A stretch of 64,000 bases of DNA from an uncultured delta proteobacterium (GTDB lineage Bacteria > Desulfobacterota > Binatia > UBA9968): NCBI GenBank assembly GCA_963840855.1, contig CAWJBB010000050.1:32001-96000 (forward strand), written 5' to 3'. Positions 1 to 64,000 of this stretch are shown here, one piece after another. Position numbers and translations under genes: made by a program. Each line of letters opens with the position of its first letter. Position 1 is the first letter of the stretch. A model generated the notes under the pieces. The model worked only from the letters and a program-made list of their open reading frames with translations, did no database searches and had not been told where the DNA came from.

Positions 1-1
1 G

Positions 2-604
2 GAGCTCGAAGCGCAGGAGCTTTTTCAGCGCTTCGACCAGGAGTTGAGGGCTCACAGTTTGTCCCTGGACAATACCGTGCGCAGCCGGCTCTGGGGACGC
101 AACCGCGAAAGCCGCGACGCCGGTAGTAATGAACGGGTCAAACTCCTCTCCGGCAAAGCCCGCTCGGCCAGTTCGAGTTATATCTCGCCGTCGCATTTTG
201 ATTCCCCGGCTAGAGTCGCCGTGGACCTGCTCGCCATGAGGCCGGCGATATCAAACAGCGCTAAACGAATCGTCGAGTACGATCCGCCAATCGTGCCGAT
301 TCGCTTCCTGGTTTACGAGTCCGTTGTGGTTCTTTCCGGCGTCACCGCGGTTTTGCCGAACCTCGAAGAACAGTTGGCTAACATCTTGCCGCGCATCACC
401 GGATCCCTTGAAGACGCCGGCAGTTCATGGGGAAAAGTTGAGCGCGTGTCTTTTTACCTGCACCGCAGCGAAACCGTCGAGGGGCTCAAACAACTTTTCG
501 CGCGCCACGTAAGCGCCGCGATTCCACAAATGGAATATGTCTTTGTCGACGGCTATTCGTCGCCGGGTAAACTCTGTGAAATTGAAGTTAGCGCGACAAG
601 CTAA
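2..604 (+). CDS. RidA/YjgF-like (Rid family) protein, 5'-truncated by the window edge
   Basis: Frame is open from base 2 (ELEAQELFQRFDQELRAH...). C-terminus GSSWGKVERVSFYL...GKLCEIEVSA is Rid-like. Confidence 0.6.
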   Translation, partial: ELEAQELFQRFDQELRAHSLSLDNTVRSRLWGRNRESRDAGSNERVKLLSGKARSASSSYISPSHFDSPARVAVDLLAMRPAISNSAKRIVEYDPPIVPIRFLVYESVVVLSGVTAVLPNLEEQLANILPRITGSLEDAGSSWGKVERVSFYLHRSETVEGLKQLFARHVSAAIPQMEYVFVDGYSSPGKLCEIEVSATS

Positions 605-620
605 ACAACAAGGATAAACA

Positions 621-1607
621 ATGAGCAATCAGCGCCTGCGCGTGGCAGTCCTGGACGATTTTGAGAAGATTGCCGACACGGTGCCGGCCTATGAAAGACT
701 CAAGGCGCGGGCCGATGTGACGATACTGCGCCAGCGTCTCGACACTTCCGAAAAACTCGTCGCTGGGCTGAAGGATTTCAACGTCTTGCTGCTCATGCGC
801 GAGCGCACAAGCTTCAGCGAAAAAGAGTACGACCAGCTGCCTAATTTAAAATTCATCGCGCAAACCGGCCGCACCGGCAGGCACCTCGATCTCCCCGCCG
901 CGACCAAATTCGGTATCGCCGTTTCGGGCACTCCCAGCGACACCGGCACGACCACCAAGGAACTGACCATCGGCCTGATCCTCGCGCTCCTGAGAAAAAT
1001 TCCCCAGGTCAACCAGCGCATGCGCGAGGAGGTTTGGCCCGCAATCACGGGCCGCATGCTCGAAGGAAAGACCGCCGGCGTGCTCGGCCTCGGCAGAATC
1101 GGCGGCGAAGTAGCGCGCATTCTGAAAGTCTTCAACGCGCGAGTGCTCGCTTACTCGCGGACCTTGACGCCGGAAAAAGCCGCGGCAGCCGGCGCGGAAT
1201 GCGTAAACCAGGAAACTTTGCTGCGGGAGTCGGACATCGTCACGATTCACATTCCGCTCAACGCTCACACCCGCGGCACTATCGGGGAAAAAGAATTCGC
1301 GCTGATGAAGCCGGGCGCCGTGCTCGTCAACACCGCCCGCGGCCCGATCGTCTCCGAGCCGGCGCTGATCAAAGCGCTGGAGCGCGGTCAGCTCGGCGGC
1401 GTCGGTCTCGACGTCTATGACATCGAACCCTTGCCGCTGGATCATCCGCTGCGCCGCTTTGATAATGCGATTTTGATGTCCCACCGCGGCTATGCCACGC
1501 ACGAGATTCTCAGCGAGCGCTATGAGCAAGCGATGGAAAATATTCTGAAATTCATGGACGGCAAACCGCTCAACTTCTTGAACCCCGAGGTACAGAGCGG
1601 AAAGTAA
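621..1607 (+). CDS. D-isomer-specific 2-hydroxyacid dehydrogenase
   Basis: GVLGLGRIG Rossmann motif, VNTARG, GLDVYDIEP. Confidence 0.92.
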   Translation: MSNQRLRVAVLDDFEKIADTVPAYERLKARADVTILRQRLDTSEKLVAGLKDFNVLLLMRERTSFSEKEYDQLPNLKFIAQTGRTGRHLDLPAATKFGIAVSGTPSDTGTTTKELTIGLILALLRKIPQVNQRMREEVWPAITGRMLEGKTAGVLGLGRIGGEVARILKVFNARVLAYSRTLTPEKAAAAGAECVNQETLLRESDIVTIHIPLNAHTRGTIGEKEFALMKPGAVLVNTARGPIVSEPALIKALERGQLGGVGLDVYDIEPLPLDHPLRRFDNAILMSHRGYATHEILSERYEQAMENILKFMDGKPLNFLNPEVQSGK

Positions 1608-1636
1608 CGGAGGGGGACGAAGAGAAGAAGAGATTT

Positions 1637-1810
1637 AACCACAAAGGGCACATTGAATGCTGGGCGCAGCCGGTTCAAGTAGTTCAAGCCGTTCAAAACG
1701 TTCAAGCCGTCCGAGCCGGATGGGTTGCGTTGAGCAACCTGAATATATAGAACGATTGGAACGTTTGGAGCCCGCGCAACACGGTTAATTTTCGCGCCTT
1801 CGTGGTGAAA
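1637..1810. repeat. Intergenic REP-like composite repeat
   Basis: ACCACAAAGGGCAC ... GCGCCTTCGTGGT outer arms enclose GTTCAAG short repeats and degenerate inverse copies (TTGAGC, TTGGAAC). Confidence 0.5.
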
Positions 1811-1853
1811 GCATAATAGATTCAATTCGTTATTTTAAGATAGGAGAGCCACA

Positions 1854-2615
1854 ATGACCCACCAGAACATACTGACTGAAAGAACCGACAAGATCGCGTT
1901 GATTACATTGAACCGGCCGGAAAAGCTCAACGCCATGAGCTACGAACTGGCCTGTGACCTCGACGACGAACTGCAGCGCATCGAATCGGACGATGACGTG
2001 CGCGCGGTGATTCTCACCGGCGCCGGGCCGCGCGCCTTTTCCTCCGGCGGCGATATTCATCAGATGGCCAAATCGAGCGCGGAAGAACTGGCGGCGCGGG
2101 GCGCGCGCCGCAGCCAGATAAATTGGCATATTGCCACGTTCGCTAAACCGCTCATCGGCGCCATCAACGGCCTCGCCTATGGCGCCGGCGCCATGTTAAG
2201 TTCGATGCTGGACATCCGCATCGGCTGTGAGATGACGGAATTTCGTTTTTTGGCGGCGCGCTACGGGCGGGTCAACTCCACCTGGTCGTTGCCCCAGGTG
2301 GTCGGTATGCCGAAGGCCAAAGAGCTTTTTTACACCGGACGCGTGGTCAATGCGGAGGAAGCGGAGCGCATCGGCCTGCTCAATCAAGTCGTGCCGTCGA
2401 AGGAACTCCTCGACACGGCGCTGCAAATGGGCCGGCTCATTTCGGAAAACGATCCGCGCATGGTACAAGGCATAAAGCGCTTGCTGCACGAAGATATCGG
2501 ACTGTCGTGGCGTCAACGTTTTGACGGTGAGTTGAACGCCCGTCACACAACGCTCAAGGCCAATCACCCGCGCGAAGGCTTTCGCGATTTTTTGCAAAGA
2601 AAAGGAATGAAGTAG
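1854..2615 (+). CDS. Enoyl-CoA hydratase/isomerase family protein
   Basis: ITLNRPEKLNAM, AFSSGGDI, KPLIGAINGLAYGAG. Confidence 0.93.
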   Translation: MTHQNILTERTDKIALITLNRPEKLNAMSYELACDLDDELQRIESDDDVRAVILTGAGPRAFSSGGDIHQMAKSSAEELAARGARRSQINWHIATFAKPLIGAINGLAYGAGAMLSSMLDIRIGCEMTEFRFLAARYGRVNSTWSLPQVVGMPKAKELFYTGRVVNAEEAERIGLLNQVVPSKELLDTALQMGRLISENDPRMVQGIKRLLHEDIGLSWRQRFDGELNARHTTLKANHPREGFRDFLQRKGMK

Positions 2616-2818
2616 TAAAAAAGCTTCCTTTAGATACTCTGAGCCACTATAATCTCCCCTCAAGGAACAGCCCCGACGCCTGCTGCTCCGTCCCTACCGC
2701 TAATTATTAGATGTAGTTTCCACTCCCCCGCGTCGTTTATTTCGGCCTGTTCGGCAGAGCACGGCCGCGTTAAAGCTACACCGGGTTCGGACCGATTTAT
2801 GCCTTAACAATATCGATT

Positions 2819-3436
2819 ATGTATCTGGCTGAAACCACTGCGTCAGCGACGTCCAATCTGCCAGGCCATGAGCCCGCGCCGGCGGTTGCCGACTACGCGC
2901 GCGCCTTGCGCGCCATTGGTCAAGACTTGACCGATCTGTTCCCCAAAGTTCTCGAAATCGATACCGATGGCGTGAACTTTGAAGCCCGTGGGCAAAGCCA
3001 CACCAACCCTTTTCATCGGATCAGGGAACGCCGCTTCAAGAAGCTATGGAACAAGCTCTTCATGAAAGATGCTCAGGCTGCGTCAATTACGCCGGAGTTA
3101 ACCACCGAAACATTCACGCGCACCTACTCCCCCGACGATATCGAGCGGCTCGATCAGCATTACAGCGCAAACCGGTCCGGCCAGCAAAAAAAGCCCGACA
3201 ACTACAGCCTCGCCGAGCGGTTGCGCACCATGGGCGGCATCGTCAACTCGAGACAAGGCCGGCTCAAACAGGTGCGCAAGAACGCCGACCAACTGTTCGC
3301 GGATTATTGGGACCAGGACGGCAAGATTCAAACCGCAAAGCTTACAACCGTAATCCGTTACCGCAACCAACAGAGCCATGATTCTCAGAGCAATGCGGCG
3401 CTGCCGAAGGAGCTCTGGGAAGGTTACGATTTTTAA
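2819..3436 (+). CDS. Hypothetical protein
   Basis: 205-aa ORF with coding-like composition and an internal duplicated motif (YARALRAIGQ / LAERLRTMGG). Confidence 0.7.
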   Translation: MYLAETTASATSNLPGHEPAPAVADYARALRAIGQDLTDLFPKVLEIDTDGVNFEARGQSHTNPFHRIRERRFKKLWNKLFMKDAQAASITPELTTETFTRTYSPDDIERLDQHYSANRSGQQKKPDNYSLAERLRTMGGIVNSRQGRLKQVRKNADQLFADYWDQDGKIQTAKLTTVIRYRNQQSHDSQSNAALPKELWEGYDF

Positions 3437-3442
3437 TTTCCC

Positions 3443-4483
3443 TCAGACATGAAACCGGCGGCCCTCCGCCGGTCGAAGTTTAGAGCCGCCGGTTCTTCGG
3501 CTCCACCGGCCTGCCAACAAACCCACGGCAATCACGGCGAGAAACAAAAACAGCGGCGGCAGTTTCGTTCGCAGCGACGGCGCCACGGCCGTCACTGAAA
3601 CCGTTGCTTCCTGGCGTACGGTTGCGCCATCTGCGGTTTCAGCGACGGTGATGACTCGATGGTCGGTGCCGTCCGTGAAGTGATAGTCCAACGCAAATTC
3701 ACCGGCCACGGGAATCTTTTCGAGAGAAAAAACCAGCTTGTTCTTTTCCAGGTGCATGATACTGAAAGTTAACTTTGCCGAAGACTCGCCGTTGACGCCC
3801 GCCGGATACAGCCACCAGCGAATGCGCGCCGGGCTACCCACCGACGCCGGCGCCACGTCGATCTTCGAAATGTAACTCCGCTTGTGATCCTCTTGCGCCC
3901 ATGCGCTTTCTCCCGCCGCGGCGGACCAAGTTAAAATTAAAAAAAGCCACAAGCCAAGTTTCGTTCCCGCGCCATCCCGCGGCGCGGAAAAAACTCTACC
4001 GGCGATGACGCCAGCGATGAAGAGTCCTAGGGCGAAACCGCCAAGGACGAGCCATTTTTGGTTTTTTTCGTGAACGTGGAAGCTAAAAACTTTGTCGGTC
4101 TTGGCTCCTGCCGAACCGGCGAACTCCGCCGCCAGGCGGTAATCGCCCCGGATCGGGAAGACCTGGCGCCACTCGGCTTTGCCATTGATCAGGGGCAGGC
4201 GCATGTCCAGAAGCCTGCTCCCTTCGACCACAGGGAAATCGGTGGAAAACAACCAGTTCGGCGGCGGCGCGTCGAGCCGCAGCGCAACCCAGCCCTCGGC
4301 GACGGGCTGGCCATCCAACGCCGTCACGGTCAGAGCCAGAGTGGCCGGTTCACCCTGTGGTTCCAGTCGTTCGCCTGGCGGCGAGGATTCAAAACGTAGA
4401 GCAAATTCCTCGGCGCGGACAGTCCGGTCCGCGAGGATAAGACTCGCGACTAGAACTATGGAAGCGATGATTTTCAGTGGCAA
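3443..4483 (-). CDS. Hypothetical exported membrane protein downstream of cbtB-like gene
   Basis: Signal peptide, then two [soluble domain + TM helix ending AGR] units; start overlaps the CbtB stop. Confidence 0.7.
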   Translation of the reverse strand: MPLKIIASIVLVASLILADRTVRAEEFALRFESSPPGERLEPQGEPATLALTVTALDGQPVAEGWVALRLDAPPPNWLFSTDFPVVEGSRLLDMRLPLINGKAEWRQVFPIRGDYRLAAEFAGSAGAKTDKVFSFHVHEKNQKWLVLGGFALGLFIAGVIAGRVFSAPRDGAGTKLGLWLFLILTWSAAAGESAWAQEDHKRSYISKIDVAPASVGSPARIRWWLYPAGVNGESSAKLTFSIMHLEKNKLVFSLEKIPVAGEFALDYHFTDGTDHRVITVAETADGATVRQEATVSVTAVAPSLRTKLPPLFLFLAVIAVGLLAGRWSRRTGGSKLRPAEGRRFHV

Positions 4484-4662
4484 GGAACGACGGCCAGCGC
4501 ATGGCGCACGTTGTGCAGCGCGTCATGAACGACCGGATACTCCGACGCCAGCGCGACATACAAGATCGCGCCACAGGCAAACAAGAAAATACCTGACTTG
4601 AAAAGAAACGAGACCCGCTCCGGTAGCGACCATACAAAACTTCGTGTTGCGGTTCTTTCCAT
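4474..4662 (-). CDS. cbtB: CbtB-family cobalt transporter small subunit
   Basis: Single TM helix followed by VVHDALHNVRHALAVVPCH, the His-rich CbtB C-terminus. ATG at 4662 with GGGAG upstream. Confidence 0.8.
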   Translation of the reverse strand: MERTATRSFVWSLPERVSFLFKSGIFLFACGAILYVALASEYPVVHDALHNVRHALAVVPCH

Positions 4663-4767
4663 AGGTTCGACTCCCAGTCGTAACGAACGGTATTTTTGTC
4701 CCAACCGGCGGCGACTGTCAAGCTCGACAGAACCATCTTGTCAGAGCGACCCGGAAGGTACGCGCCG

Positions 4768-5676
4768 TTACTTCGGGTGCGCGCGTACTTCAATGCCGGC
4801 GGCTTCTTCCTGGAGACGGAAGAGGGACGCGGTGCTCTGGTCGGACCAGCCCCGGCTGACAGCCTGGACCATGATTTGCTCCACCAATGTGGCGATGGGC
4901 ATCGGCACATTTACCTCGCGGCCAAGTTCAGTCGCAAGGCCGACGTCTTTTCGTGACAGGGCAATGTCGAAACTAGCGGGGGCCTCGTAGTTGCCTTTGA
5001 AGATCGTTTCTGAGATCGTTTTTACCAACTGATGAAGTTGGACCTCCAGGCCCCAATGCATGCAGTCCCAGAGGAGCTGGGGCTCCACCCCGGCCTTGGC
5101 GCCCAAGACGATCCCTTCGCCAATCGCCAGGCCGATCCCACGACGCACCAGGTTGTGCGCCAACTTGATCACGGTTCCACTGCCCAGGTCGCCCGTGTAG
5201 ACGACGGTATCGCTGAATGTAGCGAGAATGGGCTTCACCTCGTCGTACACTTCGGAAGGTCCCGACGCCAAGACCTCAACGCTTCTGTTGGCAATTCCAT
5301 CTTTGCCGACAATGAGCGGCGCATCCATGACATGCGCGCCGCACAGCCGGAACTCGGCCTCGATACGTCGGATGAGGCGCGGGCTGCTGCTGGACAGATC
5401 CACATAGACACTGCCGTCGTGAACCCCCTGCAAGAGACCGCTGGCGCCAAGCGCCACCTCCTCCACTTCCCGCGGACCCGGGAGGGAGGTAAAGATTACC
5501 CGACTTCGTCGGGCTACGTCCGCGGGCGATTCGGCGGACCGCGCTCCTCCCTCTACCAACGGCCGGGTTGCTTCCGGCAGGATGTCGTGGACGGCCATTG
5601 AATAGCCGGCCTTTTGGATATTCCTCGCAACGACCCCGCCTATGGTACCCAGACCGACAAATCCTATCGTTTCCAT
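4768..5676 (-). CDS. NAD(P)-dependent oxidoreductase, 3-hydroxyisobutyrate/6-phosphogluconate dehydrogenase family
   Basis: IGFVGLGTIG, DAP, GSGTVIKLAHN, KDVGLA; GAGGAG RBS. Confidence 0.9.
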   Translation of the reverse strand: METIGFVGLGTIGGVVARNIQKAGYSMAVHDILPEATRPLVEGGARSAESPADVARRSRVIFTSLPGPREVEEVALGASGLLQGVHDGSVYVDLSSSSPRLIRRIEAEFRLCGAHVMDAPLIVGKDGIANRSVEVLASGPSEVYDEVKPILATFSDTVVYTGDLGSGTVIKLAHNLVRRGIGLAIGEGIVLGAKAGVEPQLLWDCMHWGLEVQLHQLVKTISETIFKGNYEAPASFDIALSRKDVGLATELGREVNVPMPIATLVEQIMVQAVSRGWSDQSTASLFRLQEEAAGIEVRAHPK

Positions 5677-5883
5677 TTCGGCTCCTCGTTGATAGTGTGA
5701 GAATAGCGTCACCGGACGCGTAGACCTTACTTCAAAGTAATTACTTTACAAGACTTCAACGATGGTTAGAGTAAGAACGTCGCGGCGGTCAAACAACGTG
5801 AATGAAATGCGATCGAATCGCTTGCGGCTTACAGCCCGAGGCGTCTTCGTCATTCACAAAATAGTCATGTGAAGGAGCGAGCT

Positions 5884-6732
5884 ATGCACACATCGCCAAG
5901 AAGAGTCACAAAGATCATAGAACCGGAACCTGTTGTTGAAGGAGCGGGTGTTCGGCTGAGGAGAAGCATCGCAACACCGACTTTGGACTATCTCGATCCA
6001 TTTCTTCTCCTCGACCATTTTGCGTCACGCAACCCGGATGATTACCGAGCCGGATTTCCACTACATCCGCACCGCGGCATTGAGACCGTCACTTACCTGC
6101 TCTCAGGGGCCGTGGATCACAAGGATACCCTTGGAAACTCGGGAACCATAGGCGCCGGCGACGTTCAATGGATGACGGCCGGCCGCGGCATCATGCATGA
6201 AGAAATGCCGCAAGTGCGTCCCGAAGGAATTGCCGGGTTCCAACTCTGGGTAAACTTGCCAGCAACACTGAAAATGACCGCGCCCCGTTACCAGGACATC
6301 CGCTCGAGTGAGATTCCCGTATTCAGAAATGACTCCGGCGCAAAGATTCGAGTGATCGCAGGAAACGTAGATGGCATGAGTGGTCCGGTCAGAGGCATAG
6401 CCGCGGACCCGACGTACCTGGATGTTTTCGTGCCACCACGTGCATCGTTCATCCAGCCGATCCCGGAGAAAGACTCCGCGTTTGCGTATGGGTTTGAAGG
6501 CGAGGCGAGGTTCGATGATAGCGCTACCATCGTTGCGGCGACCCGGCTGGTTGTGTGGAGCGAGGGCGACCGCGTTGAAATAACCACGGCTCAAAGCCCG
6601 GTGCGCTTTCTGCTGGTTTCCGGGAAGCCGTTGAACGAGCCGATTGCGCGCTACGGTCCGTTCGTGATGAACACGAGGGCTGAGATCGAGCAAGCGCTCG
6701 TGGATCTCCGCCAGGGGACGTTTGTAAGCTGA
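5884..6732 (+). CDS. Pirin family protein
   Basis: DPFLLLDHF, HPHRGIETVTY, QWMTAGRGIMHEE, YGPFVMNT. Confidence 0.95.
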   Translation: MHTSPRRVTKIIEPEPVVEGAGVRLRRSIATPTLDYLDPFLLLDHFASRNPDDYRAGFPLHPHRGIETVTYLLSGAVDHKDTLGNSGTIGAGDVQWMTAGRGIMHEEMPQVRPEGIAGFQLWVNLPATLKMTAPRYQDIRSSEIPVFRNDSGAKIRVIAGNVDGMSGPVRGIAADPTYLDVFVPPRASFIQPIPEKDSAFAYGFEGEARFDDSATIVAATRLVVWSEGDRVEITTAQSPVRFLLVSGKPLNEPIARYGPFVMNTRAEIEQALVDLRQGTFVS

Positions 6733-6974
6733 AATTTGAAGATTCAGCGTTGCGGCCAAGAAACTAAGAACCGCTTGCCATTATCGTTCCAGTAGTAAAA
6801 TCTCCTCCAGCTTCGTTACTTTGTAGGTGAAATTCCTGCAAGGGGAATCCTGCGCGCTGATTCAAAATAGGAAGCATGACATAATTTATGGTTTTTTTGT
6901 TACTCAACGACTTTTGGCATTCCCATTGCTTTCACAGGAGCGGTACAAGCGGTATAGCAACGCGGAGAATATCC

Positions 6975-7142
6975 ATGACTACCTACGAACTGGTCGAAAC
7001 CACTGTGGAAGAGTTGATTGTTGAGTTCTGCGAAGAAACGCTTAGGTCTTCCCGTGACAAAAAGGAGGCCGACATAACCGCTGCTAATTTCCTCACTGGG
7101 ATACTGCACAATGCAGAACCCATTTCTAGGACTTGGCACTAG
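6975..7142 (+). CDS. Small hypothetical protein (MTTYELVETTVEELI...)
   Basis: GGAG RBS; 55 aa. Confidence 0.5.
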   Translation: MTTYELVETTVEELIVEFCEETLRSSRDKKEADITAANFLTGILHNAEPISRTWH

Positions 7143-7155
7143 GGAGATCATATGG

Positions 7156-7218
7156 GAACCATTCTCCACCCACCCGGCGACTGCTGATCGCATCGCCGCG
7201 TTACGAAGATTGGGGTAG
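7156..7218 (+). pseudogene. C-terminal relic of an M48/HtpX-type peptidase
   Basis: Translates EPFSTHPATADRIAALRRLG*, the FSTHP...RI motif, with no upstream gene body. Confidence 0.45.
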
Positions 7219-7644
7219 CCCATAAACGAGGATAATGGCGCGACCGGCTGGGCGGCTTGATCTGCCTTTTGGAAACTTCCATGAGTTCAACGCCGCCCAT
7301 ATCCCGCCGCGCCAAACGCTACACGGCATTCAGCGTCCGTTTTGCCTCGAAATCACGTCTCACCCATCCTGCCATCAAGCTCGCGTGGTTGCTCGTTACG
7401 GGTTTGCTGATCGGGGTAACGCTCCGAACGGTCTCGCTGACTCCAAAGGTCGGTGAGAGTTTCTTCTTCGGAGCAGACGACCCGCAAAAGCTAAAGTCCA
7501 GACTCAGGCTAGACCCCGCTCTATTCCGCTCCTCGTCAAACCCGCGCTAACTCAGCCCGTGTTTTGATGCCAGCTTTACATTGACAAGGCAAAAGACGCC
7601 ATGAAATACTCGCCTGAACTTTGATATCTATGGAGGTTTAGCCG

Positions 7645-8265
7645 ATGGCAAACGCCAAGATCGAATTGCATCCCGAGTCTACGGGTTTAGTTATTGTCGA
7701 TATGCAAGTGGAAGGTTGCGAGCGGCATGGCCCCGCCATGAAGCCCATAATTTCTAATATTCGCCGCCTGCTCGATCGCTTCCGCGAGATCGATGGAAAG
7801 ATCATTCACGTACAGTCGGTCCGCACCAAGGACCATCCTGAATTCACCGTCTTCGGACGACCCTATGGCTTATTGATTGGCAGCCCAGGAGCTGAATTTG
7901 TCGATGAGCTGAAACCGCTGCCGGGTGAAAACGTCGTGCAGAAAACCTCCCACGATTGTTTTTATAAAACATCGATGGAGGCTGTGCTCGAAAAACTGGA
8001 TCTCCGCTCTTGTCGAGACAAGATCGTCGTCACCGGCATTGGCTCGAGCAACTGCGTGTATCATGCGGTGATAGGGTTTCACATCAGAAATTACTACAGC
8101 ATCGTACTTGAAGATTGCATCCACGGTGTCGACCCGCAGTCCCAGCCGTTTGCCCTGCACCAGTTCCGCTCTAACGCGTATAATTTCAACGTCACGGTGT
8201 CCCGCTCCGAAGATCTCGAGTTGGTATCGCATGGTATCGCTTTGCAACGGGCATCCGGCAGCTGA
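7645..8265 (+). CDS. Cysteine hydrolase / isochorismatase family protein
   Basis: LVIVDMQ, VVQK, VVTGIGSSNCV catalytic residues; GGAGG RBS. Confidence 0.9.
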   Translation: MANAKIELHPESTGLVIVDMQVEGCERHGPAMKPIISNIRRLLDRFREIDGKIIHVQSVRTKDHPEFTVFGRPYGLLIGSPGAEFVDELKPLPGENVVQKTSHDCFYKTSMEAVLEKLDLRSCRDKIVVTGIGSSNCVYHAVIGFHIRNYYSIVLEDCIHGVDPQSQPFALHQFRSNAYNFNVTVSRSEDLELVSHGIALQRASGS

Positions 8266-8470
8266 TCCTCGGACCGCGATGAGCATGGCCTGGATGTGCA
8301 GCTTATCTACGTTAGATAGCAACCACGGTTCCAATCACGAGTTGTTGCTTTTACCTTCGTTTTTTCGCTTCCATCGGAATTATCTATTTGATAGATGGTA
8401 GGAATCTATAGTAGATGACGTATAAAGACGTGCTCGGCTATCCTCAAGCGCCACCCTAAGGAGAAGTGCC

Positions 8471-9563
8471 ATGAAGTATTGGATTCGCTTTTCCATGCTT
8501 GCCTTTCAAATCCTCGGCCTGCTGGCATTGACACACAGCCTTCAGGCCCAACCTCTTCGCAAAGCGACCTTCGAATTAAGAAATGAGATTGCCGTCCAAG
8601 TTCCCCCGGGAGCCAAACGAGTGCGGGTTTGGGCGGCGCTTCCGCAAGACGATCCGGCACAGCAAATCAAGAACCTCAAGATCGAGGCGCCGTATCCTTA
8701 CCGGGTCGAGCTTGATTCCGAAGGCAGCAATGTGTTGTTCCTCGAGGCCGATGCTCCGAAAAGAAAAAGAATTAAAAATCGTCACGAGTTTCATTCTTAC
8801 GCGCTCGGAAGTGCGCAGTGGCGTGGACGCCAAAAAGGCAAAGCCGATTTCGGAAGCGGACCGCGTCCGGCTAGCCCACCATCTGCAACCCAACAAGCAC
8901 GTAATCATAGACGGAGACATCCGGAAGCTGGCGCTGGAGATCGTCGGCAGTGAACAGAATCCCGTCTTGGCGGCGCGCAAGCTCTACGACTGGCTGATAG
9001 AAAACGTGGAGTATTGGGTGAAAGATCCAAAGAACAAAAAGGCATCGCCTGTCGGCAGCACGACGTTCTGTTTGACTTTCCGCACCGGGAACTGCACCGA
9101 TTTCGAGTCGCTTTGGACGTCGTTTTCGCGCGCGATCGGAATCCCGACGCAGATCGTTTACGGCTCCTTTCTCAAACCGGACCTGATGGGGCAAAACCAG
9201 GATCAAAGCTATCACTGCTGGGCGGAATTCTACGCGCCCGGCTTGGGCTGGATACCCCATGACGTCGCGGTGGCTGATCTCTACGCCGGAGAGTTTCCGG
9301 TAAACGACGACAACGAGAAATTGGTTCGTCTTACGACCGCCGACGGCACCTACGGTCCCAACCCTGAAAAGGTCAACTATTACTTCGGCAATCTCGACGA
9401 ACGCCGCGTTGTCTGGTCGCGCAATCGAGACCTGACTTTAAATCCGCGCCAGGATGGAGAGCCGGTCAATGCTTTGCCCAAGGCATACGTGGAGATTGAC
9501 GGGAAAGAACATCCGGAAACCAAGGGGTGGGTGAGAAAGCTCACGTTTCGCCAGGTTGACTAG
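8471..9563 (+). CDS. Exported transglutaminase-like protein, frameshifted at ~8760 (one extra A)
   Basis: Signal peptide in the 8471 frame; GNCTDF and YHCWAEFY...GWIPHD in the 8583 frame. Frames join at CCG AAAA GAA AAA GAA. Confidence 0.85.
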
Positions 9564-9577
9564 CGAGGAACACCGCC

Positions 9578-10180
9578 ATGGAGAGACAAGCGCTCTCCGA
9601 AGAAATGGAGCGGACGCTCAAACTGCTCGCCGATCTCGAGGGCCTGCGCGGGCGAGACTGTAAACGCTGCGCCTCCGCGCTCTGCCATCACGAATCGTTG
9701 TTTAGTCTCAGTATGGGCTTTAAGAACGCCCCGCTGTGCTGCTCTTGCCTTGCGGCTGAGCTTGAGCGAGAGCCCGCGCAGCTGCGCGACGAGCTATGGT
9801 CTTTCGTAGTGCACCGGCCCTGTCACCGGGCCGGGTGGGCATGGGCCAATCGCGAGGAAGGTTACGATCCTGCCGCCCTTCCCGGATGCCTTTGGCCTTA
9901 CCCGCGAAAGGCGAGCGAGCGGCCTCGTGCTACCGAGTCAGCCGAAAGAGCTGGCGAGCCATGCGAGAGCGAAGCGTGGGACGCAGGCGATATGGCATGC
10001 GGCGATCTCGTCCTGGAGCTCCGCCTGCGCTTGCGCGCGATGAAACCCCGCCAGATATTGCGGATCACGGCGACGGATTCGGGCGCGCGGGAGGATATCC
10101 CGGCGTGGTGTCGCCTGACCGGACATGCGCTTCTCGCCGCGGCACACCCTCAATATTGGATTGAACGAAAGGAGGATTGA
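9578..10180 (+). CDS. Cys-rich N-terminal domain + TusA-family sulfur carrier
   Basis: CKRC/CCSC N-terminus; WDAGDMACGDLVLEL...DIPAWCRLTGH TusA-like domain. Confidence 0.8.
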   Translation: MERQALSEEMERTLKLLADLEGLRGRDCKRCASALCHHESLFSLSMGFKNAPLCCSCLAAELEREPAQLRDELWSFVVHRPCHRAGWAWANREEGYDPAALPGCLWPYPRKASERPRATESAERAGEPCESEAWDAGDMACGDLVLELRLRLRAMKPRQILRITATDSGAREDIPAWCRLTGHALLAAAHPQYWIERKED

Positions 10181-10184
10181 AATT

Positions 10185-10547
10185 ATGGCCGGTAAATTTT
10201 GTGTCAGCCTCACGTCCGCGAAAGACGATCCCGATAAGGCTACGGTTGCCTTTGTCGTCGCCAACGCGGCGGTGGCGTCGGACAAGGAGACATTGGTTTT
10301 CTTGAGCACGGAAGGGGTACGGCTTTCTCAGCAGGCGTATGCGGACGACATCCGTGAGGAGGGCTTCGCGCCTCTGAAGGAACTCATGGAAAATTTTGTC
10401 AAAGCAGGCGGCCTGATCTACGTCTGCTCGCCGTGTTTTAAACGCCGCAAGCTCGACGAGGGAAAACTAATCGGCGGAGCCACGATCGTAGGCGGCGCGA
10501 AGCTCGTGGAATTTTTAAGCGACGGCGCTCCATGCATCACGTACTGA
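10185..10547 (+). CDS. DsrE/DsrF-like family protein
   Basis: VFLSTEGVRL, IYVCSPCFKRRKL; GGAGG RBS. Confidence 0.85.
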   Translation: MAGKFCVSLTSAKDDPDKATVAFVVANAAVASDKETLVFLSTEGVRLSQQAYADDIREEGFAPLKELMENFVKAGGLIYVCSPCFKRRKLDEGKLIGGATIVGGAKLVEFLSDGAPCITY

Positions 10548-10560
10548 TGGGAAGTTTGAG

Positions 10561-12081
10561 ATGGCTGAAACCGACCGAGACTCCCATCGGCCCGACGTAA
10601 GCTTTGACGGGGGCGATCTCGACTGCGGGAGCGGCCTGCTGCTGCTCATTCGGAAACACATCGATCCTCTCGCTCGAGGACAGGTCCTTGAGGTCCGCTC
10701 GACCGAGCTGTCGGTGGAGCAGGATTTGCCGTCCTGGTGCCGGCTGACCGGAAATGAGTTGATTTCATGGACTCGCAATGCAGGCACGTGGAGCTTTTTA
10801 GTCTGCAAGGGATCGCTGGCCGAAAAGAGTGAGTCTCAGTCGCGTGCCCAATCTCGGCCCGACGCCGAGAGAAAAATGGACGCGGCACGGGTTTCCGAGC
10901 GGCGGTCGAAGCCGGCTTCGACTCCCGAGATAGCGCCGCTATCGGTCATGGGAATCGGCAGCTGGCCGCGACCGCGCTGGATGCTCCAGGCCATGCACGA
11001 GCATGTCGAAGGGCGGCTCGGCGAGGAAGAGTTCCAGGCGACCGCCGATGACGCCGTGCGGCTTGCCGTCGAGGCCCAGCTGCGGTCAGCGGTGGATGTT
11101 GTCACCGACGGAGAGCAGCGCCGCGACAACTATGCGAGCTTTGTCGGCGGGCTGTTGGAAAATTGCCAGCTTATCCCGCTCACGGATCTTTTGCCGCTGG
11201 TCGATGATCCGGAGGAGTTCGAGAAAGAATTGCTCTCGTTGGATGTGCCGGCCAGTGAAGTCCGCCACCCCGCGGTTTTCGGCAAGCTGAGAAGGAGAAG
11301 GCCTATCGCCGCACATGAGCTTGAATTTGTCCGGACGCTTACCGACAGGCCGGTAAAAATCGCTCTGCCGGGACCTTACCTCCTTACACGGATCATGTGG
11401 ATGGAATGCATCACCGATAAAGCCTACGGCAGTCGCGAGGAATTGGCCGGGGACATCGTGCAGATCCTGCGCGAAGAGCTTCACGATCTGCTGTCGGCGG
11501 GCGCGGCTTTGGTTCAGTTTGATGAGCCGGTGTTGACTGAGGTCGTCTTTACCGGCGCCAAAAACAGCCGCAGTTTCATGTGCGGCGCGCTCAGCGAGAA
11601 AGGCAGCGCGGAACATGAGCTTGCCTTCGCGCGGGAACTTATCAACCAAGTCGTTGACGACGCGCCTTTGGAGCGCACCGCCATTCACATATGCCGAGGC
11701 AATTGGACGCGCGACGAAAGCGCCGCACTGAGCGGCGATTACCACCCGCTTGTGCCGACGCTTAAGGCCCTCAAAGTGGGCAATTATTTATTGGAGCTCT
11801 GCACGCCGCGCGCCGGCGAGATCGAGGCGCTGAAAGAGCTTCCCCAGGATCGACGTATTGGCATCGGGCTCGTCAATCCCAAAACAGAGATCGTCGAGTC
11901 TTTGGAAGAGATTGTCGCAAAGGCGAAAAGCGCCGCTGACCTTTTCGGTGCCGACCGTATTTTCCTCAACCCCGACTGCGGCTTTGCAACGTTTGCGGAC
12001 AATCCGGTTTGCTCCGCTCGTCTCGCCGAGGCAAAACTCACCGCCCTAGCGCGCGCCGCGGAGATATTGAAGGCTCGATAG
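10561..12081 (+). CDS. TusA-like domain fused to a cobalamin-independent methionine synthase II (MetE C-terminal-like) domain
   Basis: N-terminal FDGGDLDCGSGLLLLIR...DLPSWC; GSWPRP, VTDGEQRR, QFDEP, HICRGN, NPDCG zinc ligands. Confidence 0.85.
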   Translation: MAETDRDSHRPDVSFDGGDLDCGSGLLLLIRKHIDPLARGQVLEVRSTELSVEQDLPSWCRLTGNELISWTRNAGTWSFLVCKGSLAEKSESQSRAQSRPDAERKMDAARVSERRSKPASTPEIAPLSVMGIGSWPRPRWMLQAMHEHVEGRLGEEEFQATADDAVRLAVEAQLRSAVDVVTDGEQRRDNYASFVGGLLENCQLIPLTDLLPLVDDPEEFEKELLSLDVPASEVRHPAVFGKLRRRRPIAAHELEFVRTLTDRPVKIALPGPYLLTRIMWMECITDKAYGSREELAGDIVQILREELHDLLSAGAALVQFDEPVLTEVVFTGAKNSRSFMCGALSEKGSAEHELAFARELINQVVDDAPLERTAIHICRGNWTRDESAALSGDYHPLVPTLKALKVGNYLLELCTPRAGEIEALKELPQDRRIGIGLVNPKTEIVESLEEIVAKAKSAADLFGADRIFLNPDCGFATFADNPVCSARLAEAKLTALARAAEILKAR

Positions 12082-12204
12082 CACAGTTCCTTGACGAGCC
12101 GCGCGCCGCACCTTCCTGTAAAGAACAAGGGGTCGAGAATGGGTCTTTTTACGCTCGCCTCGGACGATGGTTGTCGTTCAGTTTAATTCAACAGACGTAT
12201 CAAT

Positions 12205-12263
12205 GTAGGGGCGACCCCCTGTGGTCGCCCTGATTCGGGCAGGCACGGGGCCTGCCCTTGTAC
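12205..12263. repeat. GTAG-type REP doublet
   Basis: GTAGGGGCGACC...GGTCGCCC and GGGCAGGC...GCCTGCCC..TAC hairpins. Confidence 0.65.
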
Positions 12264-12364
12264 AAATTTCTGAGACTGAACCATTACCCGGTTTGCCGTG
12301 CACTTGCAGTCAAGCGCAGGTTTTGGTCTATAGAGGTTACTTAATAAACGAGGAGGATGCGCAC

Positions 12365-12757
12365 ATGGCTCAGATCCGGCATTTGGCGATCAGCTCGGAT
12401 GACACCGAGAAGCTGGCTAGCTTTTACAAAGAAGTTTTTGGTTTCTGGCAATCTCGTCCAACGCCAGAAGGACTAAAGACCATTTACCTGACGGATGGCA
12501 CGGTGGAGCTGGCTATTCTGGAGAACACGAACCAGCAGAATAGCAACGGCCTGCACCATTTTGGTGTGCAGACGGACGACATCGATGCCACTATCAACCG
12601 CGTAAAAAAGGCCCAGCCCGGCAAGGTGATTGGCAAGCCGGGATCGAGCTCGTCGAAAGACCTGTGGCTCTCAGATCCGTCAGGAAACCATATCTATCTG
12701 TCCGTTCATGGAACGCTCGAGTATCAGCCGGTGGAGAAATATGCCAATCGCAAATGA
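12365..12757 (+). CDS. VOC/glyoxalase family protein
   Basis: IRHLAI, LHHFGVQTDDID, DPSGNHI; GAGGAGG RBS. Confidence 0.88.
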   Translation: MAQIRHLAISSDDTEKLASFYKEVFGFWQSRPTPEGLKTIYLTDGTVELAILENTNQQNSNGLHHFGVQTDDIDATINRVKKAQPGKVIGKPGSSSSKDLWLSDPSGNHIYLSVHGTLEYQPVEKYANRK

Positions 12758-12814
12758 TTCGCAGGCGCACCGACTACAAAACATTAGCTCGTCGCAAAAG
12801 GAAAGGAACTAACT

Positions 12815-13219
12815 ATGAATCAGCTCCGGCATTTGGCTATACGAACCGAGGAACCCGAGAAACTCGCAGCTTTTTATATTGAGGCTTTTGGCTTTCGCGA
12901 GGTCAGAGAAGGTGTTCCGACCGCGCAAGTTCAACAAAGTAAAAGTTTACATTTGACCGACGGCTATTTTGAGTTGGCTATTTTGGCCAACTCGCCAAAC
13001 CAGAGTCCGAACGGTTTATACCACTTTGGCATCAAGGTGGACGACATGGATGAGACGATTCGCAAGCTGGAAAGCTGGCAGAAGCGTGTCCAGCGACGAC
13101 CAGCAGATACGTCCTTCGCAGAACTGCGCGTGTCGGACATCGATGGCAACCTAATGGATCTTTCTGTTCACGGTTTTCTGGAATACCAGCCCGTGAAATC
13201 GAGCAAGGAAGGAAAGTGA
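12815..13219 (+). CDS. VOC/glyoxalase family protein (tandem paralog)
   Basis: LRHLAI, LYHFGIKVDDMD, DIDGNLMDL; similar to the upstream gene. Confidence 0.88.
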   Translation: MNQLRHLAIRTEEPEKLAAFYIEAFGFREVREGVPTAQVQQSKSLHLTDGYFELAILANSPNQSPNGLYHFGIKVDDMDETIRKLESWQKRVQRRPADTSFAELRVSDIDGNLMDLSVHGFLEYQPVKSSKEGK

Positions 13220-14394
13220 GGATGCGGCTGCTATCTGCGCGGTCGTCCATAAAGGTTTTGCCGCGAAAGATTGCGATCTCCATTCTTCTGCTTCTGGGTT
13301 TCGCTATAGCGCGAGGATCGCTGCCCGCAACGGCAGCGGAGAATCCCGGCTGGCAAGCGGAGTGGGAGCGAATTGTTGCCGGCGCTAAGAAGGAAGGCGC
13401 GGTCTCTCTGTGGGGGGATATGGAGATCACTCACCCCGATATCGTGGCGGCGTTTACAAAAGAATTTCCGTTCATAAGACCGATCACCGTCACCGGCAGG
13501 GTCGGCGATCTCACACTGCGTATCTTATCGGAGCGGCGGGCCGGCAAATATCTGTCCGACCTTTATAGCGGCGTCATGGGCGGCGCGGCATTCTATGAGT
13601 TCTACCGCACCGGCGTGACGGATCCGATCAAGTCGACTTTTATTCTCCCCGAGATCACGGATGAATCGAAGTGGCTTGGCGGCAAGCATCACTATGTGGA
13701 CCCCGAGCACCAGCATATTATTCTTTACGAGGGAAACGTTGCTGGCACGAGCATTTTCTACAACACGGAGTCGGTAAAACCCACCGACTTTAGTTCTTAC
13801 TGGGATCTCCTTGACCCAAAATGGAAGGGGAAGATCGCCATGTTCGAGCGGGTCGGCTCCGGGTTTCCGAGCATGACGCAAATCTATTACAATTCCCGTC
13901 TCGGCCCCGATTTCATAAAGCGCTTGTTGAGCGAGATGAACGTCACGGTTTCGCGCGATCGGCGGCAAGCGACCGATTGGCTGGGAACCGGCAAGGTTGT
14001 TCTGTGCATAGGTTGCGCCGACGTAGAGCGCGCGAGCAGAGACGGAATGCCGGTCAATGAGTTGGACCGCAAATATCTTAAAGAAGCCGGCAACGGCATA
14101 GGCCTCAACGGCAACAGCGGGCTTGCTCTTATCAGTAAAGCGGCTCACCCGAATGCGGCCAAGGTGTTCACTAACTGGTTTCTCTCCCGCAGAGGGCAAA
14201 TGGTTTGGCAGGAAGTCATGAACGCAAAGGTCGGCGAGCCATCAAACTCGATGAGAATCGATATTCCGAAGGATAAGGTTCTGCCGCAAGCGCGGCGGGA
14301 GGATGGGGAGCAGTATCGCGTCACCGGTTTCCAGGATCCCGAGCCTCCGGCCAGACTCATCGACGAGCTTCTGGGAAGAAAAAAGGCCAGATGA
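13216..14394 (+). CDS. Extracellular solute-binding protein (Fe3+/thiamine-type ABC SBP)
   Basis: Signal peptide, AKKEG, WDLLDPKWKGKI, HPNAAKVFTNWFLS. Confidence 0.88.
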   Translation: MRMRLLSARSSIKVLPRKIAISILLLLGFAIARGSLPATAAENPGWQAEWERIVAGAKKEGAVSLWGDMEITHPDIVAAFTKEFPFIRPITVTGRVGDLTLRILSERRAGKYLSDLYSGVMGGAAFYEFYRTGVTDPIKSTFILPEITDESKWLGGKHHYVDPEHQHIILYEGNVAGTSIFYNTESVKPTDFSSYWDLLDPKWKGKIAMFERVGSGFPSMTQIYYNSRLGPDFIKRLLSEMNVTVSRDRRQATDWLGTGKVVLCIGCADVERASRDGMPVNELDRKYLKEAGNGIGLNGNSGLALISKAAHPNAAKVFTNWFLSRRGQMVWQEVMNAKVGEPSNSMRIDIPKDKVLPQARREDGEQYRVTGFQDPEPPARLIDELLGRKKAR

Positions 14395-14520
14395 GAAGAT
14401 AGGCATGAGGCGCGAGGCATTCGTTAAATCCTTAACAACATGATGAGCGACTAGTGTGATTTTGCTTCACATAAGCTCGGCAACGCTCAACGCAAATCGT
14501 TGTTGACAGAGGAGAATCCG

Positions 14521-15624
14521 ATGACACAGCAGTACAAAATCATTGATGGTGACGGCCACATTTTTGAGGACGGCGAAGGCATCGCCCGTCATTTTCCCTA
14601 CAGCGAGGCGGGTGGCCGCCTGAGGGGCGATGTCTTTCCTACCCAAAGCCACATCCAGTTCTCACTTACGCACAGACCCCCTGGCTCGTTTGGGATTGGT
14701 TCCGATGGTCGCTTTCACAACCCCGGACCCGAGGGATGGATTGAGTTCATGGATCAGATCGGGTTCGACTATGCGGTCCTCTTCCCCACCGCCGGCCAGC
14801 GCATCGGACGCATCGTGGACCGGGACTACGCCGTCGGCGCGGCCCGCGCATACAACGACTGGCTGGCCGAGGACTATCTGCGGCGGGATTCCCGCTTCAA
14901 GGGCATTGGTATTTTGCCGATGCATGACCCGGAAGCGGCGGTGGAGGAGTTGCGACATGCGCGTACGGAGTTGGGCATGGGTGGAGTTTTGTTCCCTGCT
15001 ACCGGAGTACACTTAAACCTTGGCGCCAAGCCGTACTGGCCGCTATACGCGGAAGCGGCTCGCTTGGGCTGTCCGGTGGTCGTTCACGGCGGCGGGCATT
15101 GGGACCTGGGTATGGAGACGATGAACGTTTCTACCGGCGCCAATGCCATAGGACATCCTATGTCTCTTGCGATCGCTCTGGCGGAGATGGTGTTCAACAA
15201 CCTCTTCGAGCGCTTCCCGGGGCTGCGGGTGGCCTATTTGGAAGGCGGCCCCCTTTGGTTCCTCATGGCTCTGGAACGCTTTTCCCGCTCTTACGAGGCG
15301 GGAACTCCGGTCAATCCACGCGGGGAACTGCTGCACTTGCCGGAAGGCCAATCCGTCGGTGACTACATCCGCGGGCTCATTCAGGCGGGTCGCCTCGTGG
15401 TGGGGATTGAAGGCGGCGAAACAGACCTTCCCTATGCGATCAAGGTAGCAGGGGACGGCGCTTTCATGTTTTCCTCGGACTTTCCTCACGAGGTGAACGC
15501 CCAGACAGTACTGAAAGAGATTCGCGAACTTCGGGAACGTGAGGAGATTAGCGACGCGGCCAAAGAGGCCGTCCTGCGCGGCAATGCCGCCCGGTTCTAC
15601 GGGTTACAGCCGGCTAAAAACTAG
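14521..15624 (+). CDS. Amidohydrolase_2 family protein
   Basis: IIDGDGH, RAYNDWL, VVVHGG, FSSDFPH. Confidence 0.92.
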   Translation: MTQQYKIIDGDGHIFEDGEGIARHFPYSEAGGRLRGDVFPTQSHIQFSLTHRPPGSFGIGSDGRFHNPGPEGWIEFMDQIGFDYAVLFPTAGQRIGRIVDRDYAVGAARAYNDWLAEDYLRRDSRFKGIGILPMHDPEAAVEELRHARTELGMGGVLFPATGVHLNLGAKPYWPLYAEAARLGCPVVVHGGGHWDLGMETMNVSTGANAIGHPMSLAIALAEMVFNNLFERFPGLRVAYLEGGPLWFLMALERFSRSYEAGTPVNPRGELLHLPEGQSVGDYIRGLIQAGRLVVGIEGGETDLPYAIKVAGDGAFMFSSDFPHEVNAQTVLKEIRELREREEISDAAKEAVLRGNAARFYGLQPAKN

Positions 15625-15680
15625 ACGCGCGCAAACAAGGCTGACGTTGGCAGTATTCGTGCAGCGGTTTTGACCCCGGT

Positions 15681-15920
15681 TTAAGACGCTCGCACCAACG
15701 CTTTCTTTAGAGGTCGGGGAATCTCCAGTCGAAAGAATCGGCCCGTCGAATAACCGTAATCTTCGCCGCTTTCGTCGACCACGACGCGGATGTATCCACG
15801 GGATTCCGTCTTCTCGTCCGGAATGATTTTGTAAAGTTTGCCGACCTCGAGGGAAGCCTCATAGCCGTCGTTATCGATGCAAACGGCGAAATGTACCGGT
15901 TTTTTTGTTCGCTTTTTCAT
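15681..15920 (-). CDS. Small conserved hypothetical protein (possible TA-type partner)
   Basis: FAVCIDNDGYEASLE...RVVVDESGEDYGY motif, recalled from small two-gene modules. Confidence 0.6.
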   Translation of the reverse strand: MKKRTKKPVHFAVCIDNDGYEASLEVGKLYKIIPDEKTESRGYIRVVVDESGEDYGYSTGRFFRLEIPRPLKKALVRAS

Positions 15921-16086
15921 TGTTAATCAATCAGTGGAAACTTTATTTTGAATTCTTTTCGACCCTTGCCGTGCGCCTTCCAAAAGACGATTTTTTGAGG
16001 AAAAAGAAACTTGATTTATTTCGGACAGGCTCTTGACTGGAAACCACGGAAGCGGGGTAACTCTTTGCTGACAAATAAGAAAAGGT

Positions 16087-16146
16087 TGGCGGAGAGGGAG
16101 GGATTTGAACCCCCGGTACGGTTCCCCGTACACTTGATTTCGAGTC
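16087..16146 (-). tRNA. 3' fragment of tRNA-Ser(CGA), from the anticodon loop to CCA; att-site duplicate
   Basis: Minus strand GACT-CGA-AATCAAGTG, long variable arm TACGG-GGAA-CCGTA, T-arm GGGGGTTCAAATCCCTC, CCTCTCCGCCA. No D-arm and no matching 5' anticodon-stem strand. Confidence 0.88.
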
Positions 16147-16249
16147 CCTACCCTCTCCCCTCGCATGCGCACCACAGACGGAAATAGACTACCAGCACAA
16201 GCAAGGTTCGCTGACTTCCACATCTGTTTTTGCACCGCGACGCCTACAG

Positions 16250-16387
16250 TTCTCGGACATTTCTCGGACAATTTCGGATGAGCGAAATGCTCTGGACTGG
16301 CACGCACCCTTGATTTCAAATCAAGTGGGCTACGTTAACTGCTGTTTATTATGAGGTATTTTACAAACTGTCCGTGAATTGTCCGTG
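16250..16387. other. Tyrosine-integrase attachment-region architecture (arm-type repeats around a tRNA-like core)
   Basis: TTCTCGGACA x2 (16250, 16261), core CTTGATTTCAAATCAAGTG (16309-16327), AT-rich spacer, inverted TGTCCGTG x2 (16369, 16380); 11-bp period. Confidence 0.6.
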
Positions 16388-16466
16388 TCTCTGCTTGTGT
16401 GAAGAAAAAAATTCGTACGCCCTACCCCCCAAAGAAAAAAAGGGTAAAAGATCAAAGGGCAAAGGA

Positions 16467-19148
16467 TTACGGAAGGTCCTGGGCAAGTCGAAAGCCGAGG
16501 TAGCTGATGCGGTCGTCGGCACTGGTCCTGCCGCCCCGGCCCGATGAACGCAGGGCCTCCGGGTCGTCGTCCCAGGAACCGCCGCGGAGCACACGCTCGA
16601 CGAACGATTTATCTATGTCCGTAGCACTTGGTCCAGCCGGGTTATCGTATTTGTTTATACACCATTCCCATACGTTTCCTGCCATATCGAGCACGCCCTG
16701 CCTCGTCGCTCCGTTCGGATAAACGCCCACGGCAGTTGTACGCCTCAGGTTACTTTCCAAACTGTTACATCGCGCCGCGTCCCACTCCGGGCCCCACGGA
16801 TACACGTTCTTTGCGTCACCTCCGGTCGTGGCTTGCTGCCACTCCCATTCCGCTGGTAATCGGACCTTCTTGCCAAGACGCGCGCTCAGCCAGCGGCAAA
16901 ACGCGACGGCCTCGTACCACGACACAGCTGTTCGTGGACTATTATTCTCCAGCCAAGTGGAACGAAGAGGCGCTGGGCTCGCCTCAATATTGTCCCACCA
17001 TTGCGGTTTGTGATAACCATCTTCCGCGTGAATAAAACTCTCGAACTGTGTATTCGTGACGAGATATCGCGAAATCCGAAACGAGTTCACCTCGAAAGTC
17101 TTTTCGACTCCTTCCAACTTCACGTTCCCCGCTGGAATAACGACCCAGTCAATGTCGGGAACGCCGTCTTCTGTTAAACCCACCCCGCGTCTCCGGTCGC
17201 CTAATGCGGCGAGATAGTGCCCAATGGTTAGTCGGTCCTGGTGTGATAGTAAGTCCTTGTGCAACCGCTGAAGCAATCGATCATGAGGCGCGACATATTC
17301 CCTCACGGCGGCGTCAATGCCGTGAGCGCCGACGCGATGCACGATTTCCCGCAGCCTGCCCAGCCGGTCGCTGTGCCATAAATATTGTAGGTCGTAGTCG
17401 TGTTTCACCCATTCTTTGGCTTCGATCTCCGCTTGGCGCAGCACAAAAAGATCGTCGCGGTTTTCAGCCACCCACCGGGTTAGAGCCGGCCAAGTCTCGA
17501 ACAACTTTTCGTGAGCGACAGAGACGGTGCTCTGCTTTCCCTCACCCTCAGCGGAAAGCAGTCGTTCTTTGCTCAAAATATCGACAATCGGGTGGAGATC
17601 GACCGCGAATGTTTCCTTTAATACACGCCGCCGTGTGGGTTGGCCGTCGATGTTGACCAAAACTAGCGGTTGAAAAATCTTGGGGAGCCAGGTATTCGGA
17701 TCGGAACCGACCTGCTTGGCAACCTGATCCTCAACCTTATTGACATGAGCGCCGATGGCGCCGGCGATACCGCCCAGGGCGTCATAAACGTTTTCGCTCA
17801 GCACATTGCCAGAGCGTTCTCGGAACAACCGCTCCAAGGCGAAAGCGAGCAGCGGTAAACTACCTGGCTCCGAGCCGGCATCTTGTATCAACCGGCGCAC
17901 GAGCCGATCTGGAATAGTAAGCGCCGCGCATTGGGCAGGTTTCACGATAATGTCAGCCATCATGTAGTTCTCCGCGCGTCCTAGCGGATAATGCCCGCTA
18001 CCGCGGAGCACCTTCAGAAGATCGTCATGCTCGTGACAATAATGCAAAAAATCGCTGCGAATTGTTGCGATGACTCGGAAGCTCGCTTCATTCACGGCTC
18101 TGAACAGAGCAGAGAGAAACGGTTCCGCGCGGTCTTTCGTTTGAACGGTGAACAACTCCTCCATCTGATCGAGAAACAATATCAAGCAATCGGCACTCAC
18201 GCCTTTAGTAATAATCGTTTTCAGGAGTTCCGAGAAGATGCCGGGCTCCGAAAGCAACCGCTGTCCCGATTCATATGAATTGACCCCAGCCCGCTCAGCC
18301 TCAGAGTGCAAGACACGCATGAGAGCATCGAAAGGATGACCGCCTTGGCTCGGCACCATGCGCTTGCATACGCAACTCACCATGCCGGTCAGGCCCAGCT
18401 CTTTTAGTTTCGGTAGTACGCCGGCATCAACGAGCGAAGACTTGCCGGTCCCGGAACCGCCGCTGATGATAAGGAACCGACCTTCCGCTTGACGCATCCG
18501 GTCGAGAACCTCCACGACCTCTGCGTCACGCCCGAAGAACACCGGTGCGTATTCGCGAGTGAAGTGCATCAGGCCGGGATACGGCGAGCCGTCTTTGTTG
18601 ATATCCCAGGTGATAGCGGGGGCTGATTCAGTTTTTTGCCGGGTGGTATCCTCGGTTGTCTTGTGTTGTTCCTGGTGCGTTGTAACGGCGGCAAGAACGA
18701 GCGCGGCAAGGTCATGCGGCGAGGAAAACAAGCTGGCCGTCTTCTCCGTGAGCAAATACTTCCGAAAGGAATTGATGCTCTCGCCCTTATCTTCCGCCTT
18801 TTGGGAATCCATGAAATCAGCCCGCCACGGTGTACTTTCGTTTACGACAAAAGTCAGGCAGGGCTTGCTAAGCCTCTCGGCTTGGCGAAATTCTAACTCA
18901 GTAATAGACAATTTGTCGGGATTTCCGTGTAATGCCGGCGGAACGTAACCGTAGCGAAAAGCAAAGATACCGACGTAAATATCAGTGTTCCTAACGTCCG
19001 TAAGACACTTGTCGACCGGGCGCTGGTCCGCAGCGACGTAATCCTCCATTGCGATAACATCATACCTGCTCTTGCGCAGGGTCTTATAAACAACCTCCCG
19101 ATATTCCTTAAGGTCTTCGTAAGTGGACGAGAGATAAATGGTCGTCAT
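16467..19148 (-). CDS. DUF4062 + nSTAND1 NTPase + FGE-sulfatase (CLec-fold) protein
   Basis: IYLSSTYEDLKEYR...GFRYG-like/SITELEF (DUF4062); PYPGL..F...FFGR, GGSGTGKSSL, LDQMEELF, LPLLAFAL, VAHE (nSTAND1); VTN.QF, RLPAEWEW, DMAGNVWEW, RGGSW, GFR (FGE). Confidence 0.9.
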   Translation of the reverse strand: MTTIYLSSTYEDLKEYREVVYKTLRKSRYDVIAMEDYVAADQRPVDKCLTDVRNTDIYVGIFAFRYGYVPPALHGNPDKLSITELEFRQAERLSKPCLTFVVNESTPWRADFMDSQKAEDKGESINSFRKYLLTEKTASLFSSPHDLAALVLAAVTTHQEQHKTTEDTTRQKTESAPAITWDINKDGSPYPGLMHFTREYAPVFFGRDAEVVEVLDRMRQAEGRFLIISGGSGTGKSSLVDAGVLPKLKELGLTGMVSCVCKRMVPSQGGHPFDALMRVLHSEAERAGVNSYESGQRLLSEPGIFSELLKTIITKGVSADCLILFLDQMEELFTVQTKDRAEPFLSALFRAVNEASFRVIATIRSDFLHYCHEHDDLLKVLRGSGHYPLGRAENYMMADIIVKPAQCAALTIPDRLVRRLIQDAGSEPGSLPLLAFALERLFRERSGNVLSENVYDALGGIAGAIGAHVNKVEDQVAKQVGSDPNTWLPKIFQPLVLVNIDGQPTRRRVLKETFAVDLHPIVDILSKERLLSAEGEGKQSTVSVAHEKLFETWPALTRWVAENRDDLFVLRQAEIEAKEWVKHDYDLQYLWHSDRLGRLREIVHRVGAHGIDAAVREYVAPHDRLLQRLHKDLLSHQDRLTIGHYLAALGDRRRGVGLTEDGVPDIDWVVIPAGNVKLEGVEKTFEVNSFRISRYLVTNTQFESFIHAEDGYHKPQWWDNIEASPAPLRSTWLENNSPRTAVSWYEAVAFCRWLSARLGKKVRLPAEWEWQQATTGGDAKNVYPWGPEWDAARCNSLESNLRRTTAVGVYPNGATRQGVLDMAGNVWEWCINKYDNPAGPSATDIDKSFVERVLRGGSWDDDPEALRSSGRGGRTSADDRISYLGFRLAQDLP

Positions 19149-19304
19149 GGCGTTAAATACGCGGAGAAAGTTGTACCTCGCGATGGTGTGCGGACGAATC
19201 AGAGCGTGTGCCGCCCCTTATAACCCATTGACAAAGAAAAAATCAAAGACAATGTAAGGCGTACGGGCAGGGAAAAGGACACAGATCGTTTCTGTGTGAT
19301 AATT

Positions 19305-20294
19305 TTAGAGTTCGGCCTCCAATACAACCTCACGCGGGTCTTTGTCTTGACGCAAGCCGACGAAAGCGGATTGCCGTAGATGGGCATCCGGCGTCCACTC
19401 GGCAAACTCGATTTGCGCTACCACCTCGGGCTTCACCCATGTGCAGTTTTTCATCTCTTCTTTCGTCAAAGCCCACTGCGTGCGCTTGCGTTCTGGCAGA
19501 TTGGCAAATGGACAGGTGGCGATTTCTAGGCCCCTCAGTTTGGCTGCTACCGCACGTCGGGTGTGCGGAACAAAGCCGTTTCGCACCTTGCCCGCGTACA
19601 ACAGTGTACCGTCTTGATAGTACCCGACGATGATGGAATCGATGGGATTGCCGGGAACGTATCCGCCGATTACGAGTTCTTGGCCTCGGTTGATGCGATA
19701 CTTGAGCCATGCACCGCTTCGCTTGCCGGATTCATAATACGAGTCCCTCCGCTTCGCGAGGATTCCCTCGAAGCCTAACTCTTTTGCGACGCGCACCAAC
19801 TCGGTAGGCGTGGCATCTATCGTTTCCGACAGGTTTAGGGGAGACGTTTTGGTACGGACTTTTTCAAATATTTCACCAAGGACCTTCCGCCGCTCTTTAA
19901 GAGGTACGTTCAATAGGCTCTTGCCCCGGCAGATGAGAACGTCGAAGGCGTAAAAGAGCAGTGCCTGTGCTTTTGAACGGTGGTGCTGAAGCAGATTGAA
20001 TGAGACCCGACCACTTTCATCGACGGCCACAACTTCGCCATCGAGAAGCGTATCGGCTGGGAGCCGTTCGCAGGCGCGGGCAATATGCGGGAACTGGGCG
20101 GTAAAGAGATTTCCTCGCCGTGACCAAAGCGTTACGCCATCGTTGCGTTTTCCAGCAAGGCATCGGTAGCCGTCCAGTTTTACCTCGTAGAGCCAGTCCT
20201 TGCCTTCGGGGAGGTTCTTGACGGCGAGCGCATACATGGGCTCGATGAAGCGGACTGCGCCGGGGACATCGCTTCTAGCCTTAGCTCTTCGCAT
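19305..20294 (-). CDS. ATP-dependent DNA ligase (LigD ligase domain / LigC-like), copy 1
   Basis: YEVKLDGYR, DGE, FDVL, EGILAKR, WLKYR; OB-fold WVKPEVVAQIEF. Confidence 0.93.
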   Translation of the reverse strand: MRRAKARSDVPGAVRFIEPMYALAVKNLPEGKDWLYEVKLDGYRCLAGKRNDGVTLWSRRGNLFTAQFPHIARACERLPADTLLDGEVVAVDESGRVSFNLLQHHRSKAQALLFYAFDVLICRGKSLLNVPLKERRKVLGEIFEKVRTKTSPLNLSETIDATPTELVRVAKELGFEGILAKRRDSYYESGKRSGAWLKYRINRGQELVIGGYVPGNPIDSIIVGYYQDGTLLYAGKVRNGFVPHTRRAVAAKLRGLEIATCPFANLPERKRTQWALTKEEMKNCTWVKPEVVAQIEFAEWTPDAHLRQSAFVGLRQDKDPREVVLEAEL

Positions 20295-20374
20295 GTGGAA
20301 CCTGGCAGGCTAAAGGCCCTTTGCCGACGGTGGTCCTAGTCTGCCTGACTGGCTATCAGTATGAGTCACGCATC

Positions 20375-21223
20375 TTAGTTGTTGTTGCCAGCATCCGTAC
20401 CACCGGTGTAAGGCACCTCAACCCCGCTCGTCAGATTGTCCCGAAACTTACCGCCTCCGCTCTCGAACTCAATCCCCGAAGCCATATTCGTGATACGGTT
20501 ATTTACGACCAAGACATCAGAGCCAGCAATGGTAATGCCCCGGGTACGTGGCGCGGTCGTTGGATTAATAACGCGATTGTTCTCTACCACGGCACTATTG
20601 CCATTCACGCGGATCGCGGACGCAAAATCAGTTCCAGTTCCGATTGTGAAGGTGTCAGATACGTCATTGTTGAGAAGCCTGCCACCGGAACCTAGAAAAG
20701 ATATGCCCGTACCCGCAGCACTAACCCCGACCGCCGCTGACCCACCGGTGAAAAAAACCGTGTTGTTCCGTATGATGCCGTTCTGGGCTTCGATACGGAT
20801 GCCCACAGATGTATTTCTCTCAGCTCGGATACTCTCTACAGTCGTTCCAAAACCGCTTATGTCAATCCCAACTAAGAAACCCCGCACCGTCCCGTTCCTG
20901 ATCGTAATGTTGTTAAGAAATGGCGCGTGGATACCTTTAGCCGTTGTTGCCACGTTTTGTGTTGTCGTTTGCCTTATTCCTTCAAGCGTAAACCCGTTCA
21001 GGTCTACTACCACATTTTCCACGTTAATGGTGATGGCGTTGAGAGTGGTGATCGCCATGCCCAAGTCGCGTTGGAGACAATACGTGCCCGGTACGGCGAT
21101 CGTCACGGGCAAAGAGATAATTTCGGTACAGTTTTCAGTCTGTGCTGAGGCAGTCGTCGCGCCAACTGCTACAAGCAAGGAACCACACAGAAAAGCCGCA
21201 GCTAATCGTCCTAAACTCTTCAT
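20375..21223 (-). CDS. Secreted right-handed beta-helix protein, copy 1
   Basis: Signal peptide, PGTYCL, DLNGFTL, IRNGTVRGF, Asn-ladder repeats; GGAGG RBS. Confidence 0.85.
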   Translation of the reverse strand: MKSLGRLAAAFLCGSLLVAVGATTASAQTENCTEIISLPVTIAVPGTYCLQRDLGMAITTLNAITINVENVVVDLNGFTLEGIRQTTTQNVATTAKGIHAPFLNNITIRNGTVRGFLVGIDISGFGTTVESIRAERNTSVGIRIEAQNGIIRNNTVFFTGGSAAVGVSAAGTGISFLGSGGRLLNNDVSDTFTIGTGTDFASAIRVNGNSAVVENNRVINPTTAPRTRGITIAGSDVLVVNNRITNMASGIEFESGGGKFRDNLTSGVEVPYTGGTDAGNNN

Positions 21224-21528
21224 AGCGAACCTCCTTTAGACCAGAATGGTGAGGAGACTAACTATCGTCGTAGCGGCTGTCAATGAGAAAAGACTTCCGA
21301 TGGGACGGGTGGCGTATGACAAGCGAGCAGCAATCCAGTTTCACTCGCAGCGGCGGTCGTACATTGCGTAATGCTGGCAGAATCGCAGGTACTCAACCCG
21401 GCTGGAGAATTGGGACTGCTCGTAGACCAGGCGCGGGCGGGATTCGTCGCTCAGCGGGCGAAAATAGCGGCGCAGAGAGCTACCACAAGAACAATCAATA
21501 TAATAATCGCCATAAAATTTTCTTTTCA

Positions 21529-22466
21529 TCAAGCGGAGTGAATCAAATGAAGAACAAGATAAGAATCAAATGAAGAACAAGATAAGAACCCAGAGCCGAA
21601 TAGACTATCGCTACGAAGGTCAAGCCCCGAAGCGGCACCATCGGTCGGTAACGACCAATCGAATGGCGTGACAACGTCGCCGCTCCGCGTGCAGATCACC
21701 GCGACGTGCTCGCCGGACTGCCGGTCGATGCTGTCCACTAGCCCCACCGCATTGGCCGCGAATGCACGGGCAAGCGTTTTGAAGTTCGGTAGGTGGCTTG
21801 CACTATCGTTTTTCTTTTCATTCGTCCTCCTTTCATAATTCAACTCTCTTTTTTTTCGGAGCCGCGGCGGCGGACACGTCGCCGATCTCGTTGTGCGCGT
21901 TCAGGACGCTGAACACGGTTATCCTCTTCTCATAGGCGAGGCTGCTGGTCCGTATCTCCTTCTTCGGAGACCAGCCCAACTTTGTGGCCATGCGGTTTAT
22001 GCAGGGGTTGGAACAATAGCCGCGCCAATCAGCCTTGTTTTTCGGATCATACGGCTTGTGGCACGACCGGCATCGAAGCAGTAATGCGCTCATTGCTGCA
22101 CCATGAAATCCTGGTTCGCCAGTTCCAACTCGTCGCGCAGCACCGATAATTGAAGAAATAGGTTGAGGCTCAAAAGCTCTCGAAGAGTCATCACGTCGCC
22201 CTCGCTGGTTGCGAAACGGACGTGGTGTCGAGTCGTTGAGAGATGGACCCCGGTACGATTATCTTTTTTGCTTGAAAGTATGCCGCCATCAGGGCAACGA
22301 AGGTGCAAATCCCGATGACCGTCAATCCAAGATGAACGATGCCCCGAAGCGGTGCCTCGCCGCTCAATTCTTTGCGCAGCGAGATGAGCAGGACGAAAAG
22401 TAGTGCTAAAAGCGCAATAGCGATTGTGGTGTGACTGATGGCCTTGAGTGCGAGTTCCGGTTGCAT
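21529..22466 (-). other. Cluster of small overlapping phage-like ORFs (including CRSC...YCSNPC zinc-finger ORF 21833-22093), copy 1
   Basis: Translationally coupled short ORFs; nearly identical to 43520-44465. Confidence 0.55.
21540..21585. repeat. 23-bp tandem duplication GAATCAAATGAAGAACAAGATAA x2
   Basis: Only a single diverged unit is present in the paralogous region at ~43465. Confidence 0.85.
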
Positions 22467-23358
22467 CGAGTTTGGCTCTCAGTGAAAGGTGCTTGACCCT
22501 CGTCCTAATGCCATAAGGAAAAGCACCGCTCTTTTCTGCTTTTCCTCAAGTGACAAGCGTTCTGCTGTGCGGTCTCCATGTCTAGGGACTAATGCCGCGC
22601 CGTCGTCGCTGAAAATCCAATAGCGTAGCCACGCTTGACGAAGAGAGTATTTTTTGCCTTTGCAGGGCTTGAAAGAAGATGCGCCACGGGAGCAATGTTG
22701 TCGGCATCGAGGAAGTCCCCCGATGACACATAAAGCCAATGGCGTGCCGTGCCGATTTGACGTGTATTGGCGAATTGTGTTCGCAAAAACACACCTTTGC
22801 CGCGTGCTTAAGGGGAGGTCACTTCGGGCGCGAATTAACGAACGGGTGTTTTGGCCCTGTCAGAACTGACCGCAAAGGTGCCACCCCTGCTCGCAAATTG
22901 CGTCGAATTTTTATGGCTTACACGCAGGCGAGGGCAATACTGAAAGAGTTAAGGAAATTGCAAAAGAGGGCTAGAGAGAAACTGAAGTAGAAATCTTCGG
23001 CCCGGCCAGCGTTGGCGTGCGCTGTATTGCCGGGCCATTGAAAGGGGGCCAGCTGTGAGTCCAGCCGCACCTTTCGGGGCGCTTTATAGCACGTTCCCCA
23101 CCTTTGCGAAATAGGGTTGGTCTAAGCCTCACGTTGGCCCAAAACCCCGAGTGAATTGGATCAACCTATACCATTTTCCGCAGGCCACTATTATTTCTTG
23201 ACTCCCCATTCCCACCAGTGTTATTGCCTCTCTTACAACCTAGTTAGCCCTCGTCTTCTGGATAGACTTTCCTACTTAGTGCGGCCTCTACACTTTGATG
23301 GGCTTACACCGGGTCATTGTTAAGCCGTCTTCAAATAATTGTTGAGGGAGGGTTTTAT

Positions 23359-24522
23359 ATGTTTAGCCATTCTACCAACACGGCTTCGTTTTTCTCCGTC
23401 CTTATGGCTGCGCTCATTTTCTCGCTGTCTCTGGCGGGGGTTGCTTGGGCGCAGGGCAACACCAGTTTTGGGACAGGCGCGCTTCAGAGTAACACTACAG
23501 GGAGCTTTAACACCGCCATCGGACTGAACGCGCTCTTTAGCAACTCTATTGGCAACTTCAACACTGCCAGCGGAGGCCAGGCACTCGTTAGCAACACCGA
23601 GGGTATCCAGAACACCGCCAGTGGAGTCAATGCGCTTTTTAGTAACACTAGCGGCAGCTTCAACACTGCCAGCGGCGTCAGTGCGCTCGTTTTCAATACC
23701 ACGGGCGAGCAGAACACCGCCAGCGGCGTCAATGCGCTCTTTAGTAACACCACGGGCAACCTCAACACCGCCAGCGGATTCCAGGCGCTCTCTAGCAACA
23801 CCGACGGCAGCCTCAACACCGCCAGCGGAGTCAATGCGCTCATTAACAACACCACGGGCAACTTCAACACCGCCAGCGGAGTCAATGCGCTCATTAACAA
23901 CACCACGGGCGCCGTCAACACCGCCATCGGAGTCGCTGCGCTCTTTAGCAATACCGAGGGCGGCGGCAACACCGCTATCGGATTCAACGCCAATGTGTCT
24001 ACTGGGAATCTGACTAACGCTACGGCTATCGGCACTGGAGCCACCGTCAATGCTAGCAATAAGATCCGCCTGGGAAGTACTTTTGTCACGGTGATCGAAG
24101 GGGAGGTGGCATTTACTTTCTCTTCGGACAAGACCCAGAAGGAAAACTTCCAGCCGGTCGATGGAGAAGAAGTGCTGGGGAAGATTCGGGGCTTGGAGCT
24201 ATCGAGCTGGAACTTAATTGGCCACGATCCTAAGAAGTTTCGCCACTATGGCCCGATGGCGCAGGACTTCTATGCAGCCTTCGGCCACGACGGATTAGGA
24301 CAGATCGGCTCGGAGACGACGATCAACTCGGGCGACCTGGCGGGGATTCTTATGATCGCCGTGCAGGCGCTGGAGAAGCGCACGGCGGAGCTAAAACAGA
24401 AGGAGGCGCAGATGGCTGTGCTGGAATCGCGGTTGGAGGCACTAGAGTTGCGAAATAATCACTCTATCCAGATAACAGCCGGGAAAAACCTCGGCGACAA
24501 GATGGTCGACGTTATGCCGTAA
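23359..24522 (+). CDS. Secreted 17-aa-repeat protein with C-terminal peptidase S74 intramolecular chaperone (tail-fibre-like), copy 1
   Basis: About 10 NTASGxxALFSNTTG repeats; SDKTQKEN, HYGPMAQDF, coiled-coil tail. Confidence 0.85.
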   Translation: MFSHSTNTASFFSVLMAALIFSLSLAGVAWAQGNTSFGTGALQSNTTGSFNTAIGLNALFSNSIGNFNTASGGQALVSNTEGIQNTASGVNALFSNTSGSFNTASGVSALVFNTTGEQNTASGVNALFSNTTGNLNTASGFQALSSNTDGSLNTASGVNALINNTTGNFNTASGVNALINNTTGAVNTAIGVAALFSNTEGGGNTAIGFNANVSTGNLTNATAIGTGATVNASNKIRLGSTFVTVIEGEVAFTFSSDKTQKENFQPVDGEEVLGKIRGLELSSWNLIGHDPKKFRHYGPMAQDFYAAFGHDGLGQIGSETTINSGDLAGILMIAVQALEKRTAELKQKEAQMAVLESRLEALELRNNHSIQITAGKNLGDKMVDVMP

Positions 24523-24609
24523 GTGAATAATAAGGGTGAAAAAATCTTCCTGGAGGTTTTTGAACTTTACGGACAGAATGTATTCCTCGAGTGGGAAGGC
24601 CAGAATCAG

Positions 24610-24653
24610 CCTGAGATTGAACTGAACGACGCAACGGATAAATCTCACAGGAT
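24610..24653. repeat. 70-bp dyad element: left arm plus centre
   Basis: CCTGAGATTGAACTGAACGACGCAACGGATAAATCTCACAGGAT. Confidence 0.85.
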
Positions 24654-24688
24654 GCAGTCAACGGAGAGCGGTTGGTTCCGCGCCACCT

Positions 24689-25000
24689 TTAACGCTCGGC
24701 CTCCCGTACAACCTCACGTGGGTTTTTGTCTTCTCGCAGGCCGACGAAAGCTGATTGCCGTAGATGCGCGTCCGGTGTCCACTCGGCAAACTCGATCTGC
24801 GCCACTACTTCGGGCTTCACCCATGTGCAGTTTTTCATCTCTTCCTTCGTTAAAGCCCACTGGGTGCGCTTGCGCTCTGGCAGATTCGCAAATGGACAGG
24901 TGGCGATTTCTAGGCCCCTGAGCTTGGCTGCTACCGCACGGCGGGTGTGGGGAACAAAGCCGTTTCGCACCTTGCCCGCATACAACAGTGTGCCGTCCTC
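24689..25000 (-). pseudogene. ATP-dependent ligase C-terminal (OB-fold) fragment, copy 3
   Basis: DGTLLYAGKVRNGF...EVVREAER is near-identical to copies 1 and 2; catalytic domain missing. Confidence 0.9.
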
Positions 25001-25568
25001 CAAGAACACGTAAGCGAGCGTACTAGCAGTTACGGCGGACCGTTTGATTGACAATCAATCGCGCTTTTTCGCCCGCAAACTAGTCGATCATTACCTGTAT
25101 TTTCAAGCACGGCTGAAAGGCAGGCCCGAAGACCTTGATGACATTGCTCGCTTTGCTGACGAATGCCGAGACCTCATAGAGCGGCATCTGCCGAGGTGGC
25201 ATTGCTTGACAGCGTTTTCCAAAAGGGGAATAAGGGAAACTGATAGGAAAAAAGGCAATAAGGGCGGAGGGCGCGAGGCGTCAAAGGCTAGATGAGGGCC
25301 CTCGGAGTTTGGCGTGCCTTCCGGTTCTTAACAAAAAGTTAACTTGATCTACCTCGCTCAATAACACTATCGCTGTAAAGAAGCTTACTCACGCTAAAAG
25401 GAGCAGACTATGCCGACGCACAGTCCCCACTCCGTCCGCGGCGGGAAGTGCCGCGGACCTCCAGCGCAGACAGAACGCAATGGTCCTTTGAGACTTTCTT
25501 CAGTCACCGAAGGGTGCGGTGCGCGTACAACCCCCAACTGCGTTCACGATTAAGAGAACAGAGAGGAG

Positions 25569-26567
25569 ATGCAAATCATGAACATGCACGCGCGTTATGA
25601 GCTATCACCATCTCAACAGAAGTCACATGATTCAGCGCCGCCCCAATGGCAGGAGCGGAAACTGAATTTTGTTGAACCCGAGCGGATCAAGCATGGAGGA
25701 CTGCAGCGATGGGGCACCAGCAGGCAGATAGCAGTGTTCTTCGTCATGATCACAGTCGCTGTTTTACTCGCAGTGAGTTCATCCTCAAGTTTCGGACAAG
25801 AATGCGGGGATAGCAGCGAGTGTGGCACGAATATCAACCCGGCCATCTGCGACCCGCTAACCCACCAATGCATGGCCGTAGAATGCATTGCCGAGTTTAA
25901 TTGCGCGACGCAACCAGCAGTTTGCGAAAACAACATGTGTCGGCAAGTCGAGTGCACGATCTCCAAGCGTGACTGCGGGTCTACTCAAGTGTGCAGGGGC
26001 AATAAGTGCGGGATTGCTTGCCAGATCAATAGCGACTGCACGCGCCAGCTCGGATTCGGAGTCTGTGGAACCGAAGGCATATGCGTTGAAGAACCCGCGG
26101 CGCGAGTGTTCGATCCGATACCTGTATCTTTTGCTAGGCCTGTATTTGGTACAGGGCTGGTAACAGATTTAGCGCAAGCTATAGCATTCGAACGCAAACT
26201 CATAACGCTACCAATCGCTTTCGAAGCGGGAGATATTGCCAAAATTTCCTCATCGGCTAATGGGGCAGGCGCGTTAGTAATTGACAATTTCTTGAGCATT
26301 AACAACACGAGCGGGATGGATTGCAAGGGCAGCAATGCCTGCGAAGGCGTAGGAGGGCGAGATAACAGCTGCTTCGGCGACTTCCTTATTCCTAATCCTG
26401 AAGACGGCGTTGGCTTGGACATTGCCACTGTCCTTACGCCGATCCCGCCCATTGACGTGAGCAAGTTTATTGGCGCTGGATCTCAGTCAGTCCTGTTTGA
26501 ATTGTGCGACTTTGGAGCCATTGCTGGTAACACCGACCTGTGGCTGATTATTACACCACATCAATGA
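25569..26567 (+). CDS. Secreted cysteine-rich repeat protein
   Basis: Hydrophobic signal/TM segment, four CxxxxxC...C...C units, then a beta-rich domain. True start may be downstream. Confidence 0.7.
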   Translation: MQIMNMHARYELSPSQQKSHDSAPPQWQERKLNFVEPERIKHGGLQRWGTSRQIAVFFVMITVAVLLAVSSSSSFGQECGDSSECGTNINPAICDPLTHQCMAVECIAEFNCATQPAVCENNMCRQVECTISKRDCGSTQVCRGNKCGIACQINSDCTRQLGFGVCGTEGICVEEPAARVFDPIPVSFARPVFGTGLVTDLAQAIAFERKLITLPIAFEAGDIAKISSSANGAGALVIDNFLSINNTSGMDCKGSNACEGVGGRDNSCFGDFLIPNPEDGVGLDIATVLTPIPPIDVSKFIGAGSQSVLFELCDFGAIAGNTDLWLIITPHQ

Positions 26568-26849
26568 ATCTTTGAACTTGAAGATAGAGACGACCCGAGC
26601 AGAATCAGATCAAGGCCTGGGATCTGGTGAAGGCCATGTGAATGAGTAGGCTTACGCCTAACTACAACCAGTCTATGGTTCTGCTCGGTGTCCCTCTTCA
26701 ACCTTTTCCGCAGCATAGTGCGATGCAATCCTGACAAAGCAAGGCCGATGTTGACGATCTGCTCCCAGCAAGGGTCGGGACTGGATTGGGGTGATTATTT
26801 GCCGGATTACATCCTCGACAGTGTTTAATTGTCTTTTTGGCGAGGTCAC

Positions 26850-27638
26850 ATGAGATTTACGGTTAGTATTTGGATGATAGTACTTGCACTCGTTGGTACG
26901 CCTCTCGTATGGCCTGGCGAAGGTCAGGCCGGAGTGGAGGAGGAACTCGGCGAATTGCGCAAAGAGCTGGCTGAAATCAAGAAGGAGCTAGCGGAGATCA
27001 AAAAACTAGTTTCAGGCGCTTTCAAGCCTCAAATTGCACCGAAGGCAACTGCCATGGTCAGCATCTCGGGAAAACCAAGCCTCGGACGCCAAGAAGCTCC
27101 AGTGACGCTGGTTGAGTTTTCGGACTACCAATGTCCGTTCTGCAGACATCATTTCTTGACCGTATTTCCGATTCTCAAGAAGGAGTACATAGAAACGGGC
27201 AAGCTTCGCTATGTATTCCGCGACTTTCCCCTCGACAGTATCCATCCCCAGGCGCAGAAAGCCCATGAAGCAGCCCGCTGCGCAGGGGAGCAGAGCAAGT
27301 ACTGGGATATGCATGATACGCTTTTTGAGAACTCGAAAGATCTCTCTCTATTAGCGCTGAAAGGGTACGCTACAAAGATCGGGCTGAACGGGGATCAATT
27401 TAATGCTTGCTTGGAAAGCAGCAAATACACCGCCGAAATAAATAGGGAACAGGCAGAAGGTGTTCAGTCAGGAGTGACCGGGACCCCAGCATTTTTCATT
27501 GGTCCAAGCGGGTCGGGAGAGAATATCACCGGTACTATGGTCAGCGGAGCGCAGCCATTAGCCAGGTTTAAGCAGATCATCGACGATTTATTAAAAGTCG
27601 CCAGTCAAACTGGCACAGCTAAGCCAACGAAGGAGTAA
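26850..27638 (+). CDS. DsbA/thioredoxin-fold disulfide oxidoreductase
   Basis: EFSDYQCPFC, RDFPL, GVTGTP, GAQP; N-terminal coiled coil. Confidence 0.93.
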   Translation: MRFTVSIWMIVLALVGTPLVWPGEGQAGVEEELGELRKELAEIKKELAEIKKLVSGAFKPQIAPKATAMVSISGKPSLGRQEAPVTLVEFSDYQCPFCRHHFLTVFPILKKEYIETGKLRYVFRDFPLDSIHPQAQKAHEAARCAGEQSKYWDMHDTLFENSKDLSLLALKGYATKIGLNGDQFNACLESSKYTAEINREQAEGVQSGVTGTPAFFIGPSGSGENITGTMVSGAQPLARFKQIIDDLLKVASQTGTAKPTKE

Positions 27639-27705
27639 GGAAGAAGGAAATTTTCGCAGCGAGCGCATCTCAGAGACGCACCTGTCATGGACCAGGGCGC
27701 AGCGT

Positions 27706-27952
27706 AACGATCATTCCCGATTCCGACGTATTCAATCGCCCGGACTTGCTTCGCGCCGTCTATGCTCTAGGCCGGGAACTGAGGGCGCTGGGGGCTGGTG
27801 TGAGCGTGGCTTGCATTGAGCAAACCGGGCCTGAGAAAGTCGGGCTGGATGATTTCTTAGTGGCGGGTGGGAGTGTTGCCGATTTGGAATTAGTCTCACT
27901 TGGGGGCAAAGGCTTTCGCTCGGCGGCGTTTTGTATCGCCGATGGAAGATGA
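27706..27952 (+). pseudogene. DUF3854/Toprim-like primase fragment
   Basis: TIIPDSDV...AVYALGREL...KVGLDDFL; no start and no helicase region. Confidence 0.55.
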
Positions 27953-28056
27953 AAGCGGCGCTGGCGGCGTAGTAAGAGCGGCGCGTGACAAAACGCAAAG
28001 GAATGAGATCCTGTGCGGAGGCTTAATGTACTGTAATTACAACTAAAGTTTCAGCC

Positions 28057-28075
28057 TGTGCCCGAATTGTGCCCG
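28057..28075. other. Integrase arm-type direct repeat TGTGCCCG x2
   Basis: 11-bp period, preceded by an AT-rich tract, same layout as 16335-16387. Confidence 0.45.
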
Positions 28076-28781
28076 GAACGCGAACCGCGAACCCGCTTGG
28101 TGGCGAGTTGTTATCAGTTGTGATGCCGACCAGGAAGACGCTCGATCTGTAGTTCCGTGCGCGTGTAACGAAGATTGGCGCTGGAGTCACCCAATGCAGA
28201 AAAATTTCCCGCCGGCAGATTTTCCGTTTCCGCTTGCAGAATAACGCCCTCTGTCTGCGAAAATTCTTGCCGCCCGCGAAAATCTCCAAAGAGAAATCGT
28301 CCAAAGATGTAACAAATTGCTATTCTATTTATAAAGCTGGAGCCACCGTCCCCCGCCTGCTCGTCGCCGTTAGCGATACGCATCGTCGTTGCGGTAACGA
28401 GAACAGGCCCAATGATTCTCTACCGCTCTCCCCACCCATAAAATGGAATCACGCCGGTCAGCCCCCTTGATCAAACGGTCCGTCCTGACGGCGCCCGGTT
28501 CAAAGCTTTTCTTCATCCCTTCCCGTCAATTGCCCGTGTGGGCCAGTAACAGATTTCCACAGGGGCGACCGCCGAAACGCAGTTAATGTGACCTCTTGAA
28601 TGCCATTCAAAATCCGATCGTGACTAGCTACTTTCCGGTGCAAAAATCAGTTTTCAAACTTTGGCGATTGCCGTACATTTTGCGAGGATCGCCGGAGCGC
28701 CGGAGCGCCGGGCGCTTATCCTTTCACCCGGCGCCCTGCTTTTGACTTCATGCCATTGGGTACACTATGCATGATGTTCGC

Positions 28782-28922
28782 ATGGCTAAGAAAGCAAAAA
28801 AGAAAAAGGGGCAAACGAAGCGAACAATAATCAGAACAGACGAGGATTTTCAGAAAGCGCTAGACATTGTGGAACGTGCAGTAATGAAACCGCGGGTTTC
28901 ACCAAAGCGAAAGAAAAAATAG
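28782..28922 (+). CDS. Small basic protein or relic (MAKKAKKKKGQTKRTIIRTDEDF...)
   Basis: 46-aa ORF read by eye; ribbon-helix-helix-like start. Confidence 0.3.
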   Translation: MAKKAKKKKGQTKRTIIRTDEDFQKALDIVERAVMKPRVSPKRKKK

Positions 28923-29473
28923 CTGGCCGGGAATCTCGTGCGTCCAACTTTTTACCCTGTCCAATAAGTCCGCATGCAGCCAATCGCCAAAATGACGGTT
29001 ATCAGCAAAGCGAACGCAACGTACTCAAAGCCGTATTGTGCGAGGTAATAGCCTTCGACCCAAGCGGCCACGCCCGCAACTAATCCTCTTCGGTGTGCCA
29101 CCAGAGGGCTTCCTTCATTGACAAAGTAGCGCTGGACCATCGCGCTTCACTCTAGGAACGCCGATTTAGCGATAAGTCGGCGTTTCTTTTTGTCTTTTTC
29201 TCTTTCGCTTATTTCGCAGGTCGCGCAGGTTGACCTGATTTGATTGTTCAAAATGTTAAAATGCTTGTCAAAACGGCAAGCGCCCAAACCTGGGGGCATC
29301 TTTCTCGTTTGAAAAGTGGAGCCTTAATTAGCGGGCGCGGAGTTCGAGTTCCCTCAGCCGTCAGCAGGTCCGAAATGACCCGCTGACAATCGTTGATCGT
29401 CATTTTTGTCGTTGACCACGCGCTATGTCTGGAGGTATAGCTGCGACCATCTCCCCCATTTTCGGAGGTGTCG

Positions 29474-29827
29474 ATGGACCTCAAAGAATTCGTATCTGAA
29501 ACGCTTAGTCAACTTGTCGATGGCGTGATGGAGGCGCAGGCCCGCACAAAGGACAAAAAAGCGATGATAAACCCCCGGCTACTCGCGGACTCGACCACGG
29601 GAAAGATTGGTTTATTCCACACAAACTCTGGCACCGGCGCACCAGCGCAGATGGTTTCTTTTGACGTTGCTCTTACAGCCATGGAAGGCACCGGCACAAA
29701 GGGAGGCATCGGTGTGGTAGCAGGCATTCTTACTCTTGGGAGTACCGGCCAATCAAAAGAAGAAAGTTCATCTATAAGCCGTGTGAAGTTTTCGGTGCCA
29801 GTGTCACTTCCTGAATATCTCGACTAG
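29474..29827 (+). CDS. Trypco2-like domain protein
   Basis: MDLKEFVSETL..., VSFDVALT, GGIGV, SRVKFSVPV; GGAGG RBS. Confidence 0.65.
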   Translation: MDLKEFVSETLSQLVDGVMEAQARTKDKKAMINPRLLADSTTGKIGLFHTNSGTGAPAQMVSFDVALTAMEGTGTKGGIGVVAGILTLGSTGQSKEESSSISRVKFSVPVSLPEYLD

Positions 29828-29859
29828 CACCGCGATGACCCAAAGGAGGATTGCCATAT

Positions 29860-30099
29860 ATGAAACGTCTTGCTGTGCCGTTACTTTGCGCATGGGCACT
29901 TTTAGAACCGCCCCATAAGAACCTCGCGCCGATTCTCGATGCGCCATTTAAACAGTGGAAGATTGCCAGCTACTACCGCGACAAGATCAGTATCCCGTAT
30001 TATTTCGACACCCTGAAAGAGTGTGAGGATCGGCGAAAAGGACTCCCATTCGGCAGTGAGAAGGTATGCCTGCCAGTCAACCCGGTGCATCTCAATTAA
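29860..30099 (+). CDS. Small exported hypothetical protein
   Basis: AGGAGG RBS; W.LL.PP...FDTLKECE motif shared with the next gene. Confidence 0.55.
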   Translation: MKRLAVPLLCAWALLEPPHKNLAPILDAPFKQWKIASYYRDKISIPYYFDTLKECEDRRKGLPFGSEKVCLPVNPVHLN

Positions 30100-30249
30100 A
30101 CTCCGACAACGGAACGGCATGACGACCCACCCGGCGACCGTACTCGACCAAGAATTCCCACAGCATGTTTTGTCCAGCTTCGCCCGCGAAACCCGGCAAA
30201 GGTACCAGCATCAGCATTATTATACTCGCCGCAAGGGAAGGGGCTTGTC

Positions 30250-30600
30250 ATGATTTTTTTATTCGGCTTTTTACTCGCGGGCATTTTGGTTTCCGGCATA
30301 GCCCAGGCCAGCCAAGGCTGGTATTTGCTCTTGCCCCCAGACAACAATCCTACTGCCGGGGTCAGTAAAAGATGGGAGCAGATGGGAGCATACGATACGG
30401 CTAAGGAATGTCAGAATGCATTAGCCGAGCGCCAAGCACGAACGCCAGAAGAAGAAAAGGAGCTTGAAGACTACGTTTACAAGAAGCTCACGGGGCAACT
30501 AACCGCCCAGGATGAAGCGCGGGCTAAATTACGTGGGCATATTCGTCTCCTTTGGTCATATGCTGTCTGCGTTGCCTCCGATGATCCTAGGCTTAAATGA
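30250..30600 (+). CDS. Secreted hypothetical protein (GWYLLLPP...YDTAKEC...CVASDDPRLK)
   Basis: Signal peptide; stop overlaps the next start. Confidence 0.7.
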   Translation: MIFLFGFLLAGILVSGIAQASQGWYLLLPPDNNPTAGVSKRWEQMGAYDTAKECQNALAERQARTPEEEKELEDYVYKKLTGQLTAQDEARAKLRGHIRLLWSYAVCVASDDPRLK

Positions 30601-31244
30601 AGCATCTCTTGGAGCGTGTTGAAATGGCTGAGTTGTCGGCACAGGGCAAGGTTGAATTGGAACTTGTGACCAAGGGAGCCACAGCTTTTTTAGAGTTGGA
30701 ACGACAGGCGCGGCGGGAAGCGCACGATATCAATGATAGGGAGGATAAATTTGCGGTCTGGATTGTGGCACTCTCCGCGGGAGCTATTGCGGGCATCAGT
30801 ACTGCTCCCAGACTTGCGGGTATTTCTCGCCTCGAAGCCATAATTGTGCTCGCGCCATTTGTTCTTAGCGTACTGATGGGCATCGTTTACAGATGGATAC
30901 TGAAGAAGTTTGACGTAGCTGAATTCCTCGCAAGCTATAATAAGCAATCGAGCTATATCGCGGTTTTGTCCGTTTTGTTGCCCAGAATACAATCGGATAG
31001 AGACATCAGCGATGTTAAGGCTAGATTGAAAGAAATTCATGAAAAACGAGACCCGAAATATAGCGCACTGGTTAAAAAGGTGGACTTGTGGGAGCGACTC
31101 GCGAGAATCTTCTGTTTCGCGCCAGCTGCGTTTTTTATCGGGGTTTTCGTGTTGGCGGTCGTGGCCTCTATCAATTGGCCAGATACGTCCCCCGGCTCTA
31201 AAACACCGAAAGAACTTCCCCAAATCCGGCAGGGCAAATCTTGA
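30597..31244 (+). CDS. Membrane protein with about 3 TM helices
   Basis: Hydrophobic segments; translational coupling with the upstream gene. Confidence 0.65.
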   Translation: MKHLLERVEMAELSAQGKVELELVTKGATAFLELERQARREAHDINDREDKFAVWIVALSAGAIAGISTAPRLAGISRLEAIIVLAPFVLSVLMGIVYRWILKKFDVAEFLASYNKQSSYIAVLSVLLPRIQSDRDISDVKARLKEIHEKRDPKYSALVKKVDLWERLARIFCFAPAAFFIGVFVLAVVASINWPDTSPGSKTPKELPQIRQGKS

Positions 31245-31301
31245 TAAAGCGAGCCGTCTGGCGGAGTGACTATACGTTAATTTGGTGCTACGTTGCCGCA
31301 C

Positions 31302-31544
31302 ATGCCTGACCAATACGGCGTAGTGACAAGGCTCCTGGAAAAGATGGGCCTTGCGGAGTGGCACGTAGTCGAGCCGGTGCGTGGTGACCTGCGAGGAAAT
31401 GTCTGGATTCAAAATACGGAGAAACAGCTTGACGCTTACGTTCAGCTTTCCCCACGGGATGTTGATATTCTCTCCGAAGAAACAATGATTGAACGAATCC
31501 GGTCAGCAATTGCGGTGGCTACTGATGAGCGTTATCGGTCGTGA
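31302..31544 (+). CDS. Hypothetical protein
   Basis: 80-aa ORF ending at arm-type repeats TGTGCCA x2 (31546, 31557). Confidence 0.45.
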   Translation: MPDQYGVVTRLLEKMGLAEWHVVEPVRGDLRGNVWIQNTEKQLDAYVQLSPRDVDILSEETMIERIRSAIAVATDERYRS

Positions 31545-32207
31545 CTGTGCCACTTTTGTGCCAGTTGTATCGACAAGGGCCAAAGACATCAGGGGAGGGA
31601 CGATGGGACAAATAGAATCAGCGGCCCCCGGACATCAAGGATAGTTCCTTTCTACCCTCCTTTTCAGAGTAAAACTCCAGGTGTTTCTCTCCTGGAGCAC
31701 TGCATTTCTCACTGCTAAGGAACAGCCATCCTGTCACTGGCCTGTCGCAGCTCGCCCCCCACTGTGAGCGCTTCGGGTCTGGATTCTCGACGTTGGCGCG
31801 CCAGCCATGGTTTATCCTTCTTCAACAAAGATGCGTTTGAGAGCTAAAACGTCACCGGCGCGGGGCATTTTGACAACGGTTTTGACATTTCATCGCAGCG
31901 GCTCGGCTTAGACCGCTTAGAATTAATATTCCTGGACGAGCTAGAAAAAATCCCCGATTACAGGGCCTACGCTCAAAACAAGAAATTATCAATTTATGCT
32001 GAAAAGCACCCGGAAATAGAAATATGAAACCTACTCTTCCGCGGCAGCCGAAAGAATCTCTTCTTGTGTCGCTTTCAGCCAGTATTCAGTAGGGTCGTTT
32101 TTCAATTTCACTGGCGTCAGTGCGCCTTCAACGTCGTGCGTTACACGCTCAAAATTTTGAAAATTTACTTCAATCATCCTGCCGTCGGCGTTTTCAAATT
32201 TCATATT

Positions 32208-32837
32208 TCACTCATCATCCGAACTCTGCCATCCTGTTGGGAGATTTCCCTCTTTCCAGAGCTGCGTTAATTCGGCTTTGGCTCTCTGCCAGTAATCAGC
32301 GTCCTGCCCGTCAGGCTGCCCATCATTTTTCCAGCTGTAATAGGCTGCAATAGAAATCCATTCCTCAGGGAAATCTGGCTCGTTTTCCAGCTTGCCGGTA
32401 CTCATCCTCGGTTTGTTCATCGACTCCATCGGTTTGCCCTCCTTTGCACGAGCCTTTTGTGACCTGGGCCGTCGCTTTGTTTGGTTCTTGTCGTTTTCAG
32501 GTGTCATTGGTTTAGAAATAACATGTTGGATGCCTTGATGTAAGCGTTCGGTGAGATCCGCCCAGAGGTGATCGATCACTTTTTGTTGAGGCTTGGTGAT
32601 CATGTCACCGGCGTCGCGTGGTTTCTCTTGCTGGAAGTTTCTCTTGACCCAGAAGCCGATCGCCTTGAAGTGGTCGATGACCTTTTTAAAATCCTCGTCG
32701 GTGAAGATGTCGAGCGCCGATCCGAGCTTCCCGGTGTGCTCGATCAGTACGTAGACGTACTCCTGATCGGTGAGCTTCAGCTCGCGCTTGGCGACGTGGA
32801 GGAGCTTCTTTTTTTGGCTGCTAATCATCTGATCCAC
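32208..32837 (-). pseudogene. Chimera: Mu-like GemA/gp16 (DUF1018) N-terminal fragment joined to a DUF2934-like protein
   Basis: LLHVAKRELKLTDQEY...VIDHFKAIGF...QQKVIDHLW (GemA-like); ISIAAYYSW...G...DYWQRAKAEL (DUF2934-like). Confidence 0.7.
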
Positions 32838-32891
32838 TCATCAACTAAGTCGCCTTGTTTTCACAAAGGAATGAGAGTATTTTGCCGCCTC

Positions 32892-33122
32892 ATGAGTAAA
32901 GAAATTACCATCTGCTTGTATAGGGCGCAGTGGGAATGCTTAGAGCCACATCTTACCGGCATCTCGTGTACAGAGTTCACTGGGTCAGGGTTTCCTCCGT
33001 ACGATTGCTGCATTATCTGCGACGAGGCGGACTATCAGAAGGTGCTCCAGGCAGCGAAGGAATATTGCCCAACCTCAGTGAATCAGATTGAAAAGCAACA
33101 TACAGACTCTTTGATGTGGTGA
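32892..33122 (+). CDS. Small Cys-containing hypothetical protein
   Basis: MSKEITICL...AKEYCPTSVNQIE; 76 aa. Confidence 0.5.
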   Translation: MSKEITICLYRAQWECLEPHLTGISCTEFTGSGFPPYDCCIICDEADYQKVLQAAKEYCPTSVNQIEKQHTDSLMW

Positions 33123-33681
33123 ATAGTTTCGTCGATGAGAAAGGCTCCAAAAAAGACCACGAGGTTGTGGCGCAGAGGATGCCCCGATCGCTGTTTCGAC
33201 TGGGACTCGTCCTATAAAAGAGCCCTGAATAAAAAAGAGCGATTGGAGTCATATTTTTAACGCTTCTACTGGTGCTGTGTTTCGCGCTTCGAAAAGATTT
33301 CAAGAGAAAAAAGCCGTTAAACGCCATCGTTATTTTCGCCTTGGCTATGCTGGGACTATGGTGCTTCGTCGCATTTGAGAAAGCGTACCTTAGTCTCCAT
33401 AACCTGTTGATGTAGCCAAATTGTTCTCCGTTATTGCCAACCATTAACTGAATTGGTCATCTGTAAATCGCCGTGGGATCGACCGACGCCTCAGAGAAAT
33501 CTCACAGGATTAGTTCGAGGGAGAAATCAGTTCAATTGGATGGTTAACGACCAAGCTCAGCGACCGCCGCCCGAAACGCCCGGTCGGCTGCAACAGTCGC
33601 TGACAAATTACCGAACCGTCCGACTGCAAAGCGGGCGGCGGTTCGCTGCAGCGTTCTTGTTATGTGACGAAACGGCCACAA

Positions 33682-34026
33682 TTAGACCTGCCACAATCCA
33701 GATTCAATGCCTCCTTGAATCAAAATGGCGAATTTACCGCGTCCTGGGATCTCAGTTGGCTGCATTGCGATTTTTGCGCCGGATTGGCCTGCGGCGGCGA
33801 CGGCTGCCTCAATATCATGGACAAGGAAGTAAGGACGCACCACCTGGGTCTCGGTATGTCGCAGTGGAGCTCGAATCCCCAGCGTTCCGCCGTTCGCCAG
33901 GTTGGCAGTGCGTGCGCCCCCTAGACTCTCATCGGCGGCGCCGAAAGAAATGCCATGAATCTTGGAGTATAGCGCAACAGACGCGTCAACATCCGGTGTC
34001 ACTATTTCGAGGTAATGAATTTGCAT
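33682..34026 (-). CDS. VOC family protein
   Basis: IHYLEIVT, PYFLVHDIEAA, IPGRGKFAI...GLWQ. Confidence 0.85.
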   Translation of the reverse strand: MQIHYLEIVTPDVDASVALYSKIHGISFGAADESLGGARTANLANGGTLGIRAPLRHTETQVVRPYFLVHDIEAAVAAAGQSGAKIAMQPTEIPGRGKFAILIQGGIESGLWQV

Positions 34027-34357
34027 TGTATTCCCTTTCTCAGTGTTCGTGTCCTCAACCGCCAATTGGTCGCCAGACAATTCGTTCGTACTTTCCGCCC
34101 AGACTATCATGATTTGGCGAACAACCAATGTGTAGGATGGCTGTCCACGGCATTGCAATAAAGGCAATACCAGCATGGAGAAGATTACGCCGATTGATCC
34201 TCTGCATAGTCCTTCGTCACATAACCAGTGCGTATACTGACCCATGTATTACCGATTCGAAGAATCACGGCTCCGTCAATCATTTTTCGTTCTCGTTCAT
34301 CCCAATATACCTGGTCAGCATATTACCAATATAGCTGCGAGCCGCAGCCGCAAGATG

Positions 34358-34429
34358 CAGGATTGAACTGATCGACGCAACGGACAAATCTCACAGGATT
34401 TGTTAGATGGAGAATTCAGTTCAATCCTG
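34358..34429. repeat. 70-bp dyad element, complete copy
   Basis: CAGGATTGAACTGA-N12-ACAAATC-TCACAG-GATTTGT-N12-TCAGTTCAATCCTG. Confidence 0.9.
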
Positions 34430-34453
34430 GCAGCGCAGCTTGGTTTTCTTTCA

Positions 34454-35419
34454 TCACCTGATCAGCTTATTCGCTCGCGCGAGCACGTCCGGCGGAATTG
34501 TCAGACCAATCTGCTTTGCGGTCTTGAGATTGATGACAAACTCGAACTTGGTTGGCTGCTCGACAGGGAGGTCGGCAGGCTTGGCTCCCTTGAGGATTCT
34601 ATCTACGAAATATGCGACGCGCCGGTGCAGATCGAGAAAGTCCCCGCTATAACTCATCAGCCCGCCATCGACAACGAATGGTGAATTGGGGTAGATAGCC
34701 GGTAGCCGCGTTTTAGCCGCCTGACTAGCGACCCGCATCCGTTGACCGTTCATCCAACCGCCCCCCGATATGATGAGCGCCTCGGTTTCGTTGGCCGCGG
34801 CTCGAAAGGACTTCTCCAGATCATCCGGCCCTTTCATTTCGATTGTTTTAAGCTGCAGGCGGAGCGCGCGCGCTGGGGCCTCGATCTCCCGGACGTTGGC
34901 CTTACCACTTAGACCAGTCCAGAGATGGCCAACCCGGGAGACTTTCGGAAAGGCTTCCTTCAAGAGCTCCAGCCGTTTTCCCGCGAGCCCCGCGCCGAGG
35001 CCAGTGTAACCCGTGATATTGCCCCCAGGCCGAGCAAGACTTTCTATGAGTCCCATCTCCACGGGATCGTCAGCTACGTTCATCACGATGGGGATCGTGC
35101 TGGTTACCTGTTTCGCCGCTCGAATTGCCGGAATCCCGGTGGTCACGATGCAGTCGACCTTCAGCCGGACCAATTCAGCGGCAAGGCCGGGAAACTGACT
35201 CGTGTCGCCGCCTTTCGTAAAGCGCCATTCGATGAGAATGTTTTGACCTTCGACATATCCGAGCGCGCGAAGACTCTCTCGGAATGGCTCAACGGCGGGC
35301 GATGCTGCCGGCGCGAGGTAACCAACGCGGTAAAGTTTCTTCGCCTGCTGCGCCTCTGCGGGAAGGCACAGCGCAAAGAACATGGCGCAAAGCGCAAGAC
35401 GGATAACGTTCTTTCTCAT
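34454..35419 (-). CDS. ABC transporter substrate-binding protein (ABC_sub_bind-type)
   Basis: [50 protein letters not shown]. Confidence 0.93.
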   Translation of the reverse strand: MRKNVIRLALCAMFFALCLPAEAQQAKKLYRVGYLAPAASPAVEPFRESLRALGYVEGQNILIEWRFTKGGDTSQFPGLAAELVRLKVDCIVTTGIPAIRAAKQVTSTIPIVMNVADDPVEMGLIESLARPGGNITGYTGLGAGLAGKRLELLKEAFPKVSRVGHLWTGLSGKANVREIEAPARALRLQLKTIEMKGPDDLEKSFRAAANETEALIISGGGWMNGQRMRVASQAAKTRLPAIYPNSPFVVDGGLMSYSGDFLDLHRRVAYFVDRILKGAKPADLPVEQPTKFEFVINLKTAKQIGLTIPPDVLARANKLIR

Positions 35420-35471
35420 GAGTTTTCTTCGGAGTTTTTGCTGCTCACTGCTTTCTGCTCACTGCTCACTG

Positions 35472-36470
35472 TCATTTAATGACCTTGTCCGCCCGATACA
35501 GCATCGACTGCGGAATCGTCAGGCCAATCTGCTTCGCGGTCTTTAGGTTGATCATCAACTCGAACTTCGTCGGCTGCTGCACCGGCAGGTCGGCGGGCCT
35601 GGCCCCCTTCAGGATTTTGTCCACGTACCAGGCGACGCGCCGGTAGCTGTCGCCGAGGTCCGCCCCGTAGTACATGAGCCCGCCGGCATCTACAGCTTCT
35701 CTTATGGCGTACACCGACGCTAACCGGCTCTTTAACGCAAAGCCCGCGATCCGTTTTTGGCTATTATTGATTAGCGGGCCGCCGGCGGGCACGTAGAGTC
35801 CATCCGGGCGCTCCTTGTTTAGCGCAGCGAATACCCGCTCGAAACCGTCCGCATCTCGTACCTCCCAAGGCTGAATAGCTAACCGCAGCGCACGCGCTGC
35901 GACTGGGAGAACCTCTTTCACCTCGACTACAACTTGCGAATTGGCCGGATCGTAGAGAACCGCGACACGGGCAACTTTGGGAACCGCTTCTTTGAGCAGC
36001 TCCAGCCGTTTCCCGCCTAGTTCTCTGGAAAGGTTTGTAAGGCCGGTGACGTTGCCGCCGGGACGGGCGAGGCTTTCAATTAAGCCTAGCTTGACAGGAT
36101 CGGACCCCTGACCCACCATGACGATGGGAATTGTCTTGGTCGCATTCTTGGCCGCCTGGATCACCGAGCGCCCTCCTGCTGCCACGATGATATCAACCTT
36201 GAGACGCACTAGCTCGGCTGCAAACTCAGGGAGCCGATCGACCTTCCCCTCCGTATATCGGTACTCGCTGGCGATGTTCTGTCCTTCTATGTAGCCAAGC
36301 TCGCGCAGAGCCAGCCGAATTGCCTCGGAACGGGTGGACTCAGTAGCTGGGTCGAGCTGCGATAGATACCCTATCCGGGTGACTTTCTTCGACTGCTGCG
36401 CCTCGGCTATCACTCCAAGAGCCAGTAGGATCACTACGGACAGGATTGCCAAGACACCAGATTTTTTCAT
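35472..36470 (-). CDS. ABC transporter substrate-binding protein paralog
   Basis: Same motifs as the adjacent gene. Confidence 0.93.
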   Translation of the reverse strand: MKKSGVLAILSVVILLALGVIAEAQQSKKVTRIGYLSQLDPATESTRSEAIRLALRELGYIEGQNIASEYRYTEGKVDRLPEFAAELVRLKVDIIVAAGGRSVIQAAKNATKTIPIVMVGQGSDPVKLGLIESLARPGGNVTGLTNLSRELGGKRLELLKEAVPKVARVAVLYDPANSQVVVEVKEVLPVAARALRLAIQPWEVRDADGFERVFAALNKERPDGLYVPAGGPLINNSQKRIAGFALKSRLASVYAIREAVDAGGLMYYGADLGDSYRRVAWYVDKILKGARPADLPVQQPTKFELMINLKTAKQIGLTIPQSMLYRADKVIK

Positions 36471-36546
36471 TGCAGACGTCATTTGCGTATTACGCGGAAG
36501 GTAGCAGAGAAAAGTGACATTTACGACAGAAGGCGAAAGATATCCG

Positions 36547-36594
36547 TCGAGTGGAAAAACCAGATTTTTAGCCTGAGATTGAACTGAACAACGC
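36547..36594. repeat. Dyad element left arm with conserved leader
   Basis: TCGAGTGGAAAAACCAGATTTTTAGCCTGAGATTGAACTGAACAACGC. Confidence 0.85.
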
Positions 36595-36628
36595 TTCGTT
36601 CCAAACCCGCACGCAGGGCGAACCTGCC

Positions 36629-36811
36629 TCAGTGCGGGACTGGATTCAGCAATTTCTGGTAGGTTGCTCTTTCTTTGGAAATCTTCTGCAAGAACTCTTG
36701 TTGCGTGATAATGCCCTTTTCGATTAACAGCTTTGCAAGTGCATCGCTTTGGGCGAGGCTTGAAACCAGAAGCTCTTGAACTGTAACCGGTACCTTATCT
36801 ACGTTCGCCAT
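36629..36811 (-). CDS. Small hypothetical protein (LAKLLIEKGIITQQEF)
   Basis: AAGGAGA RBS; 60 aa. Confidence 0.7.
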   Translation of the reverse strand: MANVDKVPVTVQELLVSSLAQSDALAKLLIEKGIITQQEFLQKISKERATYQKLLNPVPH

Positions 36812-36831
36812 TGTCTCTCCTTATGGATTAA

Positions 36832-37334
36832 TCCGCCCACAGCCCACGGCGTTGCTCTCGCAACTGTGCAAGCAGCCCACACGGAGTTAGGTTTAATGGG
36901 CCAGGGACTTTGCACAAGCAGCCATTTAACGGCTGTGGACCGGAAGGTGGAAAAAATACCAGAACAGCATTGCTGGAGTCGATTTTGAGGACTGTTGCCG
37001 TAACCACGACGACGACTTCGGGAATTGCGCGATGAGCCAGGACACGGCAGGATGGCGCTGGTACGAGTGCATGACTAACAAATGCGGTGATGCCTCGAAC
37101 TGGCCTTTGTATCTCGCTTCTATAGCTGCGGCCAATGCTAGTAAATGGCTACTTACGGAAACGCAAACATCATGGGACGCTTACAAAAAGTCACAGGATG
37201 AGTCTTGCTGGTGCTCTCCCTGTGGATGGCGGTTTAACTGTTTCTATGGTGGCACTGTTCCTAGTGGTCCGCCGATTCAACAGCCACCTTACGACCCTGG
37301 ATTCCCACCTCCAGGAGATTTTGGAGGGTTATGA
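36832..37334 (+). pseudogene. Orphan polymorphic-toxin tip, phospholipase A2-like
   Basis: FNGCGP (36925-36942), a frameshift in the A6 run, then DFEDCCRNHD...MTNKC; no N-terminal delivery domain. Confidence 0.55.
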
Positions 37335-37693
37335 AAACTTTAATCATCATCATCGCTGCATTGGCTATCGGCTGGTTTGCAGCTATGGAGGTGCTTGGGA
37401 TTTTTTGGTTCTGGAATGTCGCAAAGCCCGTTCATACCATTTTAGCAGCGATCGTTGTAATTCTGGGATCCTTTGGGCTCACCCTCGTCGATCCTTATCA
37501 TCGATGGTGGGCGGTAGCGATCGCCATGACCCTCCCGGTTTTATTCGTTGGGTTTTGGTTGTTTCTCTATCTTCCGGGTAAAATCTCGTTTTCTGATTGG
37601 GCCATACCCAGCGGCGGGACTTTCGTCGTGGCAGGGATATCGAGCTGGCTAGCGCAATTAAGTCACCGAAGATGGTGGCGCGACCATGGCTAG
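37331..37693 (+). CDS. 4-TM membrane protein, putative immunity protein
   Basis: ATGA overlap with the toxin-like ORF; GGAGG RBS. Confidence 0.6.
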   Translation: MKTLIIIIAALAIGWFAAMEVLGIFWFWNVAKPVHTILAAIVVILGSFGLTLVDPYHRWWAVAIAMTLPVLFVGFWLFLYLPGKISFSDWAIPSGGTFVVAGISSWLAQLSHRRWWRDHG

Positions 37694-38097
37694 TTTTAGG
37701 CGAAATAATTTCCATGGAACTTTTGGGCGTTGACGCGGCTGGCATCGGTTGCTAATCGCCCGCTAGCAAATTGGCGACGCCGTCTTATATCACCAAAAAT
37801 TGCATTGGGGTGGGGTGTTAGACGGATATCCAACTTGGTGGGAGCCGCGGCGCCACGCTTCATTCACTCCCTCTCATTCTTCTCAAGCCTCGTCGAGTCG
37901 GTAATTCTAAGTCGCGGTTTCTTCTTCCAGACTGGCCTAAGCTCTAAGGGAAATAGAAGCTCAAACCCAGTCTATCCCTGATAGATTCACCCGAGGCTAC
38001 TTGTCAAGATTCGCCTCGCTCTGCAGGGACAAACAACTGGGCGGCTGGCCCTCTTTTCGCCGCGCAGTGAGGCGTGGGACACAAAGAGGACCAATTT

Positions 38098-39699
38098 ATG
38101 AAAAAGCTAGTTATTGTGGTGACCTTCGTTGTTTTTCTGGTCCGAGGTACACTTAGCGCGGTCTATGCGGCTCAATTTTTCTGCCCTGCAGGCAATGTGA
38201 CTTGTCTTATAGCCGCGATAACCCAAGCGAACGCAACGCCAGGAGAGCATATCATTACTCTCGCGCCGGGAACCTACACCCTTCAGGCAGTAAATAACGT
38301 GACTGATGGCCTAAATGGACTCCCATCGATTACAAGTTCGATTCTAATACAGGCGTCCTCGGAGAATCCTCCCACTATAATTGAGCGAGATCCAGCCGCG
38401 CCGCTGTTCCGTATTTTTCATGTCTCTGCTGGCGGCGAGTTGAGTTTGGAAAGCGTGACACTTCAAAATGGCGATTCAACGAATGGCGGATCCGCAATAC
38501 GTAACCGTGGTGTAACGTGGATTCGGAATAGCATTATCAGGAATTCGGGCAGGTCCGACGGCGAATTCGGAGCGATATACAATAGCGGTGAGTTAACCGT
38601 GAGTAGAAGCATCATCACTGAGAATCGAGCAGGGCATCAAGGCGGAGGGATAAATAATCAGCCTGAAGGAAATGTTTTTGTGGAGTATAGCACAATTTCC
38701 AACAACATAGTTGATGGTGGTGGGGGTATTTTTAACACTGGCACTCTCGTCGTGAGAAATAGTGCTATCGTTTTTAATGGCGGCGCTGCTAGTGGAGGCG
38801 GGGGTATTGTTAATGTAGGTTTCGGTTTTGTAGAGATCGTTAACAGTACCATCGCACAAAATCAAACTTCAGACGTAGGAGCGGGTGTATTCAACGGCGA
38901 CGACGGCCACGTTTCTATTATCAATAGCACTATTCGGGAGAACTTTGACATTGGCGGTAGTATTTTTAATGACCTCGGAAGCAGCATACTAGTTCAAAAC
39001 ACAATCATTGCAGGAAATACAAGCCCGGACTGTTTGGGCGTCATTTGGAGTCTTGGCAATAACTTAATTGGCGACCCGAGCGGCTGCACCATAAACCTTC
39101 AGCCCAGCGATCTCACGGGAGATCCGGGTCTCGGCGCGTTGGTAGGGGCTGGACAAGGCGACCCGGCAGGAAGGGCCTTTTATCCGGTATTGGCCGGGAG
39201 CCCAGTTATCGACGCGGCAAGTCCAGCCGCCTGTCCACAGATTGATCAACTGGGGAATCTCCGTCAGAACACCTGTGATATTGGTGCCATTGAGTTTCAA
39301 GGGAAAATGCTCGTTGCGATTGATGTTAAACCACGCAGCGAAGCTAATAAGATCAACCCGAAGAGCAAGAACAGTATCAATGTGGCAATTCTCAGCGTTG
39401 ACGGTTTTGACGCGACCACCGTGGATCCAAAGACCGTGCGTTTCGGCGCAACGGGGACAGAAGCATCTCCTATCCGCGTTGTGAAAAGGGATCCAGACCA
39501 CGACGATGACCGTGATCTGGTTCTGCGCTTTGAAATCCGAGATACGGAAATTGAGTGCGGGGATACTTCGGCTACTTTAACCGGCCAAACTTTTGATGGG
39601 ATACCAATTATCGGTTCAAGTCCAATTCAAACGGTAAGCTGCAAAAAACATAAAGGACCCCATCATGATTTCAACAGTAAAAGACGACACGAAAGGTGA
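38098..39699 (+). CDS. Secreted parallel beta-helix protein (polymorphic-membrane-like repeats, choice-of-anchor-Q-like region)
   Basis: Signal peptide, GGGIxN repeats, GSPVIDA...DQLGNLR..CDIGAIE, C-terminal IDVKP...INPKS domain. Confidence 0.85.
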   Translation: MKKLVIVVTFVVFLVRGTLSAVYAAQFFCPAGNVTCLIAAITQANATPGEHIITLAPGTYTLQAVNNVTDGLNGLPSITSSILIQASSENPPTIIERDPAAPLFRIFHVSAGGELSLESVTLQNGDSTNGGSAIRNRGVTWIRNSIIRNSGRSDGEFGAIYNSGELTVSRSIITENRAGHQGGGINNQPEGNVFVEYSTISNNIVDGGGGIFNTGTLVVRNSAIVFNGGAASGGGGIVNVGFGFVEIVNSTIAQNQTSDVGAGVFNGDDGHVSIINSTIRENFDIGGSIFNDLGSSILVQNTIIAGNTSPDCLGVIWSLGNNLIGDPSGCTINLQPSDLTGDPGLGALVGAGQGDPAGRAFYPVLAGSPVIDAASPAACPQIDQLGNLRQNTCDIGAIEFQGKMLVAIDVKPRSEANKINPKSKNSINVAILSVDGFDATTVDPKTVRFGATGTEASPIRVVKRDPDHDDDRDLVLRFEIRDTEIECGDTSATLTGQTFDGIPIIGSSPIQTVSCKKHKGPHHDFNSKRRHER

Positions 39700-40019
39700 A
39701 AGTGGAAGAGAAGATTGAAAGCCGAATTGAGGGAAAAAGCGCAATCAAAACTCAAGTCAGCCTAAAGACGCGTTGAATGCGAAAATCACACCGCGAAGCA
39801 TTGGTTAAACATCAACGAAACGCGAAGGTTTATTGCTCCCGGTTTGATCGGTGTTGAGCAGACAACGAAAAGGTTAGTCAAATCCCTGCTTGTATCAACA
39901 GCTTTTTATACGTTTAACAACGTATTTTGTATATCGTGCATTGGTCCGTAAATTGAAGCAGGACACCATTTTCTTAGGTCCGGGCTCATACCATGTTACC
40001 CCCTGCACCCGCTTCCTGC

Positions 40020-40226
40020 TTACCTGCCCAGCAACCTTTCTCTCCGCTGGTTGTATTCTCGCTCCGAGATGAGCCCCCTCTCATAGTCGGACTTGAGACC
40101 CTGGAGTTGTTCTCCCGTGGTCGGCGTTGTTGCCGGTGCGTCCGTTACAGTCCTTTCACCGCTTGAGATGGATATGCAACCAGACAGGAATACCGCGCCC
40201 CACATTAGAAATATTTCCTTTCTCAT
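40020..40226 (-). CDS. SHOCT-domain lipoprotein
   Basis: Lipobox LSGC; LKSDYERGLISEREYNQRRERLL. Confidence 0.8.
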   Translation of the reverse strand: MRKEIFLMWGAVFLSGCISISSGERTVTDAPATTPTTGEQLQGLKSDYERGLISEREYNQRRERLLGR

Positions 40227-40257
40227 CGACAAAGCCTCCCCGCGTTTTTCTGAATTT

Positions 40258-40473
40258 TTATCTACCCAGTAGTCTGTCTCGTTGTTGATTATATTCTCGC
40301 TCCGAGATAATGCCTCTATCGTAGGCCGCCCTAAGGTCCTGAAGTTCCCGCTCCGTCGTCGCTGGCCGCTCTCGGACAACAGTCTCATCTCCTCCTCTAA
40401 ACGAGAAACAACCGGATAAGATCGCCGCTAATATTGACGCGCCTGCTAAATTACCTATTCTTGTACTTTTCAT
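40258..40473 (-). CDS. SHOCT-domain lipoprotein (tandem paralog)
   Basis: Lipobox LSGC; LRAAYDRGIISEREYNQQRDRLL. Confidence 0.8.
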   Translation of the reverse strand: MKSTRIGNLAGASILAAILSGCFSFRGGDETVVRERPATTERELQDLRAAYDRGIISEREYNQQRDRLLGR

Positions 40474-41200
40474 TGAAGATCTTCCCTTCGCTTGTTTGAT
40501 TCAAAGTCTTTGCCTACCGTCGTTATCTTTAGAGCACGCACTGCAGCCTCGAAGTCTTTAAGCCCGCGGGTGTAGAGTTCGCATCCAAGAAAATTAAACG
40601 ACGATCATGTACAGCCGCGCACCAAAAGAGAAGAAGCAAAATCTCCGAAATCCAATCCTATTAAGGGCACCCGAAAGCAAATATTGATTGCTCAGACGCC
40701 CCTATGTTCGCCTTAACCCGACCTCGATTAGTAGAAGCAAACCCCATACCAATCCGACCATCGTTCTTCTTTTTGTCTTCATGTAGGAAACCCCTTCCAC
40801 TATGTAGGCGACGAGCTTTTCGGAAACGTCCCAGCTACGAGACACCGCGGTCATCGGACAATGCAAAGATGGGACGGAATTCTCTTAGGTTTGTGCAATG
40901 CGTCGTTGAATTTATCATCACGCCATACTGCACTTGACGGCTTTAAAACTGAGGTCTAGGTGGCGGTACTGGCGGAGGTGCACTAGATCACTGGGGCAGG
41001 ATAGACGCGCTCCCGTCTGTAGCGGGTAACCGCGCGATGACTCAATCCCTTTGTCGGATGAGACGCTGACCGAGCAGCTTCGAAAATCACTCGAACAAGC
41101 GCGAGCAGGAACCTGGTCAGTCGGTGACCGCAGGGACATGCCGAAAAATCAAAATATAATTCAGCCGTGAGGGCGGACGGAAGATTCGTGCCGCAGCTCT

Positions 41201-42190
41201 TTACCTTTCCACCTCCCGCACAACCTCACGCGGGTCTTTGTCTTCTCGCAAGCCGACGAAACTAGCGTTCCGTAGATGCGCGTCCGGCGTCCACTCGGCA
41301 AACTCGATCTGCGCGACCACCTCGGGCCTTACCCATGTGCAGTTTTTCATCTCTTCTTTTGTCAAAGCCCACTGGGTGCGCTTTCGTTCTGGCAGATTCG
41401 CAAATGGACAGCTGGCGATTTTTAGTCCCCCGAGCCTGGCTGCTACCGCACGTCGGGTGTGCGGAACAAAGCCGTTTCGCCCCTTGCCCGCGTACAACAG
41501 TGTGCCGTCTTGATAGTACCCGACGATGATGGAATCTATGGGGTTTCCCGAAACATATCCGCCGATCACTAACTCTTGGCCTCGGTTGATGCGATACTTG
41601 AGCCACGCACCGCTTCGTTTGCCGGATTCATAATACGAGTCCCTCAGCTTGGCGAGGATTCCCTCGAAGCCTAACTGTTTTGCGACGCGCACCAACTCGG
41701 TCGGCGTGGCATCAATCGTTTCTGACAGCTTTATGGGGAAATCTTTGCTACGGACTTTTTCAAATATTTCACCAAGGACCTTCCGCCGCTCTTTAAGCGG
41801 TACGTTCAAGAGGCTCTTGCCCCGGCAGATTAGAACGTCGAAGGCGTAAAAGAGCAGCGCCTGTGCTTTTGAACGATGATGCTGAAGAAGATTGAATGAG
41901 ACCCGACCACTTTCATCGACGGCCACAATTTCGCCATCGAGAAGCGTATCGGCTGGGAGCCGTTCGCAAGCGCGGGCAATATGCGGGAACTGGGCGGTAA
42001 AGAGATTTCCTCGCCGTGACCAAAGCGTTACGCCATCGTTGCGTTTTCCAGCAAGGCACCGGTAGCCGTCGAACTTTACCTCGTAGAGCCAGTCCTTGCC
42101 GGCGGGAAGCTGTCGCAGCGCAAGCGCATACATCGGCTCGATGAAGCGGACGGCGGCTTCCGGCTGGCTGCTACGTTTGACTCTTCGCAT
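41201..42190 (-). CDS. ATP-dependent DNA ligase (LigD ligase domain / LigC-like), copy 2
   Basis: YEVKFDGYR and other motifs; highly similar to 19305-20294. Confidence 0.93.
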   Translation of the reverse strand: MRRVKRSSQPEAAVRFIEPMYALALRQLPAGKDWLYEVKFDGYRCLAGKRNDGVTLWSRRGNLFTAQFPHIARACERLPADTLLDGEIVAVDESGRVSFNLLQHHRSKAQALLFYAFDVLICRGKSLLNVPLKERRKVLGEIFEKVRSKDFPIKLSETIDATPTELVRVAKQLGFEGILAKLRDSYYESGKRSGAWLKYRINRGQELVIGGYVSGNPIDSIIVGYYQDGTLLYAGKGRNGFVPHTRRAVAARLGGLKIASCPFANLPERKRTQWALTKEEMKNCTWVRPEVVAQIEFAEWTPDAHLRNASFVGLREDKDPREVVREVER

Positions 42191-42304
42191 TCATGCGCCG
42201 ACAGTCGGGCGCGCCTGGTAACGAATTACCGACCCATTGCGGCCCGCCTGGTAAACGGTGATTCAATCCGCGAATTTGGCTGACGGGATCGATTTTAGCT
42301 CGTC

Positions 42305-43156
42305 CTAGTTATTATTGCCCGCGTCCGTGCCACCTGTGTAAGGAACGGCGACTCCGCTCGTCAGATTGTCCCGAAATTTTCCGCTTTGGACGGTGAACTC
42401 AATCCCCGACGCCATGTTTGTAATGCGATTGTTAACGACCAACACATCAGACCCCGCAACGATAATACCCCCGGTGCGGGGCCTGGGAGGCGATATAGTA
42501 TTGCTGAGGCGATTATTTTCTACGACGGCGTTATCGGCATTAACTGCAATCGCAAATGCGCCTCCAGTTCCTTGTGCGTTGGTGTCAGTCACGTCATTGT
42601 TGAGAGCGCGGACACCAGAACCGGAGAGAAATATGCCCGTGGACGAAGAACCTGGCAGGGACACGTTGCCTGGTCCCGTGCTTACGATCATGTTGTTGCG
42701 AATGATGCTGTGCCGGTTGCTAACACGGATACCTACCGATGTATTGAGGTCAACGCGGACATTTTCTATGACACACACAGAGCCGAAGCTGATGTTAATG
42801 GCAGTAAAAAATCCCCGCACCGTTCCGTTCTTGACCGTGATGTTATTGCGTAAAAACGCGAAAATCCCTTGAGCCTGTGTTCCTATATTTTCCGATGTCA
42901 GTTCGGTCAATCCTCCAAGAGTAAACCCGTTTAAGTCTATCACGACGTTGTCCGCCGCGATATTGATGGCATTGACAGTGGTGATCGGCGTGCTCAGGTC
43001 ACGTTGGAGACAGTAAGTGCCCGGTATGGTGATAGTCACGGGGAGAAAGTCAATTTCGGCACAGTTTTCAGTCTGTGCTGAGGCAGTCGTCGCGCCAACT
43101 GCTACAAGCAAGGAACCACACAGAAAAGCCGCAGCTAATCGTCCTAAACTCTTCAT
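42305..43156 (-). CDS. Secreted right-handed beta-helix protein, copy 2
   Basis: First 32 aa identical to copy 1; diverged core; conserved C-terminus. Confidence 0.85.
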   Translation of the reverse strand: MKSLGRLAAAFLCGSLLVAVGATTASAQTENCAEIDFLPVTITIPGTYCLQRDLSTPITTVNAINIAADNVVIDLNGFTLGGLTELTSENIGTQAQGIFAFLRNNITVKNGTVRGFFTAINISFGSVCVIENVRVDLNTSVGIRVSNRHSIIRNNMIVSTGPGNVSLPGSSSTGIFLSGSGVRALNNDVTDTNAQGTGGAFAIAVNADNAVVENNRLSNTISPPRPRTGGIIVAGSDVLVVNNRITNMASGIEFTVQSGKFRDNLTSGVAVPYTGGTDAGNNN

Positions 43157-43273
43157 AGCGAACCTCCTTTAGACCAGAATGGTGAGGAGACTAACTATCG
43201 TCGTCGCGGCTGTCAATGAGAAAAGACTTCCGATGGGACGGGTGGCGTATGACAAGCGAGCAGCAATCCAGTT

Positions 43274-43438
43274 TCACTCGCAGCGGCGGTCGTACATTGC
43301 GTAATGCTGGCAGAATCGCAGGTACTCAACCCGGCTGGAGAATTGGGACTGCTCGTAGACCAAGCGCGGGAAGGGGCCGCAACCGACGAAAATAGCGGCG
43401 CAAAGAGCTACGGCGAGAACCATCGATGTAATATTCAT
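43274..43438 (-). CDS. Small lipoprotein absent from the ORF track
   Basis: MNITSMVLAVALCAAIFVGCGPFPRLVYEQ...RRCE; lipobox FVGC; AAAGGA RBS. Confidence 0.55.
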   Translation of the reverse strand: MNITSMVLAVALCAAIFVGCGPFPRLVYEQSQFSSRVEYLRFCQHYAMYDRRCE

Positions 43439-43521
43439 GGTATTTTCCTTTCATCAAGCGGAGTGAATCAAATGGAAAACAAGATACAAGCCTAGGACCG
43501 AATAGACGATGGCCACGAAGG

Positions 43522-44706
43522 TCAAGCCCCGAAGCGGCACCATCGGTCGGTAACGACCAATCGAATAGAATAGGCAGCCAGTTGCAGTGCTTGTCTCACC
43601 GTTTGTTTTCCGAGTGAGTTGACACCGGCGAGACCGATGACGCAGTCCCACATTGTCAGCGGCACATTTTTATAATGCTGCTGGATGGCGTACTTCGTCG
43701 ACATCGGATTCGCCGTTTTGACGAAAAGTATTCGTCCTCCTTTCATAATTCAACTCTCTTTTTTTTCGGGCCGCGTCGGCGGACACGTCGCCGATCTCGT
43801 TGTGCGCGTTCAGGACGCTGAACACGGTTATCCTCTTCTCATAGGCGAGGCTGCTGGTCCGTTTCTCCTTCTTCGGAGACCAGCCCAACTTTGTGGCCAT
43901 GCGGTTTATGCAGGGGTTGGAACAATAGCCGCGCCAATCAGCCGTGTTTTTCGGATCATACGGCTTGTGGCACGACCGGCATCGAAGCAGTAATTCGCTC
44001 ATTGCTGCACCATGAAATCCTGGTTCGCCAGTTTCAACTCGTCGCGCAGCACCGCTATCGCTTCGAGCGCCGTTGGCGAGGCGCACTCCATCATGTCGTC
44101 CAAGGCGCCGCGAGACAGGATGAAATAGGACGCGGTTCCGTCAAATAGCTGGAGAAACAGGTTGAAGCCCAAAAGCTCTCGAAGAGTCATCATGTCGCCC
44201 TCGCTGGTTGCGAAACGGACGTGGTGTCGAGTCGTTGAGAGATGGACCCCGGCACGATTATCTTTTTTGCTTGAAAGTATGCCGCCATCAGGGCAACGAA
44301 GGTGCAAATCCCGATGACCGCCAATCCAAGATGAACGATGCCCCGAAGCGGTGCCTCGCCGCTCAATTCTTTGCGCAGCGAGATGAGCAGGACGAAAAGT
44401 AGTGCTAAAAGCGCAATAGCGATTGTGGTGTGACTGATGGCCTTGAGTGCGAGTTCCGGTTGCATCGCGGTTGGCCCTTCAATGCAAGGTTTCTGGCCAT
44501 TTGCTTTTTGCCTTAAAGAGCCATGTTGCTATCTTCTCCCTTTCCTGAAGTGACGAGGACTCTGCCGTGCCGTCTTTATTTCTGGGGAGTAATGCCGCGC
44601 CGTCGTCGCTGAAAATCCAATAGCGTAGCCACGCTTGACGAAGAGCGTATTTTTGCCTTTGCAGGGCTTGAAAGAAGATGCGCCACGGGAGCAATGTTGT
44701 CGGCAT
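43522..44706 (-). other. Cluster of small phage-like ORFs, copy 2
   Basis: Near-identical to 21830-22710, with indels and a replaced distal segment. Confidence 0.55.
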
Positions 44707-44909
44707 CGCGGAAGTCCCCCGATAACACGTAAAGCTAATGCTGTGCCGTGCCGATTTGACGTGTATTGGCGAACCGTGTTCCCAAAACCCCGCTTTTGCC
44801 GCGTGTTTGACGGAGGTTATTTCGGGCGCGAATTCACAAACGGGTGGTTTGGCCCTGTCAGAACTGACCGCAAAGCGCCGCCTCTGCTCGCAAATTGCGT
44901 CGAATTTTT

Positions 44910-45671
44910 ATGAATCACACGAGACAGCGAAAACACGTCACACTGCGCGCTCGACGAGACCTCGATAGCGATGACGGCATACAGTTTGTGCGCTGCCAGA
45001 TTTGCCGTGACTGCCTTCGCGTAATAAGCGGTCGCCACCTTTCAAAGCATGACACCGACCGTGAAACGTACATGGAGGCGTACGGTCTCAGCCCGGATGA
45101 ACTGATCGCCAAGGATTTTCGGATCATTCAAAGCTCACGCCGTGGGTATTCCGCGCACGGTAAGAGCGACTGGATCGCTGCGATCAAGAAAGTCTACGAA
45201 CAAGACGGCAATGTTTTTGCCAGGTATCTACAAGAAAAGCACCCGCACCTGTATAACCAAGGCACTTGGATTTTCGGCGATTGGGATAAAGCTCTGCGTG
45301 CAGCAGGCTTCGACCCAGAGCGGATGCGGAAACAAGGTTCATGGGACGATGAAAGAATCGTCAAAGAAATACGCGCCATGCGACATCAGAGTCTGCCACT
45401 CTACGCAAGATACGTGCTGATGAATCATACGAAATTGTTTTCTGCGGCACGACGCCAATACGGATTGTGGAGCAAGGCATTGATTGCCGCCGGCATTAAC
45501 GCGGCACAGGCGTCGGGAAAGTTGTACAAGAGCCCTCGCGGTGTTTTAAGAGCACTCAGCGACGCTCTAAAGAGACATACAGCAAACGATATTCCAAAGG
45601 TGCTAAAGTTACAGGCAGCGCATTATTTTGGAAGCCTAAGTAAGGCCATCACTGCGTTGGAAAAGGATTAA
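44910..45671 (+). CDS. Putative DNA-binding protein: MucR/ROS-like C2H2 finger + three FG.W..AL.AAG-type repeats
   Basis: CQIC...HLSKH...Y...YGL; FGDWDKALRAAG, YGLWSKALIAAG, FGSLSKAI. Confidence 0.65.
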   Translation: MNHTRQRKHVTLRARRDLDSDDGIQFVRCQICRDCLRVISGRHLSKHDTDRETYMEAYGLSPDELIAKDFRIIQSSRRGYSAHGKSDWIAAIKKVYEQDGNVFARYLQEKHPHLYNQGTWIFGDWDKALRAAGFDPERMRKQGSWDDERIVKEIRAMRHQSLPLYARYVLMNHTKLFSAARRQYGLWSKALIAAGINAAQASGKLYKSPRGVLRALSDALKRHTANDIPKVLKLQAAHYFGSLSKAITALEKD

Positions 45672-45721
45672 AGACTGCTATGTGGTGGAGCAAGCGTGGG
45701 ATGAATGCTGATTGTTTTGTA

Positions 45722-45742
45722 GGAGAAATCAGTTCAATCCTG
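45722..45742. repeat. Dyad element right arm
   Basis: GGAGAAATCAGTTCAATCCTG; the following bases resemble those after the 62531 copy. Confidence 0.85.
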
Positions 45743-45885
45743 CGATCGCGGCTAAGCGTTTCACTGTCTAATTTCGCGGTGCTTTGCTGTGCGCCCTATC
45801 CCGCCCGGTTGACTTTTTAGCGTGTCAAGAATAGAAGGCCCTTCTGCTCGTCGAGTGCCTTAAATGCACAAAAGGAGGGTTTGAT

Positions 45886-47301
45886 ATGTTTAACCGTTCT
45901 ACCATCATGGCGTCGTTTTTCTCCGTCATTGTGGCTGGGCTCATTTTCTCGCTCTCTCTAGCAGGGGTTGCTGCGGCGCAGAGCAACACCCGCCTGGGGA
46001 TAGGCGCACTTCAGAACAACACCACGGGCGAGCAGAACACCGCCATCGGGAACAATGCGCTCTTTAGCAACACCACGGGCAACGGCAACACCGCCAGCGG
46101 ATTCGATGCGCTCTTTGCCAACACCACGGGCAATTTCAACAGCGCCAGCGGTTTCCAGGCGCTCTTTAGCAACAACGGCGACGGCAACACCGCCAGCGGA
46201 TTCCGTGCACTCTTTGCCAACATCACGGGCATCAACAACACCGCCAGTGGGGCTAATGCGCTCTTTAGCAACACCACGGGCAGCCACAACACCGCCAGCG
46301 GACTCAATGCGCTCTTTAGCAACACCACGGGCAGCGACAACACCGCCAGTGGAGTCAATGCGCTCTTTAGCAACATCACGGGCATCAACAACACCGCCAG
46401 CGGACACAGGGCGCTCTTTAGCAACACCACGGGTGAAGCCAACACCGCCACCGGACTCGATGCGCTATTTAGCAACACCACGGGCAGCCTCAACACCGCC
46501 CTCGGTCTCCAAGCGCTCTTTAGCAACACCACGGGTGAAGCCAACACCGCCACCGGACTCGCTGCGCTCACTAACAACACCACGGGCAGCAGCAACACCG
46601 CTACCGGATCCAGCGCGCTCATTCTCAACACCACGGGTGAAGCCAACACAGCCAGCGGAAACAATGCACTCACTAACAACCGCACAGGCGGCAACAACAC
46701 AGCCATCGGAGTTGGTGTGCTCGATAACAACATCACGGGCAGCAACAACACCGCCATCGGGTTTGCAGCCAATGTGTCTGCTGGGGATCTGGTAAACGCT
46801 ACGGCTATCGGCAGTAGTGCCATCGTCAATGCCAGCAATAAGATCCGCCTGGGAAACGGTGACGTCACGGTGATCGAAGGGCAGGTGGCGTTTACTTTCC
46901 CTTCGGACAAGACCCAGAAGGAAAACTTCCAGCCGGTCGATGGAGAGGAAGTGCTGGGAAAGATTCGCGGCTTTGAGCTGTCGAGCTGGAACTTCATTGG
47001 CCACGATCTTAAGAAGTTTCGCCACTATGGTCCCATGGCGCAGGACTTCTATGCAGCCTTCGGCCACGACGGATTGGGACAGATCGGCTCGGAGAAGACG
47101 ATCAACTCGGGCGATCTGGCGGGGATTCTAATGATCGCCGTGCAGGCGCTGGAGAAGCGCACGGCGGAGCTAAAACACAAGGAGGCGCAGATTGCTGCGC
47201 TGGAATCGCGGTTGGAGGCGCTAGAGTTGCGAAATAATCACTCTATCCAGATAACAGCCGGGAAAAACCTCGGCGACAAGATGGTCGACGTGATGCCGTA
47301 A
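45886..47301 (+). CDS. Secreted 17-aa-repeat protein with peptidase S74 chaperone, copy 2
   Basis: About 15 repeats; C-terminal domain nearly identical to copy 1. Confidence 0.88.
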   Translation: MFNRSTIMASFFSVIVAGLIFSLSLAGVAAAQSNTRLGIGALQNNTTGEQNTAIGNNALFSNTTGNGNTASGFDALFANTTGNFNSASGFQALFSNNGDGNTASGFRALFANITGINNTASGANALFSNTTGSHNTASGLNALFSNTTGSDNTASGVNALFSNITGINNTASGHRALFSNTTGEANTATGLDALFSNTTGSLNTALGLQALFSNTTGEANTATGLAALTNNTTGSSNTATGSSALILNTTGEANTASGNNALTNNRTGGNNTAIGVGVLDNNITGSNNTAIGFAANVSAGDLVNATAIGSSAIVNASNKIRLGNGDVTVIEGQVAFTFPSDKTQKENFQPVDGEEVLGKIRGFELSSWNFIGHDLKKFRHYGPMAQDFYAAFGHDGLGQIGSEKTINSGDLAGILMIAVQALEKRTAELKHKEAQIAALESRLEALELRNNHSIQITAGKNLGDKMVDVMP

Positions 47302-47375
47302 GTGAATAATAAGAATTAAAAAAACAGTCTGATCTCCCCTGGAGGTTTTTGAACTTTACGGACAGAATGTATTCC

Positions 47376-47423
47376 TCGAGTGGAAAAACCAGATTTTTAG
47401 CCTGAGATTGAACTGAACGACGC
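47376..47423. repeat. Dyad element left arm with conserved leader
   Basis: TCGAGTGGAAAAACCAGATTTTTAGCCTGAGATTGAACTGAACGACGC. Confidence 0.85.
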
Positions 47424-47584
47424 GACGTTTCAATCATATCACTGTTAGATCATCCGTACCGTGCTATAGTGTGTGGCCCAATCTCCATAGTCTTTATAAA
47501 ACTCAAATAATCCCACCGCTTGGCCATACGATCCCACTCCCTGGCCCCTTTATTTCCTCGCCATCTTGATAACGCTTTTCGAGA

Positions 47585-48256
47585 TCAAAACTCTATACTG
47601 ACCGATGTAACAAAGGCGGGTTTCTTCTTGTCCGGATTAAAGACATGCCCGGTGACCTCTACTTTTTTGTAATTCACCCCGACGAGAAATCCTCGCTGGA
47701 CATTGAAATCGCTCTGATACACCTTGGTTTTTTGCAGCACCAGTCCAGCGCGCAGCCAGTCGAACGGAGACACTGTCAACTCCGACCAACCGTAGAGAAA
47801 GGAGTCAGAACGTTTGTCGGTGGTGATAACGAACTCACCCTCGCCGTAGAAGTAGAATCTCCACCAACTAAGTGAGCCACGGAGGCCGGGTGCGACGCCT
47901 GTTGTCTTACCAAAGACACCACCAAGCATCGGCGTGACGTTCAGCGAGAGCTTATTACTAGCACTGAAGTTGTATCCGACCCACAGGGATCCAGTTTCCA
48001 GAGCTTCGTAGTTGTAGCGTGCTTCGAGATGCAACCACCCGCGGTCGGCCTTAAATGTGGGCTGCGCATAGTTATGGCTATCGGGCACGATGTAGGTGTA
48101 GACCGATGCGGCGAAGGACCAATCGGTCGCTGGCTGTCCCGGTGGAATCGTAATGGATCCGGCAATGGCTTCCCGGGCGCTACGGGGCTCGGCCAGTAGG
48201 GCGAAGCAGATGATCGCAAGGCAAGAGACCCAAAAAAGTGCAACGTTGCACGTCAC
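47585..48256 (-). CDS. Hypothetical outer-membrane beta-barrel-like protein
   Basis: Signal peptide, LHLEARYNYE, alternating beta strands, terminal Phe. Confidence 0.7.
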   Translation of the reverse strand: MTCNVALFWVSCLAIICFALLAEPRSAREAIAGSITIPPGQPATDWSFAASVYTYIVPDSHNYAQPTFKADRGWLHLEARYNYEALETGSLWVGYNFSASNKLSLNVTPMLGGVFGKTTGVAPGLRGSLSWWRFYFYGEGEFVITTDKRSDSFLYGWSELTVSPFDWLRAGLVLQKTKVYQSDFNVQRGFLVGVNYKKVEVTGHVFNPDKKKPAFVTSVSIEF

Positions 48257-48368
48257 GATTCGGCGCGTCGGCTCAGAGATCGACCTTGCGCAAGACGGTC
48301 GGCCACAAAAAGATCTGCTGCCGTTGTCATCCTCTCACCCTCCTTTCATATACCCAAGGGCCTTACAT

Positions 48369-48540
48369 CTACAACAAGGATTGATGACACCGCAGCCTTC
48401 TTCATTAGCGCACCTCGTTTCGAGCGTTTTGTATCACGCGGAGAGAGATAAAGGAAAGTGTGATTTACACGGAGGAAGGCGACAGGGATTCGTCGAGTGG
48501 AAAAACCAGATTTTTAGCCTGAGATTGAACTGAACGACGC
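48369..48540 (-). pseudogene. SBP 5' relic (MKKAAVSSILVV) with full leader and dyad left arm
   Basis: Matches the upstream regions of the SBP genes starting at 62348 and 63531. Confidence 0.8.
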
Positions 48541-48721
48541 ATCGATCTAAATCGCCCATGGACTAGCACATTACGCGGAAGGTAGCAGTAACAATACTGA
48601 AGTCGCTGCCTGTTTTCCAGCAAGCGACGATAGCCCGAATCGTATTATCTCCTCATTGAGAGCGGAGGCCAGCGGAGACGGGGCGTGAGCCGGCACCTAT
48701 TCCGGATGCACTCTTTAAAAT

Positions 48722-49675
48722 CTAAGATTTCGAGTCTTTTCCCTGTGATCTCGTCAGCCGTCGCCGCGTCTTTTGTGGGCACAAGAAGGAAATCGAATGA
48801 GCCCCCATTCTAACATCGATGATTTTGGACTGCTTCTTTTTCTTGCGATCGTCATTTGACCACGGCTTATCATCAATGTGAACCGGAGACCCGTCCCATT
48901 CGATTTGTAGATGTCGGCCGCGTTGCACGGTAAGCTTCGCATCGACATTCCGTCCACGTATGCAGTGCGTGAGATATCGGCTCAGTTTCTTTTCTTCTCC
49001 GTGAACAAGCAGAACGACCTCGAGCAGACCATCGTTGGTGTCCGCAGCCGGAGCGAGATCCAGGTTTGGACCGACATATCGTATATTCAATGCCTGCAGC
49101 AGAATGTAATCGCCCGACAGATCCTCATCATCCAAAAGCACCGAAAGTTTCTTCGGAGTGTGTTTTTCTAGCCGTTCCTTTAGAATGGCGAGGACTCTCT
49201 CAATTTCGTCGTCGCGGCGAACATCAGCTGCCAGGAGGGGGTGGTTGCGTTGCTCCAGCTTCAACATTGTCGAGGCAAACAGACCGAATCCAAAACCTTC
49301 AATGAAGTAATATGAACCCCATGGCCCATCCACCTCGCCTACGTCAAAGTTGACTCGGCGCGCGGAATCCCAGTCGGCAATGAGGGTGTCTAAAGCCCTT
49401 CCGGTCAACCCCAAGCTGTGACCGACATTATTGGCGGTGCCCAGAGGGAGAATCGCAATCGGAGTCGGATTGCCGACCATTCGGCGGGCAACTTTTCCAA
49501 CGGTGCCGTCTCCACCGGCAACAGCGATAATATCTGTGGATTTCTTCAGCGCCTTGTTCCAATCATTGTCTTTAGAAGAATAATATTTGACCTTATGGCC
49601 CGCGGCCTGGATCATATCTGTAATCCGATCACCTGTAGGCTGTGAGTCGTCACCGGCGGATGGGTTATGAATCAA
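48722..49675 (-). CDS. Diacylglycerol/lipid kinase family protein
   Basis: HNPSAG, AGGDGTV, PLGTANN, EGFGFG, NDGLLEV. Confidence 0.9.
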   Translation of the reverse strand: MIHNPSAGDDSQPTGDRITDMIQAAGHKVKYYSSKDNDWNKALKKSTDIIAVAGGDGTVGKVARRMVGNPTPIAILPLGTANNVGHSLGLTGRALDTLIADWDSARRVNFDVGEVDGPWGSYYFIEGFGFGLFASTMLKLEQRNHPLLAADVRRDDEIERVLAILKERLEKHTPKKLSVLLDDEDLSGDYILLQALNIRYVGPNLDLAPAADTNDGLLEVVLLVHGEEKKLSRYLTHCIRGRNVDAKLTVQRGRHLQIEWDGSPVHIDDKPWSNDDRKKKKQSKIIDVRMGAHSISFLCPQKTRRRLTRSQGKDSKS

Positions 49676-50115
49676 TGTAACTTTAATTGGTTTGCTTCTC
49701 CTTCGTGTACAATTCGTAACCGTAGCCGAATGACTATCGCGAAATCCATCGACGAAGGCAAGATACTCGCATTGCGGAATTGAGGTTCGACTTATGGCTT
49801 CTGCTTCGATTTCGTAACACGGTCAAGCCGATGGATGTGTTACCTCCAGTTATTGCTTCTTTGGGTAATTGCGGCACCGTTCGGAGTTACGTTGAACGAT
49901 GGTCAGTCTCGGTTGAGTATCCGAGTAAATCTCCGAAGCCGCTCGATTTGATAATCGCCACGGCGTGGCTTATTTGTAATGCAAATCAAGCGCCATGTTT
50001 CAACGAAGCAATATCAAAGTATTTACTTGATCACCCGATCCGCAGCGCCCGCTCTTTCATACGCCGCCCGAGCCAGCCGAAGCAACATCGGGATTTTCAT
50101 CAAACAGAAAGACGA

Positions 50116-50181
50116 TTGACATCCCACCGGTCCGGCGATATTGCTCGGGCCAGAAAAAAGGAGGTTTAAACCTCCTATACA
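50116..50181 (+). mobile_element. IS91/ISCR-like oriIS end, orphan copy 1
   Basis: AAAAAAGGAGGTTTAAACCTCCTATAC; homologous to the 51977 and 55134 copies. Confidence 0.55.
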
Positions 50182-50432
50182 GAAAACTCGCAATTGATCG
50201 AGTCTCAATTGGCGCGAACCAATAAGAAACATACTCAGTTTCATTGATTTGATAGCACTGAGGTTGCAGAATGTCGTCGCCGATGAACGAAATCGGTTGG
50301 GTTCCTTGGATGGCCGGTTTACTTGTGCTGGCCCAATAAATATTTTCTGCATCGTTGCCCTGAGTGACTTCGTAAAAATAGCCGAACGATTTAGTGTAAC
50401 TTACCATAAGGGGTTCTCCCTGACTATACAGA

Positions 50433-50846
50433 GTGTGCTACTGGAAGTCACCGCGCGCCATCCAGTACATCCGGTCGAACTCACCGGCCCGCGTTCGTGC
50501 CGCTACTCGGGAGGCTCTTGCCACTCGGAGCGAGCAGCGGCGGCTTGAGGCATTGCGGGAGCTGAGGGGTGTGTCTGTCCCCATGGCTTCAGCCATCCTA
50601 ATGTTGCTCAATCCGAAACGTTACGGCGTGATCGACATCCGGGTGTGGCAGCTTCTGCACGAGGTGGGCACGGTCACCAAGAACGCCGACGGCGTCGGGT
50701 TCAATTTCAAGAACTGGTACCAGTTTCTGGTGGTTCTACGGTATTTCGCCAAGAAACTTGGAGTGACCGCGAGAGACATTGAGCGAACGTTGTTCATCGC
50801 TCACAAGGAATACCAGGTCGGACGTCTCTACAAATACGGGCAGTGA
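50433..50846 (+). pseudogene. 5'-truncated helix-hairpin-helix (glycosylase-like) hypothetical protein
   Basis: WKSPR, LRGVSVPMASAIL, YGVIDIR; starts abruptly with no RBS. Confidence 0.55.
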
Positions 50847-50947
50847 CTGGCTGCTTAAATTAAGCCAGCCACAACAAATAGATATTGTCTGATCCGCCAT
50901 AATATGATAACGAAATGCGCAGGAGGTCGGTGTGCCTACGCTCCACA

Positions 50948-51534
50948 TGAAGAGATTCTATTCTGCCATATCGGGGTGTCTCTTCTTCATTCTAGGTGCC
51001 CTCGCTTTCGCTCAAGGAGTCAGTATTTACGGGCCAGGAGCTGATCAACACTGGCGAGTGCGCTCAGGCTCAGGAAGATCGGGCGAGCCGATCCGTAGCG
51101 GAACACCGTATCGACTGGTCACCGCCGGCGGACAACTGGTAGGAAATTCTAAGGTCCGTGAGGGATTCCGAATTGTTCCAACCAGGGAGGCTGGCGAAAA
51201 CTTTCACATTCGAACCAGAGCGTCGGACGACGGCGGCGTCAAACTCAATGAACCAGTAGCGCTCTATCATTATGGCGCGGGGTATTTCATCGTTCACAAG
51301 AAAGGAGGCGCGGATAGTCTCGGCTGGGCTTTGTGGGATCCTTCACGCGAACCTCGAATGGAAATGCCGAAAGGTGTCTACCAGTGGGAGTTGAGGAGCT
51401 CACCCGACTCTCGCAGCAGAGATCATCGCAGCCGCCCAGCCATAACATTGGAGGTGCTGGGCCTCTTTAATACCTCTGCCAATGCTTATCTTGTGTCAGA
51501 CCGGAAGACGCAAGAGCTTCGTTGGAGGCAGTGA
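50948..51534 (+). CDS. Secreted hypothetical protein
   Basis: Signal peptide MKRFYSAISGCLFFILGALAFA. Confidence 0.65.
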
Positions 51535-51659
51535 GGAAAGCCTCTAGCAGTTAGCACTGATGCCTATTCATATGACGATCCCAACGGGTGACCGTGCCAC
51601 TTGCGAGCATCACACATGACACATCGATGCCGCCAGAGGGGGTCTGGAACGCTCTCGGA

Positions 51660-51902
51660 TCATGCGGCAGCCTGCACGTCAGCTGAGTAGTCAGCCGAGA
51701 AGTGGGGCCACAGGGTCGGCAAACGTTCACTCAGATACACGGCACGCCATGTGAGCGCGGCGGTCACGCCGTCCTCGTGCCACCGTTGCCCGCAGCCTTT
51801 TGCACGGATCATCACGACGGATTTGCACGCTCCCTCGGTCGCCCCGCTCCCGCATGGGAGCCCGACCCGGCACAACGTCGCGTAGCGCATGCGGTCGTTG
51901 TG
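51660..51902 (-). pseudogene. ISKra4/ISLre2-type transposase C-terminal relic
   Basis: RMRY...GLPCGSGATEGACK...R.K..GQRW. Confidence 0.8.
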
Positions 51903-51976
51903 GCGACGTCTCCCCAGTTTTGAGTAGCGCGTTGGTTTAGAGTCCGGCCTACGGAAAGGGTCGGACGATGAAGAAG

Positions 51977-52031
51977 CGGTCCGGCGATATTGCTCAGGCC
52001 AGAAAAAAAGGTGGTTTAAAATTCCTATACA
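51977..52031 (+). mobile_element. IS91/ISCR-like oriIS end, orphan copy 2
   Basis: AAAAAAAGGTGGTTTAAAATTCCTATAC. Confidence 0.65.
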
Positions 52032-52170
52032 GCGATGGGTACTGTGTTAGGTGTCGCATAACGGGGCTTCCGTCAAAGAATGGCCGTTCATCCGTCTTAT
52101 CGTCTCCGCGCCTTCTGAGGATTCCAGGTCGTAGCGAATCAGCGATCGTCTGGAAGCCGGGAGTACAGCA

Positions 52171-52953
52171 ATGACACTTCGCATTCCCAGTTCCTGGTTC
52201 GCGATTGTCATCGTCCCGCTGCTTCTCACGCCGGCGGTTGGCCATCCGGATGCCGCAGCCTTGCAGGACGCCAACAGCATTCGCAACTTCCGGGCTACCA
52301 GCCCCTCGACCGCCGAGCTGCGGGTTACCGTGGACTACACGTTCACGGGTGAGAATTCGGGCGAGGTCACCATCCACGCGGCACCGGAGGAGAGGGGCGG
52401 GGTCTTCAATCCACGGCTCGTAGAGTTCGACGAGATTCCGGTGCAACAGGGGACTCACACCGTCACGCTGACCATCAAACGGCGCGAGGGTGCGGCGGAC
52501 TTCCTGAGCGTGACGGTGCGGGTGTGCATCTCCACGACCGACCAGGCGATCCTGTGCCAGGACTTTCCCCACGAAAAACGCTGGACCGCCGCGGCCCCGC
52601 CAGCGCCGCCCACACCGCCACCCCCCTCGCCACCGGCGCCCGGGACATGCTCGATTAGGGGTGAGGTCACGGGACCACTGCAGGGGGTCATTTCGCCCGA
52701 CAGTCCGGCTTCGCAGCCCATCAAGGTCACACTGAGAAGAATGGTGCTACGGGCGAAGGATGGCGGCCAGCCGAGACGTGTCCCGCTCACCAACCGCCGC
52801 TACGTTTTCGAGAACGTACGCGCCGAAACGACCTACGAGATCTTCCCGGACGAAGGATTCCGATCGGATCCTCCTCGGCGCACCGTGACTTGCAAGGGGA
52901 ACATCCGCCATAGCGGCCTGGATTTCAGGATCACCGGACCGCCGGTGCACTAG
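52171..52953 (+). CDS. Secreted two-domain protein with Pro-rich linker
   Basis: Signal peptide, PPAPPTPPPPSPP linker, CSIRGEV...YVF.NV beta-sandwich-like domain. Confidence 0.7.
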   Translation: MTLRIPSSWFAIVIVPLLLTPAVGHPDAAALQDANSIRNFRATSPSTAELRVTVDYTFTGENSGEVTIHAAPEERGGVFNPRLVEFDEIPVQQGTHTVTLTIKRREGAADFLSVTVRVCISTTDQAILCQDFPHEKRWTAAAPPAPPTPPPPSPPAPGTCSIRGEVTGPLQGVISPDSPASQPIKVTLRRMVLRAKDGGQPRRVPLTNRRYVFENVRAETTYEIFPDEGFRSDPPRRTVTCKGNIRHSGLDFRITGPPVH

Positions 52954-54035
52954 AGAGCGGCAGCGGCGCCATGCCCGGAAGGTCGAGCTGATCTGCGAAC
53001 ATCCGACTGCAGCCGACGCGTTCGAGGCGATGGCGCGCTGGGCGGCGCAAAGCGCGACGATGGGGGGAAGTGTCATCGAGTGCCGGCGTCTAAGGCCTCT
53101 GGGCAGCGGCCACCGCTCGCTCGTAGAACGCCGTGGCGCTCTCGCACATCTTCAAATACTCCTCGACCGTCGTGCCGAGCCGAGCCATCTCTATCTGAAT
53201 GAATCGCGCCAGGAACGCGTCACAGCCATCCATGCGCGTCGTCAGTTGGAAATTCGTGAGGGAGAAAAAAACCCCGCTAACGCCCCACTCATCTTCCCGG
53301 CGGTTGGGAGCGTGATGCTGGTGTCATCTGTTGGCGTCGCGGATCTGGCGGCCTGCTGTTCGGCGAGCGCGAGCTTGCGCTTTTCGAGTTCGAGGCGCTG
53401 TCCCGCAAGTTCGGCCTCGCGCCGCTCGACACGAATCCGTTCGGCTGCGCCTGTAGCGCCGGCCCCCTGCGCCTACGAGTTGCGCATGAATCGGTGTGCC
53501 GATCGCCGTGAGGAGCGTCGCCGTGAGCACGATGGGACGGAGCAGGGTACGCACCACGGACCGAACTGCATAGCACAGTCGCCCGATGTAGCCGCTCACC
53601 TCGGGACGACGAGTCGCCACCCGACGCGTCCGTCGTCGTCAGCTACGGTCGCTAGACCCACATGAACGTGAGATCCATCCTGTGGCTCGATAAACTCACC
53701 TTGCCGAGGAGAATCGAGGTATAGCCAGTTAATTCAAAAAACCTCTTACCGAAGTCGGAAGCAGATGATCCAGCTCTGTGCGAAGTTGACATAAGACCAC
53801 CTTATCGGATAGTCTCCGGCCAAAGTGACGAATGGAGGCTGCTTTTCTTTGTCCGACTCGCTATCGGCCTGTTGACACCTGGCTCGCAAGCGGCTGATGG
53901 AGCCGGGTTTCAGTTATTCGCGTCGAGATCCAAAAAGCAAATTCCTATCATTCTATCATTTCGTTGGTGCTGCCGTGCTTGCGCGGATGGTTTAGTGTGT
54001 CGTTGCGTTTCAGCCTGCTGATTTGGAGGGCCGTC

Positions 54036-54992
54036 ATGGCGAGCTATATCAACGTCATCAACAACTGGAACAATGGGCAGGGACGGCTCACGGCATACTT
54101 GCACGGATTCGATGTCGGCAGTCATGTGCTGCGCTCCGAGCACAAGACGTGGCTACAGCAGATCGCCTCCGACATTCTCACGACGGGCGCCTTCAAGATG
54201 GCCACGAAGACGAACGCGTTCTGCTGCGTCTGGCTGCTCGGAACAGCGAGTCGAACTGCTCCGAACGCGACGAACGACAGGTTGTCCAAGGACCGAGCAA
54301 ACGAGGTCAAGAAGACGCTCGACTCGCTGCTCGCGAAGAAAGTGGCCTGTGTCATCAAGGAGACCGGCCTTGGCGAGACCATCCCGTTTCTGCAGGGAAA
54401 GCGCGATGGAACCGAGGATCCGCTCGACCGCTCGGTGCTGCTCGTCGCGGAATGGCACACGATTCCGAATTCACAGCCACCGATCATCAAGCGGCCCGAC
54501 CCCGCGACCAAGCCCATCGAAGCCGAGTTCCATGTCTGGGCACTGCGCCATACGGTCATCCTCGCGAAGAAGTGGGAAGTCCACCTCATTGCGAAATGGA
54601 GCGCAGCCCCGAAACCTTTGTATCGAGGTTGGCAGTTCACGGTGAGCGGTCTCGCGGTCAGCCCCGAGGACGTCGTGGACGCACCTCCGGGTGTTTCGCA
54701 GGACGGCATGTATGCCGGTCCAGCGAAGATCGGCTTTCCGTCCGCGAAGTCGCTCGACGGCCTCGACAACAAGAAGATCACGATGCGAACGCAAGGCAGC
54801 ACGCTCGTAGTCAGCATCAAAAGCGCGCTGGCGAACGGCAAGGATCTCGACCTGAGAATGCCGAGCACGACGGAGTGGGAGCTGTCTCAAGTCGGCGGGG
54901 GGTTGGGCAAAGGAAAGCCGCTGTCGGAGCGAGAGCAAGCGGAAGTGGAGGAAGCCTTGAGGATGCTGCGGGGCGAGGGGATTCCGACCTGA
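54036..54992 (+). CDS. Hypothetical protein with an OmpA-C-like domain
   Basis: FDVGSHVL..EH, G.ASRT....N..LSKDRA..V, GLGE, DRSV; GGAGG RBS. Confidence 0.65.
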   Translation: MASYINVINNWNNGQGRLTAYLHGFDVGSHVLRSEHKTWLQQIASDILTTGAFKMATKTNAFCCVWLLGTASRTAPNATNDRLSKDRANEVKKTLDSLLAKKVACVIKETGLGETIPFLQGKRDGTEDPLDRSVLLVAEWHTIPNSQPPIIKRPDPATKPIEAEFHVWALRHTVILAKKWEVHLIAKWSAAPKPLYRGWQFTVSGLAVSPEDVVDAPPGVSQDGMYAGPAKIGFPSAKSLDGLDNKKITMRTQGSTLVVSIKSALANGKDLDLRMPSTTEWELSQVGGGLGKGKPLSEREQAEVEEALRMLRGEGIPT

Positions 54993-55133
54993 CGACCCGG
55001 CAAATAGCGGATCGCCGTGTCGTCGACATCGGATCGCACCGCGACGAGTGAAAACTCGGCGCGCATTGCAACGGCCGCCCATGCGCTCGAGGCTATTGCA
55101 TCTCGTTTCAGAGCGGGCGATGAAAGTCCTGAG

Positions 55134-55200
55134 TGTATAGGAAATTTAACCCACCTTTTTTCTGCCCGGAGCTATATCGCTGAACTGGCGAGCCTGTCAG
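55134..55200 (-). mobile_element. IS91/ISCR-like oriIS end, orphan copy 3 (inverted)
   Basis: Reverse complement AAAAAAGGTGGGTTAAATTTCCTATAC. Confidence 0.65.
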
Positions 55201-55399
55201 GAAGATGAAAAATTCACCCAAGAAATTCGAATCGACCGCATGACAGGCAACTACGAATGGAAAAGCCGCATAAAGCCCGATGTCCGAAACGGAGTGGATC
55301 AGTGGGGAAAATGCTCTCCCTGCATTGCAAAAAAGCAGTTCTGAGTTATCCGCAGGGCGCCGCGCCTGCTGTTGGAGACTATCCACTGTTCCAGCTCGC

Positions 55400-55650
55400 C
55401 ATTTATCCGCTCATTCCGTGATGCGCTTTTGCGTGGATCGAGACAATAGGTGACCGAAAGACTAACAGTCCATAGGGCGCTCCCTGGTGATGGCAGCAAA
55501 GGCGTTTTCCAAGTCGCCTAGCCGTTCCAGCTCTACGGATTGAAGCTTAACGTCTAAAGTCTTGGCAGCCCCTTCGGTCTCTTTGAACTGCTGTCTCTGG
55601 CCCAAAAGGAGCTTCTGGACAGCTTCCTTCAGCAGCTCAATTCGTTTTAG
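55400..55650 (-). pseudogene. Degenerate internal SBP fragment fused to SRAP copy 1
   Basis: KRIELLKEAV...AKTLDVKLQSVEL...DLENAFAAITRERP. Confidence 0.65.
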
Positions 55651-55679
55651 GACTGTCTCTGGCGAGCGCGACGAAGCCG

Positions 55680-56126
55680 TCGTGACTATCGTATAGGTGC
55701 GCAAGAAACTTCCATCTGGTTGCTTCCAGGTATCCCATAAGCCGGCGAACGCGAACGGTTCACCTGACTTGAGCTTGAAGCGCATGGGAACCTTGCCCTT
55801 TCCTTCCTTCCGCCATTCGTAAAAACCATCGGCTAGAACGAGACAGCGGCGATTCCCCAGCAGCGCCTTGAAAGCCGTTTCTCGGCGAGCGTTTCAGCGC
55901 GAGCGTTGATCATCCTGTTACCGATCGCCGGATCTTTAGCCCACCATGGAATCAACCCCCACCGAAACATCTCAAGGTTTCGTTTTCCCGCGGCTTGAAC
56001 AATTACGGGCGCTTCTTGAGTCGGAGCGATATTGTAGCGGGGCTTTAAATCAAAGACTTCGTCGACATCCCAGGTAAGGCGAAGGTCGGAAAATTCAGCG
56101 GGAAAATACGTGTAGCGACCGCACAT
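55680..56126 (-). pseudogene. SOS response-associated peptidase (SRAP/YedK-HMCES), copy 1; frameshifted and 3'-truncated
   Basis: MCGRY, PRYNIAPTQ, RWGLIPWW, INARAET, FAFAGLWD. Confidence 0.88.
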
Positions 56127-56195
56127 AAACCTTGTCCTTGCCCCGTTTGCGAAAGCGGAAACCTCTGGGGCAAACCCGCATACCACCCAAACGAT

Positions 56196-56633
56196 CTAGC
56201 GATGAATACCTGCACCCGCCTGCGTGAGACCCAATTCCTTATAGGCTTGGTTAAAACAAAATGCGTAAGTGCGGTTTTGGCTCTGGCCAAGGCATTTGCT
56301 GAGCCTATCCTTCACATGTTCGAACACCGCCGTCTCTGAGCGTATCGTAACTGTATGGGTCTGTTCCTTTTTGATATCGCCGCCCAAGGTAACGACCTTG
56401 AGATTAACGCTTCCTGTTGCGCCTTTCTCGACGACAAATGTGATACTCATTTCGAAGTCCTTTACGAGAAACATCGGGACGAGGTCGGCTTGAGTCTGAC
56501 GCCTTTGCGCCTCAATCAAGCCATTTCGAACAGCAAGAACCAAATCAGCGATATTAATTGCGTCTTGGGCAGACGAAGTGCCTACTCCTCCCACAATCAG
56601 CACAAATAAAGAAGCCACAGATCTAAGTTTCAT
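56196..56633 (-). CDS. Trypco2-like domain protein with signal peptide
   Basis: IADLVLAVRNGL...FEMSITFVVEK..TGSVNLKVVTLGG....HTVTI. Confidence 0.65.
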   Translation of the reverse strand: MKLRSVASLFVLIVGGVGTSSAQDAINIADLVLAVRNGLIEAQRRQTQADLVPMFLVKDFEMSITFVVEKGATGSVNLKVVTLGGDIKKEQTHTVTIRSETAVFEHVKDRLSKCLGQSQNRTYAFCFNQAYKELGLTQAGAGIHR

Positions 56634-56714
56634 GCCTCACCTCATGTAGTTGGCCGTTCTCGGCTTACGCGGGGCCTAGTGTATAACGTCTTATCCTCCA
56701 AAGTCCGAACACAA

Positions 56715-56938
56715 TCAATCCCTGGAGCACTCGCCTAATTTCCATCCCAAAAAACTCGGCCAACCCGCGCATGCCCTGATCGAACCTGATACCAGTATCT
56801 TGAAATCGTACGACTTCCACCACGGAGCCCAGGCGGCCGTCTTTGAGGATCTTTCCGAAGGGGATGCCAATAATGGGTATAAGGCGGCCCAGGAACGGCG
56901 CTGCCGGTGATCCAATAGCCTTTGTAGCGTTCCATCAT
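56715..56938 (-). pseudogene. Small hypothetical protein coupled to SRAP copy 2, apparently frameshifted
   Basis: MMERYKGYWITGSAVPGPPY start overlaps the SRAP stop. Confidence 0.4.
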
Positions 56939-57611
56939 AGCAGTTTGCCTTCAGCCGAGAGGATGCATTCCGGCGAGTCATTTCGGGGATTGTTCACGAT
57001 CGGTGGTACGTCGTAGCCTTCCATCTTTTCCGGCGGATATGGTTTCAGCAAAGTGAGCGCGTGGGCGATTTCGTCGCCAACCGCAATCCATTTCAGGGCG
57101 TCGTCGTTACTCAGCATAGCGGGCATCCGGTCATGGATCGGGCGTAGCACGTCGTTGGGTTCCGTCGTGACAATCGTATAGGTGCGCAAGAGATTTCCAT
57201 CCGGTTGTTTCCAGCTATCCCACAAACCGGCGAACGCGAACGGCTCTCCAGACTTGAGCTTGAAGCGCATGGGGGCTATTCGCTTTCCTCCTTTCCGCCA
57301 CTCGTAAAAGCCATCGGCAAGAACGAGACAGCGGCGATTCCCCAGCAGCGCCTTGAAAGCCGTTTCTCGGCGAGCGTTTCAGCGCGGGCGTTTATCATCC
57401 TGTTTCCAATGGCCGGATCTTTGGCCCACCAGGGAATCAATCCCCAGCGGAACAGCTTAAGGGTTCGTTTTCCCGCCGCTTGAACGATCACGGGCGCTTC
57501 TTGAGTCGGGGCGATGTTATAGCGGGGCTTTAAATCAAAGACTTCGTCGACATCCCAGATAAGGCGAAGATCGGAGAATTCACGGGGAAAATAGGTATAA
57601 CGACCGCACAT
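56935..57611 (-). pseudogene. SRAP family, copy 2; full length but frameshifted
   Basis: MCGRY...INARAET | FAGLWD...IHDRMP...VNNPRNDSPECI. Confidence 0.9.
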
Positions 57612-57684
57612 GCTGTTGTTTCATATCGCTATGCCGGACCGCGGTCAAATTCTCCCCGCGCATCATGCAGAAGGCGCGCAGGGA

Positions 57685-58062
57685 CTACGGACAGGAATTT
57701 TGGTGGACGCCGGGCGACCCTACGCCGGCCAGGGCGCCGGATGTGGAGGCGGCGGTGGCAGACTGAAAAGATCGGATAACTATCGACCTGTCGGCACTTA
57801 GAATATCGAGAACGTTGCGGGCCACTGAAACGCACTTATGAACGAAGTCTGCCTCGAGTCTGCCGAACGGATGACCTTTCGCCATGACCACCTCTTTGAT
57901 TCTATCCCGCATGGCACACTCGTCCATGGCCAAACCGTGATCCTTATGATACTGACTGACGAACTCGTAAAATTTCGCCGTATCGGTATCGTTTAAGGAA
58001 TCCCATGTGCTTGGGCTAACCCAATGGTCCAACGCTCGCTCTGTAAGCGATGAAAATATCAT
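57685..58062 (-). CDS. Hypothetical protein
   Basis: ALDHWV...TW......D..KFYEFV; 125 aa. Confidence 0.55.
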   Translation of the reverse strand: MIFSSLTERALDHWVSPSTWDSLNDTDTAKFYEFVSQYHKDHGLAMDECAMRDRIKEVVMAKGHPFGRLEADFVHKCVSVARNVLDILSADRSIVIRSFQSATAASTSGALAGVGSPGVHQNSCP

Positions 58063-58428
58063 AATTGTGGATAGGGGTATCGGTTCAGTTTGATGCGATT
58101 GATTTACTCTTTTGTAATGCGGCTCGGCTGAATGATTTTTTGACTTTGTCTCAGCAGCTCAATGTCTTCCAAATATTTGTGACTGGTTACAACGTTTAGA
58201 ATCTAACAACCTTTTTTGTGTGATCGTCGATATCGTGCAAGTTGTCCGGCCCTAGAGCAATCCGATCCTCTGGGAGCAAGCCTTGTGCCGTCTTATGCGG
58301 AAATATGGATTGCTTGCTTTTCAGGAGGTTACAGATGAAGCTCGCCGGGGTGTCCCACATCAGAGAAATTGAACGTGACTGAATGTCCGAGTTATGAGAA
58401 TCGGTCTTCCTTGTAAGAGTAAGTTCGC

Positions 58429-58746
58429 TCAATTCGCGCTGAGGGAATAACGCTGGTATCTATTATTCGAAAAAAAAATTACCACGCGATTGAAAGTTTT
58501 ATCGGTCTGTGGATCGTAAATCAGCAATCGCTTATATAGCCATGTATCATCATTCGGGGTAGATGAGGTAACGTCATCCGGTTTGCCGAGAATCTTTACA
58601 ATCTCCTCTTTAGTTTTACCGATAAGCCACTTTTCAGATTCGTCCCTCGTATAACGCCGTGAATCGGTGCTGAGAGCGTGCGAAGCCCAGAGGAAAATGA
58701 ACAGGGCAGCTATGAGCCCCATCCGATGTACGTTTATTGTTGCCAT
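58429..58746 (-). CDS. Small exported SmpA/BamE-like domain protein
   Basis: Signal peptide; GKTKEEIVKILGKPD...W.Y. Confidence 0.65.
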   Translation of the reverse strand: MATINVHRMGLIAALFIFLWASHALSTDSRRYTRDESEKWLIGKTKEEIVKILGKPDDVTSSTPNDDTWLYKRLLIYDPQTDKTFNRVVIFFSNNRYQRYSLSAN

Positions 58747-59069
58747 AGCTAAAACTCAATTTCTGGCCGATTGTGACGCAATTTTAGTGCCACAAATTGG
58801 AGATATATTTTGCCACTGATCAGGGAATCGATCATCGATGTTGCCGCCTCCGGTGCCAGAATAGCCAGCCAATCAATAGCGGGATTAAGATACCAACCCG
58901 CGCTGCCAAGGAAGCAAATGTTACAATTCCCATTGTTGAGTTTGCCTGATCAGCAACCTGCTGACCGATATATTACAATCCCGAAAAACCCGCTTTTGCA
59001 CGAGATCTAGCCCTTTGATCATCGCCTTGTCAATCCGGTCTTATCATTCCCCTCACATTCGTCACCCAA

Positions 59070-59338
59070 AGGCACGGTTTCAGCAAAGTGAGGGCATGGG
59101 CGATTTCGTCATCAACAGCAAGCCATTTGACGGCTTCGTCGTTGCTCAGCATGGCGGGCATCCGGTTATGGATCCGCCGCAACACGTCGTTGGGGTCCGT
59201 CGTGACAATCGTGTAGGTACGCAATAGATTTCCATCCGGTTGTTTCCAGGTAGCTTTAAACCGAAGATTTCGTCGACATTCCAGGTAAAGCGAAGGTCGG
59301 AAAATTCACGGGGGAAATAGGTGTAACGGCCCGCACAT
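59070..59338 (-). pseudogene. SRAP family, copy 3; internally deleted
   Basis: MCGRYTYFPREFSDLRFTWNVDEIF joined to TWKQPDGNLLRTYTIVTT...IHNRMP. Confidence 0.85.
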
Positions 59339-60401
59339 GATGGGCAGGTATTAGTTCGGGCCAATAGGAAATCAAGGCGCGCGGGATAGGGGCGGCGATC
59401 ACGAATTAGACTCAAAGAGCAATCTCGCCATGAATTGCGATCTGCAGCAATCTGCCGGCAGCTTGAGCCCAATCTAACTTAAGCGGCTTGATTTCGTTCT
59501 TGTAGGCTTCGCTTGATAGATGGCGCTTCAGTTCTTTCTCGTCGGTTACAGGCATCGTTCATTTTCCTTTCTATGTCCTGGTGACGTTGTGCCGGCGAGG
59601 GCGCCGGAGTTAGGGGCGGCGGTGGCAGACTGAAAAGATTTGGATGACTATCGACCTGTCGCACTTAGAAAGTCGAGAACGTTAGAGCAATGACATTTAT
59701 TCTTGTGTTCAACTGTTTAGTATCGCGGCGCGGCTCTGCTGAATGATTTTTTCACTTTGTCTCAGCAGCTTTTTAATTTTTTTCAAAAGTTGATGACTGG
59801 TTGTATTTAAACGTTTCGATTGAGCCAACGTTTATTCTATATCGTGCATTTGTCCGACTCCTAGAGCAAGAGATTTCCTGCAATTTTCTTATGTTGTGAC
59901 CCCATGCCGGTTGACGCTCGCGCATAATATCCCGGCGCGCCTGAAACCAGGTCCCTTTGGGCCAGTCCCAGTTGCAGTGGGGTAGCTCGTCCTCGTCGTA
60001 GTATCCGCTATTTACCGGGCTCTGCGTGAAAATGTTCTGCCAAGTATCAGCAGCCATCGGGCTTTCCTCCTTTATAAGGTTTACGTTTGGAGAAATCCAA
60101 ATATATCATCAATCTAGGCCGCAAGTTCGATGCCGTTGCTTACGGCCCGATAAAGGAACGTATCCCGATGGTGTTTTTATCTCTGTTCAGAATTGGACCG
60201 TTTTGAAATATAATTTGAGCAGCAACCCTATACGCGCGGATGCGCCGGAGTTAGGGGGGCGGTTGGAGATTAGTAGCGTGGGCTTCGTTTTTGATAAAAC
60301 GTCAAGCGTGCATTTAAGGAGCCAACGAGGCTGTTGTATATCGAAGAACCAAGCGGAAACAAAACTTTTTGCGAGCGTTCGGTTGTACCCTGGACAAGCA
60401 T

Positions 60402-60485
60402 CTACGCCTGCTGCGCTTCGGCTGCAACTCCAAGAGCAAGCAAGACCACTACGAAAAGGATTGATGGCACCGCAGCCTTCTTCAT
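60402..60485 (-). pseudogene. SBP signal-peptide relic (MKKAAVPSILFVVVLLALGVAAEAQQA*)
   Basis: Matches the N-termini of SBP genes 62348 and 63531; conserved leader upstream. Confidence 0.85.
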
Positions 60486-60595
60486 TGCGCACCTCGTTTC
60501 GAGCGTTTTGTATCACGCGGATACAGATAAAGGAAAGTGTGATTTACGGCGGAAGGCGATAGGGATTGGTCAAATAAGAAGGCAAGGGCCACCCT

Positions 60596-60664
60596 GAGAA
60601 TTGAACTGTACGCAACAGTCTCGTCTTGTAGGATGAAGTCGTAGGAGAATTCAGTTCAATCCTG
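60596..60664. repeat. Dyad element, both arms with divergent centre
   Basis: GAGAATTGAACTGTACGCAAC ... GGAGAATTCAGTTCAATCCTG. Confidence 0.85.
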
Positions 60665-60688
60665 GCAGGGCTGCTTGGTTTTCTGCCA

Positions 60689-60816
60689 TCACTTGATCAG
60701 CCTACTCGCCCGGGCAAGCACCTCCGGCGGTATCAGACCGATCTGTTTTGCGGTTTTGAGATTTATCACCAGCTCGAACTTTGTCGGCTGCTCCACAGGC
60801 AGGTCGCCTGGCTTGC
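60689..60816 (-). pseudogene. SBP 3' relic
   Basis: [40 protein letters not shown]. Confidence 0.85.
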
Positions 60817-60876
60817 AGTGGAGATGTGATGAGTTAGCATGAACAGAGCAATTCATCATTAATGCGGAGGTGATCT

Positions 60877-61188
60877 ATGCGATTTCTAGTCAAGGTGAAC
60901 ATTCCTGTCGAAGCCGGGAACAGGGCTGCGAAGGCGGGAAAGCTCGGCACAACCATCCAATCTATACTGGCGGATTTGAAGCCCGAGGCCGTGTATTTCA
61001 CGGACGACAATGGTCAACGGACGGCGTTTCTCTTCCTCGAAATGCAGGACGCTTCGCTGATCCCCGCAATTGCGGAGCCGTGGTTCCTCGCGTTCAATGC
61101 GAGCATTGAGATTCACCCGGTGATGGTACCTGACGACCTTGCTAAGGCTGGAGGCGCGATCGAGCAAGCAGTCAAGAAATACGGCTGA
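60877..61188 (+). CDS. DUF3303-like small ferredoxin-fold protein
   Basis: MRFLVKV..P.EAGN, KPEAVYF...GQRT, AEPWF, HPVM; GGAGG RBS. Confidence 0.7.
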   Translation: MRFLVKVNIPVEAGNRAAKAGKLGTTIQSILADLKPEAVYFTDDNGQRTAFLFLEMQDASLIPAIAEPWFLAFNASIEIHPVMVPDDLAKAGGAIEQAVKKYG

Positions 61189-61278
61189 TTGATCGGCGCC
61201 ATCTAACCGCCGCGGGAGCCGATAATTGAGTATGCTATTTTACTTAGTCACGACTCAACGGCATAGCGTTAGCCTTGA

Positions 61279-61337
61279 GATTGAACAACGGACAAATCTC
61301 ACAGGATTTGTTAGACGGCGAATTCAGTTCAATCCTG
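61279..61337. repeat. Dyad element with ~10-bp deletion in the left arm
   Basis: GATTGAAC|AACGGACAAATCTCACAGGATTTGTTAGACGGCGAATTCAGTTCAATCCTG. Confidence 0.88.
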
Positions 61338-61361
61338 GTATCGCCGCTTCGCTTTCTTTGC

Positions 61362-62348
61362 TCACTTGATCACTCTATCCGCTCTCGCCAGCACGTTTGG
61401 TGGAATCGTCAGGCCGATCTGCTTGGCGGCTTTGAGATTGATGATGAAGTCGAACTTCTTCGGCTGCTCCACCGGGAGATCGGCAGGCTTGGCGCCTTTG
61501 AGAATCTTGTCAACATAGGTCGCGGCGCGGCGGAACAAGTCGGTAATGCTCACGCTATAGGTCATAAGCCCGCCGTCCTCTACATTTTCTGGCCAAGAAT
61601 ATATTGCGGGAAGCCGGCTCTTTACCGCGAATTCTGCAGTCTGCGTTCGCTGAGAAAGGAAGACGGGGCTTGTCAACACCAGGACGGCGTCGGCACGCCC
61701 CTTGCTCGAGGCTTGAAATGCACTCTCAATATCCTTCGGAGCTAATACTTCCAGGTACTGAAGCTGCACCTTCAACGCCTCTGCGGCGAGTTCCGTCTCT
61801 TTTAACATTTGTGCCGTGCCCGCTCTGGTCGAATTGCCGATGACGGCCACCCGCGTGAGCTTCGGAACGATCTCTTTCAGAAGCTCTAGTTGCTTTCCGC
61901 TTATCTCCGGGGCGAGAGTCGACAATCCAGTAATATTCCCTCCCGGTCGCGCAAGGCTGGCGACGAACCCCGAGCCGACAGGGTCATCATCAAGCGCCAT
62001 GACAATAGGAATCGTGGAAGTTGCTTCCTTGGCGGGACGGGTAACTGTCGGACCGGCCGAGACGATGATGTCCACCCTGAGACGCACCAGTTCGGCTGCA
62101 AGCTCACTTAGGCGATCTACTTTTCCCTCCGCATATCGCCACTCAATGGCGATGTTTTTCCCCTCCACGTATCCCAACTCGCGTAGCCCCTGCTTGAATG
62201 CCTCGATGCGGGCCGAGATAGTCGAAGGGGAGACAGCGCTTAGGAACCCTAGGCGTGGGACTTTCTTCGCCTGCTGCGCCTCGGCTGTAACTCCAACAGC
62301 AAGCAGTATCACTGCAACCAGGATTGATGGCACCGCAGCTTTCTTCAT
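61362..62348 (-). CDS. ABC transporter substrate-binding protein paralog
   Basis: EAQQAKKVPRLGFL, SLARPGGNITG, GAKPADLPVEQP. Confidence 0.93.
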   Translation of the reverse strand: MKKAAVPSILVAVILLAVGVTAEAQQAKKVPRLGFLSAVSPSTISARIEAFKQGLRELGYVEGKNIAIEWRYAEGKVDRLSELAAELVRLRVDIIVSAGPTVTRPAKEATSTIPIVMALDDDPVGSGFVASLARPGGNITGLSTLAPEISGKQLELLKEIVPKLTRVAVIGNSTRAGTAQMLKETELAAEALKVQLQYLEVLAPKDIESAFQASSKGRADAVLVLTSPVFLSQRTQTAEFAVKSRLPAIYSWPENVEDGGLMTYSVSITDLFRRAATYVDKILKGAKPADLPVEQPKKFDFIINLKAAKQIGLTIPPNVLARADRVIK

Positions 62349-62457
62349 TGCGCACCTTGTTCTTGCGGGTTTTTATCACGGATACGGTAGCTGAGAAAAG
62401 TGTTATTTACGGCAGAAGGAGAACCAGATTCATCGAGGGGGAAAAGGCTAATTTCGA

Positions 62458-62533
62458 CGCAGGATTGAACTGTACGACGCAACGGGCAAATCTCAGAGGA
62501 TTTGTTAGATGGAGAAATCAGTTCAATCCTGCG
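62458..62533. repeat. 70-bp dyad element, complete copy
   Basis: CGCAGGATTGAACTG ... CAAATC-TCAGAG-GATTTG ... CAGTTCAATCCTGCG. Confidence 0.9.
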
Positions 62534-62557
62534 ATTCGCTACTAAGTGTTTCTGCCA

Positions 62558-63531
62558 TCACTTGATCACTCTATCCGCTCTCACCAACACATTCGGCGGA
62601 ATCGTCAGGCCGATCTGTTTCGCGGTCTTCAGATTGATGATGAACTCAAACTTCGTCGGCTGCTCCACCGGCAGGTCGGCAGGCTTGGTGCCCTTGAGGA
62701 TCTTGTCTACATAATACGCCGCACGCCTGAAACTTTCAGCTTCGTCGGCTGAATAGGACATCAGGCAACCAGCCTCCACGTAATCACTTCTTTCACACAT
62801 GGATGGTATTCGGTTCTTTATGGCAAGGTCAGCGATTAACTTTCGATGACTAATGGTCACACCCTGGGTATCGACAATGAGCGCGCTCACACGCCCGCTG
62901 GTCGCCACTTGGAATGCTCCCTCGAAATCAGGGTTTGGACCGCGAACCTCTAGCGAGACAATCTGCACCTTTAGTGCACGCGCCGGAGACTCGTAATCTG
63001 TCGTCAATCCACCCAGGACTCCAATGCGCGACACTCCCGGAATCGCCTCGTTAAGCAATTCCAGCCGTTACCGCTTAAGTCCCTGGTGAGTCTCGTGAGC
63101 CCTGTGATATTTCCGCCTGGATGCGCCAAGCTATCGATTAGCCCAAGCGCGACTGGATCGCCGGTAATCATCATCACGATGGGAATCGTCTTGGTCGCCT
63201 GTTTGGCTGCACGGATACCTGAATTAGCTGCGGAGACAAGCACATCGACCTTGAGCTGTACGAGCTCAGCCGCGAAGCCTCGAAGACGTTCCTCCACCCC
63301 CTCAGCATAGCGATACTCGATAAGGATGTTTTTCCCCTCAATATGACCGAGATCCCTTAGCCCTTGGCGGAATGCATTCTCGAACAGATCGGGACTAGTA
63401 GGCGTCGGCTTGACCCTGTTCGACAAAAATCCGATCCGCGGGCCTTTGCCCGGCTGCTGCGCTTCGGCTGTAACTCCAAGAGCAAGCAACACCACTGCAA
63501 TCAGGATTGATGGCACCGCAGCCCTCTTCAT
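62558..63531 (-). CDS. ABC SBP paralog, frameshifted at ~63070 (one A missing from the Lys codon of LSGKRLE)
   Basis: ORFs 63004-63552 and 62558-63058 join into one SBP. Confidence 0.88.
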
Positions 63532-63644
63532 TGCGCACCTCGTTTCGAGCATTATGTATCACGCCGATAGAGATAAAGGAAAGTGTGATTTACGGGCGGA
63601 AGACGACAGGTATTAGTTGAGTGAGAAAACCCGATTTTAAGCCT

Positions 63645-63716
63645 GAGATTGAACTGATCGACGCAACGGGCAAATTTCACAGGTTTTTGTTCGATGGAGA
63701 AATCAGTTCAATTCTG
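63645..63716. repeat. 70-bp dyad element, complete copy
   Basis: GAGATTGAACTGATCGACGCAACGGGCAAATTTCACAGGTTTTTGTTCGATGGAGAAATCAGTTCAATTCTG. Confidence 0.9.
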
Positions 63717-63740
63717 GCATCGCTGCTTGGTTTTCTGCCA

Positions 63741-64000
63741 TCACTTGATGACTTTGTCTGCTCTCGCCAGCACATTCGGCGGGATCGTTAGGCCGATCTG
63801 CTTTGCCGTCTTCAAATTGATTACCAGCTCGAACTTCGTCGGCTGCTCCACCGGAAGATCCGCAGGTTTGGCTCCCTTCAGGATTCTGTCCACGTAGTAT
63901 GCGACGCGCCGGTAGCTGTCTGCTTCGTCCGCCCCGTAGGAGATGAGCCCACCAGCTTCTGCAAAATTTCTGTTGTTGTACACCGACGGCAAGCGGCTCT
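63741..64000 (-). CDS. ABC SBP paralog, 3' part (5' end outside the window)
   Basis: GGLISYG...[25 protein letters not shown]. Confidence 0.9.
   Translation of the reverse strand, partial: SRLPSVYNNRNFAEAGGLISYGADEADSYRRVAYYVDRILKGAKPADLPVEQPTKFELVINLKTAKQIGLTIPPNVLARADKVIK

Follow-up and report, generated by a model that had tools for sequence, protein, structure and literature searches.

A probable DGR-derived variable region, orphaned in its assembly, on a predicted NADase-STAND sensor

The intact gene on the minus strand at 16467..19148 of the window, by which we mean the whole 64,000-nucleotide stretch of Binatia DNA analysed here, appears to encode a NADase-STAND sensor that carries a genuine DGR-derived variable region (VR), orphaned in the assembly. 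The binding specificity of such a sensor would be fixed, unless a retroelement on DNA outside the assembly still rewrites it. Our preferred reading, towards which we lean without great confidence, is that of an intact NLR-like sensor with a DGR-written tip whose machinery has been lost, so that the VR is an orphan relic of recent diversification. A sequence-only reading of this locus had proposed a DGR-type VR that is diversified in trans or is a relic of such diversification, and the adenine footprint, the concentration of ortholog variation in the VR and the presence of homologs with DGRs in cis all support that proposal. The NADase and defence roles given to the sensor are, throughout, claimed from homology.

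A STAND sensor gene and its lectin tip

The gene, delimited from the open reading frames and their translations, encodes 893 amino acids, and a Pfam search of this translation gives the domain order DUF4062, nSTAND1 and FGE-sulfatase/C-type lectin, with all three domains matched as had been proposed from the letters. DUF4062, the predicted effector, covers residues 4–90 (18879..19139, minus strand; PF13271, 78.5 bits, model positions 2–82 of 82), the nSTAND1 NTPase module covers residues 189–585 (17394..18584, minus strand; PF20703, 292 bits, E 1.3e-86), and the FGE-sulfatase/C-type-lectin-fold domain covers residues 667–889 (16482..17150, minus strand; PF03781, 145 bits). The central module belongs to nSTAND1 by its profile match, its intact P-loop motifs and its position, with the effector on its N-terminal side and the sensor on its C-terminal side; the Walker A-like GSGTGKS and the Walker B-like LFLDQMEE are both invariant in the homolog alignment. 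Within DUF4062, all 12 aligned homologs keep T83, L85 and E86 unchanged, and this invariance makes E86 a candidate catalytic glutamate of the predicted NADase, the characterised DUF4062 glutamates being those of the E97, E98, E103 and E108 proteins. The sensor is a single polypeptide, no partner genes were identified, and no family of PADLOC-DB 2.0.0 matched the gene at E<=0.01. In the predicted mechanism, binding of a ligand at the lectin tip would lead to NTP-dependent oligomerisation of nSTAND1, the oligomers would activate the DUF4062 NADase, and the NADase activity would result in NAD+ depletion and abortive infection.

The FGE domain falls far under the cut-offs of all five NCBIfam enzyme equivalogs compared with it, the best being EgtB at 78 bits against 360, and the closest solved chain is that of ToxD (7spq; E 1.5e-26). 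The DGR variable protein TvpA of Treponema denticola (PDB 2y3c) is a weak match at E 5e-7. It is alike in its fold family and in the C-terminal position of its VR, but STAND and effector modules are lacking. TvpA, a lipoprotein, is served by a cis DGR of its own.

The VR itself lies at the C-terminal end of the lectin-fold domain, where codon-by-codon alignment with the TRs of homologous DGRs places it at 16497..16592 (minus strand, ~100 nt, residues V853–L884, that is, 853–884 within 667–889), and the adenine-derived variable codons fall inside these limits. The codon string on which the sequence-only reading was built, TCC TGG GAC GAC GAC CCG GAG GCC CTG CGT TCA TCG GGC CGG GGC GGC AGG ACC AGT GCC GAC GAC CGC ATC AGC TAC CTC GGC TTT CGA, is indeed present on the minus strand, from ~16577 down to 16488, among the last codons of the 893-aa ORF. 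When the VR is compared with 18 heterologous TR entries (17 distinct TRs) from homologous loci, none of them cognate, mismatches are enriched at TR adenines in 18 of 18 comparisons, with one-sided Fisher p values from 0.067 to 2.7e-8. Specifically, the VR departs from the L080 TR at 20 of 35 adenine positions and 7 of 86 others (p 2.7e-8), from the L048 TR at 17 of 31 and 9 of 84 (p 2.4e-6), and from the L038 TR at 18 of 29 and 11 of 85 (p 8e-7). Likewise, among the 12 VR codons aligned to template AAC or AAT, the third base is C in 11 and T in one; the probability of at least 11 of 12 ending in C is 8e-4 given the encoded amino acids and the codon usage of the gene outside the VR, and 1.8e-5 for the same count under the plain third-position C frequency of 0.305. 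The footprint of adenine mutagenesis that had been read from the NNC and NNT codons is therefore borne out by both counts.

Relative to the TRs the VR holds one codon more, in the pair GGC GGC (G872–G873; 16530..16535, minus strand), which appears as a 3-nt gap in the alignments with the L048, L080 and L051 TRs and is included in the gap counts of the other TRs. Of the ten homologs whose alignment extends to this column, eight lack the extra codon and two, P0010 and P0013, share the longer form, and we infer that the additional GGC is a tandem duplication. Beyond the VR, the gene closes with a constant 3′ stretch, GGC TTT CGA CTT GCC CAG GAC CTT CCG TAA (16467..16496, minus strand), as is evident when TR/VR pairs are set side by side; TR homology stops after ..GCCCAG, and the divergence of the TRs at this point marks an IMH-like boundary.

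The pyrimidine tract CCTTTGCCCTTTGATCTTTTACCCTTT comes right after the TAA stop, and comparison of homolog loci delimits a conserved pyrimidine-rich repeat element of 36 nt directly after the stop, TCCTTTGCCCTTTGATCTTTTACCCTTTTTTTCTTT (16431..16466, minus strand). The same element occurs after the stop in homolog loci of other phyla, RT-linked and RT-less alike, and the earlier suggestion that such a tract is a feature of CLec DGR targets holds in that the element is conserved in the target family. In its strict form the motif occurs in 10 of the 48 gene ends that a systematic search located, compared with 33 of 24125 background windows; the gene-end locator missed the Nitrospira-type RT-linked loci, and the count of 0 of 9 RT-linked loci with the motif is an artefact of which loci were located. 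A hairpin after the pyrimidine tract is strong in the RT-linked locus L080 (z -4.5) and absent in the window (z -0.18), in L026 and in L075. By eye this hairpin is not universal among RT-linked loci, and we give it little weight.

Farther downstream, ~310 nt from the sensor gene and outside it, is a tRNA-like 3′ fragment (16087..16158, minus strand) whose T-arm, acceptor and CCA are recognisable in the sequence and which has weak Rfam tmRNA/tRNA-like matches. ARAGORN called no tRNA at this fragment, a large spike in word depth covers 16042–16162 in four of four sequencing runs, and the fragment is possibly an integration scar. The sensor gene abuts this tRNA-like remnant and a duplicated ligase/tail-fibre-like module. 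The idea that the gene stands first in an island has only loose support from these neighbours. In contigs from two of the runs, position 16388 adjoins 19324 (X2) and 16393 adjoins 19304 (X4), which would mean that the gene is absent there; the sides of these junctions are 30–34 nt at 85% likeness, and we take them as a hint only.

Variation among near-identical copies and the DGRs of homologous loci

Among near-identical copies of the sensor, hypervariability is confined to the VR. The ortholog P0002, 96% identical overall, agrees with the sensor at 764 of 779 of residues 1–779 (98%), at 62 of 73 of residues 780–852 just upstream of the VR (85%), at 19 of 31 positions in the VR (61%) and at 9 of 9 after it; this comparison, like those with P0003, P0004 and P0122, was made at the protein level. 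Because the VR differs at 12 of 31 positions from an ortholog that is otherwise 98% identical, diversification in this lineage appears to be recent. At the nucleotide level, a contig from run X1, which derives from another sample, matches the flanks at 16368–16501 (2 differences) and 16605–16779 (5 differences in 175 nt), and between them it has 100 unlike letters where the window has 103 (16502–16604). The runs were compared as assembled contigs, which cannot display within-population variants, and each run contained at most 0.13 of the sampled words. Furthermore, in P0122, the third member of the 90% cluster, the tail reads as a shifted frame of an AAC-rich, TR-like stretch.

The wider family links this variation to DGRs. 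A family search returned 1435 matches, and most of the best 120 of these 1435 share the same four-family Pfam architecture; the closest homolog DNA in scans of genomes and metagenomes consists of full-length loci that are 55–63% identical at best. Across 159 homolog loci a DGR RT is present in 19 and Avd in 25, and some homologs are targets of complete cis DGRs, with bAvd, RT and TR sitting directly downstream of the target; in L080 and L048 these cassettes are confirmed by Pfam (bAvd, 67 bits; RVT_1, 70 bits). An A-biased TR/VR pair lies at the gene end in 13 of the 67 homolog loci that have at least 500 nt of downstream flank, and at least 48 of these 67 have no cis RT or TR in reach. Four loci (L040, L046, L063 and L075) have Avd without RT despite 7–10 kb of flank. 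Relatives of the sensor thus have both TR with RT and A-biased variation, the two features on whose presence in relatives or homologs the sequence-only reading had staked its proposal.

Nearer relatives of the organism give a sparser picture. Among 40 genomes drawn from the organism's genus, family and order, none has an ortholog of the sensor gene at E<=1e-50, so that synteny is not usable. A DGR RT of the same clade occurs in 3 of the 40 (G012, G028 and G037), and the four same-genus genomes have no DGR-grade RT, their best scores being ~80–111 bits versus 417–483 bits for true matches. In the genomes with the closest homologs, RVT_1 has zero matches in two of five (G041 and G045), and the RT loci of the other three (G042–G044) have no TR match to the VR loci of the TR-less homologs. 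A TR acting in trans was also sought in the five genomes with the closest TR-less homologs by BLAST with the L080 TR; the 69–90% matches obtained resemble VRs, those at 86–90% cover just 31–37 nt, and we rejected them.

The search for DGR machinery and the competing explanations

The assembly comprises 7.1 Mb in 93 contigs and is 94% complete with 8% contamination. Sequence, profile and tblastn searches found no TR, DGR RT or Avd–RT remnant either in the locus or in this assembly, in agreement with the sequence-only reading, which had seen none in view. BLASTn of the VR against the assembly, the check that reading had recommended, returned the VR itself alone; an adenine-tolerant scan of all 93 contigs for a cognate TR gave a best score of 49/60 with 30 exact, and a scan of the assembly for TR-like AAC-rich tracts gave none, only two unrelated repeats. 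The RVT_1 search of the assembly matched one frameshifted RT fragment, on contig C87, that we read as group-II-intron-like, and a DGR-RT protein (17.6 bits) and a 10-sequence DGR-RT profile (30 bits) both scored best in the assembly at this same fragment. With RT and Avd as tblastn queries, the assembly gave no RT at E<=1 and one weak Avd match (E 0.40, contig C60). As a positive control, RVT_1 recovered RTs in five of five DGR-bearing genomes, and in two of the five (G046 and G047) it was the cassette RT itself that was placed, at ~71 bits.

No Avd remnant was found in the window. The ORF at 15927–16319 was considered as one and rejected, as it has no Pfam or NCBIfam match, a BLASTP E of 8.8 and an overlap with the tRNA-like fragment. 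Likewise, the sole match above cut-off to PF22296 (bAvd) in the assembly, at C12:2482-2796, is a better match to 23S_rRNA_IVP (102 bits), and its vicinity lacks an RT. TR/VR-type repeats tend to break assemblies, and this one would not show a TR–RT cassette that was carried by an unbinned contig, a plasmid or a phage.

It is worth considering whether the locus has any DGR history, since an ordinary FGE-sulfatase loop under mutation and selection might come to resemble AAC templates through GC-rich codon usage. FGE-sulfatase domains share the RGGSW...GFR frame across the family (Pfam; ToxD alignment), the template adenines lie at ligand-contact codons, so that variation is expected there in any homolog, and this genome has no detected TR or RT. 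Nonetheless, we find this explanation scarcely credible: selection on amino acids leaves the third-base C in 11 of 12 codons unexplained (P 8e-4), 79 of 86 non-adenine positions are identical to the L080 TR although the TRs come from other phyla, RT-linked loci have the same constant 3′ end and the same non-coding element after the stop, and ortholog identity drops from its 98% level to 61% within 32 codons, then returns to 100%. That fall might instead reflect recombination, in which C-terminal cassettes are swapped between alleles rather than written by retrohoming, and residues 780–852, which a DGR would leave untouched, have also diverged from P0002 (85% against 98% for the body). However, the divergence peaks sharply in the 32 TR-homologous codons and gives way to 9 of 9 identity, the X1 contig has just 5 differences over the 175 nt upstream of the VR, and the VR differences between P0001 and P0002 are, in our reading against the family TRs, at codons with template adenines; we consider cassette swapping improbable.

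More serious, and in our view a real possibility though not the leading one, is that the VR is still diversified in trans by an Avd–RT–TR system of the same cell that lies on missing DNA, be it an unbinned contig, a plasmid or a prophage. The VRs of the window, P0002 and the X1 contig are unlike one another, whereas their remaining sequence agrees at ~98%; P0122 has a TR-like, AAC-rich version; the VR's 3′ end and the post-stop element have been preserved just as at loci with an RT; the assembly, in 93 contigs, falls short of completeness (94%); and 3 of 40 relatives have an RT of this clade. In addition, trans activity on remote targets is reported for Thiohalocapsa PB-PSB1 (PMC10907252), and Kaur 2020 (PMC7159879) mentions TRs located "elsewhere in the genome". 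Against this, independent searches of 7.1 Mb give no TR, RT or Avd–RT with a control that succeeded in 5 of 5, none of the four same-genus genomes has a DGR-grade RT, the VR is one codon longer than its closest relatives and the aligned TRs shown, and the L080-type hairpin is missing in the window, a comparison of one locus with one locus. We judge a relic somewhat more likely than diversification in trans from unassembled DNA, because Avd persists without RT in L040, L046, L063 and L075, because G041 and G045, two of the five genomes with the closest homologs, have no RVT_1 match, and because fresh retrohoming would overwrite the extra GGC codon. Arguing the other way, the length with the extra codon is common to 2 of 10 homologs and may thus reflect a longer TR rather than decay, and the 12 of 31 VR differences from a 98%-identical ortholog fit a DGR that is still present somewhere. 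In our preferred reading, an AAC-rich TR was reverse-transcribed with errors at adenines and copied into the gene tip; bAvd, RT and TR are now gone from the locus and are not in the assembly either, which leaves the VR without its machinery and most likely fixed in a single specificity.

A broader and more speculative form of the relic reading, which we think unlikely as it stands, is that DGRs act in a hit-and-run manner across the DUF4062–nSTAND1–lectin family, being transiently active and then lost, and leaving dispersed sensors of fixed specificity that are mobile as single-gene units. The post-stop element would then serve as a docking signal for re-arming in trans by any incoming DGR of the clade, and the gene in the window would be dormant and re-armable. 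If this were true, dormancy would be the prevailing state in the family (at least 48 of 67 loci).

Relation to known systems and significance

The DGR-diversified STAND–lectin kind of protein is already published (Doré 2024, PMC10907252; Kaur 2020, PMC7159879). Doré et al. (PNAS 2024, PMC10907252) describe STAND (nSTAND1/NACHT)–C-type-lectin proteins as "putative antigen sensors" diversified by DGRs, and the sensor examined here is like theirs in its central nSTAND1, its C-terminal FGE-type CLec with the VR at the end and its N-terminal effector; remote targets without a local RT or TR are described there as well. It differs in that no TR or RT was found in the assembly and in its DUF4062 head, a domain with zero mentions in the main text of PMC10907252, whose supplements may list such heads. 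One homolog locus in our set, L072, comes from the organism of that study and has one TR with two VRs. Kaur, Burroughs, Iyer and Aravind (eLife 2020, PMC7159879) describe FGS-domain conflict systems coupled to DGRs and read them as invader sensors in NTPase-centred conflict systems, in which the FGS/FGE lectin is always C-terminal, the VR is hypervariable and the TR lies nearby "or elsewhere in the genome"; in contrast to the present sensor, their focus is on vWA–MoxR ternary systems, and "nSTAND1" and "DUF4062" have zero mentions in the main text.

At the other end of the protein, DUF4062, or "NIR", domains are reported as TIR-like NADase effectors, including that of a DUF4062-headed Avs2 STAND, with a conserved glutamate necessary for NADase activity and defence (bioRxiv 10.64898/2026.05.01.722283 and 10.64898/2026.09.04.749371). 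Like the present protein, these STAND proteins carry DUF4062 ahead of the NTPase and a sensor at the C-terminus, but there phage portal or terminase is recognised by TPR or other repeats, whereas here the sensor appears to be a DGR-written lectin tip; the terms "diversity-generating", "FGE", "sulfatase" and "lectin" have zero mentions in the main texts of the two preprints.

Nothing in bacteria comes closer to an anticipatory receptor repertoire than the DGR-written lectin tips of NLR-like STAND proteins. To our knowledge, no such tip on an NLR-like STAND protein has been tested experimentally. The present locus indicates that a DGR footprint can be recognised and statistically tested even where the retroelement itself is missing, by means of the TRs of homologs, and the non-coding post-stop element provides a concrete candidate for a target-recognition signal. 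The DUF4062 NADase head, a function assigned only in 2026 preprints, would be the effector of a very large family of DGR targets. Given that many members of this family have no DGR in reach, it becomes a testable question whether their orphan VRs are frozen specificities or remote targets.

The diversified tip of the sensor gene

The codon string quoted by the sequence-only reading is present but lies on the minus strand, where it forms the final codons of an intact 893-aa ORF (16467-19148), and the pyrimidine tract that it described directly follows the TAA stop. Pfam places DUF4062 at residues 4-90 (78.5 bits), nSTAND1 at 189-585 (292 bits) and FGE-sulfatase at 667-889 (145 bits) of the product, and Walker A-like GSGTGKS and Walker B-like LFLDQMEE motifs can be read from the translation; PADLOC gave no match for the gene. 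According to two 2026 preprints (bioRxiv 10.64898/2026.05.01.722283 and 10.64898/2026.09.04.749371), DUF4062 is a TIR-like NADase effector whose function hinges on a catalytic glutamate, among other cases when it is part of a STAND protein; E86 of this domain is unchanged in all 12 homologs aligned. Judging from these domains, the sensor would likely bind a ligand with its lectin tip, after which nSTAND1 would oligomerise and NAD+ depletion would follow.

The template repeats (TRs) of homolog loci are similar across taxa, and the window's variable region (VR; 16497-16592, minus strand, residues 853-884) can be aligned to them codon by codon. Mismatches were tallied by template base against 18 TR entries (17 distinct TRs). 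Adenines are mismatched at 20/35 positions versus 7/86 for other bases with the TR of locus L080 (p 2.7e-8), at 17/31 versus 9/84 with that of L048 (p 2.4e-6) and at 18/29 versus 11/85 with that of L038 (p 8e-7); the excess has the same direction in 18/18 entries, the weakest being L133 (p 0.067). Because template adenines fall on ligand-contact codons, selection alone could inflate this excess, and synonymous sites were therefore also tested. The 12 AAC-aligned codons of the window VR (GAC GAC GAC GCC GGC GGC ACC AGT GAC ATC AGC TAC) carry C at the third base in all but one case (11/12; P = 8e-4, conditional on the amino acids encoded and on codon usage in the rest of the gene). TR homology stops after ..CTTGCCCAG, and the window goes on GACCTTCCGTAA, exactly like the VR of L048. 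The A-biased mismatches and third-base C retention bear out the proposal of a DGR-type VR at the tip of the STAND gene and, on this comparison of sequences, identify it as a VR of the homolog-DGR type.

Homologous genes as DGR targets

A search of 5.8 billion proteins gave 1435 matches to the window gene; most of the 120 matches listed share its four-family Pfam architecture, and the source names among them include Nitrospira, Desulfuromonadales, Thiorhodococcus, Endothiovibrio and others. No ortholog was found at E<=1e-50 in 40 related genomes (same genus, family or order), and the gene is therefore accessory in this lineage.

The comparison covered homolog loci of species genomes (79) and of metagenomes (80), with one contig present twice (L058 and L114). 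Self-BLAST repeats with at least 75% of mismatches on A (or T) revealed TR/VR pairs in 17 loci, and the VR lies at the end of the homologous gene in 13 of the 67 loci that have the FGE-domain end and a downstream flank of at least 500 nt (12/60 with at least 1500 nt, 7/52 with at least 3000 nt); these counts are a lower bound because L058/L114, with an RT and an AAC-rich tract, escaped the filter. As tblastn queries, the RT and Avd of L080 matched 19/159 and 25/159 loci, respectively. The cassette order in L080 and L048 is target (891 or 930 aa), bAvd (119 aa, PF22296, 67 bits), RT (360 aa, RVT_1, 70 bits) and TR. Homologs of the window gene are true DGR targets.

Eight loci have a bAvd match without an RT match (L040, L046, L063, L075, L113, L117, L132 and L156), the first four with a downstream flank of 7-10 kb; they resemble DGR cassettes in decay next to intact targets. 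Elsewhere, a stand-alone 223-aa ORF (L189; G044:C2:917219-917320, minus) has an AAC-rich template-like tract in its C-terminal end, which represents either a VR without mutations or a TR inside an ORF; RVT_1 found no DGR-type RT in that genome.

An orphan variable region

The observation that no TR or RT was in view extends to the whole assembly (7.1 Mb, 93 contigs, 94% complete), where BLASTn of the VR, the check then proposed, matched only the VR itself. An ungapped scan for a TR, with template A allowed to pair with anything, reached at best only 49/60 (30 exact), and a scan for AAC-rich tracts yielded two unrelated repeats and no TR. The sole RVT_1 match, and the lone RT remnant of the genome (G000), is a frameshifted fragment at C87:47523-48111 (L009, L199, L203), a pseudogene, since its parts lie in at least three different frames, and by our reading apparently group-II-intron-like. 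Searches with a DGR-RT protein and with a profile built from 10 RTs of the family matched only this fragment (17.6 and 30 bits, respectively); tblastn gave no RT match at E<=1 and a single weak Avd match (E 0.40, contig C60). The one match of bAvd grade, on contig C12, is better explained by 23S_rRNA_IVP, and no RT adjoins it. As a control, the same RVT_1 search recovers RTs in 5/5 DGR-bearing genomes, and in two of them, G046 and G047, the cassette RT could be located (about 71 bits).

Near-identical copies of the gene differ most at the VR. The ortholog P0002, 96% identical overall to the window protein (P0001), agrees at 764/779 of residues 1-779, 62/73 of residues 780-852, 19/31 of the VR (853-884, one gap) and 9/9 of the last nine residues; the differences within the VR appear, when read against family TRs, to sit at codons containing template adenines. 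In run X1, a 628-nt contig (depth 3.3) agrees with the window at 16368-16501 (2 differences) and at 16605-16779 (5 differences); between these flanks it has 100 unlike letters where the window has 103. The third member of the 90% cluster, P0122 (440 aa, N-terminally short), has a tail without in-frame alignment that matches a shifted frame of the TR/VR stretch, its GTTN and GTGT runs being the products of AAC codons in that frame. From its protein sequence, P0122 would be a frameshifted, TR-like allele, possibly a pseudogene overwritten recently by its TR.

Just upstream of the VR, residues 780-852 (window 16593-16811) are 85% identical to P0002, versus 98% for the protein body. DGRs do not alter this stretch; co-adaptation of neighbouring surface loops or recombination may have raised the divergence.

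We lean towards regarding the orphan VR as a relic, frozen after loss of its DGR, because TR, RT and Avd-RT are absent from the assembly searches. Also counted for this are the Avd matches without RT in L040, L046, L063 and L075 despite 7-10 kb of flank; the lack of an RVT_1 match in two (G041, G045) of the five genomes with the closest homologs; an extra GGC codon inside the window VR, missing from the TRs in the displayed alignments and from 8/10 aligned homologs reaching that column; and the absence at the window of a strong hairpin of the L080 kind. Diversification in trans, by a DGR on DNA outside the assembly, is a less probable but serious alternative: VR alleles differ among genes 98% alike, so that diversification was recent, the post-stop element is still kept at the window gene, and the genome is known from a binned assembly that is incomplete. 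Doré 2024 (PMC10907252) documents remote targets on which a DGR acts in trans. Of 40 relatives, G012, G028 and G037 have true DGR RTs of the same clade (417-483 bits); G009 and G015, both unpublished, are also in this tally, and no result here rests on them.

Surroundings and relation to known sensors

Downstream of the window gene lie a conserved post-stop element, a tRNA-like fragment and convergent metabolic genes. The element (16431-16466, minus) is non-coding and made up of three pyrimidine-rich repeats, approximately CCCTTTG-yyCTTTG-tyCTTTTACCCTTT; it is conserved across phyla just behind the stop codon of the target family, at RT-linked and RT-less loci alike (L026, L031, L032, L037, L039, L056, L063, L075, L113, L038, L043, L047, L048, L051, L054, L080, L058), and gammaproteobacterial-type loci have CACTGA-like repeats in this position. 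The element may serve as a signal for DGR target recognition or for regulation. The tRNA-like 3' fragment (16087-16158, minus) has a T-arm, acceptor and CCA, lacks a D-arm and is Ser-like by eye; ARAGORN called no tRNA there. A second hairpin, resembling an anticodon arm, follows after 150 nt (16290-16330), and the region shows a huge word-depth spike in 4/4 runs. The fragment may be a scar of integration where the accessory region borders the rest.

The STAND gene directly adjoins the first copy of a duplicated 5.3-kb module (19324-24636 versus 41220-47427, 78-98% identity) that carries, besides small ORFs, genes for an ATP-dependent DNA ligase, a beta-helix protein resembling NosD and a tail-fibre-like Peptidase_S74 protein that contains internal repeats; the ligase end occurs a third time, in partial form, at 24700-24997. 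Contigs of the unrelated runs X2 (soil) and X4 (freshwater sediment) have joins at 16388/19324 and 16393/19304 that skip 2.9 kb, taking out the entire STAND gene along with promoter and post-stop element. Because the junction sides are only 30-34 nt, this is a hint, rather than a result, that the gene may be a single-gene insertion.

DGR-written nSTAND1-lectin sensors have already been published (Doré 2024, PMC10907252; Kaur 2020, PMC7159879), and the window gene is of that known kind. A link between DUF4062 and DGRs is absent from the main texts of both papers and of the two bioRxiv reports. The interest of the window gene lies in the orphan state of its VR and in the conserved element behind its stop codon.

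Follow-up and report, generated by a model that had tools for sequence, protein, structure and literature searches.

A 72-base repeat in Candidatus Binatia apparently represents the two ends of a small recombination element with its own Xer-like recombinase gene

Introduction

The window analysed here, a whole stretch of DNA of 64 kb, belongs to a lineage of soil bacteria labelled Candidatus Binatia in public records, and the repeat that punctuates it raises a question: is it a site at which genes are exchanged, or a signal that was merely duplicated along with them? A sequence-only reading had described ten copies of a symmetric dyad, all in the same orientation, and had taken the units between them for mobile cassettes analogous to integron attC arrays, with a terminator or RNA structure as an alternative; it proposed scanning the genome and its relatives with a profile, looking for co-occurrence with a specific recombinase and excluding known elements with Rfam. 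We find that in this lineage pairs of sites alternate with cargo, in one orientation, inside islands. The 72-base repeat seems to consist of the two ends of a small recombination element, which in related soil bacteria has a Xer-like recombinase gene of its own, and the arrays seem to form a chromosomal system of gene modules that differs from integrons.

Results

In the 64-kb window there are 18 matches to the 14-nt arm with up to 3 mismatches, a number that none of 100 shuffles reached (mean 5.1, maximum 14). An nhmmer profile trained on 29 full copies and run over window and genome gave 11 dyad copies in the window, all on the + strand: the ten places described earlier were all recovered, within 1-12 nt, and an eleventh was added at 33479. 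The 72-nt repeat is best read as two different halves of ~30 nt, a left (LH) and a right one (RH), and the copies and their neighbours are as follows (positions in brackets are nhmmer profile positions).

24612-24667, + strand: LH and centre (positions 2-57, E=4e-11), after a Peptidase_S74 repeat-protein gene (23317-24522)
33479-33537, + strand: dyad with degenerate left arm, centre and RH intact (positions 12-70, E=3e-12; repeat family D18)
33542-33665, no strand assigned: attC-like imperfect palindrome of 124 nt, GGTTAAC ... GTTATGT (pattern and fold, -54.7 kcal/mol), a candidate that begins 5 nt past the end of the RH arm's profile match at 33537
34358-34429, + strand: full dyad, the best copy (0 mismatches in both arms; nhmmer E=4e-22; inverted repeat I6)
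34454-36482, - strand: two adjacent PF04392 binding-protein (SBP) genes, 34454-35419 and 35472-36482 (Pfam ABC_sub_bind E=4e-39 and 3e-40), with no dyad between them
36574-36607, + strand: LH only, with the conserved SBP leader joined on its left (positions 2-35; families D10 and D16)
45710-45742, + strand: RH only (positions 41-73; arm with 0 mismatches), with non-SBP cargo downstream
45886-47301, + strand: that cargo, lying between the RH at 45710 and the LH at 47403, a 471-aa protein with 51-bp tandem repeats and Peptidase_S74 (PF13884 E=4.4e-9; families D1 and D2)
47403-47437, + strand: LH only, with an SBP-type leader motif on its left (positions 2-36)
48520-48549, + strand: LH only (positions 2-31), past a 223-aa ORF (47585-48256) with no Pfam family
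60598-60664, + strand: full dyad of the variant-centre type (nhmmer E=8e-13; families D6 and D7), followed by a truncated SBP 3' fragment from 60689
61276-61338, + strand: dyad with an internal deletion in LH (nhmmer E=1e-12; alignment row window:61273-61340)
61362-62348, - strand: PF04392 binding-protein gene (Pfam ABC_sub_bind E=1.6e-52)
62460-62531, + strand: full dyad (nhmmer E=9e-21)
62558-63552, - strand: broken PF04392 gene, ORFs 62558-63058 and 63004-63552 (Pfam profile positions 173-292 and 18-112)
63644-63716, + strand: full dyad (nhmmer E=1e-18), followed on the gene map by an SBP gene with its stop at 63741 that runs off the window

Each half combines an arm of 11 nt with a conserved stretch of 8 nt and a second, inverted arm that is weaker: LH is GATTGAACTGA, 8 nt (nCGACGCn) and a weak inverted arm, and RH is a weak arm, 8 nt (nGGAGAAn) and TCAGTTCAATC. 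Accordingly, the best copy runs from site1, GATTGAACTGA, through 8 nt, site2, a 6-nt centre, site3 and 8 nt to site4, TCAGTTCAATC. The arms are symmetric, as first described, but the two '12-bp spacers' placed between them are not complementary to each other and are nevertheless each conserved between copies, so that the element is asymmetric inside symmetric arms. Half sites, earlier taken for one site broken at the crossover, are better read as separate half-elements, LH and RH. Aligning 92 distinct full copies drawn from many genomes gives 32 columns with a conservation of at least 90%, both 8-nt stretches included.

The same profile found ~91 copies in the source genome, of which 47 are full, 29 are right halves and 15 are left halves. 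The 91 copies lie on 15 contigs, on a single strand per contig (e.g. 18/18 on C50 and 12/12 on C85), and the dyad islands take up 220 kb of 7.10 Mb, ~3% of the genome. Using gene calls made for this analysis, we observed that 63 of 76 genes on the RH side lie on the opposite strand, and that 30 of the 63 stop 10-29 nt from RH. The dominant cargo are orphan PF04392 binding-protein genes with their own conserved tail and leader; other cargo include a GAF histidine kinase plus receiver (twice), a TENA-family protein, methyltransferases, a GH65-HAD fusion, a diacylglycerol-kinase-like protein and the Peptidase_S74 repeat protein. LH adjoins 28 of 30 copies of the SBP leader motif, and RH adjoins 38 of 39 copies of the tail motif, the exceptions having an arm still nearby or one that is truncated; therefore, the module includes its sites.

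This regular placement could also belong to an element that regulates or ends transcripts and was duplicated along with the SBP genes, in which a host factor binds both halves with no role in recombination, RH being a 3' hairpin, a terminator or a REP/BIME-like mRNA stabiliser and LH an operator in the promoter region of the next gene. Indeed, RH follows five SBP stops (34454, 60689, 61362, 62558 and 63741) at 23-26 nt, the stops being those named earlier and the spacing slightly different from the 25-27 nt given then, and LH lies ~90-125 nt ahead of the next start, with a conserved leader between. Furthermore, the whole dyad folds better than shuffles (mean z -3.2), and contigs from an RNA library cover dyad-bearing bins, which is weak evidence because DNA carry-over is possible. 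Against this, neither stem has compensatory changes: pairing in the dyad was 81.3% versus 80.6% in column shuffles, 39 of 500 of which were as high, and 9.97 of 11 outer-arm positions paired versus 10.02 with partners swapped between copies. The hairpin is followed by no T-run on inspection of the sequence, the dyad has no Rfam match at gathering or E<=1 thresholds, and the 8-nt stretches, unpaired in this explanation, are among the best conserved columns. In addition, the dyad also punctuates unrelated cargo, and the same ends flank a recombinase gene with fixed geometry at dozens of loci. We consider a regulatory role improbable. Sequence conserved without conserved structure suggests double-stranded sites, and the evidence supports a dyad that behaves as a protein-recognised recombination site, with protein binding itself something we infer, rather than as an RNA structure or terminator.

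The enzyme that would act on such sites was found in relatives and in metagenomes, where LH and RH enclose a gene for a Xer-like tyrosine recombinase: RH ends ~65 nt ahead of the start codon, and the stop is 8-10 nt from the 8-nt stretch of LH. Besides loci L023, L106 (genome G041), L111 (G002, two tandem copies) and L112 (G003), this long form includes L014 in the source genome itself, a pseudogene (G000:C93:37648-38406) and the only recombinase copy there. Among 72 metagenome loci, 40 of the 50 testable for LH have it, as do 25 of the 42 testable for RH, and 15 of 28 have the two together; 16 long forms with both ends measure 1011-1020 bp (median 1015). Wherever it can be recognised, the sequence outside them is the SBP tail and leader also found beside short dyads, and the short dyad has the same two ends with merely 5-10 nt between. 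Judged by its sequence, the embedded enzyme is a Xer-like tyrosine recombinase: its best solved relative is XerD (1a0p, E=2e-38), it scores ~202 bits against the NCBIfam XerC/XerD models, under their cut-offs of ~330, and it contains ARLRE, RKGG, HVLRH, NHKS and ARYL, which we take to be the catalytic motifs of the family. At E<=1e-40 there are 288 matching proteins, many on contigs of 1-3 kb, as is expected of a repeated element. Dyads and recombinase do not always coincide: many dyad-bearing relatives have no close recombinase copy (e.g. G018, with 11 dyad matches and no such copy), and two genomes have the recombinase without dyad matches (G017, with LH after the gene, and G033, with no sites seen). 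The inner arms of short dyads, site2 and site3, were not recognisable by eye in the long form, which weakens a reading as 11-8-11 core sites; the conserved 8-nt stretches may determine binding instead of being the places of crossover.

A recombinase gene inside a ~1-kb segment bounded by inverted repeats, with its 5' region conserved, resembles the hin arrangement, and the enzyme might invert the segment between the perfectly inverted 14-nt arms and so toggle flanking cargo, as in hin- or fim-like phase variation. We give this almost no credence: none of 29 long elements clearly points the other way with respect to the SBP tail or leader flanks (a single weak match to the pattern is likely to be spurious), short dyads are co-oriented on each contig, and the 44 nt between short-form arms are presumably too short for inversion.

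The resemblance to integrons deserves closer attention, as the dyads might be divergent attC sites used by the genome's IntI and the islands CALIN, i.e. attC clusters without a nearby integrase. The AAC...GTT core, the order of outer stem, unpaired stretch, inner stem and variable centre, the co-oriented arrays and the position at gene 3' ends all fit, and the genome does contain a true IntI (G000:C1:45951-47012, 441-442 bits versus a TIGR02249 cut-off of 265). However, the attC consensus is RYYYAAC/GTTRRRY, and ATTGAAC and GTTCAAT are each one base off, which agrees with the misfit pointed out in the sequence-only reading; covariation was not found, and there are zero dyads on C1 or on C21, where four ordinary attC-like sites of different sequence lie at 47.4-54.8 kb beside a partial intI. 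Such ordinary sites are not enriched in the dyad islands (3 found versus 1.8 expected), and the dyad-linked enzyme reaches only 65 bits with TIGR02249, against the cut-off of 265. With the embedded enzyme not an IntI, and with the real IntI and attC-like sites away from the dyads, we reject the attC variant as very unlikely.

In the source genome, 19 intragenomic alignments (at least 90% identity and at least 500 bp) gave 76 endpoints, 21 of which fall within 40 nt of a dyad versus 2.2 expected (p=3e-15). This enrichment is an overestimate, since an alignment between paralogous SBP units continues across the conserved dyad and breaks off where the flanks differ. One block of 2352 bp, 99.96% identical, has the first base of the LH arm as its first base, and pairs that have the left flank in common but unrelated dyad interiors diverge within site1 or the 8-nt stretch of LH. 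Recent duplicated blocks mostly have a dyad at their start, but end inside or beyond a gene, and we found no cargo module that had moved with both boundaries exactly at sites. In the diacylglycerol-kinase block (99% identical), one end of the first copy lies 9 nt from a dyad and the other end of the second copy 37 nt past an LH match, and the remaining two ends are at no dyad. Joints in public-run contigs aligned to the array were all ambiguous, and we saw no circle or excision product. Hence, of the cassette-like units proposed earlier, the bracketing of varied cargo in co-oriented arrays and the dyad-ended blocks stand, but not a move with both ends at sites.

That a second dyad rarely terminates duplicated blocks would also suit a selfish miniature element: a 1015-bp IS-like unit moved by its own tyrosine recombinase, with the 72-nt dyads as non-autonomous deletion derivatives, MITE- or REPIN-like, inserted in one orientation at gene junctions or beside attC cores. 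The cargo would then be ordinary and unmobilised, and the SBP arrays would stem from duplication of gene plus dyad. Long and short forms being alike only in the outer arms and the adjacent 7-8 nt, the uniform length of the long form and the frequent occurrence of the protein on contigs near element size are all in favour, as are the 40 of 271 RH ends with the arm near a YTAAC core, at a gap of 7-9 nt in eleven cases (by eye), which suggests targeted insertion beside attC-like sites. On the other hand, no empty site was found, leader and tail motifs keep the arm, copies are restricted to the islands rather than dispersed, long elements show no target-site duplication at either end, and the tips that would join in a circle seem least suited to make a recombinase core. 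We regard this explanation as somewhat unlikely.

Discussion

With moderate confidence, we favour the explanation that the dyad is an inversely oriented pair of non-identical ~30-bp recombinase sites, the ends of small elements, and that the arrays are made of cargo modules flanked by Xer sites. The recombinase would bind the arms and swap strands between like sites of different dyads (LH with LH, RH with RH), whereby modules of RH, cargo and LH could leave as circles, enter other dyads, or be lost or duplicated. We infer the mobility of modules, and where crossover takes place, from the patterns above. The outcome would be integron-like, a chromosomal counterpart of the dif/pdif module islands of Acinetobacter. 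The arrays in the window's genome are probably frozen or decaying, since the only recombinase copy is a pseudogene, unless another enzyme acts in trans.

Compared with integron cassettes and CALIN (PMC4889954), the dyad arrays also consist of co-oriented units, mostly of one gene, with an imperfect palindromic site after each. The site has an outer paired box, an unpaired stretch, an inner box and a variable centre, and the arrays too involve a tyrosine recombinase and can sit far from any recombinase gene. Unlike in integrons, the arrays lack attI or any fixed platform, their enzyme does not belong to the integron integrases, conservation is of sequence and not of structure, each SBP unit has its own leader, and true attC-like sites of other sequence coexist in the same genome.

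REPIN-RAYT systems (PMC3337134, PMC3116915) likewise have a short element of two inverted repeats and a spacer, tens of copies with single halves as remnants, and repeats flanking an enzyme gene, with a single or decayed enzyme copy beside many short ones. In contrast, the enzyme here is a tyrosine recombinase of the Xer/phage-integrase type and not a HUH Y1 (RAYT) transposase, and the dyads are clustered and co-oriented rather than dispersed; none of the genome's 11 matches to PF01797 (RAYT) lies in the dyad islands. Like IS1111-attC elements and group IIC-attC introns, some dyads lie directly beside attC-like sites in a single orientation, 7-9 nt away in the cases read by eye, but those have a DEDD transposase or are retroelements, instead of using a tyrosine recombinase, and the majority of dyads (95 of 107 source-genome RH ends) have no adjoining attC-like core.

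In our best reading, by analogy, the closest known system is that of the Acinetobacter dif/pdif module islands (PMC12907356, which cites Blackwell & Hall 2017). Both have short sites of paired inverted 11-bp arms around a short central region, inversely oriented sites either side of each module, varied modules of one to several genes in linear multi-module island arrays, and evidence of mobility that is comparative, not biochemical. The differences are that the central stretch is 8 nt instead of 6, that LH and RH stand back to back at each junction instead of a single common site, that the arrays are chromosomal in uncultured soil bacteria and carry mainly orphan PF04392 genes rather than resistance genes, and that the smallest dyad module holds a dedicated Xer-like gene, whereas the dif/pdif modules depend on the host XerC/XerD.

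The dyad and its distribution

We found the repeat proposed in the sequence-only reading of the window to be real: with up to 3 mismatches allowed, its 14-nt arm occurs 18 times in the window, against a mean of 5.1 in shuffled sequence, and none of 100 shuffles reached 18. All ten copies claimed there were recovered, together with one more at 33479-33537 with a degenerate left arm, giving 11 in the window, all on the + strand. In an alignment of 92 distinct full copies from the window's own genome, its relatives and public assemblies (one 110-nt outlier excluded), conservation of at least 90% was reached at 32 columns, and the symmetry of this dyad of about 72 nt was limited to its outer arms. 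It consists of two non-identical halves of about 30 nt, the left half (LH: site1, an 8-nt stretch and site2) and the right half (RH: site3, an 8-nt stretch and site4), each a pair of inverted arms, one strong and one weak, in an 11-8-11 layout; the halves are in mirror orientation, and their 8-nt stretches are unlike each other.

Parts of the dyad, from LH to RH (sites and 8-nt stretches in window + orientation)
site1, first part of LH: GATTGAACTGA
8-nt stretch of LH, after site1: nCGACGCn
site2, end of LH: weak inverted copy of the arm
centre, between site2 and site3: variable, 5-10 nt
site3, start of RH: GATTgnnTnGA
8-nt stretch of RH, after site3: nGGAGAAn
site4, end of RH: TCAGTTCAATC

The right arm had also been described as lying 25-27 nt from five stop codons; the fixed closeness holds, the distance being 23-26 nt. 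The genes that stop there encode solute-binding proteins (SBPs) of Pfam family PF04392 (ABC_sub_bind), three intact and one broken in two.

Using a search profile built from 29 full copies, we counted 91 dyads (nhmmer, E<=0.05) on 15 contigs of the own-genome bin (7.10 Mb in 93 contigs, completeness 94%, contamination 8%), 47 of them full, 29 RH only and 15 LH only. The dyad-bearing stretches, or islands, total 220 kb (3.1% of the genome), and within any contig all dyads lie on one strand, e.g. 18 of 18 on contig C50. According to home-made, crude gene calls, the gene on the RH side runs antiparallel to the dyad in 63 of 76 cases, 30 of these 63 stopping 10-29 nt from RH, and the LH-side gene does so in 47 of 61. 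About 136 ORFs in the genome match a profile of the window's SBPs, many of them on dyad-free contigs (e.g. 16 on C6 and 12 on C34).

The dyad is present in 12 of 40 relatives (BLAST, E<=0.001), one of them, the unpublished genome G009, with a weak match; in the same family 11 of 24 genomes carry it, the counts for a second and a third family being 1 of 5 and 0 of 11. A scan of one genome per species with a 19-nt pattern returned 82 loci, about 72 with real dyads and about 10 by chance (nhmmer found no dyad in 5, and 5 others hold only the pattern itself, about 20 nt). Most of the loci come from bins titled Candidatus Binatia or 'uncultured delta proteobacterium', and the scan also hit bins labelled Acidobacteriota, Verrucomicrobiia and Chloroflexia, most on short contigs. 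Dyad-plus-SBP arrays were seen in such other-phylum bins at the fetched loci L037 (Chloroflexia), L023, L041 and L074 (Pyrinomonadaceae) and L027, L050 and L080 (Verrucomicrobiia). At L037 the dyads, with 3 matches in the whole genome, are on a 1.76-Mb contig, within 9 kb of its end. These loci could represent real transfer, mis-binning or chimeric assembly; every genome compared is a metagenome bin, and the taxon labels of some bins may be wrong. Since mis-binning and chimeric contig ends are possible, we do not claim cross-phylum transfer.

Conservation of sequence and not of pairing

A terminator or RNA structure had been named as an alternative in the sequence-only reading. The inner hairpin does fold at energies modestly under those of shuffles (mean z -1.1; 48% of 88 copies below -1), and exchanging partners between copies gave 5.51 vs 5.33 pairs for the inner boxes (p=0.08). 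For the outer arms the same exchange left pairing unchanged (9.97 vs 10.02 of 11 pairs), and in two hand-drawn stems 81.3% of cells pair vs 80.6% with partners shuffled, 39 of 500 shuffles being equally high. With a stem model of our own we found neither covariation nor excess pairing in the dyad stems, RNAalifold gave no consensus structure for the 92 copies, the dyad hairpin is followed by no T-run, and Rfam covariance models, a check also proposed for known elements, matched nothing at gathering scores over the whole window and nothing at E<=1 over 60400-63800. The RNA or terminator reading was rejected on these null results from Rfam, RNAalifold and our stem model.

Both stretches that would be unpaired are among the best conserved columns of the dyad. 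Together with the lack of an Rfam match, a T-run or excess pairing in these data, this argues for a constraint on sequence and not on pairing, which to judge from the alignment acts as it would in protein-binding sites. Promoter motifs, read by eye in the SBP leader, gave nothing convincing, and we consider an operator, like a terminator, a less likely explanation of the dyad.

A recombinase gene between the two halves

The window itself contains no recombinase gene. By tblastn of the own genome's tyrosine recombinases against fetched loci, we found a 274-aa Xer-like gene at L023, within an SBP array, between LH (4365-4397) and RH (5274-5307). Near-identical genes occupy the same LH-RH position in three further genomes, G041 (L106), G002 (L111) and G003 (L112), in G002 as two tandem copies with an O-methyltransferase-like gene between them; an intact form at L111:1339-2262 encodes 307 aa. 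In genome G017 the recombinase was seen with LH alone, and in the own genome it is a pseudogene with several stops (C93:37648-38406), with RH intact and LH lost. This long form has a fixed geometry: read in the sense of the gene, the reversed RH stops about 65 nt ahead of the start codon, and the stop codon is followed by 8-10 nt and then by the reverse of the LH stretch and arm.

In 72 metagenome loci collected with the protein, an LH was seen after the gene in 40 of 50 testable cases, an RH no more than 140 nt ahead of it in 25 of 42, and the two together in 15 of 28; most RH-less loci belong to a subfamily with another conserved upstream region (13 of 16 upstream regions inspected). Long elements with both ends measure 1011-1020 bp (n=16). 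Outside these ends, where recognisable, one side has an SBP tail and the opposite side an SBP leader, thus the 1-kb form stands exactly where a 72-nt dyad would. In this form the weak inner arms could not be made out by eye, which weakens a simple core-site picture. None of the long elements stands clearly inverted between its flanks, and on this ground an inversion switch, one of the less likely readings, was rejected.

The enzyme scores 201.5 and 201.4 bits against the NCBIfam XerC and XerD equivalogs (cut-offs 335 and 330), its best solved relative is XerD, and tyrosine-recombinase motifs are visible in its sequence; by these scores it is an Xer-family paralogue, neither XerC nor XerD. Matches at E<=1e-40 comprise 288 database proteins, many on 1-3 kb contigs, and one NCBI record, named Candidatus Binatia, is identical. 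Among 41 genomes, close copies occur in G002, G003, G017 and G033, with the pseudogene in the own genome; dyad matches occur in 13 of the 41, own genome included, with a weak co-occurrence of the two in counts that come from incomplete bins.

Cargo and its boundaries

The normal position of cargo is between an RH and the next LH. Besides SBPs, it includes two pairs of GAF histidine kinase and receiver, a TENA-family protein, methyltransferases, a GH65-HAD fusion, a diacylglycerol-kinase-like protein and a Peptidase_S74 repeat protein. The two kinase modules lie between dyads of the own genome, at C41:191309-194604 (multi-GAF histidine kinase of 971 aa, 4 GAF) and C85:93744-100063 (1979 aa, 10 GAF); both also carry a 127-aa stand-alone receiver, and in their 3' parts they are 95% identical. 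An LH arm adjoins the SBP leader motif in 28 of 30 copies and an RH arm the tail motif in 38 of 39, the exceptions having a nearby or truncated arm, and none of these 30 leader and 39 tail copies represents an empty site. The near-constancy of these joins indicates that the SBP unit includes its own sites.

Over 1953 pairs of full dyads, we saw no correlation (r about 0) between left-flank identity and identity of the dyad interior, and a weak one (0.12-0.22) for the right flank. Pairs with a common left flank and unrelated interiors diverge inside site1 or the LH stretch, and one pair with 98% identical right flanks diverges inside site4. Furthermore, in 19 intragenomic alignments (at least 90% identity and at least 500 bp), 21 of 76 endpoints of similarity blocks are no more than 40 nt from a dyad, where 2.2 would be expected (p=3e-15); the enrichment is exaggerated by the passage of alignments through the conserved dyad. 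A 2352-bp block of 99.96% identity begins at the first base of an LH arm, and a 3152-bp block of 99.3% identity begins at a dyad with 3 mismatches in 30 nt of LH; neither has a second site at its far end. A 99% identical kinase block ends 9 nt from a dyad in one copy and 37 nt past LH in the other, its two remaining ends being at no dyad. Among the own genome's duplicated blocks, we found none with both boundaries at sites, and some 'duplicates' may be allelic contigs of co-binned strains. The main rival explanation holds that the 1-kb form is a selfish element which does not mobilise the cargo, and that the dyads are its miniature, non-autonomous copies, comparable to REPINs but with another enzyme.

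Five relatives matched a 20-kb piece of the window, through SBP paralogues only (about 65-87% identity), and among them we found no orthologous locus for a gain/loss comparison. Soil-run contigs mapped on the array (90% likeness, each with at most 0.27 of the sampled words) piled up on repeats, and many of their joints, which stem from paralogues and other organisms, are ambiguous.

Other recombinases, repeats and genes in and near the islands

Two other recombinase systems near islands were considered and rejected as untied to the sites. One is an IS91-family pair (Y2_Tnp and a 280-aa tyrosine recombinase) directly beside a dyad at C35:32582-34503 in the own genome; a recombinase 75-83% identical to its enzyme occurs in another bin (L025:4180-6224), and the dyad arm contains GTTC, an IS91 target motif. 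The other is a second, distant tyrosine recombinase family (C50:111945-113045, C41:219817-220506 and L059:189-590), located 4-9 kb past the ends of three dyad islands; its C50 and C41 copies are 41% identical, with 36% identity to L059, and it may be the integrase of a larger genomic island.

The window also holds a collinear segmental duplication, and several further repeats were seen in it and in the own genome.

Further features (window coordinates unless a contig is named)
19324-24636 and 41220-47427: collinear duplication, 78-98% identity, with an ATP-dependent DNA ligase (19305-20294, 41201-42190), a 282/283-aa ORF without Pfam family and a Peptidase_S74 protein with 51-bp (17-aa) tandem repeats
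24688-24987: third, partial ligase copy; the ligase block is also on C46 and C10
16467-19148, - strand: 893-aa protein at the island edge with DUF4062, nSTAND1 NTPase and FGE-sulfatase domains, which looks like a defence or signalling STAND protein
50127-50181 and 55134-55188: 55-nt inverted repeat (82% complementary) with 4952 nt between its arms; a third, related copy is at 52004-52031; these may be the termini of a transposon or insertion sequence within the island
C35:26175-27974, C35:43518-45317 and C69:69445-71244: three copies of a 599-aa protein without Pfam family, two of them directly next to a dyad array on its LH side; possibly a transposase or other mobile gene not yet recognised as such
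C69:68000-68128, L107, L110 and others: second conserved left-flank type ahead of LH (...CCTAACGAAnGGCGGC...GGCCAGACCATC...), 8 copies; it may be another repeat family or cassette end

Relation to integrons

The attC core consensus is RYYYAAC (R'') and GTTRRRY (R'). The dyad arms, ATTGAAC and GTTCAAT, each have one mismatch to it, at the fourth position, and are near-invariant in 63 copies. The sequence-only reading had likened the arrays to attC arrays and had itself noted the misfit to this consensus; the dyad is probably not an attC variant, and the embedded enzyme is not IntI (65 bits against the integron-integrase model TIGR02249, cut-off 265). A true IntI is encoded in the own genome at C1:45951-47012 (441-442 bits), and a C-terminal fragment at C21:55430-55906 (216 bits); there are no dyads on C1 or C21, a repeat search round the partial intI on C21 included. 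The C1 IntI adjoins a run of three more tyrosine recombinase genes. On C21 (47466-55906) the fragment is accompanied by four palindromes that a crude scan marks as attC-like and by many short, low-scoring ORFs, probably the remnant of a conventional integron.

By a crude rule of our own (YTAAC ... GTTAR with a strong fold, in place of IntegronFinder), there are 42 attC-like candidates genome-wide, 3 of them inside dyad islands vs 1.8 expected, i.e. no enrichment. A YTAAC core does lie within 20 nt of the RH end in 40 of 271 cases overall and 12 of 107 in the own genome; in eleven cases read, the gap is 7-9 nt, and several are good attC-like palindromes, one at window 33542-33665. We rejected an integron link on the lack of enrichment in islands and of dyads round the C21 partial intI. 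Thus, the dyad system is distinct from the integron, though the two sometimes meet, and the attC reading is among the less likely ones.

PMC4889954 describes attC sites as acting as a folded strand, with R/L boxes kept by pairing, an unpaired central spacer and variable terminal structure. The dyad resembles them in layout, yet its pairing is no better than in shuffles and RNAalifold yields no consensus.

Proposed mechanism

In the best supported interpretation, LH and RH are sites of the embedded Xer-like recombinase, with binding, cleavage and movement being putative. In the islands, modules succeed one another, each flanked by inversely oriented sites. A crossover between like sites of two co-oriented dyads would release a circle of cargo and one dyad, which could insert at any other dyad, and two site types with different conserved 8-nt stretches would also permit exchange via two crossovers. 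Tentatively, we propose that this might amount to a natural cassette exchange, in which heterospecific LH and RH sites, with the dedicated recombinase as the smallest module, would allow RH-cargo-LH units to be swapped, inserted and excised without an integron platform, and by which the lineage might have built, reshuffled and shared its orphan-SBP arrays among soil bacteria.

If this were true, it would represent a second, integron-independent route to co-oriented arrays of single-gene modules, based on double-stranded Xer-type sites and a dedicated small recombinase, and operating in a widespread but uncultured soil lineage. It would explain in concrete, mechanistic terms why orphan binding-protein genes have multiplied so puzzlingly, and would carry the concept of Xer-site-flanked modules, whose main case so far has been Acinetobacter resistance plasmids, over to the chromosomes of distant bacteria. 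A further gain would be a recombinase that is compact (about 300 aa) and has two distinct sites of 30 bp.

Comparison with known systems

In REPIN-RAYT systems the RAYT gene (PF01797, a Y1 transposase) is flanked by the repeats, which is not so here: none of the 11 PF01797 matches in the genome lies inside a dyad island (e.g. C85:56170, the island being at 92-127 kb), and the match at C41:317497 is also outside its contig's island (188-210 kb). In the searchable literature (without subscription journals and supplementary files) we found no description of the element and nothing on Binatia with integrons, Binatia with recombinases or Xer-like recombinases with inverted repeats; searches for Xer with gene cassettes or dif-like arrays and for tyrosine recombinases with MITEs gave general or unrelated papers only.

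The closest comparison is with the dif/pdif modules of Acinetobacter, for which PMC12907356 describes 28-bp sites with two inverted 11-bp arms and a 6-bp centre, C/D and D/C sites, and multi-module islands. The dyad halves also have 11-nt arms, but with an 8-nt stretch they form a 30-nt site, and their weak arms are poorly conserved. Inversely oriented sites flank modules in arrays in the dif/pdif case, and the same is seen in dyad islands, where cargo is flanked by RH (weak then strong arm) and LH (strong then weak arm), with up to 18 sites per contig. A mark of dif/pdif modules is that one module, above 99% identical, recurs in different contexts with its boundaries at the sites; in the dyad islands blocks with one boundary at a site are common, and no block with both was found. 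Finally, dif/pdif modules use the host XerC/XerD, whereas the dyad elements embed a dedicated Xer-like paralogue. Modules flanked by Xer sites are already known, and what we rate as new here is their proposed combination with a dedicated embedded recombinase and a two-site junction.
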